Source of the DNA: Candidatus Nomurabacteria bacterium | Lineage (GTDB): Bacteria > Patescibacteriota > Minisyncoccia > Phycocordibacterales > UBA9973 | Assembly: GCA_026395995.1 (NCBI GenBank) | Contig: JAPLXQ010000010.1 | Span: 218,179-282,178, forward strand | Length of the DNA: 64,000 nucleotides | Reading direction: 5' to 3' | Shown here: positions 1-64,000 of the stretch, piece by piece | Numbering within the stretch: the stretch's first letter is position 1 | Layout: every line of letters begins with the position of its first letter | Notes under the pieces: model-generated | Told to the model about the DNA's origin: nothing | Seen by the model: the letters and a program-made list of their open reading frames with translations, nothing else | Databases searched by the model: none | Position numbers and translations under genes: made by a program

Positions 1-1
1 T

Positions 2-139
2 GGAAAAGAAGACGGAATACTTGGCCCTATTACAGATGGAGCTATAAAAAGAATGCAGAAATATCTAGGTACTTATACTGACGGAATGATTGGTCCTATC
101 ACAAGAGAATTGATTAATAATTCTTGTGGAACTAATTAA
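2..139 (+). CDS. C-terminal fragment of a peptidoglycan-binding (PG_binding_1-like) domain protein, 5-prime partial
   Basis: Frame 2 translates ...GILGPITDGAIKRMQKYLGTYTDGMIGPITRELINNSCGTN*, the tandem G-x-IGP-x-T pattern of PG-binding domains. Runs off the window start. Confidence 0.4.
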   Translation, partial: GKEDGILGPITDGAIKRMQKYLGTYTDGMIGPITRELINNSCGTN

Positions 140-228
140 TTCCTAAAAATTAGGTTTTGTGCTATAATGTAACGGTGCAATTATAAAGTAATGCCTAGGC
201 TTCGGCAGGGCAAATTATGAATTAATAT

Positions 229-420
229 ATGGCTACAGTTTTAAAAGCATTGTGTATGAAGTGTAGAACAGAAAATAAACCAACTATGCGTGATATGGTG
301 AACCCAGTCGTTACAAAAAATGAAAAAGGACGTTATAGTGCAAAAGGTACTTGTACTGTCTGTGGAGGTAATATGTTCAAATTTATGTCTGCAGCTGATG
401 GCGAGGCAATGATGAAATAA
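229..420 (+). CDS. small zinc-ribbon protein (CxxC...CxxC)
   Basis: 63 aa with CMKC and CTVCGG motifs about 30 aa apart. Extended -10 TGCTATAAT upstream near 157-165; hairpin terminator downstream. Confidence 0.5.
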   Translation: MATVLKALCMKCRTENKPTMRDMVNPVVTKNEKGRYSAKGTCTVCGGNMFKFMSAADGEAMMK

Positions 421-437
421 ATTTTAAATAAGAACAA

Positions 438-466
438 AAAAAATCCCTATATGGGATTTTTTTTGT
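438..466 (+). terminator. rho-independent terminator
   Basis: aaatccctatatgggattt hairpin followed by a T-run. Confidence 0.6.
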
Positions 467-699
467 TGTAGTAAAGGTTTAAAATTAGGTAATGATTTTT
501 TTCTGTGTTAAGGTTATGCCATAGTCGCAGATTACTAGAATCTTAAATTTAAATTTTTATGACAGATGAAATAATAACACCAGAAGGTGAAGAAGCGGTA
601 GTGGCTCCAGAAATGGAAGCTCCAGCGACAGAAGAAATTCCAGCTGAAGCAGAAGATGCTATAGAAGAAACAACCCCAGAAGCTGTTGCATAGCAAATC

Positions 700-729
700 A
701 AAAAAAAGACCTTCGGGTCTTTTTTTTTG
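700..729 (+). terminator. rho-independent terminator after a 46-aa acidic small ORF (554..694)
   Basis: agaccttcgggtct stem-loop followed by T9. Confidence 0.55.
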
Positions 730-791
730 ATTATATTTTTTTAAAATAAAAAACCCGACAATAGCCGGATTTTCTTTTTTGTTTTATTTTC

Positions 792-1118
792 TTATCTGCT
801 AAACCACAAGGAAAGGAATTCTCCTAACCCCATGTGATTATGAATAGCTGCAGCTTTATAAAAGCTGAAAGCCATTATGAAAAATAATACTATTCCACCC
901 CATAGGCAGAATTGACCAATCCTTTGCTGCTGCAATTCCGTTTTTTTACCTACGATTAAATAAAAAACAAAAATTACTCCCAACAAAATCGGTATGCCAA
1001 TTAGTGTTGATATGAACGTTTTGTGGTCCATAAATTTAAAAAATAAAGAGTATACTATAATACTCATTATTGCTACAAATGTAATGTAGCCATTGCGAAA
1101 GGTGATTTTTTTTAACAT
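792..1118 (-). CDS. small integral membrane protein, unknown function
   Basis: 108 aa, three predicted hydrophobic helices; driven by the consensus promoter module at 1256-1284. Confidence 0.5.
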   Translation of the reverse strand: MLKKITFRNGYITFVAIMSIIVYSLFFKFMDHKTFISTLIGIPILLGVIFVFYLIVGKKTELQQQRIGQFCLWGGIVLFFIMAFSFYKAAAIHNHMGLGEFLSLWFSR

Positions 1119-1255
1119 TTTTTTTGTGTTTTACTTTTTTTGTCTACTCTTTAGATTTTCGACTTCCTCTTATTTACCGAACAAACTAATGTAATAATTA
1201 GCTCGGTAAATAAGGAGAATAGTAAAACAAATTTCAAGTAACATTAACTCTGTAA

Positions 1256-1284
1256 AGTATAGCATATTAAATTATAAAAGTCAA
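1256..1284 (-). promoter_or_regulatory. near-consensus sigma70-type promoter TTGACT-N17-TGCTATACT (module copy 1)
   Basis: Reverse complement reads cTTGACTtttataatttaatatgcTATACTt; -35 at 1279-1284, -10 at 1256-1261, 17-nt spacer, TGn extension. Confidence 0.6.
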
Positions 1285-1350
1285 GTTAAATAAAACTAAG
1301 CCATATTTTATGGCTCTTGTTAGATTTTTGGGTTATCCACAGGTATTTAC

Positions 1351-1379
1351 TTGCATGTGAACGTTCGTTCACTTATAAT
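1351..1379 (+). promoter_or_regulatory. lexA operon promoter with an embedded Cheo-type LexA box
   Basis: -35 TTGCAT (1351-1356), 17-nt spacer, -10 TATAAT (1374-1379). The spacer holds cGAACgttcGTTCac (1359-1370), matching GAAC-N4-GTTC. Confidence 0.6.
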
Positions 1380-1409
1380 GAATGTATTAGAAATAATATA
1401 TAAAAATTT

Positions 1410-1607
1410 ATGAGTAAAGAACAATATTTAAAAATCATCAATAAGGAATTGCAAAAGGTTAACAAGAAGATCGATGTAAAAATCGTAAAAGGTGAGCAAT
1501 ATTTTCGTGAAGCACGTGAGCATAAAATGCTTCTCAGAAAAGCTCGACAATTTAATGGACAAGGGTTTCTTGGTAGACTTTTTTCCTTTCAATTTTCCTT
1601 TCGTTAA
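1410..1607 (+). CDS. small hypothetical protein co-transcribed upstream of lexA
   Basis: 65-aa ORF between the SOS-box promoter and lexA; basic, no recognisable domain. Confidence 0.3.
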   Translation: MSKEQYLKIINKELQKVNKKIDVKIVKGEQYFREAREHKMLLRKARQFNGQGFLGRLFSFQFSFR

Positions 1608-1647
1608 GAGGAATAAAAGTAAAATAAAAACGTGATACAATAAATCT

Positions 1648-2217
1648 ATGCAAAACGATTACAAAGACAAACTAAATACTTTCTATTCAAAGAACAAAAG
1701 GATGCCGACATACACAGAAATGATGAAACTGTTTTCTTTTAAGTCCAAGAATGCCGTAGCCCGAGTCGTCGATAAAATGATCGAAGCCGGACTCGTAGCC
1801 AAAGACCACCTCGGTCGTTTAGTTCCCGATAAATTTTTAAATGAAGTAGTAATGCTCGGCTCTGTGAAGGCCGGATTTCCGAGTGATGTCGAGGAGCAAA
1901 CTTTTAATGATACAGTAAACCTAGATGATTTTTTAATAGAGAAAAAAGACTCCACATATATGCTCGAAGTGGATGGTGATTCTATGATCGACGCACATAT
2001 TAAAAATGGTGATATGGTTCTCGCTGAACGCACAAACAAAGCTAAAGATGGAGACATTGTGATAGCTGAAGTAGATGGCGAATTTACAATGAAATATTTT
2101 AAACAAAAAGGTGACAAGGTCTGGCTCGAACCAGCCAACAAAAATTTCAAACCAATCTATCCTAAATATGATTTAAAAGTCACAGCTATTGTAAAAGCTG
2201 TCATTAGAAAATACTAA
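1648..2217 (+). CDS. lexA: LexA repressor (S24 peptidase family)
   Basis: N-terminal winged HTH; C-terminal GDSM catalytic Ser motif and downstream Lys (MKYFKQKGDKVWLEP) typical of LexA autocleavage. Confidence 0.85.
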   Translation: MQNDYKDKLNTFYSKNKRMPTYTEMMKLFSFKSKNAVARVVDKMIEAGLVAKDHLGRLVPDKFLNEVVMLGSVKAGFPSDVEEQTFNDTVNLDDFLIEKKDSTYMLEVDGDSMIDAHIKNGDMVLAERTNKAKDGDIVIAEVDGEFTMKYFKQKGDKVWLEPANKNFKPIYPKYDLKVTAIVKAVIRKY

Positions 2218-2254
2218 ATTAGAAAATATTTGAATTTTCTGCTAGTATGACTAT

Positions 2255-2824
2255 ATGAAGATAACTTCTGCAAAATTCGTCAAAGGAGTCGTCGGTGACG
2301 ACGAAATCCTCGGCAATGGCATTCCACAGATTGCTTTTATTGGGCGTTCCAATGTCGGTAAATCAAGTGTGATAAACTCTCTTACTGGAGTAAAAGATTT
2401 AGCTCGCACGAGTTCTTTTCCAGGCCGTACCCAAGAAATAAATCTTTTTCTAATCAATACTAAATTTTACTTAGTAGACTTACCTGGGTATGGTTATGCA
2501 AAAATGTCTAATGCTGGACGAGATGCTATAGCAGAGCTTATCAGCTCATATTTTTTTCATTCGACGTATGTTCAAGAAAAAGTAGTATTGATTATCGATG
2601 CTGTCGTCGGTTTTACTGATAAAGATTTGGGCATGCTCCGAGCACTAGAAGAACATGATAAAAATATAATTATTGTTGCAAACAAAATAGATAAATTAAA
2701 AAAATCTGAATTAAATAAACAACTTAAAAAAATAGGGGATATGACAATGGGGCATATTATTATTCCTTATTCTGCTTTGAAAAAAATCGGAATCAAAGAA
2801 CTCTCCAAAGAAATGCTAAGCTAA
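2255..2824 (+). CDS. engB: ribosome biogenesis GTP-binding protein EngB/YsxC
   Basis: IAFIGRSNVGKSSVINSLTG P-loop and DLPGYGY motif. Confidence 0.85.
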   Translation: MKITSAKFVKGVVGDDEILGNGIPQIAFIGRSNVGKSSVINSLTGVKDLARTSSFPGRTQEINLFLINTKFYLVDLPGYGYAKMSNAGRDAIAELISSYFFHSTYVQEKVVLIIDAVVGFTDKDLGMLRALEEHDKNIIIVANKIDKLKKSELNKQLKKIGDMTMGHIIIPYSALKKIGIKELSKEMLS

Positions 2825-2921
2825 AAAGCCTTGCCCGGTCGCTTATAGCGACGGGGTTGACTTTTAAAGCCTAAACCTGTATAATGGGTTTAGAGTAATT
2901 TGTAAACAAAAACACAAAAAG

Positions 2922-3740
2922 ATGAAAAATATACTGATTTTATTACCGATTTTGGCTGTTACAGCCTTATTTTCATGTAAATCTAGCCAGCAAATAGTGG
3001 CTGAAAAAGAAAAAGTAGCCAAAGTGGACACCTTACTTATTCCTTTAAAGTTAGAGAGAATAAAGAAAGAATTTAATGTGGCAAATGAAGATCTTATAAA
3101 CAAACGCCACGTATTTAATGATGGAGAGATTCGTTTCTCTCGGCCGAATGAGAAAAAGTCTCAAGGAGTTGATGAGAATGATGATGCTTTGGTTCTGAGT
3201 ACTATAAATGAACCGGAGACAGTCATTGTCCCAAATCACACCAAGGGAGTAATTACTGGAATCAATGAAAAAACAAATACCATTTGGGTATGTTTTGATT
3301 CAATCAAAAAAATTACTTTACCTTTTGGCTTAGGGTCTGACGGAAGTTACTTTTTTAACATTAAGTCACCAGAATATGGTGATCGGACAATGTTTGTTTT
3401 TTATAATGATACAAAATATTCTGCAAGTGTATCATATAAAAAAGTATTATTACTTATTAGGGTTAAATACCCAAATAGAGTAAGTAAAAAAGAGATAACT
3501 GCGTCTGGCGTTGAAATATCTTCAGCTTCATCCTCTCCTGAACAGGATACGTACTATCCTGGTTTGAAAAAACAGGAGCCAAAAAAGGATGAACCAAAAA
3601 AGCCGGAAGCTAAATCCGACATTGATGAAATGTTAAAGGAGCTGCAAAAAAAGAAAGACGCAGAACCGGCAAAAAAAGCAGAAGAAAAAAAGCCAGAAGT
3701 TAAATCTGGCCCAAGAAGATCAAGACCGTCTCCTAAATAG
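2922..3740 (+). CDS. lipoprotein with Lys/Glu/Pro-rich low-complexity C-terminal tail
   Basis: Signal peptide with lipobox LFSC; C-terminus KKQEPKKDEPKKPEAKS... repeats. Confidence 0.6.
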   Translation: MKNILILLPILAVTALFSCKSSQQIVAEKEKVAKVDTLLIPLKLERIKKEFNVANEDLINKRHVFNDGEIRFSRPNEKKSQGVDENDDALVLSTINEPETVIVPNHTKGVITGINEKTNTIWVCFDSIKKITLPFGLGSDGSYFFNIKSPEYGDRTMFVFYNDTKYSASVSYKKVLLLIRVKYPNRVSKKEITASGVEISSASSSPEQDTYYPGLKKQEPKKDEPKKPEAKSDIDEMLKELQKKKDAEPAKKAEEKKPEVKSGPRRSRPSPK

Positions 3741-3798
3741 GGGGCGGTTTTTTTATATTTACTATCTATTTTTTAATGAATAGTTTATACTCTGATTA

Positions 3799-4578
3799 AT
3801 GAATCGAAATTACATAAAATTAAAGACTTTTTTATTGGGAATTATTTTAATAAGTCCTGCTGTTTTTCCTAATTTTAGTCTAGCAAAAGATAAAATAGAA
3901 ATTCTTCCAGCCAATGTCCCGATATTGGTATATCATAGTATTTCCATAGATAATAAAAATATAAGCTTAAAGAATCAGCAATTTTTTGTTGAACAAAAAA
4001 TGTTTGAAAAACAAATTCTTTATTTAAAAGAAAAGGGTTATGATATTATTTCCTTTGGTACCCTTGTAGATCATATTTCAAAATCTTTACCATTTGATAA
4101 AAAATCTGTTGTTTTTACTTTTGATGATGGAGATGAAAATCAGTATTTAAATGCTTTTCCAATTCTTAAAAAACATGGAGTCACAGCGACATTTTTTATC
4201 TACACAAATCCTATTGGACGTAATAAACATTTTATGACATGGGAGCAAGTAATAGAGCTCGATAAAGCAGGAATGACGATCGCCGATCATACCAAATATC
4301 ATCCTTTTTTGAGAAAAATTACAGACCCGAAGGTTTTAATTAATGAAATAGTAGATAGTAAAAATATTATAGAGAAAAAGCTAGGTAAAAAAGTTCTATT
4401 TTTTGCGTATCCATTTTATCAAACTAGCCCTGATTCTATTGCTTTATTGAAGAAATCTGGCTATACAGCTGCAAGAGGTGGTTATTATAAGAATTCAAAT
4501 ACCATAGACAGGCTTTTTGAAATGCGAGCAATGGAACCAAACAATAATTTTAAGCAATTTTCATCTATATTCAAATAA
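3799..4578 (+). CDS. polysaccharide deacetylase (NodB homology domain) family protein
   Basis: Signal peptide; VFTFDDGDENQY (TFDDG motif) and HTKYHP His motifs. Confidence 0.75.
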   Translation: MNRNYIKLKTFLLGIILISPAVFPNFSLAKDKIEILPANVPILVYHSISIDNKNISLKNQQFFVEQKMFEKQILYLKEKGYDIISFGTLVDHISKSLPFDKKSVVFTFDDGDENQYLNAFPILKKHGVTATFFIYTNPIGRNKHFMTWEQVIELDKAGMTIADHTKYHPFLRKITDPKVLINEIVDSKNIIEKKLGKKVLFFAYPFYQTSPDSIALLKKSGYTAARGGYYKNSNTIDRLFEMRAMEPNNNFKQFSSIFK

Positions 4579-4585
4579 TAAAAAG

Positions 4586-4594
4586 TGATATAAT
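4586..4594 (+). promoter_or_regulatory. extended -10 element (TGATATAAT) for hpf
   Basis: TGn-TATAAT about 70 nt upstream of the hpf ATG. Confidence 0.45.
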
Positions 4595-4604
4595 CAGTGT
4601 ATGA

Positions 4605-4665
4605 ATCCCGTTAGAAATCGCTAATGGGAAAGTAAAAGATTATTAACTTAAATTTCTAACGGGAT
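4605..4665 (+). promoter_or_regulatory. structured hpf leader: 14-bp perfect inverted repeat ending at the start codon
   Basis: atcccgttagaaat (4605-4618) pairs with atttctaacgggat (4652-4665); the 3-prime arm ends in the AT of the ATG (4664). Would sequester the RBS and start codon. Confidence 0.5.
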
Positions 4666-5047
4666 GAATATAAATATAAAAATAAAAAACATTGAGCCAG
4701 TAGAACCTTTAAATGAATATGTAAACAAGCGTCTTGTTGTTTTGGAAAAATTTATAAAAAATCCAGATACTATTATCTATGTTGAAGTCGGTAAAACTAC
4801 GAACCATCATAAAAATGGAGATGTCTTTAAAGCAGAAATAATGATTGGTTCTGGTGACAGTAAGTTCTTCGCTATTTGCGAGACAGATGATGTCTACAAA
4901 GCTGTTGATGAGGCTAAAGAAGAATTGGTTAGAAAATTCACTTCCAATAAAGATAAAAAACAAACACTTTTCAAACGTGGCGCAAGTAGTGTAAAAAAAA
5001 TGTTAAAAGGTATTTCAGACAGAAACCCTTTTACTTCAAAGTATTAA
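4664..5047 (+). CDS. hpf: ribosome hibernation promoting factor / RaiA family
   Basis: MNINIKIKNIEPVEPLNEYVNKRL... fits the sigma-54 modulation / YfiA fold; length about 127 aa. Confidence 0.8.
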   Translation: MNINIKIKNIEPVEPLNEYVNKRLVVLEKFIKNPDTIIYVEVGKTTNHHKNGDVFKAEIMIGSGDSKFFAICETDDVYKAVDEAKEELVRKFTSNKDKKQTLFKRGASSVKKMLKGISDRNPFTSKY

Positions 5048-5105
5048 TTTTAATAAACAAAGTTTTTAAATAACACTTTTTCGCGGTCACGAAAAAGTGT
5101 TATTT

Positions 5106-5933
5106 TTAATTTTTGTATTCTTGTTCTTTTCCACCTTCAGGAATCACTTTTTTGATTACAAATTTACCATCTTCGAGCTTGGCATCTGTGACGATAATTC
5201 TTTTACCTTCTTTGAAAAAGAAAGTTCTAGGCCATAGGGAATACGCTCGGAATTTATTGTATTTTTGTTCCTCGGAATCTCCTTCATTTAAAAGCCCATC
5301 TTCTTTTTTAATTTTTTTACAGTTTGTAGCTTGTGTTTCATCTTGAATTTGAAGCCCCTGATAAGGGGTTGGGGTTGTATTTAGCGTTTTTATTAAAAGT
5401 TCACCACCAATTTTGATTAATTTTTTACGTAATTCTGTAGCATGTTCATCTGGATTTATAGATACTTTTTCCATGGCGATTATTGGTCCTGTATCCATCT
5501 TATAAACCATTTTTTGAATGGCTATACCTGTCTCAGCGTCACCATTTAAAATAGCTGATTCGACAGGTGAAGCTCCACGGTATTTCGGAAGTAGAGAGTA
5601 ATGAATATTAATAGAACCATACTTAGGTATATTTATAATTTCTTCAGATAAAATTTTTCCGTAAGCGACGACTATAGCGAGTCGAAAGTTGAAAGTTGAA
5701 AGTTTTAAAGTAAATTCAGTATCTAACTTTTCAGGTTGTAAGTACGGAATGTTGTTTTCAATCGCCCATACTTTAGTTGGACTAGGAGTCATCAGCATCT
5801 TTCTTCCTTGAGGCCTATCTGGAGAAGTGATAATTAATGTAGGTGTATATCCATTTATTTTTAAAATAGATAAGGTCTCTGAAGCTACATCAGGTGTACC
5901 AAAAAAAACGAAATTGTAATTATTTGTATTCAC
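5106..5933 (-). CDS. fmt: methionyl-tRNA formyltransferase
   Basis: N-terminal FFGTPDVASETL, SLLPKYRGASPV motif; conserved synteny fmt-def. Confidence 0.9.
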   Translation of the reverse strand: MNTNNYNFVFFGTPDVASETLSILKINGYTPTLIITSPDRPQGRKMLMTPSPTKVWAIENNIPYLQPEKLDTEFTLKLSTFNFRLAIVVAYGKILSEEIINIPKYGSINIHYSLLPKYRGASPVESAILNGDAETGIAIQKMVYKMDTGPIIAMEKVSINPDEHATELRKKLIKIGGELLIKTLNTTPTPYQGLQIQDETQATNCKKIKKEDGLLNEGDSEEQKYNKFRAYSLWPRTFFFKEGKRIIVTDAKLEDGKFVIKKVIPEGGKEQEYKN

Positions 5934-5965
5934 TTTAGAACTTTAAAAACTTTTAACTTTATAAC

Positions 5966-6523
5966 TTATTGAGGTTCTTCTTCTTTTAAATCTTTCGCAT
6001 GATCATGAAAGAGAATACCATTTAAGTGGTCTGTTTCATGTTGAAAAATTTGAGCTAAAAGGCCACTAGCCCCACGAACAAACTTAGCACCATTTTCATC
6101 GTAAGCTTCTATTGTGGCCTTTGTAGAGCGGTATGTCTTGCCATAGAGCCATCGCACAGAAAGGCATCCTTCAGGTACCCATTTTTTTGTACGAGAAAGT
6201 TTTGTAATTTTAGGATTAATAAAAACTAAGTTTTTAGGAATTGATTTTTCTTCTTTCTCTACAGTTTCAGTATTAGATTCTTTTGAATTTATCGCTTTAT
6301 CATCCATGAAATTTTTATCAAAAACTTTACCAGCAACAGTAAAAATTCTAAATGAATAACCAATCTGGGGTGCGGCAATAGCTACACCATCATCTTGTTT
6401 TGTTAAAGCTATGTCCATTTCTTTTAATATTTTTTTTATCTTCAAAGAGCCAATATCTTTTATTGGAATTTCAGCGGCAATTTCTCTTAGAACTTTTTCA
6501 TCTCTTTGGAGAATATCTTTCAT
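5966..6523 (-). CDS. def: peptide deformylase
   Basis: IAAPQIGY, EGCLS and QHETDHLNG (HExxH) motifs. Confidence 0.85.
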   Translation of the reverse strand: MKDILQRDEKVLREIAAEIPIKDIGSLKIKKILKEMDIALTKQDDGVAIAAPQIGYSFRIFTVAGKVFDKNFMDDKAINSKESNTETVEKEEKSIPKNLVFINPKITKLSRTKKWVPEGCLSVRWLYGKTYRSTKATIEAYDENGAKFVRGASGLLAQIFQHETDHLNGILFHDHAKDLKEEEPQ

Positions 6524-6533
6524 TTGCTTAAAT

Positions 6534-7844
6534 TTATTTTTCTTTAATATCTTTTAAATATTCTAGAAGTTTTGTTAATTTCACTGTTTCTTGTGAACGA
6601 TTACTCATATCACGTACAATAACAGAATCTTCTAAAGCCTCTTTTAGTCCAAAAATTAGAGCATAAGGAATTTGTAATTTTTCTGCAATTGCTAGCTGGG
6701 CACCTAATGTATCTTTTGATAGTGATTGAGCCATTGGAATGTGTGCTTTACGTAGCATTTCGGTAACATTTAGACTTTTTAATTTTGCATCACTGCCAAG
6801 TTGAATAAAATATACTTTTGGTTTTTTGATAATACGAGGAGCAAGTTTTTTGTACCAAGGCATTAAAAGTACACGATCTGCAGAAATAGAAATACCTACA
6901 GCTGGAACATCTTTTTTACCACCTAATTGTTTTCCAAGATAATCATATCTACCACCTCCTGCAATAGCCATACCCTTTGTTTCACTTTCTGATTCATCAA
7001 TAATTTCAAAAACTGTACGAGTATAATATGAAAGTCCACGTACAAGACACTTGTTCAAATTGTATTGAATACCCATTTCTTCTAAATATTCTAGTACTTC
7101 TTTGAAGTGTTTTTTACAAGCAGGGCAAAGGAATGAAACAGCATCAGGTGCACCTTCGTTTATGACTTTAGTTTTTTCATCTTTTGAATCTAGGATGCGA
7201 AGTGGATTAGTTTTTAATCTTTCACGGTCAATAGCAGGTAAATCACCAATATGTTTTTTGTAATAATTTACTAATTCCTTTATATATCCATTTCGGCATT
7301 CTTTATCACCAATAGAGTTTATATCGATTGAAAGATTTGTAGCACCTGCTTCTTCTAGAATACTCATTCCGGCTTTAATAATGAGTGCATCCATGATACT
7401 CTTTTCACTGCCAAGTGAGTCTAAATCGAATTGATTAAATTGACGGTAACGTCCTTTTTGTGGATTATCATGTCTAAAGACTGGGCCATATTGATAGAAC
7501 ATCACAGGTTGAGGCATATTTTGCATTCCTTGCTCAATATAAGCACGCATGAGTGATCCTGTATGTTCAGGACGAAGAGCAAGATGATCACCACCTTTTG
7601 TTTTAAGTGTGTACATTTCTTTATCAATGATATCTGTCCCTTCTCCAATACCAGAAGTAAAAGTTTCTTCATGTTCCATGATTGGAGTCTCAATTGGCTT
7701 GAATCCATAATAGATAGCAACTTCTTGGGCTTTTTCAAAAAAACCTTGGAAGCTATAATATTCTTCATTCATTATGTCGCGCATACCTTTTGGAGAAGAT
7801 AAATTTTTTCCTGCCTTCTTTGCTGCTGTACTTGTTTTAGTCAT
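6534..7844 (-). CDS. hisS: histidine--tRNA ligase
   Basis: Class II aaRS motifs: LRPEHTGS, FRHDNPQKGRYRQFNQFDLD, AIAGGGRYD. Confidence 0.9.
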   Translation of the reverse strand: MTKTSTAAKKAGKNLSSPKGMRDIMNEEYYSFQGFFEKAQEVAIYYGFKPIETPIMEHEETFTSGIGEGTDIIDKEMYTLKTKGGDHLALRPEHTGSLMRAYIEQGMQNMPQPVMFYQYGPVFRHDNPQKGRYRQFNQFDLDSLGSEKSIMDALIIKAGMSILEEAGATNLSIDINSIGDKECRNGYIKELVNYYKKHIGDLPAIDRERLKTNPLRILDSKDEKTKVINEGAPDAVSFLCPACKKHFKEVLEYLEEMGIQYNLNKCLVRGLSYYTRTVFEIIDESESETKGMAIAGGGRYDYLGKQLGGKKDVPAVGISISADRVLLMPWYKKLAPRIIKKPKVYFIQLGSDAKLKSLNVTEMLRKAHIPMAQSLSKDTLGAQLAIAEKLQIPYALIFGLKEALEDSVIVRDMSNRSQETVKLTKLLEYLKDIKEK

Positions 7845-7848
7845 AAAT

Positions 7849-8457
7849 TTAATTTAATTGCTTATAATAACCTGGTAAAAAAGATATTTTATTTATTGGC
7901 AAAAGTCTAATGAGTGCTCTTCCAACTAATAATTTTTTAGGAACCGGACCCCAATATCGAGAGTCTGAACTTCCTGAACGATTGTCTCCCATAACAAAGT
8001 ATTCGTCATTATTTAAAACTTTTATAGAGCTGTCTTCAGAATGATTTTTAACATAACTTTGATCAAGATTAAATCCTTCTGGATGTTCTTTGTTTATTAT
8101 TATTGTTTGTTCAGCTTTTACTTTTACAGTTTCACCAGGTAAACCAATAATTCTTTTTATAAAAAATTTAGATGGATCATTTGGATATCTAAAGACTACG
8201 ACATCACCACGTTTTGGGTTTTGTAAATAATAAGTGATTTCATCAACAATTAAATATTGACCATTTTGAAAAGTTGGCACCATTGAAGTACCCGATACAA
8301 TAAAAGGCTGAGCGACAAAGATTCGAATAGGTATGACTATAACAATCGCTATAAAAGCAAAACGCACAAGTTCCCAGAAAGACTCTTTAAATGATTGCTT
8401 CTTTTCTTGGTTTTCAGGTAACATGTTTGCCACTGCTTCTTCATTTTCTTTTTGCAT
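7849..8457 (-). CDS. lepB: signal peptidase I
   Basis: SGTSMVPTF (Ser box), GDNRSGSSDSRYWG box E. Confidence 0.85.
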   Translation of the reverse strand: MQKENEEAVANMLPENQEKKQSFKESFWELVRFAFIAIVIVIPIRIFVAQPFIVSGTSMVPTFQNGQYLIVDEITYYLQNPKRGDVVVFRYPNDPSKFFIKRIIGLPGETVKVKAEQTIIINKEHPEGFNLDQSYVKNHSEDSSIKVLNNDEYFVMGDNRSGSSDSRYWGPVPKKLLVGRALIRLLPINKISFLPGYYKQLN

Positions 8458-8528
8458 TTGAGTATTTTACCATATAATGTCCTTGACACAATGGTTATTA
8501 TTGTTTTGTAATAAAAATTCACCTAACT

Positions 8529-8599
8529 CGCCCCACCCCGTCTGCTATGCATCCACCCCTCCTCATTTTTTACAAAAAAATGAGGAGGGGAATGGGGGT
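8529..8599. repeat. GC-rich palindromic mini-element (CT-arm/GA-arm family) in the lepB-pth divergent region
   Basis: ccccaccccg...cccctcctcattttttacaaaaaaatgaggaggggaatggggg: a 17-bp perfect inverted repeat flanked by CCCCACCCC/GGGGG, in a 30% GC background. Confidence 0.6.
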
Positions 8600-8629
8600 A
8601 AATTTTTTGAAATATGTTATCATAAATAT

Positions 8630-9154
8630 ATGAAATTAATTGTAGGCTTAGGAAATCCTGGTGAACAATATGAAAATACTCGTCACAATACGGGCCGTAT
8701 TATCATTGGAATGATAGAAGATAAAATAAATACAAAAGTAAAATTTTTAATGCCAGATAGTTTTATGAATAATTCTGGAAAAGTTGTAGCGCCACTTATT
8801 AAATCAAAAAAAGATTTGAGTGATTTGATAGTTATATATGATGATGTTGATTTGCCTCTTGGAAAAATTAAAATTTCTTTTAACAGATCTTCTGGTGGGC
8901 ACAATGGTGTCGGCTCAATAATTAAACATTTAAAGACTGAAGAATTTTTACGTATTCGTGTAGGAATTTGCCCTACGACTCCGACAGGGAAATTAAAGAA
9001 ACCAAAAGGGGAAGAAGCAGTATTAAAATTTCTACTTGGTGATTTTAAAAAAGAAGAATTAGTTATACTTAAAAAAGAAAGTAAAAAAATAGCTGAAGCA
9101 ATAGATATAATCTTTGCTGAAGGGAAAGATAAAGCTATGAGTTTATATAATTAA
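8630..9154 (+). CDS. pth: peptidyl-tRNA hydrolase
   Basis: MKLIVGLGNPGEQYENTRHNTG... canonical Pth N-terminus. Start moved to the internal ATG; the upstream part of the tracked ORF only translates the GC-rich element. Confidence 0.85.
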   Translation: MKLIVGLGNPGEQYENTRHNTGRIIIGMIEDKINTKVKFLMPDSFMNNSGKVVAPLIKSKKDLSDLIVIYDDVDLPLGKIKISFNRSSGGHNGVGSIIKHLKTEEFLRIRVGICPTTPTGKLKKPKGEEAVLKFLLGDFKKEELVILKKESKKIAEAIDIIFAEGKDKAMSLYN

Positions 9155-9171
9155 AAATACATAGGTCTCAC

Positions 9172-9618
9172 CTATGTATTTTTTTTAAATTTAATATTTA
9201 GTACACATCCATCTAATTTTTCTTCTACGTCATAGACATCGGCTGTTGTTTTTTTAGAAAAACGTCTTTTTGTTACAATTGTGCAATATGGTTGAAAAAT
9301 TATTTGAAATTTATAATCTTTTCCAGTAAAAATTATTTCTACCGGATCTTTACCCTGATCCCTTCCTTTAAATTCTATTTTGTAATGATTTTTTTGGCAA
9401 AAATAGACATCAGACGAAAGAATTAGTCCACTTAGAATTGCATTATATTTAGATTTTTTATTTTGAAAATCTAAGATAATAATTTTGTTTTTCTTTATGA
9501 TTTCATCTATTTGTATAGAATATTTTTCATAGCCTGTTTTAAATTCATCCTCTATATATATGAAATTTAATTCCTTTATTAAAGAAATGAAATTTTTTAT
9601 TAAATTACTTTTTTCCAT
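9172..9618 (-). CDS. hypothetical protein
   Basis: 148-aa ORF, no recognisable motif. Confidence 0.4.
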   Translation of the reverse strand: MEKSNLIKNFISLIKELNFIYIEDEFKTGYEKYSIQIDEIIKKNKIIILDFQNKKSKYNAILSGLILSSDVYFCQKNHYKIEFKGRDQGKDPVEIIFTGKDYKFQIIFQPYCTIVTKRRFSKKTTADVYDVEEKLDGCVLNIKFKKNT

Positions 9619-9663
9619 TTTTAAAGAAATTAAGTCTTTTCTTCATTCTAGTCTTTTGTTGTG

Positions 9664-9701
9664 TTATGTCAATCAAAAAAATCCCCTTACGGGGATTTTT
9701 T
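9664..9701 (-). terminator. rho-independent terminator of rpsA (17-bp stem)
   Basis: caatcaaaaaaatcccc ttac ggggatttttttgattg, a perfect long inverted repeat. Confidence 0.7.
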
Positions 9702-9711
9702 TGATTGAAGA

Positions 9712-10815
9712 TTATTTCTTATCTTCTAGGTGAGTCAAAGTCATCTTGTGTTCCTTTGGTTCGAATAGAGTTATTTGGAAACTGTAAGTTTTACCAAGTT
9801 CTAATGATTCACGAAGTTTAGCTTCAGAACCAAATGTAGAATTGTGGACGAGTCCAGCAACACCTTCTTTGATAGAAACCAATGCACCGTGCTTATTGTA
9901 CTTGATGACGACACCTTTGATAATGTCACCCTTTTTCAATTTACCTTCATATTCCTTCCAAGGGTTTTCTTTTAATGCCTTGATTGAAAGAGAAATTTTT
10001 CCATCTTTTATTTCAATAATTTTAGCTTTGATTTTGTCGCCAACTTTGAACATTGTACGAGGATCTTCTACGAGGCCCCAGTCTAGTTCAGAAATGTGCA
10101 CTAATCCTTCTAGACCTTCTTCTAATTTCAAGAAGACTCCGAAATCTACTAGTCCTGCGATAGTACAACTTACTTCTTCACCGACAGCATATTTACTAAC
10201 GATCTCTTGTTTTTCTTCTGGATTATTATCTTTTTCAGAGAAAATTAATTTACCTTCTTTTGGTAATGTAGAAATCATTGTGACAGAAAGTTTTGTACCA
10301 ACCAATTTCTTTAATTCTTTTAAGATTTTATCTTTATCAGAATCTTCAACCCTAGGATAGTGTTCAGCTTTTAGTTGTGAAGCTGGTAAGAATCCTTGAA
10401 TTCCTTGCCATTCTAAAATAAGTCCACCCTTGTTTGCATCTTTTACTTCTAGATCCATCAAGACTTTTGATTTGATTGCTTTTTCAGCATCACTCCAAAT
10501 TAGGGCTTGTTTAGCTTCTTTCAAAGACAATTCAATATAACCATCTTCATTTTCTACTTCTACGATTTTTGCTTTGATGATATCACCGAGAGCGATTTTC
10601 TTGATGATGTCTTTTGCATTCATAAACTCACGTCCATAAATGATACCTGTACCAAATGGTGCAAGGTCAATATATACTGATGACTTTTGAACGAGAATGA
10701 CTGGTCCTTCGACTAAAGCTTCAACTTCTGGACGAGTTAGACTTTTGTCTAACATGATCTTCAAAGGTGAATCTATAACTACAACTTCTTCTTCTGTTAC
10801 TGTTGTTTTTTTCAT
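9712..10815 (-). CDS. rpsA: 30S ribosomal protein S1 (four S1 domains)
   Basis: Repeated S1 OB-fold signatures (GDIIKAKIVEVENEDGYIELSLKEA, VGDKIKAKIIEIKDGKISLSIKAL). Confidence 0.8.
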   Translation of the reverse strand: MKKTTVTEEEVVVIDSPLKIMLDKSLTRPEVEALVEGPVILVQKSSVYIDLAPFGTGIIYGREFMNAKDIIKKIALGDIIKAKIVEVENEDGYIELSLKEAKQALIWSDAEKAIKSKVLMDLEVKDANKGGLILEWQGIQGFLPASQLKAEHYPRVEDSDKDKILKELKKLVGTKLSVTMISTLPKEGKLIFSEKDNNPEEKQEIVSKYAVGEEVSCTIAGLVDFGVFLKLEEGLEGLVHISELDWGLVEDPRTMFKVGDKIKAKIIEIKDGKISLSIKALKENPWKEYEGKLKKGDIIKGVVIKYNKHGALVSIKEGVAGLVHNSTFGSEAKLRESLELGKTYSFQITLFEPKEHKMTLTHLEDKK

Positions 10816-10977
10816 ACTTTTTTATAAATTAAAAATCCGCAGTTCATTCAATATGAAAAGCGGATATAAGGCCTAGGTGTCGGAGGGCTGCATGCCCCTT
10901 CGGTGTTACCCTAAATCCAAACTTTTAATATCTAGATACTACTATATAAGAGGGTAAAATGCAAGACTGTTAATTCA

Positions 10978-11030
10978 ACCCGCCCCACCCCTAACCCCTC
11001 CCCAAAATTTGAAGATTTTAGAGAGGGGAT
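10978..11030. repeat. GC-rich palindromic mini-element (same family)
   Basis: cgccccacccctaacccctcccc aaaatttgaagatttta gagagggg; shares the CGCCCCACCCC plus CCCCTCC/GGAGGGG architecture with 8529-8599. A further GC-rich patch lies at 10870-10915. Confidence 0.5.
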
Positions 11031-11105
11031 TAAGAAGCGATGTGAATTGCAAGAGTTATATTTTTATGGTAATGTAATGGAAAATAATCTTTAAAAAAAT
11101 AAGGT

Positions 11106-11546
11106 ATGAGAAAGAATATGTCCTACAAACAAGTTCCATCAGAAATTTTGGTTATTTTAGAAATCGTAAAAAAATTAGAAAAAACAAAAGCTGAAGAACT
11201 TATGATTATGCATCGTGAAATGGATCCTGAAATAGATGAACTAATAAAAAATACTATTTCAAAATTTTCCAAAGAAGAAAGGGAATTTTATGTTAAAACA
11301 GTTAAAGAATTTAATTTTCGTGATAAAAAATATTACAAAGATGCAAAAATAGAAAAAAGTGATTGGTATGATTATATGGACGAGAGATGTAGATTTGCCA
11401 GTCATCTGCTTGATATTATTGATGTAAGATTAAATCCAGATAGAAAATCATACTCTCTGGAAATTGACTTAGGGAATCCTGGTTATTTTAAACCTAAACC
11501 TGAGCCTAAATCATCTACAAGAAGTTTGGGATTAACTTTTGAATAA
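11106..11546 (+). CDS. hypothetical protein
   Basis: 146-aa ORF followed by a strong terminator. Confidence 0.45.
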   Translation: MRKNMSYKQVPSEILVILEIVKKLEKTKAEELMIMHREMDPEIDELIKNTISKFSKEEREFYVKTVKEFNFRDKKYYKDAKIEKSDWYDYMDERCRFASHLLDIIDVRLNPDRKSYSLEIDLGNPGYFKPKPEPKSSTRSLGLTFE

Positions 11547-11558
11547 TGTTGATTTTTA

Positions 11559-11594
11559 GCCCCGCTGACACATGTCAGCGGGGCATTTTATTTT
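11559..11594 (+). terminator. rho-independent terminator
   Basis: gccccgctgacacatgtcagcggggc perfect hairpin followed by ATTTTATTTT. Confidence 0.7.
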
Positions 11595-11629
11595 GTATTT
11601 GTTTATAAAATTTGCTATAATATAGTCCT

Positions 11630-12256
11630 ATGATAATCACATATTTCGGAAAAGAATTTTTTAAGATACAACAAGGAGATATGGTTGTAGCTTTTAATCC
11701 TATTAGTAAAGAGTCCAAAGCTTCAGGTGGGGGCAAATTTGGTGCAGATATTGCACTCGTTACTACTAATCATAAAGATTATAATGGCCTAGGTCAGCTT
11801 TCTCATGGAGAGCGTGAACCTTTTGCTGTTACAGGTCCTGGAGACTATGAAGTTCGAGAAGTTTTCATTAAAGGTTTAATGTCTGATGCAGAACTCGACA
11901 GTAAAAAATATGTTAATACAATTTATTTCTTAACGATTGATGGTATCAATATTGTCTTTTTGGGAGCATTATCAAATCCAGAAATTTCCAAAGAAGTTCG
12001 TGAAGTTATAAATGAACCAGATGTCCTTTTTATTCCAGTCGGCGGTAATGGAGTTTTAGACGCAAAAGTTTCAGCTAAATTAGCATCTTCTCTTGAACCA
12101 AAATTAGTAATTCCTATGGATTATGATAAAGATACATTAAAACATTTTCTAAAAGAAATGGGAGCAGAAAATGCTGAAGTCGTAGACAAATTAACCTTAA
12201 AGAGAAAAGATTTAGATGGAAAAGAAGCCGATGTAATAGTCTTACAATCAGAATAA
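11630..12256 (+). CDS. MBL-fold metal-dependent hydrolase (UPF0173-like)
   Basis: About 208 aa, MIITYFGKEFFKIQ...VTTNHKDYNG pattern of small beta-lactamase-fold hydrolases. Confidence 0.5.
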   Translation: MIITYFGKEFFKIQQGDMVVAFNPISKESKASGGGKFGADIALVTTNHKDYNGLGQLSHGEREPFAVTGPGDYEVREVFIKGLMSDAELDSKKYVNTIYFLTIDGINIVFLGALSNPEISKEVREVINEPDVLFIPVGGNGVLDAKVSAKLASSLEPKLVIPMDYDKDTLKHFLKEMGAENAEVVDKLTLKRKDLDGKEADVIVLQSE

Positions 12257-12273
12257 TAATTTTTTAAAATATT

Positions 12274-12522
12274 ATGATCAAACATATACATAAAACAATT
12301 CATCGATTGAAACAAGAACCAGAAGATGTTCGACAGCATATCGTTCATATTGTGACTTTTGCTTGTGCTGTTATTTTGATAATTCTTTATTTTTATAGTT
12401 TAGGTAAAAAATTAACAGATAAAGAAATACAGACATCTATTCAAAAAGATGCGAAACCTTTTACTGTTTTGAAAGACAATTTAGTAGATGGGTATAAAAG
12501 TATTTCTACATCCGGTAATTAA
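12274..12522 (+). CDS. small membrane protein, unknown
   Basis: 82 aa, one TM helix. Confidence 0.35.
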   Translation: MIKHIHKTIHRLKQEPEDVRQHIVHIVTFACAVILIILYFYSLGKKLTDKEIQTSIQKDAKPFTVLKDNLVDGYKSISTSGN

Positions 12523-12542
12523 TATGTTAATATAATATAGTT

Positions 12543-15014
12543 ATGGCAAAAAAAACTTCACCAACAACTGAAGAAGAACCTCTTATTAACCCAAGCCTAG
12601 GTATTGTGCCAGTTAATATTGTTTCTGAAATGAAAGAATCCTACCTCGCTTATGCGATGTCTGTCATTACTGCGCGCGCGCTTCCTGATGTTCGTGACGG
12701 ATTAAAACCAGTTCACCGTCGTATTTTGTTTGCGATGAATGAAATGGGTCTTACTTCTTCTTCACGTTTCCGTAAATCTGCAGCTGTAGTCGGAGATGTG
12801 CTTGGAAAATATCATCCACATGGTGATGCTTCTGTCTATGATGCTATGGTTAATATGGCGCAAGATTTTTCTTATCGTTACCCTTTGGTAATAGGACAAG
12901 GAAACTTCGGTTCCATCGATGGAGATAATGCTGCTGCTATGCGTTATACCGAAGCTAAGATGTCTAAAGTTTCAAATGAGCTTCTTCGTGATTTAGAAAA
13001 AGAAACTGTTGATTTCAGACCAAACTATGATCAGACTCGTAAAGAGCCTGTAGTTTTTCCTTCTGCTGTTCCAGCACTTTTGTTGAATGGTACTCTCGGT
13101 ATTGCTGTCGGTATGGCGACAAATATTCCTTCACACAATCTCGCAGAAGTCGTCGATGCGACTTTGCATTTGATTGAAAATGATGAAGCGACTACTGAAG
13201 ATTTGATGCAGTTTGTGAAAGGCCCTGATTTTCCTACTGGCGGACTCGTTTATGGCCAAAAAGATATGTTGCATGCTTATTCTACAGGGCGTGGAGGTGT
13301 CGTTTGTCGTGGTGAAGCTGAAATAATTGAGCAAAAAGGTGGAATGTTTCAAATCATTATTACTTCAATTCCTTTTCGTGTAAACAAATCAAATTTGATT
13401 ATGGCTATTGCTGAGCTTGTTCAAGAAAAAAAGATTGAAGGTATTAAAGGTTTGCGTGATGAATCTACAAAAGATATCCGTATTGCTATCGATTTGAAAG
13501 CTGGAGCTTATCCTGAAAAAGTTTTAAATTATATTTACAAAAATACTCAACTCGAACAAAATTTTAATTTCAATATGGTAGCTCTTGTTGACGGTGTTCC
13601 TCAGACTCTTTCATTGAAATCAATTTTATCTGAATTTATTGGTCACCGAAAAGAGGTTGTCAAAAGACGTTCTATTTATGAACTTCGAAGAGCCGAAGAG
13701 CGTGAGCATATTTTACTTGGCTTGAAAAAAGCATTGGATTTTATTGATAAAGTTATCAAGACAATTCGTGCTTCTAAAGATGGAGCAAGTGCTAAGATTG
13801 CTTTGATGAAAGAATTTAAATTCTCCGATTTACAAGCTCAAGCTATTTTGGATATGAAATTACAAAAGCTTGCTGGTCTTGAGAGAAAGCTGATTGAAGA
13901 AGAATTAAAAGAGCGTCAAGCTTTCATTAAAGAGATGAAAGATTTGATTGCTAGTGCAAAGAAAATGTTGAAAGTTGTCTCCGAAGAATTAACAGAAATT
14001 CGTGAAAAATATGCCGACGAAAGACGTACAAAAATAATCAAAGGAGGAGTGAAAGAAATTTCTGAAGATGATCTTGTTCCAGAAAAAGAAACAATGCTAG
14101 TCTTTACTGCTGGTGGCTATATTAAGCGCACTGATCCTGGTGAATACAAATCACAAAAGCGTGGAGGTGTCGGCGTTGTCGACCTTGAAACAAAAGAAGA
14201 AGATTTTGTGACAATGCTCGTGTCTGGTTCTACACATAGTGATTTATTGTTCTTCACAAACTTAGGTAAAGCATATCAAATAAAAATGTATGACATACCA
14301 GAAGGCCGTCGCGCGACAAAAGGAAAATCAATTATGAATTTCTTGTCTTTGGCTGGTGAAGAAAAAGTCACTTCTATTTTGCCAATGCCAAAAGAATTGA
14401 AAAAGAATCCTATTTCTCTAATGCTTGTAACTAAAAATGGAACTGCCAAGAAGATGGCCGGAGAAGCCTTTAAAGATGTTCGCCGAAGTGGACTTATTTC
14501 TATTAAGCTTGATAAAGGTGATGAGCTTGCTTCAGCACTTATTACAGAAAAAGGAGATGAAGTAATGCTCGCTACAAGTGAAGGACAGTCAATCCGATTC
14601 AAAGAATCCGACATTCGTGAAATGGGACGTACTGCAGGAGGTGTGCGTGGAATGAAGCTTGGTAAAGGTGATAGTATTATCGGAGTTGAAGTAATAAAGA
14701 AAGATAATAAAGATGGATCATTCCTTACAATGTCTGCAAATGGACTCGGAAAGAAAACATCACTTAAAGAATATAAAGTACAAAACCGTGGAGGTTCAGG
14801 TATCAAAACTGCAAAAGTCACTCCAAAAACTGGCAAGCTCATCGTAGCGAAAGTTATCACAGGCAATGAAGAAGAATTAATTGCTATGTCTAAAAAAGGA
14901 CAAGTTATCCGTACAGCCCTAAAAGATATTCCATCACTCGGAAGACAAACTCAAGGTGTCACAATCATGCGCCTCCGCGCTGGTGATGGTATTGCATCAC
15001 TCACGTGTGCATAG
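12543..15014 (+). CDS. gyrA: DNA gyrase subunit A
   Basis: [25 protein letters not shown], active-site Tyr region, C-terminal beta-pinwheel repeats. Confidence 0.95.
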
Positions 15015-15023
15015 AATCATTTT

Positions 15024-15557
15024 ATGATTTATTTTGTACGACACGGAGAAAGTGAAGCTAATGTTAGAAATGTCTTTGCTGGACAAAAAGATGATTCGCT
15101 TCTTACTGAAAAAGGTAAGGAACAGGCACTTGCCACTGCTAAAGAAATAAAGAAGGAAAATCTTACTTTCGATCGAATTATTTCTTCGCCACTTCAGAGA
15201 TCTTTAGAAACAGCTAGAATAATTGCAAAAGAAATTGGTTTTGATTTTTCAAACATTATTATAGATAATCGTATTAATGAATATGATATGGGCAGTATTA
15301 CTGGGAAACCTTATGGAGTTATTTCTTCTGAAATTTTAGTGGGTGCTGAAAATGCAGAAAATCCAGAATTATTTAAAGAACGTGTTTATTTTTGTATTAA
15401 AGAATTAAATCAACTACCAGAAAATATATTAGTTGTTAGTCATGCTGGAGTTGGGAGAATATTGGAAACTATAAAAGAAGGTAAAGAAGCAAAATATTTT
15501 TATGATTTACCACCTTTTCCTAATGCTTCTATAATTAAGATAGATTGGATTAAATAA
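15024..15557 (+). CDS. histidine phosphatase family protein (phosphoglycerate mutase-like)
   Basis: MIYFVRHGESEANV (RHGE motif). Confidence 0.75.
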   Translation: MIYFVRHGESEANVRNVFAGQKDDSLLTEKGKEQALATAKEIKKENLTFDRIISSPLQRSLETARIIAKEIGFDFSNIIIDNRINEYDMGSITGKPYGVISSEILVGAENAENPELFKERVYFCIKELNQLPENILVVSHAGVGRILETIKEGKEAKYFYDLPPFPNASIIKIDWIK

Positions 15558-15578
15558 GGTTTTATATTTATTTATAGT

Positions 15579-15599
15579 GTGCAAAGTCGAACTTTGCAC
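15579..15599. repeat. REP-like 21-bp palindrome, copy 1 (inverted relative to copies 2 and 3)
   Basis: gtgcaaagtcgaactttgcac. Confidence 0.7.
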
Positions 15600-15627
15600 A
15601 AATATAATTCTTTTGTATAATTTAATT

Positions 15628-16302
15628 ATGAAAAGTAAAAATATTGCTCCCGAAGAGTATTATCATATTTACAACAGGGGAATGCAAAAACAACCTATTT
15701 TTGAAAATGACTCAGACAGGCTACGTTTTTTATTTTTGATTTTAACCTTTCAAGGTAAAGAACTTATAAAAAATATTAGTCGTGAAGTAAAACAAAATGT
15801 GCAAAGTTCGACTTTGCACATTTCTAAAGAAACAACTAAAAATGTTGCGCAAAATCGACAAGTTGAATTAGTTAGTTTTTGTTTAATGCCAAACCATTTT
15901 CATTTGATTGTAAAAGAAAAAGAAGAAGGTGGAATAGCAAAATATATGCAAAGAATTTTAACTAGCTATACAAAGTATTTTAATAAAAAATATAATAAAA
16001 GCGGACATCTTTTTCAGGGGTCTTATAAGAGTATTTTAATTGAAGATGATCGGCAGTTAATGCATTTGTCTGCCTATATTCATAAAAATCCTTCCGAAAT
16101 TAAAGGTTGGAAAAATAAAGAAGATAAATATTATTGGTCAAGTTATAATGATTATATTTATGAAAATCGTTGGGATGAATTACTTTCACAAAATATTATC
16201 CTAGATAGATATAATATAGATAAAGAAAAGGGAACTTATAAGAAATTCGTCGAAACCAGTTTAGCTAAAGAAACTGTGCAAAGTTCGACTTTGCACAGTT
16301 AA
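15628..16302 (+). CDS. REP-associated tyrosine transposase (RAYT, IS200/IS605 TnpA-like HUH enzyme)
   Basis: YHIYNRG N-terminal motif, HUH motif LMPNHFHLIV, catalytic Tyr region GHLFQGSYKS...YIHKNP; flanked by REP palindromes. Start moved to ATG 15628; the tracked N-terminus translates REP copy 1. Confidence 0.7.
   Translation: MKSKNIAPEEYYHIYNRGMQKQPIFENDSDRLRFLFLILTFQGKELIKNISREVKQNVQSSTLHISKETTKNVAQNRQVELVSFCLMPNHFHLIVKEKEEGGIAKYMQRILTSYTKYFNKKYNKSGHLFQGSYKSILIEDDRQLMHLSAYIHKNPSEIKGWKNKEDKYYWSSYNDYIYENRWDELLSQNIILDRYNIDKEKGTYKKFVETSLAKETVQSSTLHS
15799..15819. repeat. REP-like palindrome, copy 2, inside the RAYT ORF
   Basis: gtgcaaagttcgactttgcac, encodes ..VQSSTLHIS.. in frame. Confidence 0.7.
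16276..16296. repeat. REP-like palindrome, copy 3, at the RAYT 3-prime end
   Basis: gtgcaaagttcgactttgcac, encodes the C-terminal ..VQSSTLHS*. Confidence 0.7.
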
Positions 16303-16309
16303 AAAAAAT

Positions 16310-17236
16310 ATGATTCCAAAACATAATATTTCTAGTTTAGAAGGTAAAGAATTAGAAAAGGCCATCAAAAATGACTTTGGTTTTGAGATTACAAATACAG
16401 AAAAAATAACAAAAGGATATTCTAATCAAGTTTATAAAGGAAATCTTGAAAATAAAAATGTTTTCATAAGGATGAATAAAGACCCTAGAGTGTTCGAAGC
16501 AGAAGTTCTTGGATATAAAAGATTTGAAGAACAAGGTATACCTGTACCAAAAATAATTGCCTATAAAGAAAATCCTTCATCAATTGGACTTCCTGCAATG
16601 ATCATGTCTTCAGCTGAAGGCAATATTATTCCCGAACTAAAGCTGTCTCCAGAAGAAAAGGATATTGTTTTTGAAAATGTAGGAAAATTGTTAAAAAAAA
16701 TTAATGAAACTAAGTTAAAAGGCTACGGTCCTTTAAAGGTAGAGAATGGAGAATTGGTTGGTAAATTTTCAACATATAAAGAGCAAGATGAATCACGCGG
16801 AGAATATAATAAAAAAGTTTTTGATTTTGCAGTAGAAAAGAATTATATAATTGGTGAAGATATTGAAAAAGTTAAAAAAGTATATGAAGAAATTAGTTTA
16901 TTAAATATAGGAAATCAGACATCACTATTGCATCATGATATGCACAGAGGACATTTTTTTGTTAAAGGGACTGAAATATCAGGAATTATTGACCTAGGAG
17001 CTTTGATGGCTGGTGATCCACGATATGATATAGCAATAAGTTTGGCTCATCAACATCCTAGAGAGCAAGAAGCTTTTAAAAAAGGTTATGGTGAATTAGC
17101 TAATGACCCAATGGTGAATAAATATTTAATTACTGTTTTAGTAAGAAAAATATTTTTTAGAAATAAAGACCATGTAAAAGGAAATGTCGAAGCGTTACTT
17201 CCAACCCTAAAGGATGCTTTGGAAAAATTATCTTAA
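16310..17236 (+). CDS. aminoglycoside/choline-kinase-like phosphotransferase (APH family)
   Basis: Catalytic HHDMHRGHFFV (Brenner motif) and IDLGALMAGDPRYDIA (DxG-like) motifs. Confidence 0.65.
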   Translation: MIPKHNISSLEGKELEKAIKNDFGFEITNTEKITKGYSNQVYKGNLENKNVFIRMNKDPRVFEAEVLGYKRFEEQGIPVPKIIAYKENPSSIGLPAMIMSSAEGNIIPELKLSPEEKDIVFENVGKLLKKINETKLKGYGPLKVENGELVGKFSTYKEQDESRGEYNKKVFDFAVEKNYIIGEDIEKVKKVYEEISLLNIGNQTSLLHHDMHRGHFFVKGTEISGIIDLGALMAGDPRYDIAISLAHQHPREQEAFKKGYGELANDPMVNKYLITVLVRKIFFRNKDHVKGNVEALLPTLKDALEKLS

Positions 17237-17240
17237 AATT

Positions 17241-17723
17241 ATGTCCGAAGATGAATTAAAAAAATTAATAAAAGAAGATAAATATCAGGTTTTTGTTTTT
17301 GAATCAAAAGCACATTTTCCATTTGTTTTTGCATCACACCCTTGGTTTGTCATAAACAAAAAAGGAGTTATTTCTCGCTATGAAGTTGTTTATAAAAAGG
17401 ATTGTTGTCCTGGAAAAAGTTTTGGACATATTCATTTGAATGCTTTGCCTCCACATAAAGGAATTAGAATTTTTAGTTTTTATGAAAATTTATTTTGGAA
17501 ATCAAAATTACTTGGATTTCTAGAAGGGGATATAAATTCTACTGCACAAAAAGCTGTTTATTTTATAGAAAATTCTAGACACAGTTATCCTCACTTAGAT
17601 AAATATGTGCTCACTGGTCCAAATAGTAATACTTATTTACAATGGGTTCTCAACGCTTTTCCAGAATTAAATATAAAACTCGGTTCTAGATTTATTGGAA
17701 AAGACTATAAGGCTATTGTTTAA
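17241..17723 (+). CDS. hypothetical protein
   Basis: ORF overlapping the end of the kinase gene; start probably MSEDELKK; no recognisable domain. Confidence 0.4.
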   Translation: MSEDELKKLIKEDKYQVFVFESKAHFPFVFASHPWFVINKKGVISRYEVVYKKDCCPGKSFGHIHLNALPPHKGIRIFSFYENLFWKSKLLGFLEGDINSTAQKAVYFIENSRHSYPHLDKYVLTGPNSNTYLQWVLNAFPELNIKLGSRFIGKDYKAIV

Positions 17724-17748
17724 TCAATATTCTTGGTATAATTAAACT

Positions 17749-18273
17749 ATGTTTGCTGATCCAGTAAAAATTTTACAAAGTTTTGGTTTAGGGGATAGTA
17801 TGATCGTAGCTGACCTCGGAGCAGGTTCAGGTTTTTATTCTATTGCGGCTGCAAAAATGGTTCCGAATGGTAAGGTTTATGTTGTAGAAGTTCAAAAAGA
17901 TTTTTTGACAACAGTCAAAACAAAAGCAGAAACAGAGCACCTTAGAAATTTGGAATATATTTGGGGAGATATTGAAAAAATAGGAGGCACAAAAATTGCT
18001 GATAGAGTAGCTGACGTTGTCATTATTTCCAATGTTTTATTTTTAGCTGAAAATAAAAAAAAGATTATTGAAGAAGCTAAAAGAATTTTAAAATATGAAG
18101 GACGTGTTTTACTCATTGAATGGTCAGATGCTTCTTCGGCTTTAGGGCCACGTGCTGGTTTTGTATTTAATCCAATAAAAGCAAAAGAAATGTTTTTAGC
18201 TGAAGGTTTTACTTTTGAGCGAGACATATCAGCAGGAGAACATCATTATGGTATAATGTTTAAAAAACAATGA
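17749..18273 (+). CDS. class I SAM-dependent methyltransferase
   Basis: Motif I VADLGAGSGFYS; motif II/post-I acidic residues. Confidence 0.65.
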   Translation: MFADPVKILQSFGLGDSMIVADLGAGSGFYSIAAAKMVPNGKVYVVEVQKDFLTTVKTKAETEHLRNLEYIWGDIEKIGGTKIADRVADVVIISNVLFLAENKKKIIEEAKRILKYEGRVLLIEWSDASSALGPRAGFVFNPIKAKEMFLAEGFTFERDISAGEHHYGIMFKKQ

Positions 18274-19562
18274 AAGGAAATAATTTTCAACTAATACTTT
18301 TAATAATATTTATTGTCGGAGCTGTTTTTGGTATTTTAGTTTTTGCTGGCCTTGTTCCATTTGGTCAACCAGCAAAGACAGGACCCGTCGGTACCGTCGT
18401 CCTTTGGGGTACTGTGAAGCAGTCTTCTTTAGGAAGAGCTTTAGCTGATTTTGGCCACATCAGTACCAATGTTAATTTAAAATATGTAGAAAAAAATCCC
18501 TTAACTTTTGATCATGATTTATTAGAAGCTTTAGCTTCTGGTGTTGGTCCAGACCTTTTTATACTACCTGACGATTTGATTTTGCATTATAAAGATAAGA
18601 TAGCACTTATACCGTATGCTTCTTATTCTGAAGCAACTTTTAAAAACACTTTTGCTGGAGCTGGAGAAATTTATCTTAGTTCAAAAGGTATTTTAGCTTT
18701 ACCATTATCTGTAGATCCTTTGATTATGTATTACAATCGTACTGTTTTAGATGCTAATAATATAACCAATCCACCAGCCTATTGGGATGATTTGCAAAAT
18801 ATTGTTCCCTTAGTTACAAAGAAAGATATATCTGGAAAAATAATAAATAGTGGAGTAGCATTAGGTCAATTTACAAATATTGAACATGCTAAAGATATTA
18901 TCTCGACACTTTTTATGCAGGCTGGTAGTACTATCGTTCAAGAAAAAGGTGGATTTTTAAATTCAACTTTAAGTGCTTTGAGTAACTCAGCTAATCCAGG
19001 AACTATTTTAAGTTTTTATACTCAATTTGCCGATCCTCTTAGTCCTTTTTATTCTTGGAACAGATCTCTTCCTAATTCCAAAGATTCATTTAGTGCCAAT
19101 AATTTAACTTTTTATTTTGGTTTTGCTAGTGAACTTCCATATTTAACTAATAAGAATCCTAATTTAAATTTTTATATTACTTCAATTCCACAAATTAAAA
19201 ACTCTAGCCTAAAAGTTACATTTGGTAAAACTCAAGGTATTGCTGTCTCAACTTTTTCAAAAAATAAAGCTTCAGCTTTTTCTGTTGCTGGGCTTTTGGC
19301 TTCTGGTGATTTTGCAAAACAATTTTCTGACTCTTTGTTAGTTGCACCAGCTAGGCGTGATTTATTGGCAGTAAAACCAACAGATGCATATTTTCCTATT
19401 TTTTATAGTTCTGCTTTGTATGCTAAAAGTTGGCTTGATCCTTCTGCTGTTGATACAGATTCTATTTTTAGTGGAATGGTAGATAATGTTTTATCAAATA
19501 CTTTACCAGCCAAAGAAGCTGTCTTAGATGCTTCTGCCAAATTAGATTTATTATTACACTAA
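18270..19562 (+). CDS. membrane-anchored extracellular solute-binding-like protein
   Basis: N-terminal TM anchor; GTVVLWG...PDLFILPDD...YYNRTVL resembles family-1 ABC substrate-binding proteins. Confidence 0.4.
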   Translation: MKGNNFQLILLIIFIVGAVFGILVFAGLVPFGQPAKTGPVGTVVLWGTVKQSSLGRALADFGHISTNVNLKYVEKNPLTFDHDLLEALASGVGPDLFILPDDLILHYKDKIALIPYASYSEATFKNTFAGAGEIYLSSKGILALPLSVDPLIMYYNRTVLDANNITNPPAYWDDLQNIVPLVTKKDISGKIINSGVALGQFTNIEHAKDIISTLFMQAGSTIVQEKGGFLNSTLSALSNSANPGTILSFYTQFADPLSPFYSWNRSLPNSKDSFSANNLTFYFGFASELPYLTNKNPNLNFYITSIPQIKNSSLKVTFGKTQGIAVSTFSKNKASAFSVAGLLASGDFAKQFSDSLLVAPARRDLLAVKPTDAYFPIFYSSALYAKSWLDPSAVDTDSIFSGMVDNVLSNTLPAKEAVLDASAKLDLLLH

Positions 19563-19568
19563 TCAATC

Positions 19569-21158
19569 ATGAAAATATTTATGAAAATTTTTTGCACACG
19601 TCTTATATTAGTAGTATTTTTAATTTTAATCTCTTTTGGATTGTCTAAAAAAGTTTTTGCTAGTGGAGTTCTTGCTACTATACCTACAGCTACAACTGTA
19701 TCTGTAGGTGGTAGTGGATTTACTAGTGGTGTTTCATACCAAATCACTTTGTACGATCATTTAACTTCATCAAACATTAATCATACATTTGCTACAGCAA
19801 CCGGTAACAATGGATCTTTCGGAGTTACTTTCTCTAATCTAACCCCTAGTCATAGCTATGATATTATGGCCACTTTACAATCAAACGGTACACCAGCTAG
19901 TGGTATTACCAATTTTTCAACCATAGCCGCTCCGACAGTTGTCACACTTACTGCGACTCCTTCGACTCTTATAACAGGACAATCAACAGTAACGACATTA
20001 GCTTGGAGTGCGACAAATGTTACAGGTAGTTGTATTGCTGCTAGTAATCCTAATATAATTGCTGTTTGGGATAACGCGCATAAAGCACTTTCTGGAACAC
20101 AGCAAGTTACTGTCGTAGCTTCTAATAATTTTACTCTTACTTGTACTAATTCATCAGGAAATGTCGTAGGACAGGCACAAGCACATATAACAGTCTCTGC
20201 TGGTGGAGGCTCAGTCTCTGCTCCTACTGCAAATCCTTTACCTGGTACTTTTACTGGAACTCAAAATGTAACACTTTCTAGTGCTACTAGTGGAGCGACT
20301 TTTAGATATGTTTTAGATTCATCTACACCTAATTGTTCTATGGGTCTTACGACAAATCCAGTAAATATTCAATCAACAACTACAATTCGAGCTATTGCTT
20401 GTGATTCCCATGGAGTAGCTTCTCCTGTTTCTTCTTTGACTTATACTATAAATACTTCAGGAGGAGGTAATCCACCTCCACCACCTTCTGGTGGTCCGAC
20501 AACTTCCGGACTTTTAGTGGCGAATGATCCTACTTCAGCTATGGTGACTTTGACTATAAGTGGAATTCCTAATAATTATTCTACTTTTGATTTAAGTGTT
20601 TATAATGAACCAGGCACAAATTCTTATTATCAAACACATTCTATTTCTCAAGATGGATTTGGTGGGGCAGAAGATTATTTTAATGGTTTAGCTCCAAGTG
20701 GTTCATATAAGGCCTATGTTTCAGATAGTAGTGGAACAAACTTAGTAACACCGGTCACTTTTTCAACCTTAGCTACAGACCCAATCGTTGTCGGTGGTAA
20801 TGGCAGTAATACTAGTGGGGGAAATGTAACTTCTGCTACTAGTCTTTCTAGCCCTGCTGGTGGCCTTGTGCCTGAGTGTACTAGTACAAAAGGTTGCCAA
20901 TGGAAAGAATTATTAAGTCTTGTGAATAAGGTAGTAAAATTTATTCTTTTTGCCTTAGGTATACCTATTGCTGCTATTATGTTTATGTATGCTGGTTTTA
21001 AATTAATAACTTCTGGTGGTAATCCTAGCGAATTGACTAAGGCTAAAGGTGTTTTCGGTTCTGTTTTTATGGGTATTGTTTTAGCTGCAGCTGCTTGGCT
21101 TATCATTAATGTCGTTTTGACTACTTTAGGCTATGATGGGTCTTGGATTGGATTCTAA
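19569..21158 (+). CDS. large Thr/Ser-rich surface protein with C-terminal VirB2/TrbC-like pilin hairpin
   Basis: Signal peptide, Ig-like T/S-rich repeats, PPPPPSGGPTT linker. C-terminus FILFALGIPIAAIMFMYAGFKLITSGGNPSELTKAKG...IVLAAAAWLIINV is a two-helix hairpin with a charged loop. Confidence 0.55.
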   Translation: MKIFMKIFCTRLILVVFLILISFGLSKKVFASGVLATIPTATTVSVGGSGFTSGVSYQITLYDHLTSSNINHTFATATGNNGSFGVTFSNLTPSHSYDIMATLQSNGTPASGITNFSTIAAPTVVTLTATPSTLITGQSTVTTLAWSATNVTGSCIAASNPNIIAVWDNAHKALSGTQQVTVVASNNFTLTCTNSSGNVVGQAQAHITVSAGGGSVSAPTANPLPGTFTGTQNVTLSSATSGATFRYVLDSSTPNCSMGLTTNPVNIQSTTTIRAIACDSHGVASPVSSLTYTINTSGGGNPPPPPSGGPTTSGLLVANDPTSAMVTLTISGIPNNYSTFDLSVYNEPGTNSYYQTHSISQDGFGGAEDYFNGLAPSGSYKAYVSDSSGTNLVTPVTFSTLATDPIVVGGNGSNTSGGNVTSATSLSSPAGGLVPECTSTKGCQWKELLSLVNKVVKFILFALGIPIAAIMFMYAGFKLITSGGNPSELTKAKGVFGSVFMGIVLAAAAWLIINVVLTTLGYDGSWIGF

Positions 21159-21177
21159 TTTAAGTTATAATATATCT

Positions 21178-21549
21178 ATGAAAAATATCATTCAAAAAAA
21201 TATCTCAAAAATTTCTTTAGCTACTTATATAGTATTATTTCCAGTTATTTCTTTTGCTACTGCGACGATTACTCCTTGTGAAGTTTCTGGTGCAGTCTGT
21301 AATCCTATAAGTGCAAATAATATTAATGATTTTATAAAAGCTATTCTTGAAGGTGCGATAAAGATCGGCATACCTATCATTGCTTTAGCTATTATTTATT
21401 CTGGTTTTCTTTTTGTAAAAGCTCAAGGTAAACCAGAAGATTTAAAAACCGCGAAAAATGCAATTATGTATACCTTGCTCGGTGCTGCTTTATTACTCGG
21501 AGCTTGGGCTTTAGCTCAGCTTATATCAGAGACTGTTTTAGCTTTATAA
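21178..21549 (+). CDS. pilin-like small membrane protein (VirB2/TrbC-like two-helix family), paralog 2
   Basis: IGIPIIALAIIYSGFLFVKAQGKPEDLKTAKNAIMYTLLGAALLLGAWAL parallels the C-terminus of the preceding large protein. Confidence 0.5.
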   Translation: MKNIIQKNISKISLATYIVLFPVISFATATITPCEVSGAVCNPISANNINDFIKAILEGAIKIGIPIIALAIIYSGFLFVKAQGKPEDLKTAKNAIMYTLLGAALLLGAWALAQLISETVLAL

Positions 21550-21556
21550 TAAAATT

Positions 21557-21886
21557 ATGAAAAATAATATTAAAAATCTTTTTGCTGCTTGTGTTTTGAC
21601 TCCTCCGAATACTTTTAAAAGTTTTGTAGAATATATTATTTGTAATATTAATAAATCTGTCATACCTCTGATTATTTCTCTAGCGGTTACTATGTTTGTC
21701 TGGGGTATTATTCAATATTTGGTTGGTGCCAACGAAGAAGTAAAAAGAGAAAAAGGTAAATACTTTATGTTATGGGGGATTATCGGCTTAATGGTAATGA
21801 TTTCTGTATGGGGCCTCGTACGGGTTTTTGGTAGCACTATTGGTGTTCAAAATGTCATTCCCCAGGTTCAAAATACTTCTATATAA
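21557..21886 (+). CDS. pilin-like small membrane protein, paralog 3
   Basis: IPLIISLAVTMFVWGIIQYLVGANEEVKREKGKYFMLWGIIGLMVMISVWGLV. Confidence 0.5.
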   Translation: MKNNIKNLFAACVLTPPNTFKSFVEYIICNINKSVIPLIISLAVTMFVWGIIQYLVGANEEVKREKGKYFMLWGIIGLMVMISVWGLVRVFGSTIGVQNVIPQVQNTSI

Positions 21887-21889
21887 AAT

Positions 21890-22231
21890 ATGAAAAATAA
21901 TGTAAAAATAAATGTTTATAAAAATATGTTTGCTATTTGCACAGTAGGTTCAAGTCCTAAAATTTCAAGTGTCCTAGATTATATTACTTGTATTATTGCT
22001 AAAGGTATTTGGCCTATTTTACTCTCATCCTCTATTGTAGTCTTCATATGGGGTGTCTTGCAGTATGCTTTAAACCCACAAGATGTAAAAAAAAAGGCAG
22101 AAGGTAGGAGTTTTATGCTTTGGGGTTTATTTGCTTTGACAGTGATTATCTCTATTTGGGGCTTTGTAAATATTGTCATTGGAACCTTTCAATTAAACAA
22201 TGCTAATCCCAGTATTCAGACTGTTGTCTAG
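21890..22231 (+). CDS. pilin-like small membrane protein, paralog 4
   Basis: WPILLSSSIVVFIWGVLQYAL...KKKAEGRSFMLWGLFALTVIISIWGFV. Confidence 0.5.
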   Translation: MKNNVKINVYKNMFAICTVGSSPKISSVLDYITCIIAKGIWPILLSSSIVVFIWGVLQYALNPQDVKKKAEGRSFMLWGLFALTVIISIWGFVNIVIGTFQLNNANPSIQTVV

Positions 22232-22355
22232 TAGCATTTGTTTTTGTCTTTATGGTATAATTAACCTAACCTAATCACTTAGGACATTATTATTAAGAGG
22301 TCGTTTCGTTTATTAATTATTAATAGTCTCGATAAAATCGAGAAAAAATATAAAT

Positions 22356-22736
22356 ATGAAGAAAAAAATTGTTGGTTTAGTTAGTCTTTCAGCATTGGCA
22401 CCTTTATTTGCCTTTGCCCAAGTAACAAACTGTGGTACTGGTGGAAATATTGAGTTTATTCTTTGTAAAGCAGGTCAACTTATTAACTCAATAATACCTG
22501 TTTTAATATCATTGGGTGTTGTTTACTTTATCTGGGGAGTTATTTCTTATGCTATTGGAAAGGATGAAGAAGCTAAAAAAGAAGGACGTGGAAGAATCAT
22601 TAATGGTCTTATCGCTCTTCTTGTTATCGTTTCAATCTGGGGATTAGTTGGTATTTTGCAAAATGCTACAGGAGTAGATCAAGCTACTTCATTCCAAGAT
22701 GTGCCTTGTATTGCTGGCCCAGGATCTACTTGTTAA
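22356..22736 (+). CDS. pilin-like small membrane protein, paralog 5
   Basis: Signal peptide; IPVLISLGVVYFIWGVISYAIGKDEEAKKEGRGRIINGLIALLVIVSIWGLV; C-terminal Cys pair. Confidence 0.5.
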   Translation: MKKKIVGLVSLSALAPLFAFAQVTNCGTGGNIEFILCKAGQLINSIIPVLISLGVVYFIWGVISYAIGKDEEAKKEGRGRIINGLIALLVIVSIWGLVGILQNATGVDQATSFQDVPCIAGPGSTC

Positions 22737-22751
22737 GTTTGAAATAAAATT

Positions 22752-23105
22752 ATGTCTTTAATTAATGTAGCTTATGCTGGTGAAAGTTTAGATCAATTCA
22801 TAAAGAATGTGGATAAACTTATCATTAATCCACTTATTATATTGATTTTTGCTTTAGCTATCGCGATTTTTCTTTGGGGAGTATTTCAATTTATTGCTAA
22901 TACTGAAAAAGAAGATGAACGTAGTAAGGGTAAAAAGCATATGTTATTTGGGATTATTGGTATCACTATTATGATGGCAGTGTGGACTCTTTTAAGTATT
23001 CTTTTGAATACTTTAAATATCAGTCCAAATGAAATAAATCCACAACAGGGGACAGTGCATTTAAATGATTACACTCCTTCTACACCGACTGGATTATTGC
23101 AATAA
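22752..23105 (+). CDS. pilin-like small membrane protein, paralog 6
   Basis: PLIILIFALAIAIFLWGVFQFIANTEKEDERSKGKKHMLFGIIGITIMMAVWTLL. Confidence 0.5.
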   Translation: MSLINVAYAGESLDQFIKNVDKLIINPLIILIFALAIAIFLWGVFQFIANTEKEDERSKGKKHMLFGIIGITIMMAVWTLLSILLNTLNISPNEINPQQGTVHLNDYTPSTPTGLLQ

Positions 23106-23126
23106 GTTATATTAAATAAAATATAA

Positions 23127-23165
23127 AAATAAAAAGTCCCCTCGCGATGTGCGAGGGGACTTTGT
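23127..23165. terminator. bidirectional rho-independent terminator
   Basis: aaaagtcccctcgcgatgtgcgaggggactttgttttt between convergent genes. Confidence 0.65.
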
Positions 23166-23193
23166 TTTTACTTGCCCAATATTGGGCTTTAAT

Positions 23194-23613
23194 TTAACAG
23201 TGCTTAAGTAGCCTTATTAGGGTTCCTGGAGGCCCTGTTACTCTCCAGGTACCAGTGTGAATATTTCCACCTATGATGTTGATATCTCCTTTTCCTATGT
23301 AGGGAATTGGAGTACGACTTCCAGGAGGATAAAAATTCACCGGCACACCTTCGGTATCAACATCGAACACGTAATTTATTTTTATAAATACTTCACCATT
23401 TGGACCAATAAATTGGTCCGGCATCCTTACAAGACAAGGTCCTGTTGTTGTCGTTGTTTGATTGCCACTGGAAACATTCGTGTCTCCAGTGGTTGGCGGA
23501 TTAGTATTGTTTGTATTTGTAGCTTTACTGGCATCAAAATCGTTTCCGAATATGAGCCAAAATATTACAAACGCAGCAACAATTCCAATTCCTGCTTTTT
23601 GATTCTGTTTCAT
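23194..23613 (-). CDS. secreted/membrane-anchored hypothetical protein
   Basis: N-terminal TM/signal, Thr/Asn-rich linker, Cys near both ends. Confidence 0.45.
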   Translation of the reverse strand: MKQNQKAGIGIVAAFVIFWLIFGNDFDASKATNTNNTNPPTTGDTNVSSGNQTTTTTGPCLVRMPDQFIGPNGEVFIKINYVFDVDTEGVPVNFYPPGSRTPIPYIGKGDINIIGGNIHTGTWRVTGPPGTLIRLLKHC

Positions 23614-23636
23614 TCTCTAGTTTTTTTAAGTTTCAC

Positions 23637-24656
23637 TTATTCTTTTTTCTTGCCTTTTTTTGTTGTGGGGGCAAAACCTCCACCCATACCGACACCTCCA
23701 ACCATGTAAACATCTGATCCTTTTGGAACATCAATTTTCATTTCTGTGTAGCCAGGTTTACCAAATTTCATAAAAGGAATAATTGCATTTTTTGGTACAC
23801 CAGCTTTCAGGTATTCTTTAAAAGCTAATCCGTCTTGTTCAGCTGTTACTACTGGAAGCATAATTCTTCTGGTTTCAGCATCGGGAGAGCTATTTTTTAA
23901 GATCATTTCCAGGACAACACCGTGCTGTCTTTGAAAGTCTATAAAAATTTGTTTATTCTTGTTTGCAATTCCTTCAGCTTGGTCAGCAAAAACTTGTTCT
24001 ACAACATCTGCTTCTTTGTTTAAAACATTGATTGTGTTTTTAGAGTAGTAAGTAGAAAAAATTGAACCTACTTTAAACTCAGCAGCTCTTCCAATCGCCC
24101 CATCTTCATAAGAAGAAAAGCGTTTGAATTTTTCAGAGGCTTCATGTGGTGTTCCGGAAGTGTCAGGATACATTATTAAGATGAACCTTGCGTCCATGTT
24201 TAATGTCTGAACAATAGTACCCCATTTTTCAGTAATATCCACAGAGATAGCCCTATGAAGCTCCCAAAATTTTTCTTCTTTGATTCCTTTAAGATTTTTC
24301 CTTTTTTCAATACTTTCAAAAAATGGAATTGTCCAATGTAAACCAGGAAAAAAAACTCTACGTTCTTTACCAATTGAATCAAAACCGAGAGCCCCTCGAA
24401 AATCATCTACACTTACAGAATTTATGCCTGCATAATATGACAATCCAAAAAGTACCCCAGCGATTACAAATGATAAATAGTGAAATATTTTGAATAGTTC
24501 AGGTGTTACATATTTATCACCGAGCTTCCAAATTATTATCCACAATAAAACAAAATAAACTATATTCCAGAGGTACACCTTAGGCGGTACCACTGTTGAG
24601 GGAATAGTTAAATCCCTTTCTGTTGTTTTGGCTGAATTGCCATTTACTTGTACCAT
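23637..24656 (-). CDS. SPFH/band-7-like membrane protein
   Basis: N-terminal TM helices, then VSVDDFRGALGFDSIGKERRVFFPGLHWTIPFFE, resembling the SPFH core; Gly-rich KK tail. Confidence 0.45.
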   Translation of the reverse strand: MVQVNGNSAKTTERDLTIPSTVVPPKVYLWNIVYFVLLWIIIWKLGDKYVTPELFKIFHYLSFVIAGVLFGLSYYAGINSVSVDDFRGALGFDSIGKERRVFFPGLHWTIPFFESIEKRKNLKGIKEEKFWELHRAISVDITEKWGTIVQTLNMDARFILIMYPDTSGTPHEASEKFKRFSSYEDGAIGRAAEFKVGSIFSTYYSKNTINVLNKEADVVEQVFADQAEGIANKNKQIFIDFQRQHGVVLEMILKNSSPDAETRRIMLPVVTAEQDGLAFKEYLKAGVPKNAIIPFMKFGKPGYTEMKIDVPKGSDVYMVGGVGMGGGFAPTTKKGKKKE

Positions 24657-24710
24657 TTCTTGTATGAATTAAATTAATTAATTATTTGTTTAAAAACTTT
24701 TCTTGTGTTA

Positions 24711-24739
24711 AGTATAGCATATACAAACTAAAAAGTCAA
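24711..24739 (-). promoter_or_regulatory. consensus promoter module copy 2 (TTGACT-N17-TGCTATACT)
   Basis: Reverse complement reads gcTTGACTttttagtttgtatatgcTATACTt. Overlaps hairpin gtcaagcttttggcttgac (24735-24753), the probable terminator of the upstream minus-strand gene. Confidence 0.6.
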
Positions 24740-24788
24740 GCTTTTGGCTTGACTTTTTAGGCTTATTTATAAGGGTATTTTTACCTAA

Positions 24789-24813
24789 AATCCCCCTGAT
24801 AAGGGGGACAAAG
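24789..24813. repeat. small GC-rich palindrome (tccccc tgataa ggggga)
   Basis: Member or relative of the CT/GA-arm GC-rich element family; intergenic. Confidence 0.4.
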
Positions 24814-24826
24814 GGGGTTGTATTAG

Positions 24827-25579
24827 TTAGGCTTTCTTTAAAGCTAAATTTTTATCTTTCTTAGCTATAAAGAGCATTCTCCAGAAGAAGACGAAGAATA
24901 AGATTAATATACCGAGTAAGATCCATTGAAGGAAAGTAGAAGGCATAAATCCTGATCCTAGGGCATTCGCTGTCAGATTACTGTTTGTATTTGAAACTGC
25001 AGTTTTGCTAGTAGTAGCTTTTTTTGCAGTCGTAGCAGTATTTGCTGGTGGATAATCTCCGACAGGGTTTCCAGATGAGGCTACTGTTCCTACGGCTGAA
25101 GTATTATTGGTTAGATTTAAATAAGCAGCGTTTGAGATATATCCATTGTTTGGGTTGTAAATAGAAACAATGTAAGTACCTACTGTGCCCATATCTGCTG
25201 GATAAATATTCATACGTAAGTGAGTAGAGTTTATATAAGTAGTAGGTCTGTCATAACTATTAAATCTAGCTACAGAATCTTGTGAGAAATTTACTCCTGT
25301 GATATCGATAGTCTTTACAGCAGTACTTCCATAAACCATTGAATCAGGACTTATAGAATAAATCGCTGGTACAGCATAAGAACTAGAATTATTATTGCTA
25401 TTACCGTTGTTATTATTATTTGAGTTTGAATTTCCTGAATTAGAACTACCTGGTCCAGACCAATAATAAACATAAGCACTAGCCTTTGCAGGTATAAATA
25501 CCACCGCCACGAAAACTAAAGTTATTATTAATGTTGAAAGTAAACTATATTTATTTGTGTTGTTTATTTTATTCATCAT
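24827..25579 (-). CDS. secreted Asn/Ser-rich protein with C-terminal TM anchor
   Basis: Signal peptide, NSNSNNNNNGNSNNNSSS low-complexity, C-terminal hydrophobic helix plus basic tail. Confidence 0.45.
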   Translation of the reverse strand: MMNKINNTNKYSLLSTLIITLVFVAVVFIPAKASAYVYYWSGPGSSNSGNSNSNNNNNGNSNNNSSSYAVPAIYSISPDSMVYGSTAVKTIDITGVNFSQDSVARFNSYDRPTTYINSTHLRMNIYPADMGTVGTYIVSIYNPNNGYISNAAYLNLTNNTSAVGTVASSGNPVGDYPPANTATTAKKATTSKTAVSNTNSNLTANALGSGFMPSTFLQWILLGILILFFVFFWRMLFIAKKDKNLALKKA

Positions 25580-25585
25580 ACTACA

Positions 25586-25614
25586 AGTATAGCATATATG
25601 AATTTAAAAGTCAA
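25586..25614 (-). promoter_or_regulatory. consensus promoter module copy 3
   Basis: Reverse complement reads gaCTTGACTtttaaattcatatatgcTATACTtg; the -10 abuts the start codon (leaderless or very short leader). Confidence 0.55.
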
Positions 25615-25641
25615 GTCCTATTAATAAATTATTAAAACCCT

Positions 25642-26778
25642 TTATTTATGGCTTATTTTTGTTATTTTTTCTATTTGATTTCCTAGTTTGTTGTTTATGC
25701 TCTTGTAGAGTTGTTTTAAATGGTCAAAAATTAAAAATAGATGATAACTGTCTACAAAGTATCTTTTTTCAAATTTTAAAAGTCTTTTTGTTATCCATAA
25801 AGCAAAAAAACCAATTATTATTCCAAATAATACATCGACACCATAATGTTCCAGTGTATACATTGTTCCTATTAATTCAGCAACTACCCAAGGTATTGCA
25901 ATAATAGCAACAGGTGGCCAAAGTTCTATAATACTAACAACTGAGATTATACCCCAAGCCGCATGCATGCTAGGGAAAGTACTTATTGCCAATGATCCAC
26001 CTGCTGGATCAATCCAGTGATTTCCAATTGCTGAAATATTTTTTTGCATTCTTGGTGATATTTGCGTAATGTTGATTACATTTTGTATCTCTACTGATAT
26101 CTTAGTATTTAAAATATTTTTTAAATACATTGAATCTGGTGAAATTGCTGGAAATTTTATCCAAATAGGTAAACTAATTAAAAATGCTAAAAAATAAGCA
26201 ATTAGAAATTTTCTATAAATTTCTTTGTTTGAAAATAAGCTAATAAAAATAATTACAAGAATAATAGGGAATAAGTATATATAAGAATTATAAAATATTT
26301 GACTTAAAATATTTGAATGTATTATATGGTAAAAGGAAAAAGGTAAATATGAGCCAAATAAAACCTTATCAGTGTGCATCAAAAACTCAGAGACTTGTGC
26401 TGTGTGTATAGGGTCTGCTGAAATAAAGATTGTTTTTATTTCAAACGCCATTGCTACTGCGCTAATATATAGTATTCCAAATATAAATAAAAAACTTCTA
26501 ATATTAAAGGATGTTTTATTTTGATGATTATCTTTCTTATAAATTATAAGTATTATAGAGAATAATAAATATATAAAAACAAAAATAAGTATTACTGAAA
26601 TAATGTTATTTTCCAAAAAGGCAGAAATAAAATCTTGAGCTGAAGAATGATTAATACATTGTATTGTTTGATATAAATAACAGTTAAAATATTTTATTCC
26701 AATCATTATAAAAAAAATAATTGAAGGTAAAAGAATCACATATACTTCTATCGGAAATATAGAAAGAAATTTTTTCAT
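25642..26778 (-). CDS. polytopic membrane protein with C-terminal PAP2-like phosphatase motifs
   Basis: Many TM helices; SFPSMHAAWG resembles the PAP2 SGH motif. Confidence 0.45.
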   Translation of the reverse strand: MKKFLSIFPIEVYVILLPSIIFFIMIGIKYFNCYLYQTIQCINHSSAQDFISAFLENNIISVILIFVFIYLLFSIILIIYKKDNHQNKTSFNIRSFLFIFGILYISAVAMAFEIKTIFISADPIHTAQVSEFLMHTDKVLFGSYLPFSFYHIIHSNILSQIFYNSYIYLFPIILVIIFISLFSNKEIYRKFLIAYFLAFLISLPIWIKFPAISPDSMYLKNILNTKISVEIQNVINITQISPRMQKNISAIGNHWIDPAGGSLAISTFPSMHAAWGIISVVSIIELWPPVAIIAIPWVVAELIGTMYTLEHYGVDVLFGIIIGFFALWITKRLLKFEKRYFVDSYHLFLIFDHLKQLYKSINNKLGNQIEKITKISHK

Positions 26779-26799
26779 TTATTTATTATAACAAATTTG

Positions 26800-26881
26800 T
26801 GCTGGAGGAGGGACTCGAACCCTCAAACCTTGCGGTACTAGTTCCTAAGACTAGCGCGTATACCAATTCCGCCACTCCAGC
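26800..26881 (-). tRNA. tRNA-Leu (anticodon TAG)
   Basis: Sense gctggagtggcggaattggtatacgcgctagtcttaggaactagtaccgcaaggtttgagggttcgagtccctcctccagca; long variable arm, loop cuUAGga. Confidence 0.8.
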
Positions 26882-26885
26882 AATG

Positions 26886-26958
26886 TGCACCCAGCAGGGA
26901 TCGAACCTGCGACATTCTCCTTAAGAGGGAGCTACTCTACCAGCTGAGTTATGGGTGC
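26886..26958 (-). tRNA. tRNA-Lys (anticodon CTT)
   Basis: Cloverleaf with acceptor gcaccca/tgggtgc, anticodon loop ctCTTaa. Confidence 0.7.
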
Positions 26959-27060
26959 ATATATTACTTCTATCTTTCTTTCAACTTACAAATTACTATT
27001 TTTCTCGTCCTACCAAAACAGTTATGGGTGCTTTTCAAAAAATCAAAAATTTGATTTCTG

Positions 27061-27079
27061 GTGCCCGGAGTGGGGGTCG
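27061..27079. repeat. 19-bp direct repeat of the tRNA-Leu(TAA) 3-prime end (second copy 27179-27197)
   Basis: gtgcccggagtgggggtcg occurs twice, about 100 bp apart, bracketing a short non-tRNA insert. Confidence 0.65.
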
Positions 27080-27179
27080 GCTATTACATAGCCAGGTGCT
27101 TTTCAATTTACTACGTAAATAATGAAAAGCCTTTCGACTCCCCACACGAAAGCAAAGCAGTTTGCTTTCTTCCGTGCTG

Positions 27180-27261
27180 TGCCCGGAGTGGGGGTCGAAC
27201 CCACATCCCTTGCGAGACACGATTTTAAGTCGTGCGCGTATACCAATTCCGCCATCCGGGC
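27180..27261 (-). tRNA. tRNA-Leu (anticodon TAA)
   Basis: Acceptor gcccgga/tccgggc, long variable arm, loop ctTAAaa. Confidence 0.8.
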
Positions 27262-27378
27262 AATGTATTTAATTATAAATTAAAAATATTAATTAACAAC
27301 CTATCGCTGGTTCAGCTTCGCTTCACATCAGCGATTTCATTCTGAACCGGCAAAAAATTAAAACTATTTAATTTTTTG

Positions 27379-27450
27379 AGGCCTGGGACGGAATTGAACC
27401 GTCGTATATTCCTTTTGCAGAGGAATGCCTTACCACTTGGCTACCAGGCC
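27379..27450 (-). tRNA. tRNA-Cys (anticodon GCA)
   Basis: Acceptor ggcctgg/ccaggcc, loop ctGCAaa. Confidence 0.8.
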
Positions 27451-27483
27451 CGAATACCGTAAACCTTGTTTTCCACCTATCCC

Positions 27484-27516
27484 TCTCCTTTACTAAGGCG
27501 GGTGAGGTGCTTATTT
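27484..27516. repeat. GC-rich CT/GA-arm mini-element (intergenic copy)
   Basis: cctatccctctcctttactaaggcgggtgaggtg; closely related to the copy inside infB. Confidence 0.5.
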
Positions 27517-27519
27517 ATC

Positions 27520-27843
27520 TTACTTTTCTCTAAGCAATTCGTCAATCTTTTGTCTATTCTTTTCTCCTTTATCTATCTCGACTTCTAAAAAAGGAATATG
27601 TTTGGTTTCCATATTCTTTTTCAAGAACTCACGCATTTCTGGTCTTTTTCTTTTTGCGAAGAGTAAAGCTGTCTTTTCTTGAGAGTCAGGAAGCACACTG
27701 ATAAAAATTGTAGCCTTTTTTAAATCAGGGGAGACACTGATGCTGGTCACAGATATCAAAGAAGCAGAAGTACTTTCTTTGTTTAAGAAATTAGCTGTCA
27801 GTTCTTTTATTAATTTTTCCACCTTTTCAGTTCTTTGTGACAT
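27520..27843 (-). CDS. rbfA: ribosome-binding factor A
   Basis: KH-like RbfA pattern; immediately downstream of infB (conserved synteny). Start moved to the internal Met to avoid a 47-nt overlap with infB. Confidence 0.7.
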   Translation of the reverse strand: MSQRTEKVEKLIKELTANFLNKESTSASLISVTSISVSPDLKKATIFISVLPDSQEKTALLFAKRKRPEMREFLKKNMETKHIPFLEVEIDKGEKNRQKIDELLREK

Positions 27844-27847
27844 AATT

Positions 27848-29347
27848 TTATTTTTGGACGACAGCGAAACACTCGATAATATCTCCGGCGACAATTTCTA
27901 TTTTTGATTCAATCATCATACCACACTCGTCACCTTCGAGAGCAGCACTCGTCTTTGTCTTGCCTTTTTCCAAGTTTACTATTTTTCCACGACCAATTTC
28001 AAAATCTCTTCTTATTATTTTGACTACTTGGTCTAAAATTATTTTACCTTCTGTTACTTTTCCTCCGACTATTTGTTTTTCTTTTGTACGAGAAAAAGCT
28101 TTTATTATTTTCAATTTACCAATAGTCTCTACTGTCTCTATTCTTGGGCGTCTCTTCTCCATCTCTTCTTTTAGCCAATCAGTCATTTTGTATATAATAT
28201 CAAAAGTAGAAAGTGTAATATTTAATTTGTCTGCTAGGTCGATGGCATTTTTATCAGCTTTCATATTAAAAGCGATAATGATAGCATTCTCTCCAGCAAT
28301 TGCATTTTTCACATCAGATTCAGAGATTGGTCCGATACCTCTTTGGACTATTCTAAATTCAGCACTTTCACTGTTTATTTTACTTATTTCTTTTTCAATA
28401 GCTTCGAGTGATCCACCAGCATCAGCTTTTAAGATAATAGGAATCATTTTTTTATCTGATTTTACCCCCTCTCCTTTATAAGGAGAGGGCTGGGGTGAGG
28501 TTCTTTCTGAATTTTTTTCTAAATCTTTTTTGTTCTCAAAAGCCATAAATTCACTACCGACTTTTGGTACTTTGTCGAAGCCTACGAGGCGGACAGGGGA
28601 TGAAAAGGTCGATTCACCTATTACTTTTCCTAAAAAGTTTTCCATAATACGTGTACCACAAGAAGCATCTTCTACTGCTACTATCATTCCTTTTTTCAGA
28701 CTTCCGTTTTTAATTATCAAAGTCGCTTGAATACCTCTTTTAGAATCCAAATTTGCTTCAAGTACAAAGCCACTAGCAGGTAGAGACGTGTCTCCGGTAA
28801 AGCTTTCCATTTCAGCTAAGACTAAAATCAAAGAAAGCAATTCATCGACACCAGTGCCGACTTTTGCAGATACCAATACAAATGGAGTTTGTCCTCCAAA
28901 GTTTTCAAGATATATTTCGTGTTCAGCTAAGTTTATTTTTGTACGTTCAATATCAGCTCCTGGTTTATCAATTTTATTGATAGCGACGATACAAGGTGTA
29001 TTACTTTCTACGATTGTTTTATAAGCTTCGATGGTTTGAGGTTTTACTCCGTCTTCAGCTGAAACCATAAGAATTGCAATGTCTGCGATTTTAGCCCCAC
29101 GTTCACGCATTTTAGAAAAAGCTTCATGTCCAGGAGTATCGAGAAAAGTTATTTTTTTATCTTTCCCATTTTCGTCTTTATGAATTACTTCATAAGCAGA
29201 AATGTGTTGAGTTATACCTCCAGCTTCACGGTCGACAATATTTGTCTTGCGAATATAATCTAGCAAGGTTGATTTACCGTGGTCGATATGACCCATCACT
29301 GCGACCACTGGAGGTCTCTCTATTAGATTGTTTTTTTTATTTTCCAT
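27848..29347 (-). CDS. infB: translation initiation factor IF-2 (short form)
   Basis: G domain [30 protein letters not shown], domain II, and C-terminal IF2 domains. Contains an in-frame GC-rich palindromic insertion (28458-28498). Confidence 0.9.
28458..28498. repeat. GC-rich palindromic mini-element inserted in-frame within infB
   Basis: accccctctcctttataaggagagggctggggtgagg; on the coding strand it translates to [13 protein letters not shown] in the inter-domain linker. Confidence 0.6.
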
Positions 29348-29354
29348 AATAAGG

Positions 29355-29813
29355 TTATTTTATTTCAGCTTTCATTAAAGCTTCTTTTTCTTCAGTACTC
29401 AATTCATATTCTGATTTTCCATTTTTAATTGGTTTTGCAAAGACACTCATTCTTTCACGTGAATATAAACTAGATATAACGACACCGTCATTTTCTTCAT
29501 TTAATAATCCAATAGCAAAACTTTGGTTTGAACCTTGGTCGGGGAATGGGTTAAAGCGAACTGTTTCAAGCCCACGGATACTTTGTTTTAGTTTTTTGTT
29601 TATTACTGCTATTTCTTCTTCTGTATTTACTTTAGCTTCTTTTAATTTTTTTATATCTTCTGATAAAAGATAGATAGTATCTTCTAAATCTTTAGCCTTT
29701 TTACCCATAAAAAAATGAGCTAAACGCTTTTCTGTTTTGACTATCCAAAAGAGCATCGCCAATAGGCCAAGTCCAGCTAAAACAAAAAAAGCGATTTCGA
29801 GCTTTATATTCAT
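29355..29813 (-). CDS. membrane-anchored hypothetical protein
   Basis: N-terminal TM helix, coiled-coil-like middle region. Confidence 0.45.
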   Translation of the reverse strand: MNIKLEIAFFVLAGLGLLAMLFWIVKTEKRLAHFFMGKKAKDLEDTIYLLSEDIKKLKEAKVNTEEEIAVINKKLKQSIRGLETVRFNPFPDQGSNQSFAIGLLNEENDGVVISSLYSRERMSVFAKPIKNGKSEYELSTEEKEALMKAEIK

Positions 29814-29836
29814 ATAATTTAATATATACTATATAA

Positions 29837-31006
29837 GTGTTAAAATCAACCAAAAAACTTAATAAAATATACTTAGATTACGCTTCAGCTACCCCTATGG
29901 ATATAAATGTTTTAAAAGTACTCACTAAAGCCTTGAAGGAAAATTTTGCTAATGCTAGTGCTATTCATGATATGGCTGTCGAAAATAAGAAAGTTCTTGA
30001 TAATGCCCGTAAGGATGTGGCACGTTTTTTTGATGCTCATAGTAATGAAATCTTTTTTACGAGTGGATCTACTGAAAGTAACAATATTGTAATTCAAAAT
30101 TTTAAAAATATAGTTACGACAAACATAGAGCATGCTTCAATACTGGAACCCGCTCATTTGGTGAATACAACTTTTGTTGGGGTTGAATCAAATGGACTAA
30201 TAAATCCGAAGAAAATAAAAAAGGCGCTGACTTTGGAAACAGAATTAGTTTCTGTAATGTATGCAAACAATGAAATCGGCACAATACAGCCAATAAAAGA
30301 AATAGTGAAAGAAATTCGTCATTTTAATAAAACAAATAATACAAAAATTTTATTCCATACTGATGCGACACAAGCTGTGAATTATTTAGATATGAATGTT
30401 GAAAGACTCGGTGTAGACCTTATGTCTTTCAATGCTGGGAAAATTTATGGACCGAAGGGGATAGGGGCTTTGTATATTCGTCGCCGTACTCCGATTAAAA
30501 AAATAATTTTTGGTGGAGATCAAGAAAATGGAATGCGTGCCGGGACAGAAAATCTACCAGCTATTTTAGCTTTTGCTGAAGCCTTGAAAATTACAGAAAA
30601 AATAAAAGATAAAGAGGTCAAAAGATTAAAGAAATTACAAGAATATTTTATAAAGAAATTAAAAACTTTAGATAAAAATATTATTTTAAACGGTGATATA
30701 GAAAATAGGTTACCAAATAACATAAATATCACTATTCCTAAGATACCGAGTGATTTGCTCGTAATAGAGCTTTCAGCTAGAGGTGTGATGGTATCTGCGA
30801 AAAGTACCTGTAAATCAGGGGATGAAAAAGCTTCACATGTTATTCAAGCCATTCGTGAGTCTGAGCAAGGGGAGTCCTTACTCAATAAAGAAGTTGACGG
30901 ATCAATACGTTTTTCTATGGGACGTGAGACTACAAAACAAGACATTGATTATACTTTAAAGTCTCTTTCTCAAATTTTGTCTAAATTAAAAAAGTGGTAT
31001 ACTTAG
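29837..31006 (+). CDS. cysteine desulfurase (class V aminotransferase, IscS/NifS-like)
   Basis: YLDYASATP N-terminus, PLP-Lys region SFNAGKIYGPKGIGALYIRR, catalytic Cys loop SAKSTCKSG. Confidence 0.8.
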   Translation: MLKSTKKLNKIYLDYASATPMDINVLKVLTKALKENFANASAIHDMAVENKKVLDNARKDVARFFDAHSNEIFFTSGSTESNNIVIQNFKNIVTTNIEHASILEPAHLVNTTFVGVESNGLINPKKIKKALTLETELVSVMYANNEIGTIQPIKEIVKEIRHFNKTNNTKILFHTDATQAVNYLDMNVERLGVDLMSFNAGKIYGPKGIGALYIRRRTPIKKIIFGGDQENGMRAGTENLPAILAFAEALKITEKIKDKEVKRLKKLQEYFIKKLKTLDKNIILNGDIENRLPNNINITIPKIPSDLLVIELSARGVMVSAKSTCKSGDEKASHVIQAIRESEQGESLLNKEVDGSIRFSMGRETTKQDIDYTLKSLSQILSKLKKWYT

Positions 31007-31009
31007 GTT

Positions 31010-31543
31010 ATGGAAATGAAAGAATTAAACAAATCGCAACTTATATTATTAGCTCTGCTAATTTCTTTTGTGACGTCTATCGCCACAGGTATTTCGACTG
31101 TGACTTTGATGCAACAAGCACCACCATCTATCACTACTCCAATACAAAAAATAATCAGACAAACTGTTGAAAAAATTGTTCCATCTGATACAAAAGGTGA
31201 TGCGCTTACAGCTGATCAACAAAAATTACTTGAAAACTTAAAAGCCATCCAACCTCTTACTGTCTCTTTATTCTTAAAGGGAGATGCCATAAAGAAGATT
31301 GATGACAAGATTTTGGGCACAGGATTATTTTTAGGTAATGATAAGGTTGTTATTTCTTCTGTTATATCTCAACCAAAAGACGGGGAAGTATACATCGTAA
31401 AAAGTGTTTTAGGGGAACAAAAAATTTCAAAGATTATAGCTGATAAAGATTTCACCGTCGTCGAGCTTGCCCCAGTCGTCGCTACACCTACACCAGATAC
31501 TACAACTACTGGCACTACTCCAGCCATTCCTACAGTTCAGTAA
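31010..31543 (+). CDS. membrane-anchored hypothetical protein with Thr/Pro-rich tail
   Basis: N-terminal TM; C-terminal ATPTPDTTTTGTTPAIPTVQ. Confidence 0.4.
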   Translation: MEMKELNKSQLILLALLISFVTSIATGISTVTLMQQAPPSITTPIQKIIRQTVEKIVPSDTKGDALTADQQKLLENLKAIQPLTVSLFLKGDAIKKIDDKILGTGLFLGNDKVVISSVISQPKDGEVYIVKSVLGEQKISKIIADKDFTVVELAPVVATPTPDTTTTGTTPAIPTVQ

Positions 31544-31578
31544 TTTGACTTATTAATTTTTAATGTTATTGTATAAAT

Positions 31579-34242
31579 ATGCCACCACTAAATAGATTTA
31601 CAACTAAAGCTAAAGAAGCTATTAAAAAAGCGCACGAACTCGCTATTGAACGTGGGCAAAATCATGTATCTGCTATGCATTTACTTTCAGCACTTCTTTT
31701 ACAAGAAGAAAGTATTGTTCTTTCCATTTTAGATAAAATGGAAATTGATACAATGCTTTTGACCGACTCTGTTTTAGAAGCGATTGAAATTCCTGAAACT
31801 CGCTCGACTCTTTCGCCTGCATATCAAATATATTTGACTCCTGATATGGCGACAGCACTTGAGCAATCTGCAAAAACTGCGGAAACAATGAAAGATGAAT
31901 TTGTATCTACAGAACATCTTTTTATTTCTTTACTTGAAATACAAAGTGATACACATGAAATGCTGACTCGTTTTAAAATCTTCAAAGAAAATGTCGTAAA
32001 AATATTAGAAGATCTTCGTTCACAAGGACATGACAATGCTTCCACTCCAAAGAAAAATAAATTAATTACAAAATATACTCGCAACCTTACAAAGCTCGCT
32101 CGCGAAGATAAGCTTGATCCTGTCATTGGTCGTGATACAGAAATAATGCGTATAATGCAAATACTTTCTCGTCGTACAAAAAATAATCCTATTTTAATAG
32201 GTGAAGCTGGTACAGGAAAAACAGCTGTCGTCGAAGGTTTAGCAAATAGAATTGCCAAGGGTGATGTCTCTGAATCACTTCGTGATAAAGAAATTGTCTC
32301 TCTAGATCTCGGCTCTATGATTGCGGGCACAAAATACCGTGGAGAATTTGAAGAACGTTTGAATGGTTTGATGAAAGAAATAGAAAGAGCTGAAGGAAAA
32401 ATAATTCTTTTTATTGATGAAATACATACTATTGTCGGAGCAGGTGGAGCCGAAGGGACTCTTGATGCTTCCAATATGCTAAAGCCTGCACTTTCTCGTG
32501 GAGAACTTCGGGCTATCGGTGCGACAACTTTGAAAGAATATCAAAAACATATTGAAAAAGATCCTGCATTGGCTCGTCGTTTTCAGCCTGTCTATGTCGA
32601 TGAACCAAATATCGAAGATGCAATTACAATTCTTCGTGGACTTAAAGAGCGTTATGAGCTTTTTCATGGTGTCCGAATTACCGATGATGCAATTTTGTCT
32701 GCTGTGAATTTAAGTGCACGATATATCACAAATAGATTTCTACCAGACAAGGCTATCGATCTTATAGACGAAGCTTCTTCGTCCTTAAAAATTGCTATTG
32801 AAAACAAACCAAAAGAACTCGAAGATGCACATAGAAAAATAATGCGTTTGGAAATTGAAAAAGAAGCTTTGAAAAAAGAGACTGATGCCAAAAGTCGTGT
32901 AAAAGAAATTGATAATGCTATTGGTAATTTACAAGAGAAAACAAAAGAACTCGAACTTAAATGGAAAAATGAGAAGTCTACAGTCTTAGAGATTCGTTCG
33001 ATTAAAAAAGAATTGGAAACTCTTCGTGTGGAAGCTGAAAATGCAGAAATGCGTGCCGATCTTGCCTTGGCTGCAGAAATTCGTTATGGAAAAATTCCTG
33101 AATTGAAAAAGGAATTGGAAAGTAAATTACTTCGTTTAAAGAAATTACAAAAGTCTCGCCGAATCTTGAAAGAAGAAATTACAGCGGAAGACATTGCCGA
33201 AGTTGTAGCTCGCTGGACTGGAATTCCACTTACAAAAATGATGGAAGAAGAACGTGCAAAACTCGCCCGAATGGAGGAAGAATTGGCTAAACGCGTTATT
33301 GGTCAAAAGGAGGCTATTACTCGTGTGGCAGACGTTATACGCCGTTCTCGTGCTGGTATTTCAGACCCAAATAGACCAATCGGTTCATTTATATTCCTCG
33401 GTCCTACGGGTGTCGGAAAGACAGAGCTTACGAAGTCTTTAGCTCAATTTATGTTCAATGATGATCGCGCACTTATTCGTGTCGATATGTCTGAGTTTAT
33501 GGAACGTCACAGTGTCTCAAAACTTATTGGTTCACCACCAGGATATGTCGGTTATGAAGAAGCCGGACAGCTGACAGAATCAGTCCGTCATCGCCCTTAT
33601 GCTGTGATTCTTTTTGATGAAATTGAAAAAGCTCATCCAGAAGTTTTCAATATGCTTTTACAAGTTCTCGATGAAGGACGCCTGACAGATGGAAAAGGAA
33701 GAATTGTAAATTTCAAAAATACAATTATTATTTTGACTTCAAACATTGGCTCACAATTTGTAGAGAAAATGGAATCAATTGGTTTCTCAAATAATTCTGC
33801 TATTGAAAATTATTCTCAAACAAAAGATAAGGTCATGGAAAGTTTGAAAGATCATTTTTCTCCAGAATTTTTGAATCGTCTAGACGAGACTATTGTCTTT
33901 GATGTTCTTTCTCCAGAAGCTATACGTGAAATTGTAAACTTGAGAATCCAGGTTGTCGTCGAAAGATTAAAAGTAAAGGAAATTGGTTTTGAAATTTCTG
34001 AACAAGCTTTGGATTACTTGGCAAAAGAAGGTTACGATCCACATTTCGGTGCTCGCCCTATAAATAGACTGATTCAAACTAAAATCCTTAATCCCGTAGC
34101 TTCATATATTATTTCCAAGGGTACAAAGAAAGGGGATAAAGTATATGTCACAATGAAAAACAATGAGCTTAATATTGAAACTAAAAAATCCAAAATCAAA
34201 AGTCCTTTTGTCTCAAAAGCTAAAGTAGAAAAAAGTAAGTAA
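31579..34242 (+). CDS. clpB: ATP-dependent chaperone ClpB
   Basis: Two AAA+ modules (GEAGTGKTA / GPTGVGKTE Walker A), middle coiled-coil domain, Clp N domain. Confidence 0.9.
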
Positions 34243-34296
34243 AATAAAATCTAAAAAAGATGCAAAAAATTTGATTTTATGTTATTTTATATGAAT

Positions 34297-34379
34297 GCGT
34301 CGGTGGTAGAGTGGTCAATTACAACAGACTGTAAATCTGTCGCCTTCGGGCTACGAAGGTTCAAATCCTTCCCGACGCA
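34297..34379 (+). tRNA. tRNA-Tyr (anticodon GTA)
   Basis: Acceptor gcgtcgg/ccgacgc, loop ctGTAaa, long variable arm typical of bacterial tRNA-Tyr. Confidence 0.8.
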
Positions 34380-34383
34380 CAAA

Positions 34384-34420
34384 AAAATTCCTTAATTAGT
34401 TAAGGAATTTTGCATTTTAT
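34384..34420 (+). terminator. hairpin terminator
   Basis: aaattccttaattagttaaggaatttt. Confidence 0.5.
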
Positions 34421-34506
34421 CTTCATATAGACTTCATTGTCGTTAAGGTATTATTAATTTATGAAAATTACAAAACAATTTTTATTATTAATAACTTTAA
34501 ATAAAT

Positions 34507-35730
34507 ATGAATAATCCATTTCAAAACGCAATGCATCAGCTCGAAAGAGCTACAAAGGTACAAAAATTTAGCTCAGAATTTATGTCACGTCTCGCTCAAC
34601 CAGAGAGAGAAATTAGAATAGCTATTCCAATAGTTATGGACGATGGCTTATTAAAAGTTTTTGAAGGCTATAGGGTTCAATATAATAGTGCCCGTGGTCC
34701 TTATAAGGGTGGTATTAGATATCATCAAGATACTGAAATTAACGAAGTAAAAGCTTTGGCTTTTTGGATGGCGCTGAAATGTGCTGTCGCAAATATTCCA
34801 ATGGGTGGAGGTAAAGGTGGTGTCACTGTCGACCCAAGAGAATTATCAAAAAATGAAATTGAAAAACTTTCACGTGGATGGGTTCGATTGATGGCTCAAA
34901 ATATTGGTCCAAAAGTCGATGTACCGGCACCTGATATGAATACTACTCCAGAAATTATGTCTTGGATGTCTGATGAATATTCAAAAATAACAGGAGATAA
35001 AACAAATGCCACATTTACAGGTAAGCCAATAGAAAATGGTGGATCAGAAGGCCGAGGTCCAGCTACAGGGCTCGGTGGATTTTATGTATTTGATATTCTT
35101 CGTCAAAAAATGAATTTACCAGAATCATGCAATATAGTTATTCAAGGATTTGGAAATGTCGGTGGTAATGCTGCAAATATTTTTTATAAAAATGGACATA
35201 AAATAATTGCCTTGTCAGATGTCGAAGGTGGAATTCTTAAAGAAGATGGAATCGATATAACAGCTTTAAATGAATATCGAAAAGTAAATGGAAAAATTAT
35301 AGATTTTCCTGGGTCTAGAAAAATATCTAATGATGAATTATTAACTCTAGAATGTGATGTACTTATTCCAGCTGCACTAGAAAGCCAGATTACAGAAAAA
35401 AATGCTAAAGATATAAAAGCAAAACTTGTCATGGAGCTAGCAAACGGTCCCACTACTCCAGAAGCAGATGATATTTTATTTGGACGTAATATTCCTGTCA
35501 TACCAGATATTTTAGCAAATGCTGGTGGGGTGACTGTTTCGACTTTTGAATGGGAACAAAATCTAAAAGGGGAACATTGGGGCGAAGATGAAGTATTTTC
35601 AAAGCTTAAGGTAATCATGGAAACTGAAGCCTTGGGGATTTATGAAAAAGCAAAAATACTCAATACTGACATGCGTCGATCTGCGTTTATTATAGCCTTA
35701 GAAAGGATAGAAAAGGCAACAAAGATATAA
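34507..35730 (+). CDS. gdhA: Glu/Leu/Phe/Val dehydrogenase family protein (short form, probable glutamate dehydrogenase)
   Basis: Substrate-binding K-rich glycine motif IPMGGGKGGV, dinucleotide-binding GFGNVGG. Confidence 0.8.
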   Translation: MNNPFQNAMHQLERATKVQKFSSEFMSRLAQPEREIRIAIPIVMDDGLLKVFEGYRVQYNSARGPYKGGIRYHQDTEINEVKALAFWMALKCAVANIPMGGGKGGVTVDPRELSKNEIEKLSRGWVRLMAQNIGPKVDVPAPDMNTTPEIMSWMSDEYSKITGDKTNATFTGKPIENGGSEGRGPATGLGGFYVFDILRQKMNLPESCNIVIQGFGNVGGNAANIFYKNGHKIIALSDVEGGILKEDGIDITALNEYRKVNGKIIDFPGSRKISNDELLTLECDVLIPAALESQITEKNAKDIKAKLVMELANGPTTPEADDILFGRNIPVIPDILANAGGVTVSTFEWEQNLKGEHWGEDEVFSKLKVIMETEALGIYEKAKILNTDMRRSAFIIALERIEKATKI

Positions 35731-35777
35731 AGTGATATTTAGTTGCATTTTTTGGGCTTTTGTATTAAGATAGTCAT

Positions 35778-35942
35778 ATGTCAAACGATAGACTTTTTAG
35801 ATTAAAATGCAGTACTTGCAAGAACGCCAATTATTACAGTACTAAAAATAAGAAACTCGTCACTAAAAAGATTGAGCTTTTGAAGTTTTGTAAAACTTGC
35901 CGAAAGAAAACTAAACACAAAGAAGCCAAAATTACTGGCTAA
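35778..35942 (+). CDS. rpmG: 50S ribosomal protein L33 (missed by the 60-aa ORF cutoff)
   Basis: MSNDRLFRLKCSTCKNANYYSTKNKKLVTKKIELLKFCKTCRKKTKHKEAKITG: two CxxC pairs and the KHKE tail typical of L33; terminator follows at 35959-35984. Confidence 0.7.
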   Translation: MSNDRLFRLKCSTCKNANYYSTKNKKLVTKKIELLKFCKTCRKKTKHKEAKITG

Positions 35943-35958
35943 TACTGTTATAAATATT

Positions 35959-35984
35959 ACCGCCTTCAGGCGGTTTATTTATTT
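35959..35984 (+). terminator. rho-independent terminator of rpmG
   Basis: accgccttcaggcggt followed by TTATTTATTT. Confidence 0.65.
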
Positions 35985-36130
35985 AATATAGAAATAATTT
36001 TAAATTTTTAATTCTTGTGATATAATAAGGTCGGCAGTAAATGTTTGCTGCTTGCTCTTTATTTTTTAGGGATCAATTCGTAATGATTTGGTCCTAGGGG
36101 GTACGTAATTTATTAATTTTGCGCTATCCC

Positions 36131-36160
36131 TGCTCCTCCGATTTTATCGGAGGACGTGGG
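36131..36160. repeat. GC-rich CT/GA-arm palindrome (tcctccgat ttt atcggagga) within a structured 300-bp intergenic region
   Basis: 9-bp perfect inverted repeat flanked by ccc/ggg; the 35985-36281 region also carries an extended -10 (tgatataat at 36018-36026) and several further hairpins. Confidence 0.45.
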
Positions 36161-36281
36161 CGATTTATAGTCGGTATAATTTTGGAGTTCAACTCTCCAG
36201 TCGTCCTCAATTTTAGTTCGTAAAATAGTTTAGTATTTCATTTTTTGTTTGTTGTAGTATAATAGTTATGTAACCCTATGA

Positions 36282-36950
36282 GTGGGTTTTATTATGAAAA
36301 AAGATTTACAACAAAAAGCAAAGAAATTAAGAGCTGAGGGTTATTCAATTAAAGAACTTCAGAATATTTTAAATGTATCAAAGAGTACAATTTCTTTATG
36401 GGTAAGAGATATTGAACTTTCTAAAGATGCTCAAATACGCATTCAAAATAATTACACAAAAGGTCAATTGGCTTCTCAAAAAACTATACAAAAACAAACT
36501 CAAGAAAAAAATATTTTAGCTGATAGTTTCGCAGAAAATATTATCAAACAAATAGATATTTCTTTTGAAAATTCATTAGTATTGTGTTCGATGATATATC
36601 AGTGTGAGGGTAGTAAAAACATAAAAGATTCTGTTACTTTTACAAATTCTGATCCAGCTCTAATAAAGAATTTCTTGTTCTTTTTTAGAAAAAGTTTTCA
36701 TTTAGATGAAAGTAAATTCAGAGTTTTAATGCACTTACATAGTTATCATAATGAAAATACGCAAAAGAAATTTTGGTCTAATATTACAAATATTCCCACA
36801 AAAAATTTTTTAAAAACTTTCAATAAAGAAAGTACTGGTTCTTATAAAAAAGAAGGGTATCAAGGATGTATTCAAGTTCGTTATCGTGATGTTGTAATGG
36901 GTAGAAAAATTCAAGCGGTTGCAAAAAAGTTTATGGAAAGGTATAAATAG
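36282..36950 (+). CDS. HTH-domain protein with putative single-motif LAGLIDADG-like endonuclease domain (paralog A)
   Basis: N-terminal HTH (KKLRAEGYSIKELQNILNVSKSTISLWV); core LVLCSMIYQCEGSK...NSDP...FLFFFRKSF is homologous to 61541-62167 and resembles LAGLIDADG helix plus beta-sheet. Ends 8 nt before tRNA-Trp. Confidence 0.4.
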   Translation: MGFIMKKDLQQKAKKLRAEGYSIKELQNILNVSKSTISLWVRDIELSKDAQIRIQNNYTKGQLASQKTIQKQTQEKNILADSFAENIIKQIDISFENSLVLCSMIYQCEGSKNIKDSVTFTNSDPALIKNFLFFFRKSFHLDESKFRVLMHLHSYHNENTQKKFWSNITNIPTKNFLKTFNKESTGSYKKEGYQGCIQVRYRDVVMGRKIQAVAKKFMERYK

Positions 36951-36957
36951 TATGCAC

Positions 36958-37028
36958 GGGCCTATAGTTCAGTGGTAGAATAAACGTCTCCAACACGTTT
37001 GACCGGGGTTCGAATCCTCGTGGGCCCG
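36958..37028 (+). tRNA. tRNA-Trp (anticodon CCA)
   Basis: Acceptor gggccta/tgggccc, loop ctCCAac. Confidence 0.75.
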
Positions 37029-37051
37029 CAAAAATTTGATATACTAGTTAC

Positions 37052-37465
37052 ATGGAAAAAGAACATCTAAAAGTGAATGTGGCTGTAGGTGTCGTCATTA
37101 AACAAAACGACAAATATCTTTTAGTGCAAGAAAAAAAGCCTAGTGCTTATGGTCTTTGGTGTTTACCAGCAGGTAGAGTCGATATTGGTGAATCAATCGA
37201 ACAAGCAGCAATAAGAGAAGTAAAAGAAGAAACAGGGTATGATATAGAGCTGATAAAAGAGCTAGCTGTTTTCCATCCTATGACAAATCCTACTGAGGCT
37301 GTAAAACATGCTTTTGAAGCAAAAATAATAGGTGGAGAATTAAATTTTCCAAAAGATGAAATGCTTGATGCTAGATGGTTTACATTTGAGGAAATAAAAC
37401 AAATGGAAGACAAACTTAGAAATGAATGGATATTCAAATCTATAACTATATTAGAAGGTAAATAG
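37052..37465 (+). CDS. NUDIX hydrolase
   Basis: Nudix box GRVDIGESIEQAAIREVKEETGY. Confidence 0.75.
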   Translation: MEKEHLKVNVAVGVVIKQNDKYLLVQEKKPSAYGLWCLPAGRVDIGESIEQAAIREVKEETGYDIELIKELAVFHPMTNPTEAVKHAFEAKIIGGELNFPKDEMLDARWFTFEEIKQMEDKLRNEWIFKSITILEGK

Positions 37466-37482
37466 ACTTTCCCAACAAGAGT

Positions 37483-37510
37483 GGTTCCAACAGCCAATAC
37501 ACTGCCCGCA
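37483..37510. repeat. 28-bp direct repeat, copy 1 (second copy 38133-38161)
   Basis: ggttccaacagccaa(t/c)(c)acactgcccgca found just after the stop of two consecutive genes. Confidence 0.6.
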
Positions 37511-37538
37511 TCTTTTTTTTTGATGTATAATTACAGCT

Positions 37539-38111
37539 ATGAAGAAAAATTTAGCTTTTGATTTTGATGATGTTCTTTGCGATACAACCAAAGCATTTTT
37601 ACTATTTCACAAGAAAAAATATGGAAGTACGATTCCTTATACCACTGCTAAAGTTGTATTATATAAAAACTTACACATTAGTGAAAAAGAAGAAGATAAA
37701 AGATGGAACGAATTCTTTCAAGATACAACATTTTGCTATCCTGCTCCATCAAAAAATCTTATAGAAATACTGCAAATACTCAAGAAGGATTACCGTCTAA
37801 TAGTAATATCAGCTCGAGATAAAAAATGGCAATATAATGTCTTTTCTTGGATAGAAAAATACGTGCCTAATGTTTTTGAAGAAATTATATTTCTTGATAG
37901 TAGGGGAGTTAAAAAGAGTAAAGGGATGATTTGCAGAAAAAATAAAACAATAGCCTTAATTGAAGACGACCCAGAGCACATAAAATCATGTGTTGATTTT
38001 GAAATGCCAGTTATTGTTTTTGACAGACCTTGGAACAAAAAACTTAAGAAAAGTATACCGAGGATTAAAAGTCTATCTCAAATAAAAAAGATACTATCTA
38101 CAAAATTTTAA
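37539..38111 (+). CDS. HAD-superfamily 5-prime(3-prime)-deoxyribonucleotidase-like hydrolase
   Basis: HAD motif I FDFDDVLCDT. Confidence 0.55.
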   Translation: MKKNLAFDFDDVLCDTTKAFLLFHKKKYGSTIPYTTAKVVLYKNLHISEKEEDKRWNEFFQDTTFCYPAPSKNLIEILQILKKDYRLIVISARDKKWQYNVFSWIEKYVPNVFEEIIFLDSRGVKKSKGMICRKNKTIALIEDDPEHIKSCVDFEMPVIVFDRPWNKKLKKSIPRIKSLSQIKKILSTKF

Positions 38112-38132
38112 CCCTTATTTATCAATAAACCC

Positions 38133-38161
38133 GGTTCCAACAGCCAACCACACTGCCCGCA
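38133..38161. repeat. 28/29-bp direct repeat, copy 2
   Basis: ggttccaacagccaaccacactgcccgca, followed by terminator hairpin aaaagagcttaaatggctctttttt. Confidence 0.6.
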
Positions 38162-38265
38162 ATGATACAAAAAAGAGCTTAAATGGCTCTTTTTTGTATT
38201 TATATTTTAGTTGATTATTTTAGGTAAAAGTATTAAGGTTAAAGAAAACAGTAAATTTAAAAAAA

Positions 38266-38877
38266 ATGAAATATATTTTTGATTTAAAATACTCTGAGCT
38301 TGCGCCAGATGTTATAAAAAGTTTATCAGAATTACCTAGGACTGGCTGGGTAGATAGAAAAGTTACAAACCCTGAAACAGTCCAAGAGCATATTATTGCT
38401 GTAAGAGAATTAGTTATTTCAGAGATACAAAATCTAGATGATTTTTCTCCTCAAGAAATAAATGAAACATTAGATATGTTAGAGGTTCATGACTGGCCAG
38501 AATCAGATAAAAAAGTTGGTGATATTGTAATTGTTACATACGATCTAGAAGAGAAGAAAAGATTGAAAGAATTAAAATTCAAACTCGAACTTGAAGCGAT
38601 GACTAAAATTTGTACTCCGCTTGGAGAGAGGGGCAGAAGAATTTTTGATTTATGGATGAGGTTCGAAAAGAAAGAGGATCGTATTTCAATTTTTGCTAAT
38701 CAAGTAGATAAATATCAACCTTTTGAAAAGGCATTTGAATATGAAGAAAGAGGTGAAAAGAAAGTATCAACTCAGGAATTTATTGATTATTCAGAAAAAG
38801 TCATAGTATATCCTGCTTTATTGAGAAGACTAGAAAATCTTAAGCTAAAATTAGCTAATTTAAAAAAGAGCCACTAG
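38266..38877 (+). CDS. HD-domain phosphohydrolase (YfbR-like 5-prime-deoxynucleotidase family)
   Basis: H...HD pattern (ETVQEHIIAV ... EVHDWPESD). Confidence 0.55.
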   Translation: MKYIFDLKYSELAPDVIKSLSELPRTGWVDRKVTNPETVQEHIIAVRELVISEIQNLDDFSPQEINETLDMLEVHDWPESDKKVGDIVIVTYDLEEKKRLKELKFKLELEAMTKICTPLGERGRRIFDLWMRFEKKEDRISIFANQVDKYQPFEKAFEYEERGEKKVSTQEFIDYSEKVIVYPALLRRLENLKLKLANLKKSH

Positions 38878-38892
38878 AGGCTCTTTTTATTG
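38866..38892 (+). terminator. hairpin terminator
   Basis: aagagccactagaggctctt followed by a T-run. Confidence 0.5.
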
Positions 38893-39022
38893 TTAATAGT
38901 CTTGAAAAATCATTACATTTATGATAATCTTTGTTTATTGGTGTGTTTGTCGGCGTAGTTGTTTTGGTATATAACATTAAATACTAAACATACGTTGCTT
39001 AAAAATATAAATAGGTTTTCAT

Positions 39023-39095
39023 GTCGGCGTAGCTCAGTTGGTAGAGCATAGCACTCATAAAGCTAAGGTCACAGGTTCAATCCCTGTCGCCGACA
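39023..39095 (+). tRNA. tRNA-Met or Ile2 (anticodon CAT; elongator-type)
   Basis: Acceptor gtcggcg/cgccgac, loop ctCATaa; lacks initiator features. Confidence 0.7.
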
Positions 39096-39154
39096 CAAAT
39101 TATAAGAAGTATATAGGGTAGTATATATTACTGTCACCATGATATAATATATAG

Positions 39155-39826
39155 GTGCCAGTCTATAAAAAGGTAAATAAAGATTTTTTTAAAAAATGGT
39201 CACCTGAAATGGCTTATGTTTTAGGTTTTTTATTTGCTGATGGAAATATTGTTCATACAAAAAGAAATACTTGGTTTTGGTCTTTACAAATTACCGATAA
39301 GGATATTTTAATAAAGATAAAAAAAGAAATTAATTCATCACATAAGGTTTCGTTTAAAAAGAAGGTTTTAAATAATAAACAGTTGTATCGTTTACAGATT
39401 GGAAGCAAAGAAATGTGTGAAGATTTAATTAAATTAGGTTTAACTCCACAAAAAAGTAAAACAATGATATTTCCACAAGTTCCAGAAAAATATTTTTCTG
39501 ATTTTTTGCGTGGTTATTTTGATGGAGATGGTGGAGTTTGGTTTGGTTTAAAAAATAAAAAAAATATTAATCAATCTTATGTAATTAATGTTTGCTTTAC
39601 TTCAGGTAGTAAAGATTTTTTAATCTTCCTGAGAGGTATTTTGAATAAAAAATCTATTTTAGGTGGTTCTTTGGTAGAAAAAGAAAGAGGGTTTGATTTA
39701 AAATATAGTATCAAAAATTCTTTGATTTTATATAAAATAATGTATAATAGTAATGTTCTCAAAAATAACCTGTTTTTAGAAAGAAAAAGAGCTATTTTTG
39801 AGAAGTTTATATGTTTGCGATCGTAG
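39155..39826 (+). CDS. LAGLIDADG homing endonuclease (double-motif, single-chain type)
   Basis: Two motifs: LGFLFADGNI and LRGYFDGDGGVWF. The stop codon overlaps the first 10 nt of the intron-containing tRNA. Confidence 0.7.
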   Translation: MPVYKKVNKDFFKKWSPEMAYVLGFLFADGNIVHTKRNTWFWSLQITDKDILIKIKKEINSSHKVSFKKKVLNNKQLYRLQIGSKEMCEDLIKLGLTPQKSKTMIFPQVPEKYFSDFLRGYFDGDGGVWFGLKNKKNINQSYVINVCFTSGSKDFLIFLRGILNKKSILGGSLVEKERGFDLKYSIKNSLILYKIMYNSNVLKNNLFLERKRAIFEKFICLRS

Positions 39827-40130
39827 CTCAACTGGTTAGAGCACCCGCCTGTAGATTCGTGCAGCTTTCTGTCGAAATGGCAGATTGAAACTCTTTGGGA
39901 TATCGGTGAAGGCTAAGTTTGCCGTTTTGGTGAATATGCGAATACCGAGGGAACCCTTCCACATTTTTACTTTATAATAAATAAGTAAAGAGAAGGGGCG
40001 CCGTAGAGACTAGATACCGAAGCACCTAAATTCATTTTAATGAACACGGTGAAGATATAGTCCACGCCTTTATGAAAATATTGGATTTAGTGCACGTGGG
40101 AGGTTGCCGGTTCAAGCCCGGTCGATCGCG
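39817..40130 (+). tRNA. tRNA-Asp (anticodon GTC) interrupted by a group I-like intron; exons 39817-39852 and 40093-40130
   Basis: The exons assemble into a cloverleaf with acceptor gcgatcg/cgatcgc, D-arm gctcaactggttagagc, anticodon stem cccgc/gtggg, loop ctGT|Cac, discriminator G; the intron sits between anticodon positions 35 and 36. Confidence 0.6.
39853..40092 (+). other. group I-like intron (about 240 nt) within the tRNA-Asp anticodon loop
   Basis: The 5-prime splice site follows U and the intron ends in G; gtgcagc can pair with exon ccugu (P1); P7 halves AGACTAg... and AAGATATAGTCc match the conserved R/S elements; size matches known bacterial tRNA group I introns. Confidence 0.6.
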
Positions 40131-40206
40131 CAAATGAAAAACACCTATTTAAGTATAGGTGTTTTTCTGTATAGTGATTGGATAGGAGAACTGGTATAAT
40201 CATTTT

Positions 40207-40722
40207 ATGAAACTACTACTTGTTATTAAAGATAAAGATATTTTCCCCAATGAAGTGTCTAAAGAAGATGTAGTTTATAAAATTCGTTCCGCTGTGAAAG
40301 CTATTGTTAAAGATTCACATGGAAAGATTGCATTGGTTGGTACAAAATATAGATTATTGCCTGGTGGTGGAGTTGAAGAAGGAGAGACTTTTGTAAATGC
40401 AGTTAAGAGGGAATGTCGTGAAGAAGTCGGTTGTAATATAGAGATTGATAAAGAAATTGGTTTCACGGAAGAATATAGAGCACAAATTGAAAGACATCAA
40501 CAAACACATTTTTTTCTTGCGCATGTTGTCGGAGAAAAAGGTAAACCAGAAACAACTCAAAATGATGAACAGGGGATAGAAGTTGATTGGTATGAGTTAG
40601 ATTCTGCTATTGCTCTACTCGAGAAAGAAGTAATAGAAATACCATTTTTAAGTTACCATTCATGTTTTAATGTTAGAACTCATTTAGTAATTTTAAGGGA
40701 ATTAAAGAAATTAGCAGAATAA
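40207..40722 (+). CDS. NUDIX hydrolase
   Basis: Nudix box GGGVEEGETFVNAVKRECREEVG. Confidence 0.75.
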   Translation: MKLLLVIKDKDIFPNEVSKEDVVYKIRSAVKAIVKDSHGKIALVGTKYRLLPGGGVEEGETFVNAVKRECREEVGCNIEIDKEIGFTEEYRAQIERHQQTHFFLAHVVGEKGKPETTQNDEQGIEVDWYELDSAIALLEKEVIEIPFLSYHSCFNVRTHLVILRELKKLAE

Positions 40723-40764
40723 ATAAATAAAATCGGCCAGCTATTTAGCTGGCCGATTAAGTAT

Positions 40765-41475
40765 TTATTTTTTTAATTTTTTTTCGTTGAAAAATTCTAT
40801 GAATTTTTCAACGACAGGAATATTACCATTAAGGATTTCATAAATATCTGAACCTCTCAATAACTCATAAGTAATTGTTGGTATATCTCTTTCATAGCCT
40901 GCATATGTGCCAAGGCATCCTGGAGTAGGGTAGCCCATTTCATCACCCCTAGTTATTTTTTTATAAGGTGATACTTCAAACAAGGCATTTGCTAAATCTA
41001 TGACTCCTGTCTCATCTTTACCATTTGCATTGATCTGTGGTTCTTTAAATGAATGTAGGGTCAAGATTGCTTTTGGTTTGTAATTATTAATTAAATAAAT
41101 TAATCCCTGGTTTTCAGGTTCACTACCAGCGAAAGGTCCCGGAGGATAACGCTTGTTGAATGCTTCAGCATTCCAGTCCAGTGTCGGGAGATTCCGATTA
41201 AGGTCAACCCCTTTTCCGTTTGTACGTTGCCCTAAAGCTAGTCCATCAGGATTTGTTCTTGGTACCAATAGTACATTTATATTTGCATATGGAAACCTTA
41301 TTCTCCAAGGTGTTTCAAAATGTTCTGCCAACCAAAGCCCTTCTATTTCGTCACCGTGAACAGTGGCTAAAATTAGAACTAATGGTAAGTTTTGCTTTTT
41401 TCTGTTTTTAAAGTATAATTGTGCAATTAAATTATTATTTAATGCCGACTTTCCGTAAATAATATTTCGTTTCAT
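40765..41475 (-). CDS. M14-family zinc carboxypeptidase-like protein (MpaA / gamma-D-Glu-DAP peptidase-like)
   Basis: HGDE zinc motif, NPDG, DLNRN, LHSF motifs. Confidence 0.6.
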   Translation of the reverse strand: MKRNIIYGKSALNNNLIAQLYFKNRKKQNLPLVLILATVHGDEIEGLWLAEHFETPWRIRFPYANINVLLVPRTNPDGLALGQRTNGKGVDLNRNLPTLDWNAEAFNKRYPPGPFAGSEPENQGLIYLINNYKPKAILTLHSFKEPQINANGKDETGVIDLANALFEVSPYKKITRGDEMGYPTPGCLGTYAGYERDIPTITYELLRGSDIYEILNGNIPVVEKFIEFFNEKKLKK

Positions 41476-41571
41476 TCTCAGTATTTTTAATTGTTTTTCT
41501 TAAAAGTAACATGTTTGTGTATTTGAGTCAAATCGTTTTGTTTTTAAAAATAAAAATGATATAGTTTTGTT

Positions 41572-43341
41572 ATGAAAAAAGAAAAAACATCATGGAATTT
41601 TGGTTTATTATATAAAAATGAAAAAGACCCACAAATCGAAAAAGACATGCAAGAAATAGAAAATCTTTGCGGTAATTTTGAAAAAAAATATAAAAAATTA
41701 GTTTTTATAAAAAATCCATTAATACTTTCTAAGGCTATGGATGATTACGAAAAGCTTTGCGGATCTTTAAATAAAAGTAAACCATGGTGGTATTTTACAT
41801 TACGTAAAGATATAAATGCTATGGATGAAATAGCACAATCAGCAAGTACAAAATTTCAACAAAGAATTACTGTGGCTACAAATAAAATAACTTTTTTTAC
41901 TCTTGAAATAGGAAAAATTCCAGCACAAAAACAAAAATCTTTTCTTGCAAATAAATCTCTTTTAAAATATTCTTATTTTTTGGGGCGTATTTTTGAAACA
42001 GCAAAATATAGTTTATCTGAAAAAGAAGAACAATTAAAAGATTTACTTTCACAGTCTAGTTATGAAATGTGGGTTGATGGACAAGAAAAAGTTTTAAACC
42101 AGCAAACAGTAGAACATAAAGGTAAACAAATTCCTATTTCACAGGCTATGAATATATTGGCAGATTTACCTAAAAAAGATAGAAGGGATCTACATCAATT
42201 GATTTTGAAATCTTTAAAATCAATTAGCTATTTTGCTGAAGCAGAAATGAATGCCATCTGTAATTATAAAAAAGTTAATAGTGATCTTCGTGGTTTTAAA
42301 AAACCATATAGTTCTACTATTCTTGCTTATGAAAATGATGAAAAAACAATTGAGACTCTTGTGAGTACTGTCACAAAAGGTTTTAAAGTTAGTCGTCGTT
42401 TTTACAAACTTCATTCAGAACTTTTAGGTGAAAAACAAATTACACTGGCTGACCGTGGTGTGAAGATAGGAGAAATAAAAAAGAAATTTGATTTTAATAC
42501 TTCTGTTGAAATTGTTTCAAGGGCATTTACTAGTGTTGATAAAAAATATGCAGATATGTTGCATAGTTTTATTTCAAACGAACAGTTTGATGTTTACCCT
42601 AAAAAGGGTAAAAGAGGGGGAGCATATTGTTGGGGTATGGGTTCATTGCCAATATTTGTTTTATTGAATCATTCAGACAATATTAGGTCAGTAGAAACAT
42701 TAGCTCATGAAATGGGTCATGCTATTCATGGTGAGCTCAGTAGAACGCAACCGGTTTTGTATCGTGGGCATCCTATCTCTACCGCTGAAGTTGCTAGTAC
42801 CTTTTTTGAACAAGTTGCTATCAATAGTATGGAATCATTACTTTCAGATGAAGAGAAAATAATTTTTCTTCATAATAAAATAATGGGTGATATCACTACT
42901 ATTTTTAGGCAAATAGCGTTATTTAATTTTGAATGTGAATTACATCAAAAAATTGCTACTGAGGGTCAAGTATCAAAAGAAGAAATATCACGTCTTATGG
43001 CAAAAAATTTAAGATCATATCTCGGTGATTCTGTAAAAGTAGAAGATGAAGATGGGTATTGTTTTGTGAGCTGGTCACATATACGTCGCTTTTTTTATGT
43101 TTATTCATATGCTTATGGACAGCTAATTAGTCGCGCATTATTTGAGAATTGGAAAAAAGACCCAGCATATGCTAAAAAAGTAGAACAATTTTTATCTGCT
43201 GGACGATCAATGAGCCCTAAAGATATTTTTAAATCTATCGGTATAGATACTTCTGATCCAAAGTTTTTTGAAACAGGAATTAAAAGTATTGAAAATGATA
43301 TTAAAAAGCTTGAGCTTCTTGCAAAAAAGTTTAAAAAATAA
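41572..43341 (+). CDS. pepF: oligoendopeptidase F (M3B family)
   Basis: HEMGHAIH zinc motif; length and overall pattern of M3B. Confidence 0.8.
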   Translation: MKKEKTSWNFGLLYKNEKDPQIEKDMQEIENLCGNFEKKYKKLVFIKNPLILSKAMDDYEKLCGSLNKSKPWWYFTLRKDINAMDEIAQSASTKFQQRITVATNKITFFTLEIGKIPAQKQKSFLANKSLLKYSYFLGRIFETAKYSLSEKEEQLKDLLSQSSYEMWVDGQEKVLNQQTVEHKGKQIPISQAMNILADLPKKDRRDLHQLILKSLKSISYFAEAEMNAICNYKKVNSDLRGFKKPYSSTILAYENDEKTIETLVSTVTKGFKVSRRFYKLHSELLGEKQITLADRGVKIGEIKKKFDFNTSVEIVSRAFTSVDKKYADMLHSFISNEQFDVYPKKGKRGGAYCWGMGSLPIFVLLNHSDNIRSVETLAHEMGHAIHGELSRTQPVLYRGHPISTAEVASTFFEQVAINSMESLLSDEEKIIFLHNKIMGDITTIFRQIALFNFECELHQKIATEGQVSKEEISRLMAKNLRSYLGDSVKVEDEDGYCFVSWSHIRRFFYVYSYAYGQLISRALFENWKKDPAYAKKVEQFLSAGRSMSPKDIFKSIGIDTSDPKFFETGIKSIENDIKKLELLAKKFKK

Positions 43342-43358
43342 TACTTATTTACTAAAGC

Positions 43359-43399
43359 AAAAACATAAAAACCTATATTATATAGGTTTTTATGTTTTT
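43359..43399 (+). terminator. rho-independent terminator of pepF
   Basis: aaaacctatattatataggtttttatgttttt. Confidence 0.6.
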
Positions 43400-43463
43400 G
43401 CTTGACTTTATATTTATATTGTATTAGACTATAATTCTCGTTCATTGAAATATAAATAACTTG

Positions 43464-43505
43464 CCACCAGAAGAAAGCTTTTTTGGAAGGTTTTCTTCTG
43501 GTGGT
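43464..43505 (+). promoter_or_regulatory. 13-bp perfect inverted repeat in the leader of the downstream gene
   Basis: ccaccagaagaaa gcttttttggaaggt tttcttctggtgg; overlaps the spurious N-terminus of the tracked ORF. Confidence 0.4.
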
Positions 43506-43575
43506 GAAATTGACATGGCGTCTTTATTTACTACATCAGAGTAAAAATAAAAACATTAAATTTTTTAAAAAAATT

Positions 43576-44196
43576 ATGGAAGAAGTAGTAGGAGTAGTAG
43601 AACAAAAAAAACCAAGTATTTTAAAAACAATTGGGGTTACAATTAAAAACCCACAATTAGCTTTAAGGGCAATTTCGCTCAGTAAAGTAAAAAGAAAAAA
43701 AGTTTTGGACTTGATCGAACCAAAAGCACGACTAAGAAGCGGTCTGCGTGTTTGTGATCAAAACGATGTCAGGTACAAAACAAGTTTGTCTTGTAATTTC
43801 AGCAATAGTTTAAAAAGAAACTTTGTGATTTATGGAGAAAAAAATGTTGTATATAACATTGTACCAGAAAAACTAACCACATATTGCTTCAAAAAAACAA
43901 AAAATAGGACGGTAATCGATGGTTCTGATTTTGCTTCAGAATTGAAAGGCAAAAAAAATACTGGAATAAAAATCCGGAAATTACTTGTGAAAAATCCTGA
44001 ATTGGTTGATTCAAGATTTAAAACTACTGGTAATGAAGCACTTATCTATTTAATGTTTTTTGATTCAAAAATGCAATCAAAAAAAGATAAATGGATACCT
44101 TCAATGTATATTCATGATGGCGTAGCATATAGCTACGACATAAATATTGAAACATCATTGAATAGCAATTGTATTGCTGTGATCATGAAATCTTAA
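43576..44196 (+). CDS. hypothetical protein
   Basis: ORF; start placed at MEEVVG downstream of the leader hairpin; no recognisable domain. Confidence 0.4.
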   Translation: MEEVVGVVEQKKPSILKTIGVTIKNPQLALRAISLSKVKRKKVLDLIEPKARLRSGLRVCDQNDVRYKTSLSCNFSNSLKRNFVIYGEKNVVYNIVPEKLTTYCFKKTKNRTVIDGSDFASELKGKKNTGIKIRKLLVKNPELVDSRFKTTGNEALIYLMFFDSKMQSKKDKWIPSMYIHDGVAYSYDINIETSLNSNCIAVIMKS

Positions 44197-44221
44197 GTGT
44201 AAGTTATATTGGCTACACTTA

Positions 44222-44251
44222 AAAGCCTCGCAAATTGCGGGGCTTTTTTAT
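44222..44251 (+). terminator. hairpin terminator
   Basis: agcctcgcaaattgcggggct followed by TTTTTAT. Confidence 0.55.
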
Positions 44252-44292
44252 TGTCAAAATTTATTTGACTTGTCTGTCTCTATTTAGTATAA

Positions 44293-45654
<1,362 letters not shown>

Positions 45655-45657
45655 GTT

Positions 45658-45698
45658 ATTGCCCGGCGATTATATAATCGCCGGGCAATTTTATTTTG
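45658..45698 (+). terminator. rho-independent terminator of purA
   Basis: attgcccggcgattatataatcgccgggcaat followed by TTTATTTT. Confidence 0.7.
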
Positions 45699-45740
45699 AA
45701 TTTTTTTTAAAATAGAGTAGTATTTTACTGTAGTTGATAT

Positions 45741-45812
45741 GCCATCGTAGCTTAGTGGTAAAGCACTCCCTTGGTAAAGGAGAGAGCGTGAGTCCGATTC
45801 TCACCGATGGCT
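45741..45812 (+). tRNA. tRNA-Thr (anticodon GGT)
   Basis: Acceptor gccatcg/cgatggc, loop ttGGTaa. Confidence 0.7.
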
Positions 45813-45852
45813 CATTTAAAGTTTTTTAAATATTATCTGTTATAATAAAAAG

Positions 45853-46377
45853 ATGATATATAATATACACCCAATTTTTGTGCATTTTCCAATCGCTTTA
45901 TTATTCATTTATTCAGTTATTAAAATTCTACCATTTAAAAAATGGCTACCATTAATATCTTGGATACAAATAGAAAGAGCTTTATTATTTTTTGGTGTCT
46001 TGGGAGCTTTTGCTGCTTTGGGTACAGGTGAACTAGGTGAAAAATTATATCGTTCAAAACGTCAGTTGATTGAAATACATTCTGTCTTTGCTGGTATCGC
46101 TACTTGGGTGTACGTAGCACTTTTAGTAGGAGAAATTCTTTTTATTTTAAATAATTCGTATCCAGATTTAGTTCAAAAGATAAAGTCAGAAAAAATAAAA
46201 ACTATTTTAGTTAAATTAGAAAAATTTCTATGTGCTGAGACTTTTTCTAAAATTCTAGCTCTTTTAGGGTTTGTAGCTATTTTTGTAACAGGAATTTTGG
46301 GTGGAGCAATAGTCTATGGCTCTACAGCTGACCCTGTAGCTGGTCTTCTTTTAAAATTGTTTGGTATTAATTTATAA
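45853..46377 (+). CDS. polytopic membrane protein, unknown (DUF2231-like)
   Basis: Four or five hydrophobic helices. Confidence 0.4.
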   Translation: MIYNIHPIFVHFPIALLFIYSVIKILPFKKWLPLISWIQIERALLFFGVLGAFAALGTGELGEKLYRSKRQLIEIHSVFAGIATWVYVALLVGEILFILNNSYPDLVQKIKSEKIKTILVKLEKFLCAETFSKILALLGFVAIFVTGILGGAIVYGSTADPVAGLLLKLFGINL

Positions 46378-47031
46378 TTAATACGTTACTCCTGGAATTA
46401 CAAAAAATCCATAAAGGACGACAGCAAAATTTATTATTGAATGACTGATAATAATCAGTGGTAAACTCGGATATCTCATATACATAATAGCGAAGCCAAG
46501 ACCGCCGACAAAAGCGAGAGGTAGGCCTATTAGTGGATTTGGAAAAATAGAATGTAAGAACATAAAAATCAAAGCGTTCACAATGACTACAATCCAAGGC
46601 TTGGAAATTAATTTTCCAAGAGCGGGGATTAGGTATCCACGATAGCCGACTTCTTGAAAAAGAGAAACAATAAAAAATCCATAAAGAAAATGGCTATGAC
46701 GCCACCAATTGGCGACTTCTTCATTACCAATTTTTTCACCAAAGAATGATATAAATACCACTGTGGCTAATGTAAATATTGTGTAAGGTATAATAAATTT
46801 TTTAATACGATAATTACTAATACCGAGCATTATAAAAGTCCATTTTTCAGCTATAAGTACTATAAATAAAAGACTGACTAAAATTACTAAAATATAGATT
46901 CTTTGATTAAGTGAAATTATTCCTATATCAATAAATAAAACTGGTAAAATAAAAACAATAAAAATTTGAGCAATGAGCTCTCTTTTGCTTGTTTTGATAT
47001 TTTCTATCATATATTGGATTTGATCGTTCAT
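46378..47031 (-). CDS. CPBP-family intramembrane glutamic endopeptidase (CAAX protease-like)
   Basis: EEVGYRGYL (EExxxR), FMFLHSIFPN (FxxxH), C-terminal HSIINF motifs. Confidence 0.6.
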   Translation of the reverse strand: MNDQIQYMIENIKTSKRELIAQIFIVFILPVLFIDIGIISLNQRIYILVILVSLLFIVLIAEKWTFIMLGISNYRIKKFIIPYTIFTLATVVFISFFGEKIGNEEVANWWRHSHFLYGFFIVSLFQEVGYRGYLIPALGKLISKPWIVVIVNALIFMFLHSIFPNPLIGLPLAFVGGLGFAIMYMRYPSLPLIIISHSIINFAVVLYGFFVIPGVTY

Positions 47032-47047
47032 AGTGATATAGTACCAT

Positions 47048-47118
47048 AATATCGTTAGCCGATATAGTTCAGTGGTAGAACATTGCTTTCGTAAAGCAGT
47101 AACGTGGGTCCGATTCCC
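47048..47118 (+). tRNA. tRNA-Thr (anticodon CGT)
   Basis: Acceptor gccgata/tttcggc (one mismatch), loop ttCGTaa. Confidence 0.65.
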
Positions 47119-47149
47119 ACTTTCGGCTCTAAAATGTTAGAATTCTTTT

Positions 47150-48037
47150 ATGCTAGAAGACACAAATCAAATTGAGCAAAAAATAAAAGAATTGGAGGAA
47201 AAAATGATCCTTCCAGATTTTTGGTCTGACAAGGTACAAGCTCAGTCTATAATAAAACACCTGGCGGAACTTAAAGATAAAAAAGAAGGTCTTGGTAAGT
47301 ACGACAAAGGTTCAGCAATTATTTCTATTTTCTCTGGAGCAGGAGGGGATGATGCTGAAGATTTTTCCAATATTCTTTTTGAAATGTATATGAAGTATGC
47401 CAAGCGTATTGGTTTTGGAATTACCTTTATTGATGAACATAAAAACGATCATGGGGGATACAGAAATGTTTCTTTTGAAATTTCTGGTAAGGGGGCATAT
47501 GGTAAATTGAAAAATGAATCGGGTGTACATCGGCTCGTGCGCATTTCACCATTCAATGCAAAAAAAATGCGTCACACTTCTTTTTCATTGGTAGAAGTTT
47601 TGCCAAAGTTTTCAAAAATGGATGAAAAAGATTTTGTCATACCGGAAGCTGATTTAAAAATAGAATTTGCTCGTGCGGGTGGTCCAGGAGGACAAAATGT
47701 GAACAAGCGTGAGACAGCAGTGCGCATAGTCCATACTCCGACAGGTCTCGCGGTGCATGCCTCTGGAGAGCGAAGCCAAGAACAAAATCGTGAACAAGCT
47801 ATGAGTATTCTTTGTGCCAAGATTTTCAAGAAAGCTCAAGAAGAAAAAAAGACTTTTGAAGAAAGTATGAAAATTTCTAAAGGGACAGAAATAGAATGGG
47901 GAAGTCAGATTCGTTCTTATGTCCTTCATCCATACAAAATGGTCAAAGACCATCGCACTGACGCTGAGACCTCAAATGTAGATGCTGTCCTCGAAGGTGA
48001 TTTAGATATTTTCATTGAAGCGGAAAAGAATCTGTAA
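47150..48037 (+). CDS. prfB: peptide chain release factor 2 (N-terminally short form)
   Basis: SPF tripeptide (RISPFN) and GGQ motif; no upstream frame-0 ORF with a CUU-UGA shift site (the tRNA ends 31 nt upstream). Confidence 0.85.
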
Positions 48038-48056
48038 AATAGACTCATTTTAAATC

Positions 48057-48085
48057 TTGACTTTTTACTAGTATAGTGCTATACT
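48057..48085 (+). promoter_or_regulatory. consensus promoter module copy 4 (TTGACT-N17-TGCTATACT), plus strand
   Basis: -35 at 48057-48062, -10 at 48080-48085; followed by a 130-nt leader containing an imperfect 18-bp inverted repeat (gtttagttttaggaattc ... gaattcttggaactaaac). Confidence 0.6.
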
Positions 48086-48221
48086 ATATGAGAGGTAAGG
48101 TTCTTTGAAAATATGGTCGTTTTGGGCTTGTTGTTTAGTTTTAGGAATTCTGATTTTTCTTGAATTCTTGGAACTAAACAATAAAAACAAAATAATCAAA
48201 AATAAATAAACAAACTTTAAA

Positions 48222-48878
48222 ATGGGAAAAACAATCAACATAGCAGATTTCAAAAAATTTCTGACTATCAACGGTATCACCGATCTCTCTGAAAATCAAA
48301 TGGAAAAATTGGCTAAAGATTCTTTTGAATCAGCTGATGATTTACAATTTTTTAAAAAATTCGGAAGACCAAGAATACGAATCAAACAGACACAATTTTC
48401 TTCTATTGAAGAAATAATAGAGGTAGGAGGACTCAACGATGGCTACTATTTACATGTGGTCGAGAACGAATTTAGCCGCAAAAAAATTTTTGCCCCAGTA
48501 ACAAATACCAATGAAGAAGAGTTGGTATTATATTGGGAAGGCGAAGGTAAGGTAATTCCTCCAGGTGGTGCTGATATTTATAAATATTTCAAATCGAAAG
48601 GTTTTGAAGTTATTGAAAAAGCTCATCCGTCACTTTTGATTAATGCAATATGGGTTCTTACCGAAGCAAAGTTAAGAGAAATAGGAATTCCAAGTAACGT
48701 GAGGATTGTTCTTCCAATAGAAGAAGATTCTTTGCTTTCTATCAAGGATCGTGGCTTGAATTACGTGAGTGTTGACCGTTATGATGGTAAACGCAGATTT
48801 GAATTTAACTGTTGTGGTGTCTACTGGAGTGGTCGCTCAGCCTTTCTTCTCCGTAAGATTAAACCTTTAGAAGTTTAA
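48222..48878 (+). CDS. hypothetical protein
   Basis: 218-aa ORF, no recognisable domain; first gene of a hypothetical-protein island. Confidence 0.45.
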   Translation: MGKTINIADFKKFLTINGITDLSENQMEKLAKDSFESADDLQFFKKFGRPRIRIKQTQFSSIEEIIEVGGLNDGYYLHVVENEFSRKKIFAPVTNTNEEELVLYWEGEGKVIPPGGADIYKYFKSKGFEVIEKAHPSLLINAIWVLTEAKLREIGIPSNVRIVLPIEEDSLLSIKDRGLNYVSVDRYDGKRRFEFNCCGVYWSGRSAFLLRKIKPLEV

Positions 48879-49011
48879 TGTTTGTTTAATTAATTATTAT
48901 TTAATCCCTTAAGCTCTAAAGAGTTTAAGGGATTTTATTTTGCGCGCATTGACTTAACCAGTTTTTAGCAGTAAAGTAAAGAAAATATACATACATTAAA
49001 AACTAAAGGAA

Positions 49012-49260
49012 ATGGAACCAAAGTATGGTGATAATTCAATTATCATATCTGGAAAATACAAGTTTACTCTTGTTAAAAATCTTCCAGTAAAATATTTATT
49101 GGATGTTTACGATGGAAGAATTAGTCATGATAAACGATTAACAGCTTATGTAAAAGAAAATATTGAAAAAATTAAAGCCAGATTAAATGGCAAAAAAGTT
49201 GTTGAAAAAAATGTGACAAGATTGCTTATATATCGAGAGAAGAAGCCAGATTTAATTTAA
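49012..49260 (+). CDS. hypothetical small protein (cassette unit 1)
   Basis: 82-aa ORF, followed by a 41-aa CxxC-containing ORF (49275-49400). Confidence 0.35.
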   Translation: MEPKYGDNSIIISGKYKFTLVKNLPVKYLLDVYDGRISHDKRLTAYVKENIEKIKARLNGKKVVEKNVTRLLIYREKKPDLI

Positions 49261-49393
49261 AAAGAATAAGAGAAATGGAAGAGCAGGTTCACAAAAAACC
49301 AATACGTTCATATGAGTGTGAAAAATGCAGTGCTTGGCATTTAACCTCAATGCCATATGAAGTCTGGAAAGAATTAGAAAAAAATCAAAAAAA

Positions 49394-49440
49394 TAAATAA
49401 TATATTAACCCCCTTGTTCGCTGTTATGGCGACTTGGGGG
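49394..49440 (+). repeat. conserved 3-prime flank element / terminator-like repeat, copy 1
   Basis: attaacccccttgttcgctgttatggcgacttgggggttttaattt; near-identical copy at 50411-50458. Confidence 0.55.
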
Positions 49441-49464
49441 TTTTAATTTATTTAATTTTTCAAA

Positions 49465-49487
49465 CCCCACAGGATAATCCTGTGGGG
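49465..49487 (+). terminator. perfect hairpin ccccacaggataatcctgtgggg
   Basis: 9-bp GC-rich stem; lacks a clear T-tail. Confidence 0.35.
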
Positions 49488-49633
49488 TAAGTTCAATCTA
49501 CGCTATAGCTGAGATGTAAAATATCTCACTTTCTGCTATCGCTAGGACTGGTGAGTGTTTTAATTATAATCTTTACTTATATATTTTTTGGTGGTAAGGT
49601 AAAGAAAATAAATCTTACATTAAAAACTAAAAA

Positions 49634-50413
49634 ATGACACAAGAAAATATAAGTATTTTGAAAAATACCACCTCAGAACAGTGGCACAGCTGGATCTCTG
49701 ATAAGTTAAATGGAAATTTTGTTTATCCTGCTTTTGATACTGATATTGCTGATGGGCTTGGATATATATTTACCCAATTTAAATCAGCAGAAATTTCTTC
49801 TGAGCAATATCAAAAAGCCTTGTTTAAAAAATTGCTTGAGATATTAAAAGATAAAAAAGAAATATCAGAGAAGAAGATGGAATACATAAAAAGATTAATG
49901 ACGGCCACTGGTTGTATTAATGAAGTTCTGGTAGTGGATGAGCTGATTGAAATATTTCTAACAAAAGAATACGAAGATATAATCTTGCCTCCATATGATG
50001 ACTTTAGCGATGATTTAAAATCATTAGTTTTAAATAGATTGGCGCGTAGCAATATAAACAATGAACAAATATTAAACAATATAGACAATTATTGTTTGAA
50101 GTCCCTTGTTAAATATTTATATAAAAATTCACAGTTCTGTGGTGAATATTTAAGATTCACTCGTTTGAAATATGGTATAGATAAGTTTTTTGATAGATTT
50201 CTTCTTGTTGTAGATGATGAGAACTTTTCAAAATCTATGAAGTCTATGTTAATAGACCAAATGGAAGAATGTAAATTTTGGAATAAAGATACTTTTCAGC
50301 AAACTTTTGATGATCATTTGCCAAATTTAAAATTAAATTGTTATTTTGAGTCACCTAAATTTGTTGATGAGTTAATATTTAGAATGAATAATTATAATTC
50401 ATTTGCTAAATAA
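49634..50413 (+). CDS. hypothetical protein (cassette unit 2)
   Basis: 259-aa ORF, no recognisable domain; its 5-prime flank resembles that of the 49012 unit. Confidence 0.45.
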   Translation: MTQENISILKNTTSEQWHSWISDKLNGNFVYPAFDTDIADGLGYIFTQFKSAEISSEQYQKALFKKLLEILKDKKEISEKKMEYIKRLMTATGCINEVLVVDELIEIFLTKEYEDIILPPYDDFSDDLKSLVLNRLARSNINNEQILNNIDNYCLKSLVKYLYKNSQFCGEYLRFTRLKYGIDKFFDRFLLVVDDENFSKSMKSMLIDQMEECKFWNKDTFQQTFDDHLPNLKLNCYFESPKFVDELIFRMNNYNSFAK

Positions 50414-50458
50414 TAATATTAACCTCCTTGTTCGCTTTTATAGCGGGCTCGGGGGTTT
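50411..50458 (+). repeat. conserved 3-prime flank element, copy 2
   Basis: attaacctccttgttcgcttttatagcgggctcgggggttttatttt. Confidence 0.55.
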
Positions 50459-50516
50459 TATTTTGTCTTCTTGTCTTAAATTTTTGTTTTCTGATATAAT
50501 AGATGGATATTCTATT

Positions 50517-51197
50517 ATGATTAATTTCAATAATGTTTCAAAAGTGTATAGTCAAGATTCTGTGGCATTACGAGATGTGAATTTTTCAGTCTCCGCAGGT
50601 GAATTCATATCTGTCGTTGGACATTCTGGTGCTGGAAAGAGTACTTTAATTAAAATGGTATTAGCCGATGAAAAACCAACAGAAGGTACAGTCTTTTTTG
50701 AATCTGTTGATATCCACAAACTAGGAAATAAAGAACTCACAAAGCTTCGCCGAAGAATTGGAGCTGTTTTTCAGGATTTTCGTCTTTTGCCAAACAAAAC
50801 TGCTTATGAAAACATAGCTTTTGCTATGGAAGCCTCTGGAAAAACTGATGAAGAAATAGCTAGTGATGTGCCTCATGTGCTAGAACTTGTCGATTTGACC
50901 AATAGATTGAGCCATTTTCCACACCAAATGTCTGGTGGAGAAAAACAACGCCTTGCTATTGCTCGCGCTATTATCAACCAGCCTGAATTAATCATTGCCG
51001 ATGAACCGACAGGTAATCTGGATCCTGTGAATGCTTTTGAAGTGATACAAATTTTGAAAAAGATAAATGATCTGGGTACAACGGTTATTTTGACTACTCA
51101 CAATAGGGGCGTAGTCGAATCCATCGGCAAACGTGTCATTACAATGGAAAAAGGTAAAATAATTAGAGATGATAAAGATGGTAAGTATGTGATATAA
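50517..51197 (+). CDS. ftsE: cell-division ABC transporter ATP-binding protein FtsE
   Basis: Walker [10 protein letters not shown], signature LSGGEKQR, Walker [12 protein letters not shown]; extended -10 TGATATAAT at 50491-50500. Start moved to MINFNNV. Confidence 0.85.
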
Positions 51198-51209
51198 TAA
51201 AAATAAATT

Positions 51210-52127
51210 ATGACAGAATTAAAACGAATAATTAAAGCCGGATTTGTAAATTTTTCCAGAAATGGAATTATTTCATGGTCTGCAGTTTTAATCATTACGA
51301 TCACTCTTTCAGTAATCGGTTCACTTATTTTCCTGCAAGCAGTATTACATTCTTCTTTAGATCAAATGAAAGAGAAAGTAGATATAACTATTTATTTTAA
51401 TACAGGAGCACAAGATTCTGAAATGATGGCCCTAAAAGCCAATATTGAAAAATTACCAGAAGTAGCAAGTACAGAATTTGTCTCTTCAGCTGAAGCATTG
51501 CAGACTTTCCGTGATCGTCACAAAGATGATTATCCTACTATCCAAGCTCTCGATGAAATAGGAATAAATCCACTCGGTGCCTTTTTGAATATCAAAGCAA
51601 AAGAAATAAATCAATATGAAAGTATTTCCAATTTCTTGAAGAGTGATAATGTCTTAGTTTCTGGTTCAAATTCTATTATTGATAAAGTAAACTATAATCA
51701 AAATAAATTAGTCATTGATCGTTTGAGTTCAATAATAAACGGAGCAGAAAAACTTGGCTTTATTGTGACTCTAATCTTCATCTTAATATCTTTAATTATT
51801 GCTTATAACACTATTCGTTTGGCTATCTTTATGTCTCGTGAAGAGATTTCCGTTATGCGTTTAGTCGGAGCAAGTAAATTGCGTATTCGAGGTCCATTTA
51901 TGGTAGAAGGCGCTATTTATGGTTTAATAGCCACCGTGATAACAATGCTTATTTTTTGGCCATCGACAGTCTGGTTTGGTAGTCATATGACCTTATTCTT
52001 AGGAATGAATATTTATGATTATTTTACTTCAAATTTCTTTCAAATTTTCTTTATTGTGCTATTATCAGGGATTCTGCTTGGGATGATATCTTCCTCTTTT
52101 GCAGTACGTAGGTATTTAAATAAGTAA
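51210..52127 (+). CDS. ftsX: cell-division permease FtsX
   Basis: Follows ftsE; four TM helices with a large extracellular loop; FtsX-like C-terminal TM block. Confidence 0.8.
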   Translation: MTELKRIIKAGFVNFSRNGIISWSAVLIITITLSVIGSLIFLQAVLHSSLDQMKEKVDITIYFNTGAQDSEMMALKANIEKLPEVASTEFVSSAEALQTFRDRHKDDYPTIQALDEIGINPLGAFLNIKAKEINQYESISNFLKSDNVLVSGSNSIIDKVNYNQNKLVIDRLSSIINGAEKLGFIVTLIFILISLIIAYNTIRLAIFMSREEISVMRLVGASKLRIRGPFMVEGAIYGLIATVITMLIFWPSTVWFGSHMTLFLGMNIYDYFTSNFFQIFFIVLLSGILLGMISSSFAVRRYLNK

Positions 52128-52138
52128 TTAAAAATAAA

Positions 52139-53791
52139 ATGGCTAAAGAAAATACAAAATATATTTTTGTGGTGGGTGGTGTTATTTCTGGAGTAGGAAA
52201 AGGTATTACTTCCTCCTCAATTGGTCTTATCTTAAAAAATCGTGGACTCAATGTCACAGCGATAAAAATAGATCCATATATCAATGTGGACGCAGGAACA
52301 ATGAATCCGACAGAGCATGGAGAAGTTTTTGTGTTGGGAGATGGAGATGAGACAGATCAAGATATGGGTAATTATGAAAGATTTTTAGATGTGAATCTGA
52401 CTCGTACAAACTATATGACGACTGGCCGTGTATATCAGGCTGTTATTGAAAAAGAACGCAATTTGGAATACAAGGGTAAGTGTGTCCAAGTCGTTCCTCA
52501 TATTCCAATGGAAATAGTCGGACGTATTAAAAAAGCAGCTACTGATGCTAAGGCTGATGTAGTAATGATTGAAATCGGTGGTACTGTCGGAGAATATGAA
52601 AATATTTTATATTTAGAAGCTGCTAGAATGCTAAAAATTGAAAATCCTCATGATGTTATTTTTGTAATGGTTTCTTATTTGCCGACTCCTTCAAAAGTGG
52701 GTGAGATGAAAACCAAGCCGACACAGCATGCATCAAGATTACTTAATGGTTCAGGAATTCAAGCTGATATTTTAATTGCTCGTGCTGATACACCACTAGA
52801 CGAAAAGAGAAAAGAAAAACTAGCAATGTTTTGTAATATTCCTATGGACCGAATAATCTCTGCACCAGATGTAGACAGTATTTACGATATACCTTTAAAT
52901 TTTGAAAAAGAAAAATTGTCTGAAAAACTTTGTGAAATAATGGGTGTAGCTTGTAAAAAACCAGATGAGAAAAATTGGCTTGCTTGGAAAAATTTCACCA
53001 AGAAGGTTCATAAAAATAAGGACACTTTGAAAATTGCGATGATTGGAAAATATTTTGAGACAGGGGACTTTGTCCTTTCTGATTCATATCTTTCTGTTAT
53101 TGAGGCTGTGAAATATTCAGCTTATGCTCAAAATAAAAAGCCAGTTATTTCTTGGCTTATTTCTACTGATTTTGAAAAATCACCAGTAAAATTGAAAGAA
53201 TTAAAAAACTACGATGGAATCATTGTACCAGGAGGATTCGGTTCGCGTGGAATAGAAGGAATAATAAGTGTTATTAAATTTGCTCGTGAAAATAAAATTC
53301 CATATTTTGGACTTTGTTATGGTATGCAACTTCTCGTGATTGAATATTCTAGAAATATTTTAGGTTTGAAGGATGCCAATACTGCTGAAGTAAATCCAAG
53401 CTCAAAAAATTTGGTTGTCGATGTAATGGAAGATCAAAAAGAGTTATTGAAAAAGAATGTTTACGGAGGTTCAATGCGTCTTGGTAGTTACAATGCTGTA
53501 TTGTCCAAGGGAAGTATTGCAGAAAATTCTTATGGAAAGAAAGAAATAATTGAGCGCCATAGGCATCGTTATGAAGTGAATAATTTTTATGTAGAAGAGT
53601 TAGAGAAGAAAGGTTTAGTGTTTTCTGGTAAATCTCCAAATGGAAAACTTATGGAAATAGCCGAATTACCTAAAAAGGTACATCCATTTTTCTTAGCTGT
53701 TCAATTTCATCCAGAATTTCTAGCTCGTCCACTCACACCCCATCCACTTTTTACAGCTTTTATAAAAGCTTGTGTTAATAAAAAGAAGTAA
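52139..53791 (+). CDS. pyrG: CTP synthase
   Basis: N-terminal IFVVGGVISGVGKGI, C-terminal glutamine amidotransferase with GLCYGMQ and HRHRYEVN. Confidence 0.9.
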   Translation: MAKENTKYIFVVGGVISGVGKGITSSSIGLILKNRGLNVTAIKIDPYINVDAGTMNPTEHGEVFVLGDGDETDQDMGNYERFLDVNLTRTNYMTTGRVYQAVIEKERNLEYKGKCVQVVPHIPMEIVGRIKKAATDAKADVVMIEIGGTVGEYENILYLEAARMLKIENPHDVIFVMVSYLPTPSKVGEMKTKPTQHASRLLNGSGIQADILIARADTPLDEKRKEKLAMFCNIPMDRIISAPDVDSIYDIPLNFEKEKLSEKLCEIMGVACKKPDEKNWLAWKNFTKKVHKNKDTLKIAMIGKYFETGDFVLSDSYLSVIEAVKYSAYAQNKKPVISWLISTDFEKSPVKLKELKNYDGIIVPGGFGSRGIEGIISVIKFARENKIPYFGLCYGMQLLVIEYSRNILGLKDANTAEVNPSSKNLVVDVMEDQKELLKKNVYGGSMRLGSYNAVLSKGSIAENSYGKKEIIERHRHRYEVNNFYVEELEKKGLVFSGKSPNGKLMEIAELPKKVHPFFLAVQFHPEFLARPLTPHPLFTAFIKACVNKKK

Positions 53792-53803
53792 TATAATTTA
53801 AGT

Positions 53804-54232
53804 ATGGAACAAACTAATCAAGAAAATAAAATAAATTACCAAGGTCATTATTATGGAAAAATAATTCGTTCGATTTTTATTGTCGGTGGTCTCGTAATGC
53901 TTCTTTCTTTTCCGTTTTTTAGTAGTTTGATAAATTTACCAATATATATACCAATTATTACTATTATTCTTTTTGTTGTTATTGGTGGACTTATCAATCC
54001 TTTATCAAAATGGATTTTTATTGCCGGATCTATTATCCCAGTACTTGCTCTGACAATGTTTGAATATTATGCTTTCAATACTTATCAAAATATTTCAAAT
54101 TTAAACTCGATGAGTGTAGCATTTTTCTGGATCAACCAAGCTTTAGCCTTGATGTTTTTCTTTGCTACATATCTATCAGTCAAAACCCTCCGCGCAATGA
54201 TGCAAGGAAAAATGGTTGACGATACTGAATAA
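53804..54232 (+). CDS. membrane protein, unknown
   Basis: 142 aa, three or four TM helices. Confidence 0.4.
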   Translation: MEQTNQENKINYQGHYYGKIIRSIFIVGGLVMLLSFPFFSSLINLPIYIPIITIILFVVIGGLINPLSKWIFIAGSIIPVLALTMFEYYAFNTYQNISNLNSMSVAFFWINQALALMFFFATYLSVKTLRAMMQGKMVDDTE

Positions 54233-54237
54233 TATTG

Positions 54238-54308
54238 CTGCCAGACCTGGACTCGAACCAAGATAGTCTCCTTCAGAGGGAGATGTCCTACCATTAGACG
54301 ATCTGGCA
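54238..54308 (-). tRNA. tRNA-Gln (anticodon CTG)
   Basis: Sense tgccagatcgtctaatggtaggacatctccctctgaaggagactatcttggttcgagtccaggtctggcag; U1-A72, loop ctCTGaa. Confidence 0.65.
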
Positions 54309-54430
54309 ATGTTTATATTCTGTCTTTTAAAAACCTTCTTCCAAATCGATTCTTTAAATCTTCTGTATACCCTATATAAAGATTTTCATCTTTTGAACTT
54401 TTTAAAACATAAGTGTAATACATCTTGTTT

Positions 54431-54495
54431 ATGTCCTACCATTACCCGCCCGCAACGCCTGAGCTTGCGATGGCGGGCGGGGACGATCTGGCAAT
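54431..54495. repeat. partial duplicate of the tRNA-Gln 5-prime region, itself split by a 38-bp GC-rich palindrome
   Basis: atgtcctaccatta + cccgcccgcaacgcctgagcttgcgatggcgggcgggg + acgatctggcaat reproduces 54283-54310 of the tRNA, with the palindrome replacing a single G. Confidence 0.6.
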
Positions 54496-54566
54496 ACTTT
54501 AACAGTAGCTTAAAAAAGCTAATTATTCAACTTTATTTTATTATTGTGCTATTATAGTACAATAAA

Positions 54567-55154
54567 ATGATTCCAAAAATAACGAACATTATCCGTTTTA
54601 TCAGGGAAACGATTAAACATCCACAACAAAATGGTGCTATTGCTCCGAGCTCTAAAAAACTCGCAATTTTAATTACACAAAAAGCTGAACTAGATAATGC
54701 AAAAGTAATTGTGGAAATAGGTTCTGGTGACGGTGTTTTTACTAAAGAAATTTTTAAAAAAATTAATAATAAAGTTCCTTATTTTGCCATTGAAATTAAT
54801 AAATTTTTTGTTGATCAATTTAAAAAAACTTATCCAAATTTAACAATCTATCATGATAGTGCTCAAAATATTGATAAGTGTTTAGTAAAGTCTGGACATA
54901 CAAAATGCGACCGAGTTATTTCTGGTCTTCCTTGGACAGCCTTTGACGAAAAAATGCAAAAAGATATTATTACAAAAATTTATAATTCATTAGAAGAAGG
55001 TGGTCTTTTTGTAACCTTCTCTTATTATCCTTTGAATAATTTACCAGATGGAAAGGCTTTTCATAAAACATTGAATAGTTTATTTAAAAGTGTAAATAAA
55101 TCTGAAGTTGTCTTAAATTTCCCTCCAGCTTTTGTATATATTTGTAGAAAATAA
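54567..55154 (+). CDS. class I SAM-dependent methyltransferase-like protein
   Basis: Motif I IVEIGSGDGVFT. Confidence 0.5.
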   Translation: MIPKITNIIRFIRETIKHPQQNGAIAPSSKKLAILITQKAELDNAKVIVEIGSGDGVFTKEIFKKINNKVPYFAIEINKFFVDQFKKTYPNLTIYHDSAQNIDKCLVKSGHTKCDRVISGLPWTAFDEKMQKDIITKIYNSLEEGGLFVTFSYYPLNNLPDGKAFHKTLNSLFKSVNKSEVVLNFPPAFVYICRK

Positions 55155-55199
55155 TTAATTCACACAGACTTCATTATTCTGTGGTACAATAAGCTTAAT

Positions 55200-56852
55200 A
55201 TGAAAAATTTCTTAAATACAATAAAATTGTACGTGTTTGGGCATAAAATTTTGAGTGTTATTTTATTAATAGTACTTATTTTTATTGGACGTTATGTTTA
55301 TCAAAAAGTTACTAGTACTGCCGGTGATACTAGATATATCACTACTAAGGTTGAAAAAGGCACTATTATTGCTTCTGTTACTGGTACAGGTCAAGTGAGT
55401 ACTTCCGATCAAATTGATATCAAGTCAAAAGTTTCTGGCGAAATAACTTGGGTTGGTGTTTCTGCTGGTCAAACAGTTAGCCAAGGCCAATCTCTTCTTA
55501 ATATTGATTCCAAAAATGCACAAAAAGCTGTACGTGATGCACAAGTAAATCTCGAAGGTGCAAAGATTTCTTTAGAAAAATTAAAAATACAAAATTCAAA
55601 TCAAAATTTAAGTGCTGATTTATTAAAAGCTTATGACGATGCTATTAGTTCTGTCGCTGTGACATTTTCTGATTTAACATCTCAGCTAAACGGATTGGAT
55701 ACTATTTTAGCACAACAAAATCTTTCCGATAATGTCGCACGAGTCAGTGGTACTACAGCTTTAAATTATAGAAATAAAGCAGAGTCTTCATACTATGAAG
55801 CCAAGAATTCATTTGAAAAAAGTAGAATAAATTTTGTTGATATTAATCATAACTCACCAAAAACTGATATTGAAAACATTTTAAATAAAACATACGATAC
55901 GACTTCTGTTTTAATTGATGCTATAAAAAATACTAAAAATTTTGTAGATTATATTGCTGAAGATACTAATACTGTCACTACGTTTATTTCTAATCAATCT
56001 ACGCTCGCGTCTTATCTTGATGCAATGAATAGTCATTTTTCTAGTCTTAGTTTGATTAAAAAGACTATTCAAGATAGTAAAGATTCTTTTTCAAATAGTG
56101 ATTTAGATATTCAGTCAGCAGAATTAAGTATCAAACAAAAAGAAAATGCATTGCAAGATGCAAAAGATAATTTAGCAGATTACACTGTCCGAGCACCTTT
56201 TTCTGGTGTAATTACTGTTTTAAATGCAAAACTTGGCGATACTGTACCGTCTACAGTGGCAACTATTATTACAAATCATCAGCTAGCTGAAATATCTTTA
56301 AATGAAGTAGATGTTGCTAAAATAAAAATTGGTGAAAAATCTATTCTCACTTTTGATGCAATTCCTGATTTGAGTATTTCTGGAAAAGTGGAAGAGGTTG
56401 ATTCTGTCGGAGCTATTGCTTCTGGAGTCGTTACTTATAATATTAAAGTGAGTTTCGATACTCAAGATTCTAGAGTGAAACCTAGTATGAGTGTGTCAGC
56501 AGCGATTATTACTGATATTAAAAAAGATGTATTGCTTGTGCCAAATAGCGCAGTAAAATCAAATAATAATGGTAGTTATGTAGAAATGTTTAATATACCA
56601 TTACCAAAAGCTACTGATGGATTACAGGGAAGGATTTCAACAATTACTCCAAATAAAATTCAAGTTCAAGCAGGTTTATCAAATGATTCACAAACAGAAA
56701 TTATTTCAGGAATTAAAGAAGGAGATGAAGTGGTTTCTCGTACTATTTTACCTTCAGCAGTCAAATCAGCTACTACGACCCCTAGTCTTTTTGGTTCTTC
56801 ATCTGGAAGTGGAAATAGGGCTCCTGCAGGTGCCACTCCTCGTGGTAATTAA
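55200..56852 (+). CDS. efflux transporter periplasmic adaptor subunit (MacA/HlyD family)
   Basis: N-terminal TM, long coiled-coil, lipoyl/beta-barrel motifs (VRAPFSGVITVLNAKLGDTV). Confidence 0.7.
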   Translation: MKNFLNTIKLYVFGHKILSVILLIVLIFIGRYVYQKVTSTAGDTRYITTKVEKGTIIASVTGTGQVSTSDQIDIKSKVSGEITWVGVSAGQTVSQGQSLLNIDSKNAQKAVRDAQVNLEGAKISLEKLKIQNSNQNLSADLLKAYDDAISSVAVTFSDLTSQLNGLDTILAQQNLSDNVARVSGTTALNYRNKAESSYYEAKNSFEKSRINFVDINHNSPKTDIENILNKTYDTTSVLIDAIKNTKNFVDYIAEDTNTVTTFISNQSTLASYLDAMNSHFSSLSLIKKTIQDSKDSFSNSDLDIQSAELSIKQKENALQDAKDNLADYTVRAPFSGVITVLNAKLGDTVPSTVATIITNHQLAEISLNEVDVAKIKIGEKSILTFDAIPDLSISGKVEEVDSVGAIASGVVTYNIKVSFDTQDSRVKPSMSVSAAIITDIKKDVLLVPNSAVKSNNNGSYVEMFNIPLPKATDGLQGRISTITPNKIQVQAGLSNDSQTEIISGIKEGDEVVSRTILPSAVKSATTTPSLFGSSSGSGNRAPAGATPRGN

Positions 56853-56858
56853 AATAAG

Positions 56859-57560
56859 ATGATTGAAGTAAAAGATTTAACAAAAACATACAAGACAGGT
56901 GATGTAGAATTTCAAGCCTTGAAAGGCGTGAGTTTTACAATTGCTGATGGAGAATTTGTGGCTATTATGGGTCCATCTGGATCTGGTAAATCAACACTGA
57001 TGCATATTTTAGGAGCACTGGATAATCCTAGCAGTGGAACTTATTTTTTAGACGGAAAAAATATTGCGTCTTTTTCTGACGACGAGTTGGCAGATATTCG
57101 CAAAGACAAAATAGGTTTCGTTTTCCAATCTTTTAATTTACTTCCTAGAACGACAGTCTTACGAAATGTAATGTTACCAATGGTTTATAATGGTATTTCA
57201 GTCGAAGAAAGAGAAAATCGAGCGAAACATGCACTCGTAGCTGCTGGTCTTGATGAAGAACATTTCCTTCATCTTTCAAATCAAATTTCTGGTGGACAAA
57301 TTCAACGTGTGGCTATTGCTCGGGCTCTTGTAAATGATCCATCACTTATTTTAGCTGATGAACCGACAGGGAATTTGGATTCTAAAACAGGAGAAATCGT
57401 TCTGGGGACTTTTGAAAAATTAAATAAAGAACTTGGACGCACAATTATTTTAATTACACATGAGCAAGATGTGGCTGAACATGCAGATAGAATTATTTTT
57501 ATTAAAGATGGTCAAATTTTGTATGATAAACCAACACAAAAGAGATTGGCTAAAAAATAA
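56859..57560 (+). CDS. ABC transporter ATP-binding protein (MacB/LolD-type)
   Basis: GPSGSGKST, LSGGQIQR (variant), [11 protein letters not shown]. Confidence 0.85.
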   Translation: MIEVKDLTKTYKTGDVEFQALKGVSFTIADGEFVAIMGPSGSGKSTLMHILGALDNPSSGTYFLDGKNIASFSDDELADIRKDKIGFVFQSFNLLPRTTVLRNVMLPMVYNGISVEERENRAKHALVAAGLDEEHFLHLSNQISGGQIQRVAIARALVNDPSLILADEPTGNLDSKTGEIVLGTFEKLNKELGRTIILITHEQDVAEHADRIIFIKDGQILYDKPTQKRLAKK

Positions 57561-57561
57561 T

Positions 57562-58770
57562 ATGAAAACTACAGATATATTACATGAAACATATTCTTCA
57601 CTTCTTGCGAACAAGGCTCGGTCTGGTTTGACGATGCTAGGTATTATTATTGGTATTGCTTCTGTAATAGCGATGATTTCGATTGGTAATGGGGCAAAGG
57701 CTTCCATTCAATCAAGTATTGAAGGTCTTGGTTCTAATCTTTTAACAATTCTTCCGGGGATTGTGCAACCAGGCAGAGGAATTGTTTCCTCTGGAAGAGG
57801 TACAGCACAAACTTTAAAAAATACAGACATTGCTGTAATTCAATCACTCGACGGTATAGGTGCTATTTCTCCAGAGGTCTCAAGACGTTTTCAAATTGTT
57901 GCTACAGGGAATAATACCAATACGACTGTGACTGGAGCAACTCCTGAATATATGACTGTACATAATCTTGTGATTGGTGATGGATCATTTATTTCTGATT
58001 CTAACCAAAGAAGTATTGGTCGGCAAGCAGTCCTAGGTGCTACTGTTGCTACAGACCTTTTCCCTGATCAAAGTCCTATTGGTAAATCAATTCGTATTAA
58101 TAAAGTAAATTTTACTGTTATTGGAGTCGTTGCGGCTAAAGGTGGCGCAGGATTTTCTGGACCAGATGATATGGTTTTTGTACCACTTTCGACAATGCAA
58201 AAAATTCTTTCTGGTGCAGATTATCTTTCTACAATGTCAGTTAGTGTTACTAATAAAGATGATATGAGTGCTGTAAAAGATGCTGCTACAATTGCGCTTC
58301 TCAATAAACATAATGTGGCTGAAGCAGATTTTTCAATTATTTCTCAAGAAGATATTTTAGGGACACTTTCACAAGTGATAAATACTTTTACGATTTTTCT
58401 CGCAGCGATTGCCTCAATCTCTTTGCTTGTCGGAGGAATTGGAATTATGAATATGATGCTGACGACTGTGACTGAACGTACAAAAGAAATTGGTTTACGA
58501 AAAGCTATCGGGGCGAAAAGACGAGATATAAATATGCAATTTTTAGCTGAAGCTGTGGCTCTGACATTTACCGGAGGAGTAATAGGAGTAATTCTTGGGT
58601 GGCTGATATCATTTGGAGTGAGTGCGACAGGGCTCGTGCAAACGCAAGTCTCACTTTCTTCTGTTCTGTTGGCTTTCGGCGTGTCGGCCTTGATTGGAAT
58701 AATTTTTGGATATTATCCTGCTCGTCGTGCTGGAATGCTAAACCCAATAGATGCTTTGAGGTACGAATAA
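57562..58770 (+). CDS. ABC transporter permease (MacB/FtsX-like fold)
   Basis: N-terminal TM, large periplasmic domain, C-terminal three-TM FtsX block. Start moved to MKTTDIL. Confidence 0.8.
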   Translation: MKTTDILHETYSSLLANKARSGLTMLGIIIGIASVIAMISIGNGAKASIQSSIEGLGSNLLTILPGIVQPGRGIVSSGRGTAQTLKNTDIAVIQSLDGIGAISPEVSRRFQIVATGNNTNTTVTGATPEYMTVHNLVIGDGSFISDSNQRSIGRQAVLGATVATDLFPDQSPIGKSIRINKVNFTVIGVVAAKGGAGFSGPDDMVFVPLSTMQKILSGADYLSTMSVSVTNKDDMSAVKDAATIALLNKHNVAEADFSIISQEDILGTLSQVINTFTIFLAAIASISLLVGGIGIMNMMLTTVTERTKEIGLRKAIGAKRRDINMQFLAEAVALTFTGGVIGVILGWLISFGVSATGLVQTQVSLSSVLLAFGVSALIGIIFGYYPARRAGMLNPIDALRYE

Positions 58771-58826
58771 AAAGCTCCTAATCTATGGAGCTTTTTTTGT
58801 TTTTCTGCTAAGATAGAGTTTATATT

Positions 58827-60665
58827 ATGGATTTAAAGAAAATTAGAAATTTTAGTATCATAGCACACATTGACCACGGGAAATCTACCTTGGCTGATAG
58901 AATGCTCGAAATAACTCATACGATTGAGACACGTAAAATGCGTGACCAGGTTCTTGATTCTATGGAGCTTGAACGAGAAAGAGGTATTACTATCAAAATG
59001 CAACCAGTGCGTATGGAATATAAGATGCACCCCCTCCCAACCTCCCCCTTAGCGAAGGGGGAGGAGAACACCACATACACTTTAAACCTTATAGATACTC
59101 CAGGACATATAGACTTTTCCTATGAAGTTTCTCGTGCTTTAAAGGCCGTAGAAGGGTCTATTTTGCTCGTTGACTCAACTCAGGGGGTCCAGGCTCAAAC
59201 ACTTACTACACTCGCTATGGCTCGTGAGGGAGGGCTTAAAATCATCCCTGTACTCTCAAAAATAGACTCACCACTTTCTCGTGTAGATGATGTCAAAGAT
59301 GAAGTTATAAAGCTTTTAGATTGTGATCCAGATGAGATACTTCTCGTTTCTGGACGTACAGGCGAAGGTGTAGAAAATCTTTTAAATGAAGTCATAAAAA
59401 GAGTGCCACCTCCAGTCGAAACTTTTATAGACACCACTAGTTGCCGTGCACTTATTTTTGATTTTAAATATTCAAATCACAAGGGTGTGATTGTTTATGT
59501 GCGAGTTCTTGATGGAAAAATTTCCAAAAATGAAAATTTACTTTTTTCTGTTTCTAAAGAAAAATTTACCTCACTCGAAGTTGGAACATTTTCTCCAGAA
59601 GAAACTCCTTGTGAATTTTTAAAAGCAGGTGAGACAGGATATATTGTGACTGGTATTAAAAAGCCTGGTATTGCGAGCGTCGGAGATACTATTACATTAT
59701 TGAAAAATCCATTGCCAGAACTTCCTGGATATATGCAACCTCGCCCTGTCGTCTGGGCTTCAGTTTTCCCTGAAGATGCAGATCAATTTAACGATTTGAA
59801 AGCAGCCCTCGGCAAACTTCGTCTTTCTGATTCATCTTTTTCTTACGAAGAAGAGTCTAGTGGATCACTCGGACGTGGTTTTCGTTGTGGTTTTCTTGGT
59901 ATGCTTCATTTGGAAATTGTTATTGAAAGATTGAAAAGAGAATTTAATTTGGCCTTAGTGGTGACTACTCCATCTATTACTTATGAAGTGACTTTAAATA
60001 ATGGTAAAAAAGAAAAAATATATTCACCATATTTTTTCCCTGAAGAGGGAAACATAAAAGAAGTTTTTGAGCCTTGGGTTTTTGTAAAAATTATTACCCC
60101 ATCTATTTATCTTGGTCCAATAATGCAATTGCTTTTTGTGCATGAAGCAGAAGTGGGTGAGACAGAAAGTTTTGGAGACAATCGCTCATCAATATCACTC
60201 AAAATGCCACTACGTGAATTGATGCGAAACTTTTTTGATGAATTGAAATCTGTCTCTTCTGGTTATGCTTCTATTTCCTATGAAATTGCTGAAATGCGTG
60301 AAGCCAATGTGACTCGTTTAGACTTGCTTGTGGCTGAAGAAATTATCCCAGCTTTCTCTCGAGTTGTATCTAGAAAAAGAGTTCAAGAAGATGCTGAAGA
60401 AGCCGTAGAAAAATTACATAAACTTTTACCAAGGCAAATGTTTGCGACAAAAATCCAAGGTAAAGCCTTGGGTAAAATTATCTCCTCAAAAACCACTCAA
60501 GCTTTTATGAAAGATGTGACACAGCATATGTATGGAGGAGATATTACTCGTAAAATGAAGCTTCGAGAAAAACAAAAGAAAGGTAAAAAGAAGATGAAAG
60601 AGCGTGGACGCGTAAATATACCTCAAGAGGTTTTTCTTAAGATGATGAGAAGTGGGGAAAATTAA
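58827..60665 (+). CDS. lepA: elongation factor 4 (LepA)
   Basis: [21 protein letters not shown], LepA-specific C-terminal domain. Carries an in-frame GC-rich palindromic insertion (59028-59072) in the G domain. Confidence 0.9.
   Translation: [612 protein letters not shown]
59028..59072. repeat. GC-rich palindromic mini-element inserted in-frame within lepA
   Basis: gcaccccctcccaacctcccccttagcgaagggggaggagaac; stem ctccccctt/aagggggag; encodes [14 protein letters not shown] where LepA orthologs have only a few residues. Confidence 0.6.
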
Positions 60666-60813
60666 GATAGAGCTTTAAGCTCTATCTTAACGGAATATTG
60701 GTGTATAAAGTAAGATCATACTAACGATTATAAAGACGCATAAAACTGTCCAGATAACTTGTATTTTCTTTTTGTGTTTCTTGTGTAAAAGCATATACTT
60801 ATATTAGCAAATT

Positions 60814-61191
60814 ATGAAGAATTTTCAAGAGCAAAATATTTTTAGTAGAATTATACATTCCAAACTTGGTCTGATTTTTTTGGCTATTTTTATTATATTT
60901 TTCAGTTGGAATGTCATAAGATTTGCTGGAAAAGATAAAGAAATTATTAAAAATAAAAATATATCAGCAGACAAAATAACACAATTACAACAAGAAAAAG
61001 ATAGGCTGACAAAAGATATAAACAATCTAAATACACAGAGCGGTGTAGAAGAAACGATTCGTGACAAATTCGGTTTGGCGAAAGAAGGTGAGGGGATGAT
61101 CGTGGTAGTAGATACTCAAGATCAAACAACTGATCCAAATATTCAAGCAAATACTACTATTTTGTCTAAAATAAAAGGGTGGTTTAAATAA
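60814..61191 (+). CDS. septum formation initiator family protein (FtsB/DivIC-like)
   Basis: Single TM plus coiled coil (ITQLQQEKDRLTKDINNL) and the conserved C-terminal DKFGLAKEGE motif. Confidence 0.55.
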   Translation: MKNFQEQNIFSRIIHSKLGLIFLAIFIIFFSWNVIRFAGKDKEIIKNKNISADKITQLQQEKDRLTKDINNLNTQSGVEETIRDKFGLAKEGEGMIVVVDTQDQTTDPNIQANTTILSKIKGWFK

Positions 61192-61240
61192 AATACTTTA
61201 TGATATAATGTAAGTCTTAATAATTAATTTTAAATAATTT

Positions 61241-61480
61241 ATGAAAAATGTAACAATATATTCAACACCGACATGTCATTTTTGTCACTTAGCAAAGGAC
61301 TTTTTTAAGGCAAATAACGTGGCTTATACAGAATACGATGTAGCTGCAGATATGGAAAAGAGGAAAGAAGTCGTTGAAAAAAGTGGTCAAATGGGCGTGC
61401 CAGTTATAATTATTGGAGAAGATTTAATTGTCGGTTTCAATAAACCAAAAGTAGCTGAATTGCTCGGAATAGCCATATAA
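61241..61480 (+). CDS. glutaredoxin-like protein (NrdH/Grx family)
   Basis: CHFC redox motif after IYSTPT; thioredoxin-fold length. Confidence 0.65.
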   Translation: MKNVTIYSTPTCHFCHLAKDFFKANNVAYTEYDVAADMEKRKEVVEKSGQMGVPVIIIGEDLIVGFNKPKVAELLGIAI

Positions 61481-61540
61481 CATATAAGAACTTACTTAAT
61501 GTCCCTAGATTTGTTTAAGGTTCTATGTTAATATTAAATT

Positions 61541-62167
61541 ATGAGAGGTATACAAACTTCTAATAAAATAGTTCAAGAAATTAAAAAACTTAGATCTGAA
61601 GGGGATAGTATTCTTGAGATATCAAAAATAGTTGGTAAAAGTAAGTCTATTGTTTCAAAATACGTTAAAGATATAAAAATTCTTCCACAGTATGAATATC
61701 TTCTAAAAGAAAAACAAGGAGGTAGTAAGTCGCGTTCTTTAAAAGAGTGGAAGGATTCAGAGATAAAATCAAAAAAAATAATTAATACTCTTTCTAGTAA
61801 AGAAAAATTATTAATTCTAGCATGTTTATATTGGGGAGAAGGAACTAAAACTGAACTTAATATTATAAATAGTGATCCAGAAATGCTTCGGGTTTTTATA
61901 ATTTCTTTAAAAGAATTAGGAATAGATAATTCTAAAATAAAAGCAACAATAAGAATTTATGAAGATTTAAAAGATAACGATATTATTAATTTTTGGTCAA
62001 AGGCTATTGATCTTCCAAAAGAATGTTTTAAAGGTATTAATTTATTAAAAGGTAAAAAAGTTGGTAAATTAAAACATGGTATGTGTAGAATAAGGGTTGA
62101 AAAAAGTAAAGATTACTTTAAACTAATTATGTCTATAATAGAAAGAATTAAAGACTTGTCCTTATAG
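61541..62167 (+). CDS. HTH-domain protein with putative single-motif LAGLIDADG-like endonuclease domain (paralog B)
   Basis: HTH (KKLRSEGDSILEISKIVGKSKSIVSKYV); LILACLYWGEGTKTELNIINSDPEMLRVFIISLKELGI resembles the LAGLIDADG helix plus following beta-sheet. The stop overlaps tRNA-Arg by 10 nt. Confidence 0.4.
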   Translation: MRGIQTSNKIVQEIKKLRSEGDSILEISKIVGKSKSIVSKYVKDIKILPQYEYLLKEKQGGSKSRSLKEWKDSEIKSKKIINTLSSKEKLLILACLYWGEGTKTELNIINSDPEMLRVFIISLKELGIDNSKIKATIRIYEDLKDNDIINFWSKAIDLPKECFKGINLLKGKKVGKLKHGMCRIRVEKSKDYFKLIMSIIERIKDLSL

Positions 62168-62229
62168 TTCAATGGATAGAATAGCTCACTCCTAACGAGC
62201 TGATTCAGGTTCGACTCCTGATAAGGACA
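62158..62229 (+). tRNA. tRNA-Arg (anticodon CCT)
   Basis: Acceptor gtcctta/taaggac, loop ctCCTaa. Confidence 0.65.
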
Positions 62230-62278
62230 CCTTAAACGAACTATTTGAAATTTAAAATTTTTATGATAGTATATTCTT

Positions 62279-62536
62279 ATGAATCCAGAAGAGAAACAAA
62301 TGTTGCAAGAAGCCTTAACCCTTTCTAGGGATAATAATTCTATTCTTCGTACAATGAGAAGAAATCAACGTTGGGCATCTGTGATGCGTGTTATTTACTG
62401 GGTCATAATCATAGGTATTTCTTATGGTGCATATGTTTACACACAGCCGTATTTAGACAAAGCTGCTACTCTTTTCAAATCTTCCCAAGCTCAGCTTGAT
62501 AGTTTGAAAGGTTTGAGCGATAAATTTAAATATTAG
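62279..62536 (+). CDS. small membrane protein, unknown
   Basis: 85 aa, one TM helix. Confidence 0.35.
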   Translation: MNPEEKQMLQEALTLSRDNNSILRTMRRNQRWASVMRVIYWVIIIGISYGAYVYTQPYLDKAATLFKSSQAQLDSLKGLSDKFKY

Positions 62537-62541
62537 TTTTT

Positions 62542-62556
62542 AAGCCAAGATAGCTG
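62542..62556. repeat. 15-bp direct repeat of the tRNA-Phe 5-prime end (second copy 62593-62607)
   Basis: taagccaagatagct is duplicated 51 bp upstream of the tRNA. Confidence 0.55.
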
Positions 62557-62595
62557 TTTTAGTAAATAACGCAGAATTTTAAAATTAAATAATAA

Positions 62596-62668
62596 GCCAA
62601 GATAGCTCAGTTGGTAGAGCGCTCCCCTGAAGAGGGAGATGTCCCCAGTTCAAATCTGGGTCTTGGCA
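62596..62668 (+). tRNA. tRNA-Phe (anticodon GAA)
   Basis: Acceptor gccaaga/tcttggc, loop ctGAAga. Confidence 0.8.
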
Positions 62669-62678
62669 CACTAAAATA

Positions 62679-62702
62679 AAAAACCGCTTAGAGCGGTTTT
62701 TT
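62679..62702. terminator. bidirectional rho-independent terminator
   Basis: aaaaaccgcttagagcggtttttt. Confidence 0.65.
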
Positions 62703-62707
62703 ATTTT

Positions 62708-63199
62708 TTATATAGATTTTACTTTTACGTTCTTTTTCTTTTCTTTATCTATTTTGGGAAGTTTGAGAGTGAGGAGTCCGTGGCGTTCTGTGGCTTCGGC
62801 ATCATCTGGTTCTACTTCAGCGGGCAGGGAAAGAGTTCTAGAAAAAGTACCCCAGTAGAGTTCTTTAGCAAAATAATTTTCTTCGTTGATAGTACGAGAT
62901 TCTTCTCTTTTACCACGAATAGTGATCATATCACGAGCAATTGTGATTTCTAGATCTTCAGGGCGCACACCAGCCACCATTGTCTGCACAATGATATCTG
63001 AAGGAGTTTGGTACACGTCGACAGTGAGCTCAGCCTCTTCGACTTCTTCTTCCATCCAAGCAGGAGCTTGGCCTGTTTTACCACCTTTACTTTGCACAGA
63101 GATTTTTTTTACATCTCGAGGACTTTCTTCTTCGACATATTCTTCTTCTACACCTCTACCTGTTAACCTTTCGAAAAATGATCTTTTTTTATTAAACAT
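62708..63199 (-). CDS. Hsp20/alpha-crystallin family small heat-shock protein
   Basis: Alpha-crystallin domain (VDVYQTPSDIIVQTMVAGVRPEDLEITIARDMITIRGKRE ... GLLTLKLPK). Confidence 0.8.
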   Translation of the reverse strand: MFNKKRSFFERLTGRGVEEEYVEEESPRDVKKISVQSKGGKTGQAPAWMEEEVEEAELTVDVYQTPSDIIVQTMVAGVRPEDLEITIARDMITIRGKREESRTINEENYFAKELYWGTFSRTLSLPAEVEPDDAEATERHGLLTLKLPKIDKEKKKNVKVKSI

Positions 63200-63202
63200 A
63201 AA

Positions 63203-63916
63203 TTAATTTATTTTTTTAAGACGAAATTTATATTCGTCGCTCATTCTTCTTAGTTTTTCAATAAGAAGAATATTTATAATAGTTACGACCCATAGAAAAC
63301 CAAAAACTTTTAAAAAATTATTACTACTATCCATTATAAAAAAATTAAAGGCACTATGCAAGGTGATAGCCATTAATATTCCAAAAATGAAATAAATTTT
63401 CTTTGCAAAATAGTTCATGTAGAAACATAGACCTAAAGAAATACCTATCAAGCCACTCGAAACAGCATGTAATAAAGTCGATCCTAGAAATCGTAATTGA
63501 GTAGTGAGTAGGTTTACAGTAGCATGATCTAGGGATAATGGTTTTACAAGGAAAAGAACATTTTCAAGGGCAGCAAATCCTAAAGCCCCTGTGATGAGAT
63601 AAATAGCCCAGTCTTTAGGTTCTTTGATTAAAGAGGTTCTACCTATAATTAGTAAAACAGCTATATATTTTATAATTTCTTCTGCTCCAGCCCAAGAAAT
63701 TATTTGATAAGTAGAATTAGAGACATGAGACTGAATAAATTGTTCTATTGGTAATACAAAAACAACTGAAATCATTCCTATAACAAAGCACATAAACAGA
63801 ACTCCTCGTGGCTCTGTTTTTTTCTCATCTTCACGTAACCAAAACCATAGCCAAACTAAAGCAGGTAAAATACCTGCTAAAATGGCGATTCCAAATGTTT
63901 TTGGGTTATTAATCAT
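63203..63916 (-). CDS. PrsW-family intramembrane metalloprotease
   Basis: AGAEEIIKY (EExxK), GFAALENVLF, STLLHAVSSG motifs in polytopic membrane topology. Confidence 0.55.
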   Translation of the reverse strand: MINNPKTFGIAILAGILPALVWLWFWLREDEKKTEPRGVLFMCFVIGMISVVFVLPIEQFIQSHVSNSTYQIISWAGAEEIIKYIAVLLIIGRTSLIKEPKDWAIYLITGALGFAALENVLFLVKPLSLDHATVNLLTTQLRFLGSTLLHAVSSGLIGISLGLCFYMNYFAKKIYFIFGILMAITLHSAFNFFIMDSSNNFLKVFGFLWVVTIINILLIEKLRRMSDEYKFRLKKIN

Positions 63917-64000
63917 TATTTGGGTTTACCCTGAGCGTAGTCGAAGGGCCAGTTTTCAACTATTAAAAGATTTTTGTTTGGTATAGGTAGCATAGACCAA
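63916..64000 (-). CDS. 3-prime end of an unidentified minus-strand gene (partial)
   Basis: Open frame ending ...ENWPFDYAQGKPK*, with a TAATG stop/start overlap to the PrsW-like gene. Confidence 0.3.
   Translation of the reverse strand, partial: WSMLPIPNKNLLIVENWPFDYAQGKPK

Follow-up and report, generated by a model that had tools for sequence, protein, structure and literature searches.

Inside its gene for translation initiation factor IF-2, a Candidatus Nomurabacteria bacterium carries a short palindrome with a GC content of 58%, versus 32.8% for the surrounding 64,000 nucleotides analyzed here (the window). This locus raises the question of what such a sequence is, how it came to lie in an essential gene, and whether it is kept for the host or persists as a passenger.

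A three-part repeat is read in frame within infB

The infB gene (27848..29347, minus strand) encodes a short IF-2 of 499 aa without the N-terminal domains. The product is 100% identical to the NCBI IF-2 of "Candidatus Nomurabacteria bacterium" and was aligned to E. coli IF2 structures with an E value of 1e-93. A first, sequence-only reading had described an in-frame palindrome at 28458-28498. Indeed, the open reading frame runs through it and the palindrome is real, but its bounds were off by a few bases: the natural unit is a 36-nt repeat at 28466..28501. On the minus (coding) strand, this unit reads ACC TCA CCC CAG CCC TCT CCT TAT AAA GGA GAG GGG, has no stop codon in the frame used, and specifies a 12-aa peptide.

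The unit is not a mere palindrome, as had been thought, but a three-part motif with a pyrimidine arm, a purine arm, and a mirror-repeat third strand. On the plus strand, CCCTCTCCTT-TAT-AAGGAGAGGG at 28467-28489 comprises the Y arm (28467-28476), a 3-nt loop (28477-28479), and the R arm (28480-28489), which pair in a 10-bp stem without mismatch. After a second loop, CTG (28490-28492), the third strand GGGTGAGGT follows at 28493-28501. Each of the nine triads (9/9) is allowed in a triplex of the purine motif (G*G-C, A*A-T, T*A-T). Folded as single-stranded DNA, the Watson-Crick hairpin, the only structure covered by this calculation, had a free energy of -10.5 kcal/mol (z = -2.9 to -3.4). The purine arm also contains a Shine-Dalgarno-like AAGGAG. 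In an Rfam scan of the window at the gathering threshold, only tRNAs were found, and the repeat was unmatched by any curated RNA family.

Alternatively, the segment could be native linker whose GC-rich palindrome arose by chance, or an assembly artifact. The linker is hypervariable and differs little in length among the orthologs, so that no length anomaly flags an insertion. However, the 23-mer of the infB unit had no match in 100 shuffles, and the motif finder detected perfect three-part triplex motifs at three sites in the window versus none in 20 Markov simulations. Furthermore, the same DNA is present in independent assemblies from different samples (L003-L006), and dozens of unrelated genes harbor an identical unit. 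Chance or artifact is therefore extremely improbable.

The infB repeat is a BoxC/PIT/TMECO element

The sequence-only reading knew of no documented equivalent in this kind of low-GC, small-genome bacterium, but the motif itself is documented. BoxC/PIT/TMECO elements (PIT, potential intrastrand triplex) are intrastrand-triplex repeats of E. coli and >260 genomes (PMC4666352), and the infB feature is a solo copy of this class in an AT-adapted form. The class pattern, 5'-CCCTCNCCC N3-6 GGGNGAGGG N3 GGGNGAGGG, is fitted by the infB unit as CCCTCTCCT-TTATA-AGGAGAGGG-CTG-GGGTGAGGT. Its arms can be read as CCCTCTCCT/AGGAGAGGG with the loop TTATA or as the 10-bp stem with the loop TAT, and the third segment follows a 3-nt loop, as in the class. 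The unit departs from the TMECO consensus at one of nine positions, the ninth triad being altered consistently in all three segments. The three-part layout and the near-same sequence CCCTCTCC..GGAGAGGG..GGGTGAGG are those described for BoxC/PIT/TMECO (Hoyne & Maher 2000, 2002; Holder et al. 2015). The likeness extends to the 3-nt second loop, to multiple copies per genome in many genomes, to presence or absence that differs between close strains, and to decayed copies that retain the hairpin. The window unit differs from the E. coli elements in its AT-rich loops, in its ninth triad, T-A*T, and in its host, a member of the Patescibacteria with 33% GC.

It also differs in location. The E. coli copies are "always located intergenically" (PMC4666352, Holder et al. 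2015), which describes those copies and does not define the class, whereas the infB copy and a second copy in lepA (see below) are read through in frame within essential genes. The occurrence of triplex repeats in genes and in Patescibacteria appears to be new, as does the link to DUF559 described below. The literature searched, with subscription journals outside its coverage, held no report of in-gene triplex/BoxC repeats, of their peptides, or of a DUF559-repeat link.

CD and NMR evidence for a triplex, obtained in vitro with single-stranded DNA, pertains solely to the consensus of the E. coli elements. In the same work by Holder et al. (PMC4666352), double-stranded DNA gave no stable triplex, and footprinting in vivo did not reveal one either.

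The repeat occupies a hypervariable linker of IF-2

The repeat peptide lies in the disordered linker between G3 and C1. In the AF2 model, the only residues of the IF-2 body with pLDDT < 50 are 283-296, which coincide with the peptide. Among 120 IF-2 orthologs, only P0001-P0003 contain it. In the closest orthologs without the repeat, P0004 and P0005 (89-90% amino acid identity), an unrelated AT-rich linker is found. This alignment, together with the recurrence of unit and peptide in many unrelated genes, bears out the earlier view of a repeated element that is not native to IF-2. Neither of the two findings that would have told against this view was made: IF-2 proteins of related taxa with the same peptide in AT-rich codons, or a lack of other copies.

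That it was inserted into infB holds with a qualification. The repeat is foreign to the closest orthologs, but the linker measures 60 nt with it and 54 nt without it, which suggests that ancestral linker was replaced or deleted and argues against a clean insertion. Neither a target-site duplication nor a clean empty/filled-site pair is visible in infB, where the junctions are blurred by divergence.

Rickettsia palindromic elements (RPEs) are reportedly (Ogata et al. 2000) selfish palindromic repeats of a reduced genome that lie in frame in permissive surface loops of conserved proteins and are translated. They measure about 100-150 bp, comprise the families RPE-1 to RPE-8, and are known only from Rickettsiales; they are not known to have a triplex third strand or sequence similarity to the infB unit. 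The comparison with RPEs made in the sequence-only reading is apt as far as behavior goes, since the infB unit too lies in frame in a permissive loop and would be translated as an extra peptide. The unit is set apart by its length of 36 nt, its third strand, and its occurrence in several phyla.

Additional copies in the window turn over and decay

Altogether, the window contains three perfect and three degenerate triplex-type copies, four of which (in lepA and at 24791-24818, 8531-8599, and 10983-11028) had escaped the sequence-only reading. The second in-frame copy (59029..59064, minus strand), CCTCCCCCTT-CGCT-AAGGGGGAGG-TTG-GGAGGGGGT, lies in lepA (EF-4; 58827..60665, plus strand), the product of which has 612 aa versus a modal 600 aa. 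On the coding plus strand its reading is (M)HPLPTSPLAKGE(E), which adds 12 aa to a LepA loop. Compared to the 95%-identical ortholog P0121 (L007/L008), which is without the repeat, the net difference is +36 nt. Since the purine arm of this copy is asymmetric, its third strand can be recognized as a true mirror repeat and not a direct repeat. At the lepA junctions, which are blurred by divergence, neither a target-site duplication nor a clean empty/filled pair is visible. Another Patescibacteria genome (L009) carries CCTCACCCCAAACCCCTCTCCTTATAAAGGAGAGGG in the same frame of lepA, and the loop contains assorted insertions in 49 of 120 LepA orthologs. In L130, a PDDEXK_3 insertion occupies the LepA loop; its flanks form a different inverted repeat and are not triplex repeats, so it represents another family of elements.

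Four copies remain. The one 1 kb from the infB unit had been called nearly identical to it. A related copy is indeed present at 27474-27510 and has three features in common with the infB unit, namely the pyrimidine arm of 12 nt, a portion of the loop, and the box GGGTGAGGT, but it is degenerate, most of the purine arm (~9 nt) being missing. This copy, CACCTATCCCTCTCCTTTACTAAGG-CGGGTGAGGTG, is part of a 56-nt strain-specific intergenic insertion between rbfA and tRNA-Cys (27458..27513, plus strand) that is missing at the syntenic site in L004, the infB of which is 97.7% identical, and in L001 and L003. This site offers the only clean comparison of an empty with a filled state, and it shows no target-site duplication.

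A perfect 7-triad intergenic copy, TCCCCCT-GATA-AGGGGGA-CAA-AGGGGGT, is located at 24791..24818 (plus strand). At the syntenic site, the copy in L004 and L001 is another one, which has 10 triads and resembles the infB type, showing that repeats turn over there. Upstream of pth, a degenerate long-loop copy (8531..8599, minus strand; CCCCACCCC ... CCCCTCCTCA-15 nt-TGAGGAGGGG) retains 8/9 triads as judged by eye. The last copy, GGGGAGGGG-TTA-GGGGTGGGG (10983..11028, minus strand), lies in a divergent intergenic region and has a decayed pyrimidine arm. The arm sequences of the window copies are unlike one another, and thus the copies are not recent products of a single master.

Two other readings of these sequences were considered. 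Several copies hold four G-tracts, as a G-quadruplex would. However, the mirror-repeat rule holds even in asymmetric arms and no copy is without a pyrimidine arm, which makes a hairpin/triplex the better description and a G-quadruplex the less likely one. Intrinsic terminators were rejected for the intergenic copies because no T-run follows them and PIT elements are without terminator activity (PMC4666352).

The same unit and peptide recur in housekeeping genes of many bacteria

Figures from the genome, metagenome, and viral scans refer to the matches listed, and totals are at least as high. The exact 23-nt core was found in at least 131 copies in low-GC metagenome contigs. Among these listed matches, the third strand is present in 119 of 131 copies, and 34 (about 26%) lie within ORFs, 25 of which read PSPYKGEG. 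The C-rich strand is the coding strand in 30 of the 34. All 20 host ORFs tested contain recognizable Pfam domains (aaRS, UvrB/C, LigA, PNPase, DHFR, and others), and host ORFs with the repeat mostly show the same peptide as the infB unit. Among the matches listed in the genome scan, the motif occurs in nearly every phylum sampled.

The infB unit might be kept for a host function, such as slowing of transcription or translation by a folded mRNA or DNA at the boundary of G3 and C1, mRNA stability, or a hot spot of recombination or mutation. The stable hairpin and the AAGGAG motif would suit such a role, as would the location of both genic window copies in translational GTPases and the unusual variability of TMECO loci in E. 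coli (PMC4666352). The orientation bias of the in-ORF copies listed also points this way, but differences in peptide tolerance could produce it too. Conservation was assessed against L003: the unit is identical at 33 of 36 positions between lineages with synonymous sites about 48% diverged. At third codon positions, 9 of 12 are identical versus 52% gene-wide, which by hand calculation is not significant (binomial p ~0.09). Only the all-position comparison is suggestive; it hints at DNA-level constraint or conversion, and to regard the unit as a wholly neutral passenger may be an oversimplification. On the other hand, close orthologs work without the repeat, host genes and positions are highly diverse, and unrelated inserts occupy the same loops in other lineages. 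Moreover, PIT elements showed neither promoter nor terminator activity in E. coli (PMC4666352). We consider it unlikely that a host function retains the repeat in infB.

Triplex repeats are found next to DUF559 nuclease genes

For repeats of this class, no association with transposons, phages, or plasmids was detected by Holder et al. (PMC4666352). Among 360 motif-selected loci, 18 contained a DUF559 gene (6 + 9 + 3 by set). Seventeen of the 18 genes are located at most about 100 nt from a repeat and one (L026, first set) at about 160 nt; in most cases repeats stand on either side of the gene. The reciprocal sample gave the same picture: triplex-type repeats with lineage-specific arms flank nine of nine DUF559 genes picked by protein similarity, and counting E. 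coli K-12 ycjD, with TMECO #9 165 nt downstream, such repeats accompany 10 of 10 loci selected for the nuclease. From lineage to lineage, the arms vary together with the adjacent DUF559. A homing endonuclease from a group I intron belongs to the VSR/DUF559 clade (PMC3424549).

The infB copy stands alone, with no DUF559 ORF within about 170 nt, the distance that defines a composite unit. No DUF559 gene was detected in the 64-kb window by hmmsearch or in ~60 kb of related Patescibacteria DNA, a small sample compared to a genome. One checked DUF559 gene beside an AT-type repeat came from Ignavibacteria, not Patescibacteria. Only 34 of 72,556 plasmid records contain DUF559, many of them being mislabelled chromosomes, and plasmids thus do not suggest themselves as carriers.

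The arrangement resembles several known systems. As in MITEs and REP/RAYT, the short structured repeats far outnumber the linked protein gene, and gene-less inverted pairs resemble deletion derivatives. However, the signature of terminal inverted repeats and target duplication that marks MITEs was not seen, with the rbfA-tRNA-Cys site as the one clean comparison and the infB and lepA junctions blurred by divergence; no copy has a GTAG head of the REP/RAYT type, and the linked gene encodes a Vsr-like PD-(D/E)XK nuclease instead of a known transposase. Triplex repeats are also carried within an unrelated ~130-bp MITE. Like homing-endonuclease insertions and inteins, the repeat-DUF559-repeat unit itself is found in frame, in MetRS (twice) and LeuRS; unlike them, it showed no intron or intein splicing signatures and is apparently just translated, and the infB copy has no nuclease gene.

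The association could also run in the reverse direction. Repeats would then spread by their own replication or repair (slippage, template switching, gene conversion), with DUF559 homing in on them or using them as landing pads or terminators, and the nuclease would be uninvolved in the infB copy. The position of DUF559 between paired repeats, arranged like empty E. coli pairs, is compatible with this, and so are the absence of DUF559 from the window, the repeats inside the MITE, and the vast excess of solo copies over DUF559 genes (23 repeat copies and only one DUF559 gene in E. coli). But local mutational processes would hardly yield identical 35-nt units in genes and phyla that are unrelated, simple templated copying cannot make mirror-repeat third strands, and the co-variation of arms and nuclease speaks against this direction as well. 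Thus, this direction is quite improbable.

A model for the infB copy

The infB copy is probably a selfish repeat, solo and non-autonomous, that a permissive linker tolerates, and we propose that it spread via DUF559 units. The repeat would have entered the hypervariable, disordered G3-C1 connector in a common ancestor with the lineage of P0003, at the expense of a roughly equal length of linker. As single-stranded DNA, the unit would form a hairpin and, in vitro, the intrastrand triple helix of its class. Its persistence may be due to its length of 36 nt, the open frame, and a flexible peptide of Pro/Ser followed by Gly/Glu, and as far as the protein is concerned it would be a passenger. With very little spacer DNA in the genome, genic copies presumably survive only in permissive loops, of which lepA would be an example.

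DUF559 may mobilize the repeats, which could serve as its ends, targets, or regulators. In the proposed scheme, small selfish units encoding the Vsr-like nuclease would either have the repeats as their cis-acting ends or land preferentially at them, and solo copies would be MITE-like derivatives copied to new sites by nuclease-induced breaks and repair. More generally, and tentatively, with somewhat less than an even chance of being right, triplex repeats may be the cis elements of pan-bacterial selfish units encoding DUF559. Such units and their solo derivatives would enter essential genes (IF-2, LepA, aminoacyl-tRNA synthetases, UvrB/C, LigA, and others) in frame across phyla. The proposed recognition of structure, not sequence, would explain the lineage-specific arms.

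Implications

With DUF559 genes beside the repeats, including ycjD of E. coli K-12, a strain that lends itself to experiments, the spread of BoxC/PIT/TMECO elements, a puzzle since the 1990s, now has a testable mechanism. Judging from the reading frames, non-B-DNA repeats would not be confined to spacers but would be translated within essential genes, and in uncultivated low-GC bacteria, dozens of housekeeping proteins have the same 12-aa peptide from one 36-nt unit. For Patescibacteria proteins, repeat inserts are a source of distortion in alignments, in phylogenomic markers, and in structure models, and at the same time they flag permissive loops usable in protein engineering. Finally, motifs that are associated with local genomic instability in E. 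coli (Holder et al., PMC4666352) are found here within essential genes of a streamlined genome.

The infB repeat is an AT-adapted member of a known triplex-type family

The GC content of the window is 32.8%, and its proteins match those of metagenome-assembled "Candidatus Nomurabacteria" (Patescibacteria/CPR) genomes. A minus-strand ORF (27848..29347) encodes a 499-aa IF-2 without N-terminal domains, and within it a 36-nt repeat unit (28466-28501, minus strand) is translated in-frame. The unit has a perfect 10-bp stem, CCCTCTCCTT-TAT-AAGGAGAGGG (28467-28489), followed by CTG-GGGTGAGGT, which ends at 28501. This confirmed the palindromic element that a sequence-only reading had placed in-frame in infB. 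The 23-mer of the repeat was absent from 100 of 100 shuffles, and the hairpin, folded as single-stranded DNA, reached -10.5 kcal/mol (z ~ -3).

The element had also been thought undocumented, which was wrong: its arm sequences are the BoxC / PIT / TMECO motif, 5'-CCCTCNCCC N3-6 GGGNGAGGG N3 GGGNGAGGG (Holder et al. 2015, PMC4666352). The infB copy matches this pattern, with one triad changed consistently in the three segments (C to T, G to A, G to T). We conclude that infB contains a solo BoxC/PIT/TMECO-type repeat in AT-adapted form. Single-stranded DNA of such repeats adopts a triplex in vitro; 23 copies, "always located intergenically," are present in E. coli K-12 and 3610 in 262 proteobacterial genomes (PMC4666352). 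The hairpin part has 100 copies in the Enterobacter sp. 638 genome (PMC2869309).

Searching one genome per species for the pattern gave at least 120 stretches. Those among the matches listed came from Proteobacteria, Chloroflexi, Planctomycetes, Bacteroidota, Cyanobacteria, Acidobacteria, Verrucomicrobia and others, at 36% to 73% GC. In a different Patescibacteria genome (locus L009; lepA 71% identical), CCTCACCCCAAACCCCTCTCCTTATAAAGGAGAGGG... lies in the lepA loop, in the reading frame of the window's infB copy.

Other copies in the window

A search of the window for small GC-rich islands and for hairpins of the pyrimidine/purine type revealed triplex-type repeats inside lepA (59029-59064) and in an intergenic region (24791-24818), and two copies, at 8531-8599 and 10983-11028, that are degenerate. 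Common to all of these are a pyrimidine arm, a loop, a purine arm, a short loop and a G-rich mirror of the purine arm. A purpose-written finder detected perfect three-part motifs at 3 sites in the window versus 0 in 20 Markov simulations. The second copy claimed by the sequence-only reading, near 27481, does exist, but it is degenerate rather than nearly identical: the GGGTGAGGT box and pyrimidine arm remain, but the purine arm is shortened by ~9 nt.

Most can be learned from the lepA copy: here an asymmetric purine arm, AGGGGGAGG, comes with a third segment, GGAGGGGGT, that mirrors it with A replaced by T, as a purine-motif triple helix would require. Neither a direct nor an inverted repeat would yield such a segment.

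The mechanical ORF 8477-9154 (plus strand) starts at 8477 and reads through the degenerate repeat at 8531-8599. Judging by N-terminal sequence (MKLIVGLGNPG...), the real gene there encodes peptidyl-tRNA hydrolase and begins at 8631, and a promoter-like TTGACA-N17-TGTAAT at ~8484-8513 would place the repeat in its 5' leader.

Other small features were also seen. A motif of ~32-46 nt, AAGTATAGCATAT..AAAAGTCAAG, occurs three times (1240-1286, 24695-24741 and 25585-25616); on the opposite strand it reads CTTGACTTTTT..N..TATGCTATACTT, is kept in the related loci L004 and L001 upstream of a 339-aa ORF, and resembles a strong promoter of consensus type. The GC-richest island (54432-54498, 77% GC) adjoins tRNA-Gln (54237-54308); a 9-bp stem, CCCGCCCGC..GCGGGCGGG, encloses a 19-nt loop, and the island gave no Rfam match at the gathering score. 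Two 48-nt copies that are 81% identical (49402-49449 and 50416-50463), each a hairpin AACCCCC..22 nt..GGGGGTT followed by a T-rich stretch, probably represent a terminator pair or a further family of small repeats.

The infB repeat is non-native and lies in a permissive connector

All 120 IF-2 orthologs compared are of ~500 aa, with a hypervariable connector of ~18-25 aa at the repeat position, and the repeat peptide is present only in P0001, P0002 and P0003. Two IF-2 orthologs at 89-90% identity (P0004 and P0005) have DLKNNP(A/T)KINQNR(A/V)EDTG instead, encoded by AT-rich DNA. Since the linker lengths are similar (54 nt in P0004/P0005 versus 60 nt with the repeat), the event looks like a replacement; in this comparison, no target duplication was visible at the infB repeat. 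Between the window and locus L003, third-codon identity is 52% across infB, but the 36-nt unit is identical at 33 of 36 positions.

The copy near 27481 is part of a 56-nt segment missing in L004 (infB 97.7% identical), L001 and L003. At the site syntenic to 24791, the copy present in L004 and L001 is another one, of infB type and with 10 triads; judged from these sequences, copies turn over at this site and the three-part complementarity stays. The modal LepA ortholog has 600 aa and a 5-residue hairpin turn at the loop, and the extra 36 nt of the window lepA are missing from the 95%-identical P0121. The infB repeat is thus non-native.

A gene-sized indel also distinguishes these close relatives: a 378-aa PAP2-superfamily ORF (25642-26778, minus strand), beside the tRNA cluster, has no counterpart in L004 and L001, which are otherwise syntenic.

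AlphaFold2 modeling of IF-2 on a 60-sequence alignment gave a mean pLDDT of 79.8. Beyond the N-terminal 46 residues, only residues 283-296, which coincide with the repeat peptide and follow helix 273-282 just ahead of the first C1 strand, fell below 50, and alignment to E. coli IF2 placed the repeat peptide at the G3-C1 connector. The likeness to Rickettsia palindromic elements drawn in the sequence-only reading was right as to behavior: a non-native repeat lies in-frame in a disordered connector. Elsewhere among the orthologs (P0013, P0019, P0041/P0094/P0011 and P0061/P0072/P0087), the connector holds other Pro-rich/Gly-rich or hairpin-like peptides (HPQPFPKEREKE; PLAPCLPAGRQA; GSSRSDL..; PPRPLGTPPSQGGE), which at the peptide level suggests repeated invasion by other GC-rich repeats.

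The repeat-bearing LepA loop contains assorted insertions in 49 of 120 orthologs; the last residues of several are ...G(Q)RPGEV or GAGGEV, encoding GGGTGAGGT. In exactly this loop, a 760-aa Patescibacteria LepA (P0172; L130:487-2769) has a 166-aa PDDEXK_3 (GxxExxY, PF13366) domain in-frame, bordered not by triplex repeats but by inverted repeats of its own, ACGCAGACTGATACGCAGA / TCTGCGTCAGTCTGCGT. This makes two kinds of selfish in-frame insertion at the LepA hot spot.

Copies inside genes elsewhere

In-gene copies among the genome-scan matches listed were confirmed by Pfam in Mfd (two copies), the LigA adenylation domain, LeuRS, the YgiQ radical-SAM N domain, HsdR, an Eco57I-like methylase, a CN-hydrolase, a Nomurabacteria Dus and an ABC-transporter linker; another lies in a lipoamide dehydrogenase linker. 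Some are within domains and others in interdomain linkers.

When metagenomes were scanned for the exact infB 23-mer, at least 131 copies turned up in at least 120 stretches of 31% to 53% GC. Among the matches listed, a third strand lies 3-7 nt upstream in 119 of 131, and 34 (26%) are inside ORFs that stay open for 50 codons or more in both directions. The C-rich strand is coding in 30 of these 34, and 25 encode PSPYKGEG, most as the same 12-residue peptide. All 20 host ORFs submitted had recognizable Pfam domains, covering repair and restriction (HsdR, UvrC at three loci, UvrB, LigA), aminoacyl-tRNA synthetases and tRNA binding (ValRS, IleRS, MetRS, a tRNA-binding protein), RNA-related functions (PNPase, TsaD, pseudouridine synthase, RsmB/F, MiaB-like and ThiI-like enzymes) and others (DHFR, Mur ligase, glycosyltransferase, a Wzy-like protein). 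No description of such in-gene behavior of BoxC/PIT/TMECO repeats was found in the literature searched.

The exact triplex repeat, with its third strand, also forms the center of a ~130-bp MITE-like element (ends TAAGGAA..GAATTAAATAA / TTTATTTAATCCACGTTCCTTA), seen at many different loci of metagenome contigs (L134, L138, L152, L166, L169, L172, L174-176, L186, L193, L194, L212, L224, L227 and L246; GC ~0.36-0.44). In IMG/VR contigs classed as viral (L261-L380), the triplex repeat is common (at least 120 stretches, mostly 50-70% GC).

Association with DUF559 nuclease genes

In locus L049, a DUF559 domain lies in-frame in LeuRS between two repeat copies, and two beta-proteobacterial MetRS genes have repeat-DUF559-repeat in-frame upstream of the C-terminal tRNA-binding domain. 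Using tblastn and HMM searches of motif-selected loci, we detected a DUF559 ORF adjoining the repeat in 6/120 genome, 9/120 metagenome and 3/120 viral loci (L342, L375 and L376, repeat-flanked) among the matches listed; the same searches found no DUF559 away from repeats in 2.7 Mb of these loci. Reciprocally, nine DUF559 genes were picked with similarity to E. coli YcjD as the sole criterion (Azospirillum, Sphingomonas, Picosynechococcus, Synechocystis, Neisseria, Deinococcus, Sinorhizobium, Klebsiella and Pseudanabaena). Triplex-type repeats flank all nine, with arms varying by lineage. In E. coli K-12, TMECO #9 lies 165 nt downstream of ycjD, annotated as DUF559 (chance ~0.004 by our own estimate). 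Searches of the window and of ~60 kb of related Patescibacteria DNA gave no DUF559; the one taxonomy checked for DUF559 beside an AT-type repeat was Ignavibacteria.

The typical unit, [Y-loop-R-loop-G3] - ~50 nt - DUF559 - ~40 nt - [C3-loop-Y-loop-R], has the layout of empty E. coli type A plus type B pairs, and low-GC units have double repeats on each side. VSR, DUF559 and DUF2726 form one PD-(D/E)XK clade, which includes a group I intron homing endonuclease (PMC3424549). BoxC / PIT / TMECO copies were reported to have neither promoter nor terminator activity and to be without link to mobile elements, and local genomic variability is associated with them (PMC4666352).

We favor a link between DUF559 nucleases and propagation of the repeat family, in which solo copies would be non-autonomous derivatives. 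Less probable alternatives are that DUF559 homes into pre-existing repeats, or that the repeat has a host function. The infB repeat is probably a tolerated passenger, with its 36-nt unit, open frames and flexible peptide, and its in-gene location may result from scarce spacer DNA and from selection removing insertions outside permissive loops. No paper on a DUF559-repeat link was found in the literature searched. In summary, a known repeat family is present in a new host group, with in-gene behavior undescribed in the searchable literature, and its association with a nuclease gene is new and testable.

Follow-up and report, generated by a model that had tools for sequence, protein, structure and literature searches.

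Genes and tRNAs at the locus

The window (the whole stretch of DNA analysed, 64,000 nt from a Candidatus Nomurabacteria bacterium) harbors three genes, ORFs A, B and C, each of which ends at the 5′ end of a tRNA gene. The features are, by position in the window:

36258–36263, plus strand: TATAAT −10 box, part of the inferred ORF A cassette promoter (read from the sequence)
36265–36274, plus strand: operator-like palindrome GTTATGTAAC, following the −10 box and preceding the ORF A start codon
36294–36950, plus strand: ORF A, helix-turn-helix (HTH), long helix and LAGLIDADG-like core, 218 aa
36958–37029, plus strand: tRNA-Trp(CCA), partner of family A (ARAGORN, Rfam)
39116–39137, plus strand: tRNA-Asp 5′-half relic GGGTAGTATATATTACTGTCAC, starting in the D-loop and running to an anticodon loop that is unsplit, CTGTCAC
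39143–39148, plus strand: TATAAT −10 box inferred from the sequence for the ORF B cassette, with TG before it
39155–39826, plus strand: ORF B, free-standing two-motif LAGLIDADG homing-endonuclease gene, GTG start
39817–39852, plus strand: tRNA-Asp(GUC) exon 1, last base U35; its positions 8–10 are the ORF B stop
39853–40092, plus strand: group I intron, 240 nt, at tRNA position 35/36 (RF00028)
40093–40131, plus strand: tRNA-Asp exon 2 (from the fold of the joined exons)
61501–61508, plus strand: stub GTCCCTAG of a tRNA-Arg(CCU) anticodon loop, before the ORF C promoter region (weak call)
61541–62167, plus strand: ORF C, HTH and LAGLIDADG-like paralogue, 208 aa
62158–62231, plus strand: tRNA-Arg(CCU), partner of family C (ARAGORN, Rfam)

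ORF A stops 7 nt before tRNA-Trp, and ORFs B and C stop 10 nt inside tRNA-Asp and tRNA-Arg(CCU), respectively; in both of these the stop codon TAG is tRNA positions 8–10 (U8-A9-G10). The original prediction of three ORFs at tRNA 5′ ends is thereby borne out. The reading frame of ORF A spans 36282–36950, with a GTG at 36282 in frame upstream of the ATG at 36294; the ATG is likely the true start, giving 218 aa as in the homologues. ORFs A and C are paralogous (26% identity, E 5e-15). Because its gene is split, tRNA-Asp(GUC) is missed by ARAGORN. Intergenic spacers are short across the whole window. At the three junctions, promoter and terminator consensus scans return sites fewer or no more numerous than in shuffles of this AT-rich DNA, so they are silent on whether the tRNAs have promoters of their own inside the ORF ends.

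Pairing with tRNA genes across Patescibacteria

The 80 family-A loci span Parcubacteria, Microgenomates, Saccharimonadia, Peregrinibacteria and CPR2. Among loci picked by the presence of an endonuclease-type gene, family A is followed by tRNA-Trp in approximately 78 of 80 (74 ARAGORN calls plus L032, L057 and L072, recognized by eye), and family C by tRNA-Arg(CCU) in 78 of 79, with differing wider flanks. Family B adjoins tRNA-Asp in 9/9 lineages, and rarer paralogues adjoin tRNA-Tyr, tRNA-Thr(GGU), tRNA-Ala(GGC) and tRNA-Arg(UCU). Throughout the phylum, a given subfamily occurs with a single tRNA identity. The tie between endonuclease-like genes and tRNA genes is thus real and general, but the accompanying idea of sporadic insertions at three independent places does not hold, since each subfamily keeps its own tRNA and family A diverges in step with rpmG. 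Chance adjacency in a compact genome, for which the short spacers of the window could speak, has a negligible probability: the pairing recurs at these frequencies in very distant lineages, and around family C the flanks are shuffled. The locus survey refutes it.

Relative to the tRNA 5′ end, the ORF ends fall in a tight range of +7 to −39 nt. In 56 of 82 family-A-type loci and in at least 49 of 72 family-C loci the tRNA contains the stop codon, most frequently at positions 8–10, and in some homologues translated tRNA sequence forms the C-terminus. Where the ORF runs into the tRNA, gene and tRNA can only be inherited together. The superfamily that combines an HTH with a LAGLIDADG-like core comprises approximately 7,500 clusters at 50% identity in Patescibacteria.

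Protein families

ORF B matches Pfam PF14528 (6.5e-8, in two stretches) and phrog_4645, 'endonuclease' (3.9e-47), and is 27–40% identical to phage DOD endonucleases. The two motifs of family B, ..GFxxADGN and ..GYFDGDGG, carry the catalytic Asp residues D29 and D125, both invariant (alignment A4). The domain matches and invariant residues support the earlier assignment of ORF B as a bona fide LAGLIDADG enzyme, with its activity predicted from homology.

Across 24 diverse members of families A and C, E105-G106 (A numbering) and N118 are invariant, and K108 and D120 nearly so. The motif helix of the core appears to finish as in LAGLIDADG proteins, with an acidic residue and then Gly at its C-terminus. 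Searches of A/C against known families (Pfam, NCBIfam, PHROGs and a PDB-sequence profile search) and HHalign of the A/C profile against family B return HTH matches only, so at the sequence level the core is linked to none of the known families. A fused HTH-core-core form exists (P0431), as a dimerizing unit would predict, and the palindrome in family-A leaders is a further indirect hint of a dimer. In families A and C an HTH precedes a single LAGLIDADG-like domain, probably acting as a dimer.

In structure, both HTH paralogues match WhiA best, a LAGLIDADG-derived transcription factor with two degenerate domains that lack the catalytic acidic residues, and with a C-terminal HTH. The likeness lies in the combination of a LAGLIDADG-type fold with an HTH. 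A/C proteins differ in having just a single core domain, an HTH at the N-terminus and the invariant Glu, and they give no Pfam WhiA match. Their assignment as WhiA was rejected on these grounds.

Promoters and inheritance of family A

The −10 box of ORF A aligns with a TATAAT-type box in 42 family-A loci, and the position of the ORF B box is likewise conserved among family-B loci. The palindrome GTTATRTAAC is found in 12 of 68 family-A leaders and in 0 of 6138 control windows; the looser form TTATRTAA occurs in 25/68 leaders and in 0.5% of controls. The conserved palindrome of family A (GGTTATATAACC) covers the expected transcription start. RNAalifold finds no consensus RNA structure in 42 family-A leaders, so we interpret the palindrome as a site in the DNA, not as part of an RNA structure.

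Family A sits between rpmG and tRNA-Trp across the phylum, with a constant length of approximately 218 aa and strongly conserved motifs. Downstream of tRNA-Trp there is no conserved large gene cluster (only 12 loci have a neighbor in common); this synteny is too poor for a host marker and the upstream rpmG was used instead. Family-A identity rises with that of the adjacent rpmG product, L33 (Spearman 0.47, with a short, low-resolution marker), and there are no cross-lineage outliers: no pair is much closer in family A than in the rpmG product. Because it co-diverges with rpmG, family A looks old and mostly vertical. Some subfamilies are patchy: tRNA-Tyr sites are occupied in 4 of 35 cases and tRNA-Thr(GGU) sites in 2 of 26. 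L095/L115 is an empty rpmG-tRNA-Trp site, and in L061 and L079 the endonuclease-type gene is broken into fragments. The sequence pairs available for comparison are either identical or, at synonymous sites, saturated. On the evidence of these sequences, the Patescibacteria cassettes appear old, largely vertical and possibly domesticated.

These data bear on a reading in which at least the family-A proteins are domesticated, WhiA-like regulators that do not cut DNA but bind an operator in their own promoter, controlling expression of themselves and the co-transcribed tRNA. The palindrome over the transcription start, the phylum-wide position between rpmG and tRNA-Trp with co-divergence, and the constant length with strong conservation all agree with it. 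It does not explain, however, why the paralogues are each locked to a different tRNA, why each is preceded by 5′-half relics of its own tRNA, or why the bona fide LAGLIDADG enzyme B has an identical architecture. The motif-helix Glu-Gly, invariant in A/C, is missing from WhiA-type proteins, and the empty and fragmentary sites also speak against a regulator. We consider this reading rather unlikely; it is compatible with an endonuclease origin.

Relics of tRNA 5′ halves

Upstream of many cassettes lies a relic of the cassette tRNA's 5′ half, which ends in the anticodon loop and abuts the promoter. In 8 of 9 family-B lineages, 3–5 nt separate the relic (TGGTTAGTATAT..CCTGTCAC) from the −10 box that follows it. 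In family C it has the form GGATAGAGCA..CGTCCTAG. tRNA-Arg 5′ halves are detected upstream of 14 of 75 family-C loci, compared to 2 controls (nhmmer, E<=0.01), with the relic ending at model position 36–37 in 10 of the 14 matches. D-loop and anticodon motifs at tRNA-like spacing occur in 16/74 loci and 1/4062 controls, and the motif GT[CT]CT[AT]G alone in 33/74 loci vs. 1.4% of controls. The stub GTCCCTAG of the window is positionally homologous to the ..CGTCCTAG/TTGACA relics of family-C loci; the call is weak because the window keeps nothing else of this relic. A clear relic in family A is found at one locus only (L076).

The relic anticodon is that of the downstream tRNA in four subfamilies: CCT, TCT (L121), CCA (L076) and GTC (family B). 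L139 carries two relics, of which the shorter matches 21 nt at the start of the tRNA of this locus perfectly. An 'immunizing' difference between relic and tRNA-Arg was sought: the D-stem is mostly GAGC in relics and mostly GAAC in functional tRNA-Arg, yet in 6/17 loci the two share GC there. Conservation of the relics among loci exceeds the expectation for a neutral scar, which points to some present function.

Relics that end at tRNA positions 37–38 point to an original break within the anticodon loop, away from the tRNA start. This qualifies the suggestion that the genes target tRNA gene starts: the tie to tRNA genes stands, but the relic ends place the break elsewhere. In the corresponding model the tRNA 5′ boundary is the homing site and free-standing genes inserted independently just upstream of +1. 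The narrow range of ORF ends (+7 to −39 nt), which leaves no room for other elements, fits such a site. However, the upstream flanks of the tRNAs are not conserved, so half of the target would be variable; the relics stop at 37/38 rather than at +1; and the model does not predict a tRNA duplication. We regard it as improbable.

The split tRNA-Asp gene

The intron of tRNA-Asp scores 49.8 bits against RF00028 (E 1e-11), just below the gathering score of 50. Its borders are ..CCTGT/AG...GTG/CAC, with U before the 5′ splice site and G at the intron 3′ end, and the joined exons give a canonical 75-nt tRNA-Asp(GTC) fold. In core, border bases and exon joining the window intron belongs to the 35/36 type of group I intron described for tRNA-Asp and tRNA-Asn of Patescibacteria (Nakagawa et al., 2026, PMC13011429), and it is alike in site, length (approximately 240 nt) and lack of an internal ORF. 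That study sought endonuclease genes only inside the introns and judged mobility to be limited; unlike the present analysis, it does not mention a LAGLIDADG gene abutting the 5′ end of tRNA-Asp.

The 35/36 intron occurs in 8 of 9 family-B lineages, and tRNA-Asp is intronless in L165-167. The family-B relic upstream keeps CTGTCAC unsplit across the 35/36 site. The intron thus splits, in the resident tRNA-Asp, a sequence that is intact in the relic, and it plausibly protects this gene from ORF B. It may also travel with ORF B, homing in trans.

LAGLIDADG proteins can serve as group I intron maturases, and ORF B adjoins an intron-containing tRNA. The proteins might then act on RNA, as tRNA- or intron-binding factors of maturase or chaperone type encoded beside their substrate. 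We consider such a role very improbable: tRNA-Trp and tRNA-Arg(CCU) of the window have no intron, tRNA-Asp lacks the intron in one family-B lineage, binding to DNA is suggested by the HTH and the palindromic site, and the 35/36 introns self-splice in vitro without protein (PMC13011429). For the related proposal of tRNA-processing factors, no supporting evidence was found.

A proposed cassette that rebuilds its tRNA

The reading we lean towards is that the anticodon loop was the point of entry of endonuclease cassettes into tRNA genes, that the cassettes restored these genes in DNA, and that they are now old and mostly vertically inherited. The cassette order is a 5′-half relic of tRNA X, promoter, endonuclease-type gene and complete tRNA X. 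The enzyme would cleave the anticodon loop of tRNA gene X, at approximately positions 35–38 to judge from the relics. The break would then be repaired from a donor in which the endonuclease gene is accompanied by a new tRNA 5′ part or by the entire tRNA. Repair in DNA would make the tRNA gene whole again without the help of an intron, and the old 5′ half would be left as a scar, later partly reused as promoter or operator. Since the cassette brings in or restores the tRNA, the ORF would come to abut it. The anatomy, pairings, relics and conservation are observed in the sequences and suggest cleavage and its position; immunity and current activity are predicted from the same features.

Several points complicate this scheme. 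Family A tracks L33 and keeps its length and motifs across the phylum, whereas a fixed endonuclease gene of purely selfish nature is not expected to do so, and a clear relic is kept at L076 alone among its loci. The anticodon loop of the downstream tRNA is intact in families A and C, so self-cleavage would have to be avoided. The tRNA-Asp of L165-167 lacks the intron, and the relics are better conserved than neutral scars should be.

A more inclusive proposal, which we hold only tentatively, is that the superfamily and classical LAGLIDADG enzymes alike cut anticodon loops and insert tRNA-rebuilding cassettes, with the scar becoming promoter or operator and one tRNA identity per subfamily, and that the tRNA-Asp member is the missing trans-acting homing endonuclease of the 35/36 introns. 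The units of gene and tRNA apparently represent a widespread, undescribed way to occupy tRNA genes without destroying them.

Homing endonuclease genes are known to persist inside essential genes by means of self-splicing introns and inteins. If correct, the cassette would add a third way, in which the invaded tRNA gene is rebuilt in DNA by an imported 5′ part. It would also give the ORF-less tRNA introns of Patescibacteria, lately judged nearly immobile, a plausible partner for mobility and immunity. It would further define a large unannotated family, now labeled 'helix-turn-helix' or 'hypothetical', in a huge bacterial radiation, and provide candidate sequence-specific nucleases against tRNA genes. 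For annotation, it matters that stop codons can fall within tRNAs, that gene callers at times translate on into the tRNA, and that tRNA finders can be misled by pseudo-tRNA halves.

Comparison with known systems

In T4-like phages, free-standing homing endonucleases (SegB in a tRNA gene cluster, SegF and SegG) promote 'intronless homing'. As in the Patescibacteria cassettes, the endonuclease gene lies outside an intron or intein, beside its presumed target gene, and is inherited with flanking markers; SegB is also associated with tRNA genes. In contrast, the Seg enzymes are of the GIY-YIG type and phage-borne, without tRNA overlap, one-to-one tRNA identity or a duplicated target half.

The free-standing endonuclease F-CphI of cyanophage S-PM2 and the ORF-less psbA group I intron reportedly take part in collaborative homing (Zeng et al., 2009; Bonocora and Shub, 2009). 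The tRNA-Asp locus is similar in that an endonuclease gene lies beside an ORF-less group I intron interrupting its likely target, and by analogy this intron could give immunity and be moved in trans. Unlike F-CphI and psbA, the Patescibacteria arrangement is chromosomal, overlaps the tRNA-Asp gene and has a relic of the uninterrupted target upstream; cleavage of the intronless tRNA-Asp allele by ORF B is a prediction.

Mobile endonuclease ORFs of fungal mitochondria bring along a copy of the end of the gene that they invade (atp6, cob and others), and the fragment that is displaced persists as a pseudogene. Fungal mitochondria contain partial C-terminal duplications of atp6 and cob flanked by LAGLIDADG and GIY-YIG ORFs (PMC6279837). 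As would be the case in the cassettes, the invaded gene is repaired at the DNA level by a piece arriving with the endonuclease gene, the partial duplicate being the scar. In fungi the duplicated piece comes from the 3′ end of an organellar protein gene, whereas here it is a tRNA 5′ half in a free-living bacterial lineage. Furthermore, unlike in the fungal mobile elements, the Patescibacteria ORF overlaps the tRNA that it would have restored, and the scar abuts the promoter.

Gene-tRNA junctions

The source genome (Candidatus Nomurabacteria, Patescibacteria/CPR) has a G+C content of about 32%, and ARAGORN and Rfam together place 12 tRNAs in the window. Three endonuclease-like genes (ORFs A, B and C) end at tRNA 5′ ends; their proteins have identical database entries, all from a single 287-kb MAG contig.

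Features of the three junctions
36282-36950, + strand: ORF A; stop 7 nt before tRNA-Trp, which begins at 36958
39155-39826, + strand: ORF B; stop inside tRNA-Asp(GUC), in the same manner as ORF C
39817-39852, + strand: tRNA-Asp exon 1
39853-40092, + strand: group I intron, 240 nt (RF00028, 49.8 bits, E = 1e-11)
40093-40131, + strand: tRNA-Asp exon 2
61541-62167, + strand: ORF C; stop 10 nt inside tRNA-Arg(CCU), which begins at 62158

The true start of ORF A is probably the ATG at 36294, giving 218 aa, the typical length of its homologues; the TAG stop of ORF C is formed by positions 8-10 of tRNA-Arg(CCU). The tRNA-Asp(GUC) was overlooked by tRNA finders because the gene is split, at position 35/36; once joined, its exons adopt the canonical 75-nt tRNA-Asp fold. 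Introns of this 35/36 type were recently described for tRNA-Asp and tRNA-Asn of Patescibacteria, and self-splicing was shown (PMC13011429). ORF B is a LAGLIDADG protein with two motifs, and ORFs A and C are paralogous (26% identity, E = 5e-15). The original prediction, three homing-endonuclease-like genes ending at tRNA 5′ ends, among them a double-motif LAGLIDADG gene running 10 nt into an intron-containing tRNA-Asp and two mutual homologues, is correct in every detail when set against ARAGORN, Rfam and the sequence, and is greatly generalised by the homologues.

Recurrence of the pairings

The family-A alignment was scanned against one genome per species, yielding 80 loci (here, as for the other families, numbered with L, each in its own coordinates) that span Parcubacteria, Microgenomates, Saccharimonadia, Peregrinibacteria, CPR2 and others. 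ARAGORN places a same-strand tRNA-Trp directly 3′ of the gene in 74 of the 80; it missed three more, at a contig end or with an odd T-arm. Two further loci (L028, 2840-2912; L054, 2823-2895) have tRNA-Trp inverted upstream of the gene and no tRNA 3′ of it, the usual unit being disrupted by a local inversion. A metagenome scan with the family-C alignment gave more than 570 relatives, and among the best 80 loci tRNA-Arg(CCU) lies directly 3′ of the gene in 78 of 79 scorable cases, with tRNA-Phe, Pro, Gly and Ala varying around it in place and orientation. Family B occurs in nine lineages (53-100% identity), all ending on U8-A9-G10 of tRNA-Asp; the intron is present in eight and missing in one (L165-167). 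Weaker paralogues are placed likewise at 4 of 35 tRNA-Tyr and 2 of 26 tRNA-Thr(GGU) sites in the surveyed loci, and on tRNA-Ala(GGC) and tRNA-Arg(UCU). Chance adjacency is ruled out by these recurring pairings (78/79, 9/9, and 74 plus 3 of 80), and three independent recent insertions are probably the wrong picture, since the same pairings recur across the radiation. In most loci the ORF terminates within the tRNA; the overlaps peak at 10, 15 and 38-39 nt, the first in-frame stops available in the conserved tRNA sequence; some database homologues end in translated tRNA ('...PRSSMDRTAAS').

Relics of tRNA 5′ halves

Each downstream tRNA was compared, over its first 30-40 nt, with the 250 nt preceding each ORF. 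Many family-C loci carry a partial copy of the tRNA-Arg(CCU) 5′ half (a relic) some 40-90 nt before the start codon; in L105 it reads GTCCCCGTAGCTCAATGGATAGAGCAACCCCGTCCTA, with GTTGACA immediately adjoining and then a -10-like box and the ORF. A tRNA-Arg profile matches 14 of 75 family-C upstream regions at E<=0.01, against 2 control regions, and 10 of these 14 matches stop at model position 36-37. Shorter relics (GGATAGAGCA..CGTCCTAG) are far commoner: 33/74 loci contain GT[CT]CT[AT]G (against 1.4% of control windows), 21/74 contain the D-loop motif (0.8% of controls), and 16/74 have D-loop and anticodon motifs with tRNA-like spacing (1/4062 controls). The relic anticodon is that of the downstream tRNA: CCT in family C, TCT in the Arg(UCU) paralogue of L121, CCA in L076, the sole family-A locus keeping a relic (...GGTCTCCAAA|TATTTGAC), and GTC in family B, where TGGTTAGTATAT..CCTGTCAC adjoins the -10 box in eight of the nine lineages. 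No relic includes a tRNA 3′ half. The window retains one relic and what may be the stub of another:

39116-39137: family-B relic
61501-61508: putative family-C relic stub, GTCCCTAG, with nothing else of the relic left

The relics are more conserved among loci than relative to their own tRNA and carry or adjoin -35/-10 boxes; they have therefore been recruited, most likely for promoter function and perhaps also as operators similar to the target half-site.

Some loci depart from this pattern. L139 (2420-2470) has two tandem relics of the tRNA-Arg(CCU) 5′ half, and the first, shorter one matches the opening 21 nt of the functional tRNA at this locus perfectly, which suggests that a second event took place recently. 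The -10 box of the tRNA-Ala(GGC)-docked paralogue of L120 (506-1204, - strand) is preceded by a relic of Arg(CCU) type, ACGTCCTTAG, a hint that the cassette (promoter, gene and tRNA) moved to a different tRNA. In L014 and L070, where the paralogue is linked to tRNA-Tyr, an inverted fragment (TGGTGCGCCGG.CTGGATTCGAACC...) some 60-130 nt before the gene looks like a tRNA 3′ half, unlike the same-strand 5′-half relics of other loci.

Family A has a conserved palindrome, GGTTATATAACC, just 3′ of the -10 box (window 36265-36274), with no predicted RNA structure; the site would be consistent with autorepression by a dimeric HTH protein. Farther upstream lies:

35779-35942: rpmG, followed by a terminator-like hairpin at about 35960-35985

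Between rpmG and ORF A (36016-36215, + strand), a promoter-like TTGTGATATAAT precedes a stretch of some 190 nt whose predicted fold is far more stable than those of shuffled versions (MFE -65.1 kcal/mol, z -5.5), with a tRNA-like 3′ end comprising a 7-bp GAGGACG/CGTCCTC stem and a T-arm-like GGAGTTCAACTCTCC. This region, without an Rfam match at E<=0.1 or an ARAGORN call, is a candidate unannotated small RNA.

Origin of the cassettes

The anatomy to be explained is an ORF overlapping the second tRNA, with no 3′ half between the two copies. For 'tRNA(1-37) | promoter-ORF-tRNA(1-76)' the simplest history is insertion into the anticodon loop: a cassette of promoter, ORF and tRNA 5′ part would enter a resident tRNA gene there, displacing the old 5′ half, and its own 5′ part would be joined to the resident or a co-converted 3′ half. 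Double-strand-break repair after a cut by the encoded enzyme at about positions 35-38, the geometry expected of a LAGLIDADG enzyme with an anticodon-centred site, would yield this anatomy. The tRNA start, originally proposed as the target, is probably not the target, as relics end at about position 37, in the anticodon loop. The inferred cut adjoins group I intron sites, at 35/36 in tRNA-Asp and at 36/37 in cyanobacterial tRNA-Arg(CCU), the latter intron having a LAGLIDADG ORF (PMC13011429).

Proteins of families A and C

Pfam, NCBIfam and PHROGs searches of A and C return only an N-terminal resolvase/Tc3-type HTH, the core having no family match. AlphaFold models on the family alignments are confident (pLDDT 93.1 for A, 87.8 for C), each with a three-helix HTH, a long helix and an alpha/beta core. 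The motif (Y/W)xxEGxK closes the first helix of the core, and its Glu-Gly, invariant in 24 diverse A and C members, sits where LAGLIDADG enzymes have the catalytic Asp/Glu-Gly. Given these models and this invariance, a single LAGLIDADG-like domain is the likely, if not proven, identity of the core. The proposal of endonuclease-type genes tied to tRNA genes, with an HTH-fused subfamily that may be undescribed, is partly supported. An exhaustive profile search recovers 7,546 clusters (50% identity) at E<=1e-3 and 1,014 at E<=1e-30, including fused forms such as the protein P0431 (396 aa; HTH-core-core). Single-motif LAGLIDADG enzymes took a path from homodimer to single chain, as an HTH-core-core fusion would. 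A second fused form of the HTH family, P0412 (531 aa), has an extra HTH and two complete units; its sequence is of high-GC character and may come from outside Patescibacteria. In ORF A (36294-36950), C98, C104, H147, H149, H152 and C192, nearly invariant in family A and missing from family C, may form a metal-binding site.

Residence and mobility

The family-A gene is flanked by rpmG and tRNA-Trp in at least 35 of 67 loci, and an empty site (rpmG-115 nt-tRNA-Trp) occurs in L095/L115. The more alike the adjacent L33 proteins of two loci, the more alike their A proteins tend to be (Spearman 0.47); no pairs in this comparison are much more similar than this host marker, and members with as little as 35% identity still share length and motifs. 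These data point to a family that has long been resident, has descended mainly vertically and is under purifying selection; the A cassette may by now be of use to the cell or, at the least, regulate itself tightly. On the opposite side stand the patchy distribution of paralogues on other tRNAs, some family-C lineages whose relics are well preserved, fragmented genes in L061 and L079, and shuffled family-C flanks, all of which show that cassettes were repeatedly gained, moved or lost. 'Still homing' and 'domesticated' are not mutually exclusive.

The tRNA-Asp intron and known systems

The tRNA-Asp intron splits the exact sequence that survives unsplit in the family-B relic, so it may make the resident tRNA-Asp immune to the neighbouring endonuclease gene and be carried along with it. 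If true, this would qualify the conclusion of PMC13011429, in which endonuclease genes were sought only inside introns. In L165-L167 (56% identity to ORF B) the tRNA-Asp is intronless, with anticodon loop CTTGTCAC versus CCTGTCAC in the relic; this may reflect a resistant form of the tRNA or an inactive enzyme. A second group I intron (61-68 bits; L162/L163, 1487-1707, - strand; L170, 1062-1289, - strand) immediately precedes the tRNA-Met / ORF B / tRNA-Asp block, on the opposite strand, probably marking another split tRNA gene overlooked by tRNA finders. Just 3′ of the intron-containing tRNA-Asp, L170 (2950-3204) and L171 (2608-2871) carry small GIY-YIG domain ORFs (84-87 aa), a second endonuclease-type gene at this locus.

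No description of the gene-docked-on-tRNA arrangement was found in the searchable literature. The nearest systems are the free-standing Seg-type endonucleases of T4, the endonuclease ORFs of fungal mitochondria that come with a second copy of the end of the gene they invade (PMC6279837), and collaborative homing, which the tRNA-Asp intron and ORF B would mirror in the form described for the cyanophage psbA intron.

Follow-up and report, generated by a model that had tools for sequence, protein, structure and literature searches.

A tRNA gene that breaks off inside its own anticodon and resumes 240 nt later raises the question of what interrupts it, and whether a working tRNA can still be made from it. 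Such a gene is found at positions 39817-40130 of the 64,000-nucleotide stretch of DNA analyzed here (the window), and it is very probably a functional tRNA-Asp(GUC) gene with an ORF-less 240-nt group I intron between U35 and C36. Its three parts are as follows:

Positions 39817-39852, forward strand: 5' exon of tRNA-Asp(GUC), 36 nt, tRNA positions 1-35, with U35 at 39852; ends in CCUGU
Positions 39853-40092, forward strand: group I intron, 240 nt, ORF-less, between anticodon nucleotides 35 and 36
Positions 40093-40130, forward strand: 3' exon of tRNA-Asp, 38 nt, from C36 to G73; starts with CACGUGGG

The original prediction had read the two halves as a canonical tRNA-Asp(GUC), separated by an insert that follows a U and ends in G, and the sequence bears this out in full: the exons read exactly as quoted, the insert measures exactly 240 nt, and the interrupted loop CUGU/CAC places it between anticodon positions 35 and 36. 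When joined, the exons give a canonical 74-nt cloverleaf with the anticodon loop CUGUCAC, in which the acceptor stem (GCGAUCG/CGAUCGC), D stem (GCUC/GAGC), anticodon stem (CCCGC/GUGGG) and T arm (GCCGG-UUCAAGC-CCGGU) can be assigned by eye; a free-energy fold of the joined halves gives the acceptor and anticodon stems. The discriminator is the G at 40130, and CCA is not encoded. The spliced tRNA also resembles intron-less tRNA-Asp genes, with 95% identity over 64 nt to that of locus L103 and 91% over 70 nt to that of L134, and both alignments run unbroken through the splice junction.

The gene sits at the edge of what standard tools report. Default ARAGORN, which called 12 tRNAs in the 64-kb window, did not call the tRNA-Asp at 39817-40130 and found no second tRNA-Asp in the window. 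An Rfam scan of the whole 64 kb at the gathering score returned tRNAs only and missed the intron, and a whole-window scan at E ≤ 0.01 missed it as well. The check proposed in the original prediction, a search with the covariance model RF00028 (Intron_gpI), gave a match in a local scan of 391 nt (39780-40170) run with laxer filters: positions 39851-40084 align to the full length of the model (positions 1-253 of 253) with 49.8 bits and an E-value of 6.8e-12. This is 0.2 bits under the Rfam gathering score of 50, which counts against the intron reading; the match is nevertheless real, though at the edge of routine annotation reporting. When the precursor was folded simply by free energy, the result was not a group I fold and its z-score was modest (-2.8); this fold was discarded.

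Group I identity, as proposed from the letters alone, is upheld by this full-length match together with 53 other genomes that carry the same split gene. These were retrieved with a DNA pattern consisting of the P7 3' strand, then G and CACG, then the T arm, scanned over one genome per GTDB species; of the 55 loci returned, 53 have the split tRNA-Asp(GUC) in full, and their introns, 198-274 nt long, interrupt it between 35 and 36 as in the window. Nearly all hosts are Patescibacteria MAGs, from Saccharibacteria, Paceibacteria, Kaiser-, Harrison-, Zambryski- and Nomurabacteria, and two are labelled Gammaproteobacteria. The introns closest to that of the window are those of L024 (Paceibacterota, 90% identity) and L026 (88%), while the exons of L018 are the same as those of the window, and the 5' exon is conserved in the 53 loci. 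The closest introns, exons and neighboring LAGLIDADG genes (see below) all lie in Patescibacteria MAGs; the G+C fraction of the window is about 0.32, and the proteins of the window occur in the Logan assemblies SRR20698644 and SRR20698641 only. Synteny of flanking genes with the fetched loci is limited to the module from tRNA-Met to tRNA-Asp and one distant gene.

Alignment A1, made up of the window and the 53 homologues (54 sequences), served for counting the pairs of a P1-P9 structure that was drawn by hand from the window sequence. Its elements are:

Positions 39849-39864, forward strand: P1, exon CUGU plus the first intron A (39849-39853) paired with UGCAG (39860-39864)
Positions 39868-39884, forward strand: P2 hairpin, UCUGUC/GGCAGA with loop GAAAU; double changes in 6 of 6 pairs, also found by RNAalifold
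Positions 39893-39898, forward strand: P3 5' strand, CUUUGG, paired with 40017-40022; covariation in 5 of 6 pairs, with 99.4% of cells paired
Positions 39903-39948, forward strand: P4, 39903-39908 paired with 39943-39948; one pair is UA in 28 sequences and AU in 26
Positions 39912-39939, forward strand: P5/P5a, inside P4; P5 pairs covary
Positions 39949-40002, forward strand: P6/P6a/P6b; GG/CC pairs invariant, P6a pairs covary
Positions 39964-39991, forward strand: A+U-rich extension of P6b, common to the window and L024 only
Positions 40006-40012, forward strand: P7 5' strand, G-A(bulge)-GACUA, paired with 40058-40063; presumed guanosine-binding helix
Positions 40017-40022, forward strand: P3 3' strand, CCGAAG, forming the core pseudoknot with P7
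Positions 40023-40051, forward strand: P8, CACC/GGUG at its base; covariation in 3 of 4 basal pairs (98.6% of cells paired) and in the distal stem
Positions 40052-40063, forward strand: J8/7 (AAGAUA) and P7 3' strand (UAGUCC), in agreement with the RF00028 consensus GAAGAUAUAGUC
Positions 40064-40091, forward strand: P9.0, ACG at 40064-40066 with AGU at 40089-40091; one pair is CG in 40 sequences, UA in 8 and UG in 6
Positions 40067-40084, forward strand: P9 with loop GAAA, enclosed by P9.0; 6 of 7 pairs covary
Position 40092, forward strand: terminal guanosine (ωG) at the 3' splice site, G in 54 of 54 sequences

Comparative analysis shows both this fold and the determinants of the splice sites. 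Standard pairs occupy 95.0% of the cells, against 86.1% in shuffled alignments and 35-44% when the partners are slid; both sides have changed in 31 of the 53 pairs, and on none of five measures did any of 500 shuffles come up to the real alignment. P2, P3, P5, P6a, P8, P9, P9.0 and one pair of P4 covary strongly, and the pairs of the tRNA anticodon stem covary across the intron (columns 1-4 with columns 341-344 of A1). RNAalifold, which is independent of the drawing, recovers P1, P2, P3, P4, P5, P6, P8, P9 and most of P9.0, in addition to the anticodon stem that spans the intron. Every invariant position of the family and every position conserved at 90% or more is kept in the window intron, and its sole departure from the consensus at that level is the P6b insertion.

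The catalytic core is supported in a different manner, as the six pairs of P7 are invariant in all 54 sequences and thus give conservation support only, with no covariation; basal P6 is invariant as well. Both P7 halves named in the original prediction are present, AGACTAG at 40007-40013 and AAGATATAGTCC at 40052-40063, and the 5' strand agrees with the RF00028 consensus AGACUA. Within J8/7 and the P7 3' strand, A208, G210-A213 and T214-C219 are invariant in A1, and A209 is conserved at 90% or more. P7.1 and P7.2 were not seen in the intron, there being no room for them because J7/3 is 4 nt long. L2 and L9 are GAAA-type loops, with GAAAU in P2 of the window and GAAA in most relatives. Judged against the known motif, the P5 element GCUAAG/UAUGC and the internal loop of P8 (CCUAA/GG) each look like an 11-nt tetraloop receptor; two GAAA loops with receptors would be a feature that the Azoarcus structure and the window intron have in common.

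At the splice sites, the pairing of the intron segment gcagc (39861-39865) with exon ccugu that had been put forward holds for four base pairs, CUGU/GCAG with its U·G wobble, while the fifth position is a C·C mismatch. The four pairs (CG, UA, GC and UG) are invariant in 54 of 54 sequences; the wobble, U39852·G39861 (U35·G), marks the splice site and is UG in 54 of 54, the sole wobble of the exon part of P1. The fifth pair of P1 is formed within the intron between A39853 and U39860, and it covaries (AU in 50 sequences, CG in 3, GU in 1). At the other end, the two bases that precede ωG pair in P9.0, with covariation. Some features count against the intron reading: P1 is short (four exon pairs plus one), P9.0 of the window has only 2 bp, and its P9 contains two U·U mismatches, which are common to other loci. 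P10 can form in the window between CGU at 39858-39860 and exon A+2, C+3 and G+4; it is possible in just 30 of the 54 sequences, and this also counts against the reading.

Catalysis by the intron is inferred from the way in which group I introns work in general and from the published in vitro splicing of a homologue. The precursor would probably share a transcript with the tRNA-Met and the LAGLIDADG gene that lie upstream, and the intron would fold into its P1-P9 core, in which the guide GCAG (39861-39864) would pair with exon CUGU and the U·G wobble of U35 would mark the 5' splice site. A free (exogenous) guanosine bound in P7 would then attack after U35; G40092, placed by P9.0, would take over the guanosine site in P7, and the freed 3'-OH of U35 would attack after G40092, so that U35 and C36 would be joined and the anticodon GUC restored. 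The GAAA-type loops L2 and L9 would probably dock in the receptor-like motifs of P8 and P5 and make the fold more stable.

The classical bacterial tRNA introns are found in tRNA-Leu(UAA) at 34/35, in tRNA-fMet at 33/34, and in tRNA-Arg(CCU) and Azoarcus tRNA-Ile at 36/37, and belong to subgroup IC3. Like the intron of the window, they are small ORF-less ribozymes that sit in the anticodon loop after a U, with P7 and J8/7 sequences in common; they differ from it in host tRNA and in site, which is 35/36 in the window. The number of tRNA/site classes had already risen from 4 to 21 in the survey of Williams (bioRxiv 2020, 10.1101/2020.01.27.920355). The statement in the original prediction that such introns are not known for tRNA-Asp is out of date, because Nakagawa et al. 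(bioRxiv 2025, 10.1101/2025.07.03.662931; mSystems 2026, PMC13011429) described 35/36 introns in tRNA-Asp(GUC) and tRNA-Asn(GUU) of Patescibacteria; its structural interpretation is supported. The same study reported precise in vitro self-splicing of one Asn and one Asp intron, loss of exon ligation in ωG-to-C mutants, enrichment of the 35/36 site in Patescibacteria, and covariance-model typing that placed the tRNA introns of Patescibacteria in subgroup IA and none in IC (PMC13011429). The window intron is a further member of this recently published class, and its novelty is low.

Three tRNA-Asp introns are contained in Table S3 of that work (PMC13011429). The Paceibacteria intron of GCA_023898525.1 listed there is alike in host tRNA and 35/36 site, with 81% identity over 218 aligned positions, and the two share the core segments …GUGCAGCUUU…, GAUAUCGGUGAAGGCUAAG, GAAUACCGAGGGAACC, CCGUAGAGACUAGAUACCG and AAGAUAUAGUCCACGCC; they come from different genomes and differ in that the window intron has the P6b extension and a short P8, whereas the other has a long P8 extension. 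Two Microgenomatia introns are more distant, at 58% and 56% identity. The first of these, from GCA_001029755.1, is alike in tRNA, site, U(-1), ωG, lack of an ORF and, at 196 nt, similar size, and differs in P4-P6 and in its P7 flanks (…GUAGAGACUAUAUACC…, GAUAAGAUAGUCC). In vitro it spliced itself out exactly at 35/36, and a ωG-to-C mutation abolished ligation (PMC13011429); as it is only 58% identical to the window intron, the splicing experiment supports the class and not the exact window sequence.

Directly upstream of the split tRNA lies a protein gene that may bear on how the intron moves:

Positions 39023-39096, forward strand: tRNA-Met(CAU), the conserved upstream neighbor in the order tRNA-Met, LAGLIDADG gene, tRNA-Asp
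Positions 39155-39826, forward strand: double-motif LAGLIDADG endonuclease gene, 223 codons, start codon uncertain; not part of the intron

The ORF matches Pfam PF14528 (E 6.5e-8), and its best PDB profile match is 2dch (E 2.6e-8). Its motifs read VLGFLFADG and LRGYFDGDG, and all 105 sequences compared retain both D29 and D125. The stop codon TAG coincides with nucleotides U8-A9-G10 of tRNA-Asp, so that the gene ends inside the tRNA. A search for RNA families in 38950-39860 found tRNA-Met only and no group I or other intron-like RNA, and the gene is therefore free-standing; the notion that it lies inside another intron or an intein was rejected, as it sits between tRNA-Met and tRNA-Asp. An ORF at 36282-36950 that abuts tRNA-Trp was considered as a LAGLIDADG paralogue and rejected, with an hhalign probability of 0.25.

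It would be conceivable that the intron depends on this protein, either as a maturase or as a partner endonuclease whose cutting site would be the intron-less anticodon. In at least 35 of the 55 genome loci a homologous gene, with 37-67% identity, is likewise found immediately upstream of the split tRNA-Asp, and the Asp residues of both catalytic motifs are invariant, which speaks for a functional tie. Against it stand the relatives found by the protein alone. A search of metagenome contigs with the LAGLIDADG protein alignment A2 gave at least 557 relatives, and of the best 80, which were examined, about 57 immediately precede an intact tRNA-Asp(GUC), about 15 precede a split one and a few adjoin tRNA-Cys or tRNA-Val. 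The gene therefore goes with the 5' flank of tRNA-Asp rather than with the intron. Relatives at the same place upstream of tRNA-Asp are known from more than 100 loci, mostly intron-less. As most relatives stand beside intron-less tRNA-Asp genes, the protein tolerates an anticodon site that is whole and has no fixed link to the intron, and the gene was rejected as an obligatory intron partner. In addition, introns are present at L018, L006 and L013, where the gene has been lost or disrupted, and a homologous intron splices in vitro free of protein (PMC13011429). Dependence of the intron on the LAGLIDADG protein is accordingly considered very unlikely.

In phages, free-standing homing endonuclease genes that lie beside intron-containing genes are known from 'collaborative homing'. 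The arrangement in the window is similar in that an endonuclease gene lies outside an ORF-less group I intron and within about 40 nt of it; it is different in that the endonuclease is of the LAGLIDADG type and lies mostly beside intron-less tRNA-Asp. For this latter reason the endonuclease presumably has a target other than the site of intron insertion, and cutting of the intron-less anticodon site by it is unlikely. Elsewhere among the genome loci, copies of the gene are truncated or broken, and most copies end at the same UAG in the tRNA; such broken and deleted copies would be compatible with a selfish element, which falls short of proof. Nakagawa et al. sought endonuclease genes only inside introns, and the LAGLIDADG gene adjacent to tRNA-Asp is not mentioned (PMC13011429).

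The intron state was also mapped on a rough neighbor-joining tree of the LAGLIDADG protein with 93 taxa. At least 21 changes of intron state were counted, against a mean of 31 and a minimum of 22 in shuffles; in a set not selected for the intron, in which 14 taxa carry it, there were 10 changes against a mean of 12.8 in shuffles. Relative to its LAGLIDADG neighbor the intron is thus distributed patchily, which fits repeated gain or loss. One tentative and rather doubtful proposal is that the gene is an active homing endonuclease targeting the endonuclease-free junction of tRNA-Met and tRNA-Asp, and that, as the cut is repaired, co-conversion of about 300 bp next to it spreads or erases the intron by hitch-hiking. 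If true, this would explain the scatter of the intron across the endonuclease tree, and it would be at odds with the published inference that a tRNA intron is barely mobile when it contains no endonuclease gene. As a corollary of the overlap with the tRNA, RNase P, in maturing the 5' end of the tRNA, would deprive the endonuclease message of its stop codon, so that endonuclease expression would be tied to tRNA processing.

The intron might instead have decayed, leaving a tRNA pseudogene while a second tRNA-Asp is encoded elsewhere in the genome. The mismatches in P9, the 2-bp P9.0 and the Rfam score barely under threshold would suit such decay, as would the variant CACGG in place of UAUGG in the P8 receptor, and the view of the genome is limited to 64 kb. 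However, all invariant family positions and all those conserved at 90% or more are retained, the exons are intact and the same as those of L018, and several further loci have the same P9 variant (CCUUUAU...AUAUUGG). [quoted passage not shown] A non-splicing relic is thus highly improbable, and a functional, intron-containing tRNA-Asp(GUC) gene remains the preferred reading.

The same intron could also be spliced two bases earlier, after U33 and with G40090 as its last base, which would give tRNA-Ala(UGC) with an intron at 33/34. Both candidate boundaries follow U and end in G, and ARAGORN and tFind sometimes annotate tRNA-Asp genes in this way, according to Nakagawa et al. (PMC13011429). This can scarcely be credited, and it is excluded because the partner of U33 is an A in all 54 sequences, the U·G wobble falls at U35 alone and is invariant in all 54, and ωG follows a covarying P9.0 in which G40090 itself is paired (by the pair that is CG in 40, UA in 8 and UG in 6). 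The exons also speak for Asp: G73 is present in 54 of 54 split genes, the alanine determinant G3:U70 in none of the 54, and the Asp form, once spliced, agrees with intron-less tRNA-Asp genes; the sequenced spliced product of a homologue was joined at 35/36 (PMC13011429). A protein-spliced tRNA intron of the archaeal/eukaryotic bulge-helix-bulge kind, or a chance insertion of unrelated DNA, has nothing but the anticodon-loop location in its favor and, against the full-length group I model match, the covarying group I helices and the bacterial relatives, has practically no probability left.

For annotation, a tRNA-Asp(GUC) gene with a group I intron has the consequence that the sole tRNA-Asp seen in the window escapes both default ARAGORN and routine Rfam scans, and such genomes would therefore be scored as lacking an essential tRNA; that intron-containing tRNAs are missed in annotation is a point made by Nakagawa et al. 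2026 (PMC13011429). The present survey extends the three published tRNA-Asp cases to 53 species-level genomes and about 15 metagenome loci, and a secondary structure tested by covariation is now given for the Paceibacteria-type intron. The very widespread LAGLIDADG neighbor may bear on the movement of introns and of tRNA loci.

A scan for promoters and terminators gave nothing above background near the split tRNA-Asp gene. Directly 3' of the tRNA, one further element can be seen by eye:

Positions 40137-40166, strand unassigned: terminator-like hairpin, AAAAACACCUAU-loop-AUAGGUGUUUUU

This hairpin is absent from the listing of the consensus promoter and terminator scan; it has two weak Rfam matches, in which it is aligned merely as a generic hairpin.

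A gene of the LAGLIDADG type stands in the interval between tRNA-Met and the split tRNA-Asp of the window, and its stop codon coincides with nucleotides 8-10 of tRNA-Asp; cleavage of the tRNA-Asp 5′ end by RNase P would deprive the gene of its stop codon.

39155-39826, + strand: free-standing double-motif LAGLIDADG gene between tRNA-Met and tRNA-Asp, with relatives in the fetched loci L003-L137

At least 557 relatives of this gene are present in metagenomes, and among the best 80 of these, for which the neighbours were read, the same position is held, the majority lying upstream of a tRNA-Asp with no intron. The aspartate of both catalytic motifs is without variation in 105 sequences, and the gene is broken or deleted in some loci. 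Two MAGs with the label Gammaproteobacteria/Azotimanducaceae, L019 (CAYMRP010000001.1) and L022 (JBLHGD010000003.1), share the arrangement of LAGLIDADG gene and split tRNA-Asp found in Patescibacteria; either mis-binning or horizontal transfer could account for this. The upstream tRNA-Met is present in L022, and none was called by ARAGORN in L019.

Two further fetched loci, L070 (about 1480-1780) and L118 (about 2260-2340), carry a tRNA-Asp, split in one and intact in the other, in which the T arm reads GUGGGGUCAGCACCCAU or GUGGGGGCAGCACCCAU and lacks the usual GGUUC; the intact copy received no ARAGORN call.

Within the intron, the 5′ strand of hairpin P2, CUGUC (39868-39872), is identical to the ligated exon junction CUGU/C, and thus could rival the exon in pairing with the guide sequence or with the look-alike GGCAG (39880-39884). 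As P2 covaries freely among relatives, this identity is probably a coincidence.

Two other features were noted in the window.

1141-1172, − strand: sub-threshold match to the Rfam DUF805b RNA (RF02914; 34.9 bits, E 4e-6), slightly under the gathering score of 35.6
36282-36950, + strand: ORF of 222 codons with weak helix-turn-helix Pfam matches

The ORF stops 8 nt upstream of tRNA-Trp (36958-37029). It was considered as a LAGLIDADG family member and rejected, being unrelated on comparison. Relatives at 26-32% identity occur in several fetched Patescibacteria loci, and the ORF may be another mobile gene flanking a tRNA.

Follow-up and report, generated by a model that had tools for sequence, protein, structure and literature searches.

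Bacteria of the Candidate Phyla Radiation (CPR) have tiny, streamlined genomes, and the gain and loss of their accessory genes are little known. In the Candidatus Nomurabacteria DNA analyzed here (the window, a stretch of 64,000 nucleotides from a metagenome-assembled genome [MAG]), hypothetical genes with unrelated coding content stand in tandem between prfB and ftsE and share conserved sequences at both ends, an arrangement that the original prediction likened to integron cassettes or diversity islands. The locus thus raises the question of which kind of structure it represents and how unrelated genes came to share their flanks. We consider it fairly probable that positions 48038-50460 form a strain-specific islet of three self-contained transcription units in the prfB-ftsE gap, a judgment that applies to our best explanation as a whole, including the re-use of the flanks and an origin by recombination. 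Each unit appears to have its own sigma-70-like promoter and hairpin-plus-T-run terminator around a single gene, with promoter and terminator activity predicted from sequence. The features of the islet and its anchors are as follows.

47150-48037, + strand: prfB (RF2, 295 amino acids [aa]), the left anchor, with an SPF motif and with PCRF and RF-1 domains in its orthologs
48057-48085, + strand: promoter-like site upstream of the 218-aa gene, TTGACT-17-TATACT; a TG precedes the -10 element
48222-48878, + strand: 218-aa hypothetical gene, absent from this gap in relatives
48903-48944, + strand: terminator-like hairpin and T-run of the 218-aa unit, AATCCCTT...AAGGGATTTTATTTT
48949-49011, + strand: leader 1, a promoter-like TTGACT-17-TAAAGT (48949-48977) and a 5' UTR ending in ACATTAAAAACTAAAGGAA before the ATG
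49012-49400, + strand: unit 1 gene, a diverged small-gene copy whose product has 129 aa when the frame is restored
49394-49449, + strand: T47-1, with stop-codon context, a GC-rich hairpin (49407-49442), and a T-run; intrinsic-terminator-like
49464-49488, + strand: perfect 11-bp hairpin, CCCCACAGGATAATCCTGTGGGG, with compensatory changes relative to sister contig L011
49487-49571, + strand: noncoding stretch "X," 100% identical to L011-L015, with no Rfam family
49572-49633, + strand: leader 2, with the promoter-like TTTACT-17-TAAGGT of the resident region; no difference from L011 through 49616
49634-50413, + strand: 259-aa gene, encoding a predicted all-helical solenoid protein whose family is very sparse
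50407-50464, + strand: T47-2, with stop-codon context, a GC-rich hairpin (50421-50457), and a T-run
50471-50500, + strand: promoter-like site for ftsE (conserved in L011 and L008), TTGTCT-18-TATAAT
50517-51197, + strand: ftsE (226 aa with the ATG at 50517 as start), the conserved right anchor

The surroundings of the islet (tRNA-Thr, RF2 with its SPF motif, and ftsE/ftsX/pyrG) were as the original prediction described, and prfB and ftsE/ftsX/pyrG flank the gap as conserved anchors in both the window and its relatives. In sister-strain contigs L011-L015, the flanks are 96.3 to 97.7% identical to those of the window, and in a cousin MAG (L008-L010), they are ~82% identical. All of these relatives have a single small gene (127 or 131 aa) in the gap, behind the same promoter and leader as in the window, where the gap holds three units. 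Two types of gap allele only were sampled by this comparison, and exact-protein look-ups of the window RF2, FtsE, and FtsX for further strains returned no record. Compared across relatives, the interval is not invariant, and its shared 3' element is not a common terminator (see below). On both counts, the locus is a diversity island, as had been proposed.

The similar leader noticed in front of units 1 and 2 is real. Leaders 1 and 2 are ~80% identical over about 62 nt, have an identical 16-mer in common, and carry an identical TACATTAAAAACTAAA immediately 5' of the ATG. No further exact copy of a 33-nt leader pattern or of a 15-mer occurs within the 64 kb (shuffles expect 0). A scan of IMG/VR with the leader 16-mer gave more than 120 matches, which are uninformative because the motif is AT rich and low in information. 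Homologous leaders lie in L008, in L011, and in front of units 1 and 2 of the window, and the leader appears to be the native promoter and 5' UTR of the small gene that resides in this gap in relatives. In a sensitive BLAST search of the leaders and the hairpin and X stretch against 154 fetched loci, the 5' part of leader 2 and the hairpin with X were found in L011-L015 only.

The shared 3' element, T47, is likewise a related pair, for which the description "near-identical" was too strong. The copies at 49402-49449 and 50416-50463 are 81% identical, and BLAST aligned 49394-49449 with 50407-50464 at 86% over 58 nt. Within the 64 kb, the 18-mer TTAACCYCCTTGTTCGCT occurs exactly twice (shuffles expect 0.09), as does the hairpin-shaped pattern AACCYCC-N15-35-GGRGGTT (shuffles expect 0.00). 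The two hairpins fold at -21.9 and -21.3 kcal/mol (z of -4.8 and -5.8) and are followed by a T-run, TTTTAATTT or TTTTATTTT, so that both copies look like intrinsic terminators. T47 sits at the native 3' flank of the small gene, in a TAAT.TA.TA...T-run context common to L011 and L008, and its ~35-nt GC hairpin appears as an indel relative to the 3' flank of both. We take T47 to be a terminator variant that goes with the type of small gene found in the window. The search for more copies that the original prediction had suggested yielded none beyond these two in the 64 kb. A sensitive BLAST search of all 154 fetched loci found T47 in the same strain only and not in related loci, and exact searches with the T47 core of 16 to 18 nt gave six matches in unrelated phyla among GTDB species representatives, none completing the hairpin, and six matches without a hairpin in IMG/VR, all of which we attribute to chance. 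In an Rfam search of 47000-51000, T47-2 matched "23S-methyl" below threshold (28 bits versus a cutoff of 50), which we took as generic terminator resemblance and rejected as an assignment; the search returned nothing else besides tRNA.

Unit 1 had been described as an 82-aa open reading frame (ORF) plus a 41-aa CxxC ORF, which turned out to be two halves of one frameshifted gene. With one more A in the A7 run (49205-49211), the frame encodes a 129-aa protein, which can be aligned from one end to the other with the 127-aa and 131-aa proteins at 79 to 80% identity and 98% coverage, and the split appears to be due to a 1-nt deletion in the A-run. We rejected a programmed frameshift as the cause, since the orthologs are in frame at this site (GAAATTAAATGT and GAAATAAAATGT versus GAAAAAAATGT in the window). 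Transcriptional slippage on the A7 run may be an alternative to a simple knockout of the gene. Relative to both relatives, the window small gene has a dS of 0.55 to 0.58 and a dN/dS of 0.21 to 0.23, and because this ratio shows mostly purifying selection, the inactivation is likely to be recent.

The small protein has an N-terminal part (GKYKF...YLL) and a Cys-rich C-terminal part (...YECxxCSAWHLTS), the latter also present in phage proteins. The unit 1 protein matched PHROG 3424 with an E value of 5e-7 over residues 70 to 125, and its phage tblastn matches start at residue 68, so that both sets of matches include residues N-terminal to the ATG of the 41-aa ORF (residue 89). The nearest copies of the window small gene are only about 80% identical. 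With the small-gene alignment as the query, a metagenome scan detected two distant loci only, neither with T47 or the leader, a viral scan gave no matches, and a PDB sequence search with this alignment as the sole query returned nothing meaningful. One of the two metagenome loci, L142, has small ORFs in a phage-like series.

The 218-aa unit belongs to a family with five homologs of ~51% identity in different contexts of other CPR genomes, where its neighbors include RVT_1 (L144) and Y1_Tnp (L147 and L148). The TTGACTTTTT...TGCTATAYT of the window promoter also occurs upstream of a 215-aa homolog in L147, and a similar terminator, AATCCCTT...AAGGGATTTTT, lies 3' of the homologs in L147 and L144. 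The family is found in three different neighborhoods with a similar terminator in all three genomes and a similar promoter in the window and L147. Searches of Pfam, PADLOC, and NCBIfam gave no matches for any of the islet's three proteins.

The protein encoded by unit 2 is unrelated to that of unit 1 (hhalign probability of 0.3%), as the original prediction had held. The AF2 model of the 259-aa protein has a pLDDT of 87 and a pTM of 0.85, its fold matches are generic HEAT/TOG-like ones only (E values of at least 0.03), and the alignment of its family, which occurs in other contexts in L151 and L154, contains no conserved block. Behind the same promoter, the 259-aa gene occupies the place of the sister strain's unrelated 131-aa gene.

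Comparison with L011 located the junctions of the islet, which are sharp and enclose no mobility gene. Homology to L011 ends at the prfB stop codon (48038) and restarts at 50461 in the T-run of T47-2. Within the islet, the 11-bp hairpin is the one that lies directly 3' of the prfB stop codon in L011, and ~130 nt (49484-49616) are 100% identical to L011, followed by an abrupt switch to leader-1 sequence: from 49617, the window reads ACATTAAAAACTAAAAA, which agrees with leader 1 and disagrees with L011. Position 49617 appears to be a recombination junction inside the 5' UTR of leader 2, and the breaks in unit 2 lie 17 nt 5' of the start codon and at the T-run of the terminator. Divergence is discordant across the locus, with a small-gene dS of 0.55 to 0.58 versus a backbone only ~3% different from L011. 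Mismatches relative to L011 are also denser where the right flank begins (ftsE), with 20 in its first 300 nt versus ~2% beyond. Most of these surplus mismatches are specific to L011, and the sister strain rather than the window may be the one that changed. As a separate observation, the limits of the replaced segment agree almost exactly with the start and stop codons. Random recombination would give a less tidy outcome, and the pattern would need selection for recombinants that are expressed or crossovers confined to short conserved flanks.

From the observed repeats, hairpins, frameshift, strain differences, sharp junctions, and discordant divergence, we infer the direction and order of events and the route of recombination as follows. 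Unit 1 would be a deeply diverged small-gene allele whose entry beside prfB took place together with the roaming 218-aa unit or adjacent to it, and a 1-nt deletion in the A-run would then have recently knocked out its gene. In unit 2, the resident promoter would have been kept, and the segment from 17 nt before the ATG to the terminator hairpin would have been replaced by the 259-aa gene, which brought with it a unit-1-type leader end and a T47-type terminator. For this step, a T47-type flank would have existed elsewhere, in a presumed donor lineage with leader-gene-T47. The shared flanks would be regulatory sequences that served as, or remained as, homology arms, and related lineages would have traded alleles of the gap through homologous or homology-facilitated illegitimate recombination with no site-specific recombinase involved. 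The units would thus share a promoter and leader and a terminator because recombination re-used the control sequences of one resident gene.

Other histories could also give two unrelated genes similar ends. An in situ tandem duplication of the resident promoter-leader-small gene-T47 segment, followed by replacement of the coding part of the second copy with the 259-aa gene, would dispense with import and would account for direct repeats at both ends of tandem units and for a leader that is native to the small gene. However, the unit flanks differ by 14 to 23% and the small gene has a dS of ~0.55 relative to the sister strain against a backbone difference of only ~3%, so that the duplication would have to predate the separation from L011 by far. 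A deletion and a separate terminator replacement would moreover be required in L011, and the 130 nt upstream of unit 2 that are 100% identical to L011 argue for recent exchange; we regard a duplication as unlikely. The hairpin itself could have moved, with T47 being a mobile GC-rich palindrome (REP- or MITE-like, possibly Y1/HUH-moved) inserted independently after two genes and the likeness of the leaders being a separate matter. The ~35-nt hairpin does resemble an insertion relative to the L011 and L008 3' flank, a Y1_Tnp (IS200-like) ORF lies at 15577-16299, and a relative of the 218-aa gene adjoins a Y1_Tnp gene. Yet T47 has two copies in 64 kb and none in the related loci fetched, with the database core matches being due to chance, and the likeness runs past the hairpin into the stop-codon context and T-run. 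The Y1_Tnp ORF is 33 kb away, squeezed between genes, and without terminal hairpins, and independent insertion seems to us distinctly improbable.

Site-specific recombination would explain why unrelated genes lie between conserved boundaries that match gene ends, with the imperfect hairpin of T47 as an attC-like folded site at the 3' boundary and the leader as the other boundary. In integrons, a tyrosine recombinase gene (intI), attI, and the promoter Pc are adjacent, and cassettes are mostly promoterless and expressed from Pc; attC sites are bounded by R'' (RYYYAAC) and R' (GTTRRRY) around an imperfect palindrome. The T47 ends, TATTAAC...GTTTTAA, do not fit this consensus, and there are two copies only. 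All window ORFs of at least 150 aa were read, and the ten unclear ones were scanned against Pfam; no tyrosine recombinase was recognized among them in these 64 kb of the ~287-kb contig. The sole recombinase-like matches were the Y1_Tnp ORF and a LAGLIDADG match at 39155, so that the proposed search for a cognate integrase or recombinase found no integrase in the window. With units that carry their own promoters and a 5' boundary that is the native 5' UTR of the resident gene, the comparison to integron cassettes does not hold, and we consider a cassette array of this kind very unlikely. A more speculative variant, to which we give a slim chance, is that CPR bacteria have a cassette-exchange system that swaps whole coding regions precisely, with the 5' UTR end ACATTAAAAACTAAA as one of its boundaries and the T47 hairpin as the other. 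Such a system could use an enzyme that recognizes hairpins and is encoded elsewhere (e.g., a Y1/HUH protein like that at 15577-16299) or a dedicated flank-homology mechanism, and it would provide ultra-small genomes with an "expression slot" for sampling accessory genes. Finally, the tandem order could be an artifact of metagenome assembly in which two strain alleles of the gap were joined, since strains with different alleles co-occur in the run series (SRR20698640 and SRR20698641 are of the L008 type and SRR20698644 is of the window type). Against this, an independent Logan contig that is 100% identical over 49071-51710 includes the T47-1/hairpin/X/leader-2/259-aa/T47-2/ftsE junctions and supports the tandem order. 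The units share exact repeats of at most 16 nt, which would not mislead a k-mer assembler; the junction sequence at 49440-49470 is unique, and neither allele alone fits a known strain. We find an artifact the hardest of these explanations to credit. Our preferred reading is that the locus reflects ordinary turnover of genes rather than an integron and that the islet is small, variable, and driven by recombination.

The locus provides a base-resolved example in which three stand-alone modules occupy the place where a 97%-identical sister has one gene, with one junction within a 5' UTR, another at a terminator, and a resident gene caught just after inactivation. It illustrates that regulatory flanks move with, and are re-used by, incoming genes, and its three uncharacterized protein families are candidates for strain-level adaptation, such as phage or host interaction. 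Its value is that of a documented case, and no new mechanism is revealed.

Among known systems, integron cassettes resemble the islet in having tandem unrelated ORFs, each followed by a related imperfect-palindrome element, and differ from it in that no intI, attI, or Pc lies within the 64 kb here, promoters are located in the units, and only two such units are present. Unlike in tRNA-targeting integrative elements, there is no repeat of a tRNA 3' end at the islet (neither tRNA-Thr gene shares a k-mer of at least 10 nt with 48000-50700) and no integrase in the window. REP/REPIN elements with RAYT (Y1) enzymes are similar in their short GC-rich hairpins 3' of genes, the AT-rich genome, and the Y1_Tnp-like gene in the window, but T47 occurs twice in 64 kb, whereas REP copies number in the tens or hundreds; neither copy is at the Y1_Tnp gene, and the likeness of the two extends beyond the hairpin. 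At idiomorphic or allelic replacement loci, unrelated sequences occupy one locus between conserved flanks, much as the 259-aa gene stands in the exact place of the sister strain's unrelated 131-aa gene behind the same promoter; in the window, however, both "alleles" are in tandem and one is decaying.

Two further systems are closer in construction. Phage morons, as described by Hendrix and colleagues, are genes with their own promoter and factor-independent terminator inserted between two phage genes. The islet is likewise made of three promoter-gene-terminator modules wedged between unrelated genes, one of which, the 218-aa unit, retains a similar terminator in all three neighborhoods and a similar promoter in two of them (the window and L147). 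It differs in being on a bacterial chromosome among housekeeping genes with no prophage genes nearby, and of its genes, only the small gene has phage relatives, through its C-terminal domain. The minimal mobile elements (MMEs) of Neisseria share with the islet conserved flanking genes, strain-variable content, sharp junctions, and the lack of an element-encoded recombinase; for the islet, natural transformation and incorporation by homologous recombination would have to be presumed. In contrast to the MMEs, the host is a CPR bacterium, the scale is very small (0.4 to 2.4 kb), and two junctions lie inside the gap, in a 5' UTR and a terminator T-run, instead of in the flanking genes. By analogy, the islet is similar to the MMEs of Neisseria and appears to be built of moron-like transcription units.

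In this Candidatus Nomurabacteria (CPR) MAG, the segment between prfB and ftsE probably belongs to a small variable islet, driven by recombination and set between conserved genes, that is made of autonomous promoter-gene-terminator modules. The gene order is as follows, with NCBI product names in parentheses.

Rce1-like gene, minus strand, first in the order
tRNA-Thr(cgt), between the Rce1-like gene and prfB
47150-48037, RF2 gene prfB
48222-48878, 218-aa gene (NT068_03245)
49012-49400, unit 1 (82-aa product, NT068_03250)
49634-50413, unit 2, 259-aa gene (NT068_03260)
50517, ATG of ftsE, followed by ftsX and pyrG

RF2 was just 295 aa in the window (region 47058-48037) and in relatives, starting 20 nt past tRNA-Thr(cgt), and no frameshift segment was visible upstream. 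This suggests an N-terminally short form that lacks the usual programmed +1 frameshift.

The original prediction of variable gene content between prfB and ftsE was supported by strain comparison. Relatives carry a resident small gene of 127 to 131 aa in this gap. Its protein P0003 was found on ENA and Logan contigs of sister strains (L011 to L015; flank identity to the window of 96.3 to 97.7%), and P0002 was found on GCA_026395955.1 (L008), L009, and L010, a cousin type with ~82% identity to the window. In L008 to L015 the gap held the small gene alone, whereas the window held three units. Relative to L011, the window contained an insertion at 48039-49450 that began exactly at the prfB stop codon and carried the 218-aa unit, leader 1 (the 5' flank of unit 1), a small-gene copy, and T47-1 (the 3' hairpin and T-run ending unit 1). 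Furthermore, the small gene and terminator hairpin of L011 (408 bp) were replaced by window 49635-50460, comprising the 259-aa gene and the hairpin of T47-2, the corresponding element of unit 2. Homology to L011 restarted at 50461, inside the T-run. Between insertion and replacement, window 49451-49634 corresponded to L011 sequence 3' of prfB: a hairpin, an 85-nt noncoding stretch (X), and a promoter.

Window 49484-49616 was 100% identical to L011, after which the window read ACATTAAAAACTAAAAA-ATG, as in leader 1, and L011 read GTTTAAAAATTGAAGAAA-ATG. This abrupt switch after an identical stretch indicates a recombination junction within the 5' UTR, 17 nt upstream of the ATG. Small-gene dS was 0.55 between the window and L011, 0.58 between the window and L008, and 0.56 between L008 and L011. 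Against a window-L011 backbone difference of ~3%, these values imply that the window's strain, L011, or both took the gap allele from a lineage roughly as far removed as L008. On the right flank, the first 300 nt past the gap contained 20 mismatches per 300 nt compared with ~2% farther on, and the excess was mostly specific to L011; the sister strain likewise appears to bear a recombination footprint. The perfect 11-bp hairpin and X (window 49464-49571; L011 1862-1970, right after prfB) matched no Rfam family. X was 100% identical in the window and sister strains, compared with the ~3% difference of the backbone, and the hairpin differed by compensatory changes (CACAGG/CCTGTG versus CATAGG/CCTATG).

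The coding content of units 1 and 2 had been described as unrelated, and direct comparison detected no similarity between their coding parts, but the 82-aa and 41-aa ORFs assigned to unit 1 did not hold as two genes. With an extra A in the A7 run at 49205-49211, unit 1 read as a 129-aa protein with 79 to 80% identity to P0002 (127 aa) and P0003 (131 aa) over 98% of its length, which also matched more distant proteins of 135 to 140 aa. At the A-run, orthologs read GAAATAAAATGT and GAAATTAAATGT and the window read GAAAAAAATGT, indicating a 1-nt deletion in the window. Matches of the repaired protein to PHROG 3424 (E 5e-7, residues 70-125) and to phages by tblastn (residues 68-116) began upstream of the ATG of the 41-aa ORF (residue 89). 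These matches include residues that only the repaired frame encodes, which supports a single gene. Judged from sequence, unit 1 is most simply one broken gene, and an independent Logan assembly contained the same lesion. A dN/dS of 0.21 to 0.23 relative to relatives indicates purifying selection for most of the small gene's history, suggesting that the break is recent. A distant homolog (41% identity) was located in another contig (L142 4000-8300) where a run of short, tightly packed ORFs on one strand precedes a 632-aa ORF; this run looks phage-like, in keeping with the PHROG and phage matches of the Cys-rich domain at the C terminus of the small-gene protein.

As originally described, the two units shared both flanks. 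Leaders 1 and 2 aligned with ~80% identity across ~62 nt, with an identical block, TACATTAAAAACTAAA, immediately 5' of each ATG and sigma-70-like hexamer pairs in each (TTGACT-17-TAAAGT at 48949-48977; TTTACT-17-TAAGGT at 49572-49600). No third leader copy was found within the 64-kb window. In a four-way alignment the leaders of L008, L011, and the two window units were homologous; the leader is the small gene's own upstream region. T47-1 and T47-2 were 81% identical over 48 nt (86% over 58 nt in a second comparison), with similarity spanning from the stop codon into the T-run. Both formed GC-rich hairpins (-21.9 and -21.3 kcal/mol; z-scores of -4.8 and -5.8) followed by TTTTAATTT or TTTTATTTT, the anatomy of a predicted intrinsic terminator. 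L008 and L011 had a different, smaller hairpin at this position (AAAACCAT...ATGGTTTTTTT), and the surrounding TAAT.TA.TA...T-run context was common to them and T47. A sub-threshold Rfam "23S-methyl" match at 50373-50462 (+), covering the 259-aa gene end and T47-2 (28.3 bits, with the gathering score at 50; E 0.15), probably reflects generic terminator-hairpin resemblance.

None of the 218-aa, small-gene, and 259-aa proteins scored above threshold against Pfam, PADLOC, or NCBIfam. The 218-aa protein had five homologs (~51% identity) on other CPR contigs in differing neighborhoods: 3' of ruvA and 5' of a reverse transcriptase in L144, and 3' of a tRNA-binding protein gene and 5' of an IS200-like Y1_Tnp gene in L147 and L148. 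The L147 homolog kept a similar promoter (TTGACTTTTT...TGCTATAYT), and the L147 and L144 homologs kept a similar terminator (AATCCCTT...AAGGGATTTTT), which suggests that the complete transcription unit moves as a module. In L147 (6649-6775) and L148, the 218-aa family gene was directly followed by the Y1_Tnp gene, which had a small hairpin upstream, and in L144 (6640-7470) ~800 nt of noncoding sequence and then the reverse transcriptase gene lay 3' of the 218-aa family gene; mobile elements seem drawn to the spot just past its terminator. Within the leader of the window's 218-aa gene (48086-48221), a 34-aa TTG-start ORF, MKIWSFWACCLVLGILIFLEFLELNNKNKIIKNK, at 48105-48209 (+), with GAGAGGTAAGG on its 5' side, encodes a hydrophobic helix and then a Lys-rich tail and overlaps an inverted repeat (48120-48150/48162-48192, 77% complementary). 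Possible readings are a small membrane peptide, a leader peptide, and a chance ORF.

For the 259-aa protein, a word-indexed search returned only the self-match, and 12 remote full-length homologs (24 to 32% identity), one in another Nomurabacteria MAG, came from a full HMMER pass; they lay in unrelated contexts. An AlphaFold2 model built with the HMMER-homolog alignment was a confident all-helical solenoid (pLDDT 87, pTM 0.85) with only generic HEAT/TOG-like fold matches (E ≥ 0.03). The gene (49634-50413) has a GC content of 25 to 29%, under the ~32 to 34% of neighbor genes, which would fit a gene that is foreign in origin or fast-evolving.

We propose that the shared leader and T47 are regulatory sequences flanking the small gene resident in the gap, duplicated and re-used as a divergent allele of that gene was joined next to prfB, either jointly with the 218-aa module or alongside it, and when the 259-aa gene supplanted the resident coding region. 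An old duplication in situ, with replacement later, would also yield paired flanks and is an unlikely but serious competitor. More doubtful is a REP-like mobile hairpin. The T47 core and structural pattern each occurred exactly twice in 64 kb (shuffle expectations of 0.09 and 0.00), so the pair is more than chance. The proposed search for further copies yielded these two and no more: T47 was absent from all related loci fetched, and scans of GTDB species representatives and IMG/VR with its exact 16- to 18-nt core turned up nothing beyond chance matches, which argues against a dispersed element.

A site-specific cassette system, which the variable genes between like flanks had called to mind as integron cassettes, is highly improbable. 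No tyrosine recombinase was recognized among window ORFs of ≥150 aa, and T47 ends did not fit the attC core consensus, which led us to reject an integron. No tRNA-derived direct repeat bounded the islet, ruling out a tRNA-targeting element. The only mobility-type domains in these ORFs were a LAGLIDADG ORF and an IS200-like Y1_Tnp ORF at 15577-16299 (+; Pfam E 3.6e-14), 33 kb from the islet and squeezed between genes. Its spacers of ~20 and 8 nt are too short to hold transposon ends, which suggests a stand-alone or domesticated HUH/Y1 gene. Three ORFs of ~210 to 220 aa, each within ~60 nt of or overlapping a tRNA gene, may be free-standing homing-endonuclease-like genes.

36282-36950 (+), before tRNA-Trp (36958), N-terminal HTH
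39155-39826 (+), after tRNA-Met (39023-39096), LAGLIDADG_3 domain
61541-62167 (+), overlapping the start of tRNA-Arg (62158), resembling the 36282 ORF by eye

Least probable is an assembly artifact: a Logan contig showed the same internal junctions, and exact matches between the repeats run to ≤16 bases, ruling out misassembly.

Turnover of genes in gaps between conserved neighbors is a familiar process, and the islet that we favor adds a new, well-resolved case from a CPR genome. What is less usual about it is where the junctions lie, in the 5' UTR and at the terminator, which makes the swap almost exactly one coding region. The locus would gain interest if T47 and the leader proved to bound a wide range of genes in Nomurabacteria; what has been seen in 64 kb of this genome and a handful of relatives speaks against this. 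Individual modules are alike in architecture to phage morons, phage genes with their own promoter and terminator. Of the three criteria for the minimal mobile elements of Neisseria, two are seen at the prfB-ftsE gap, and the recombination mechanism itself is what we infer.
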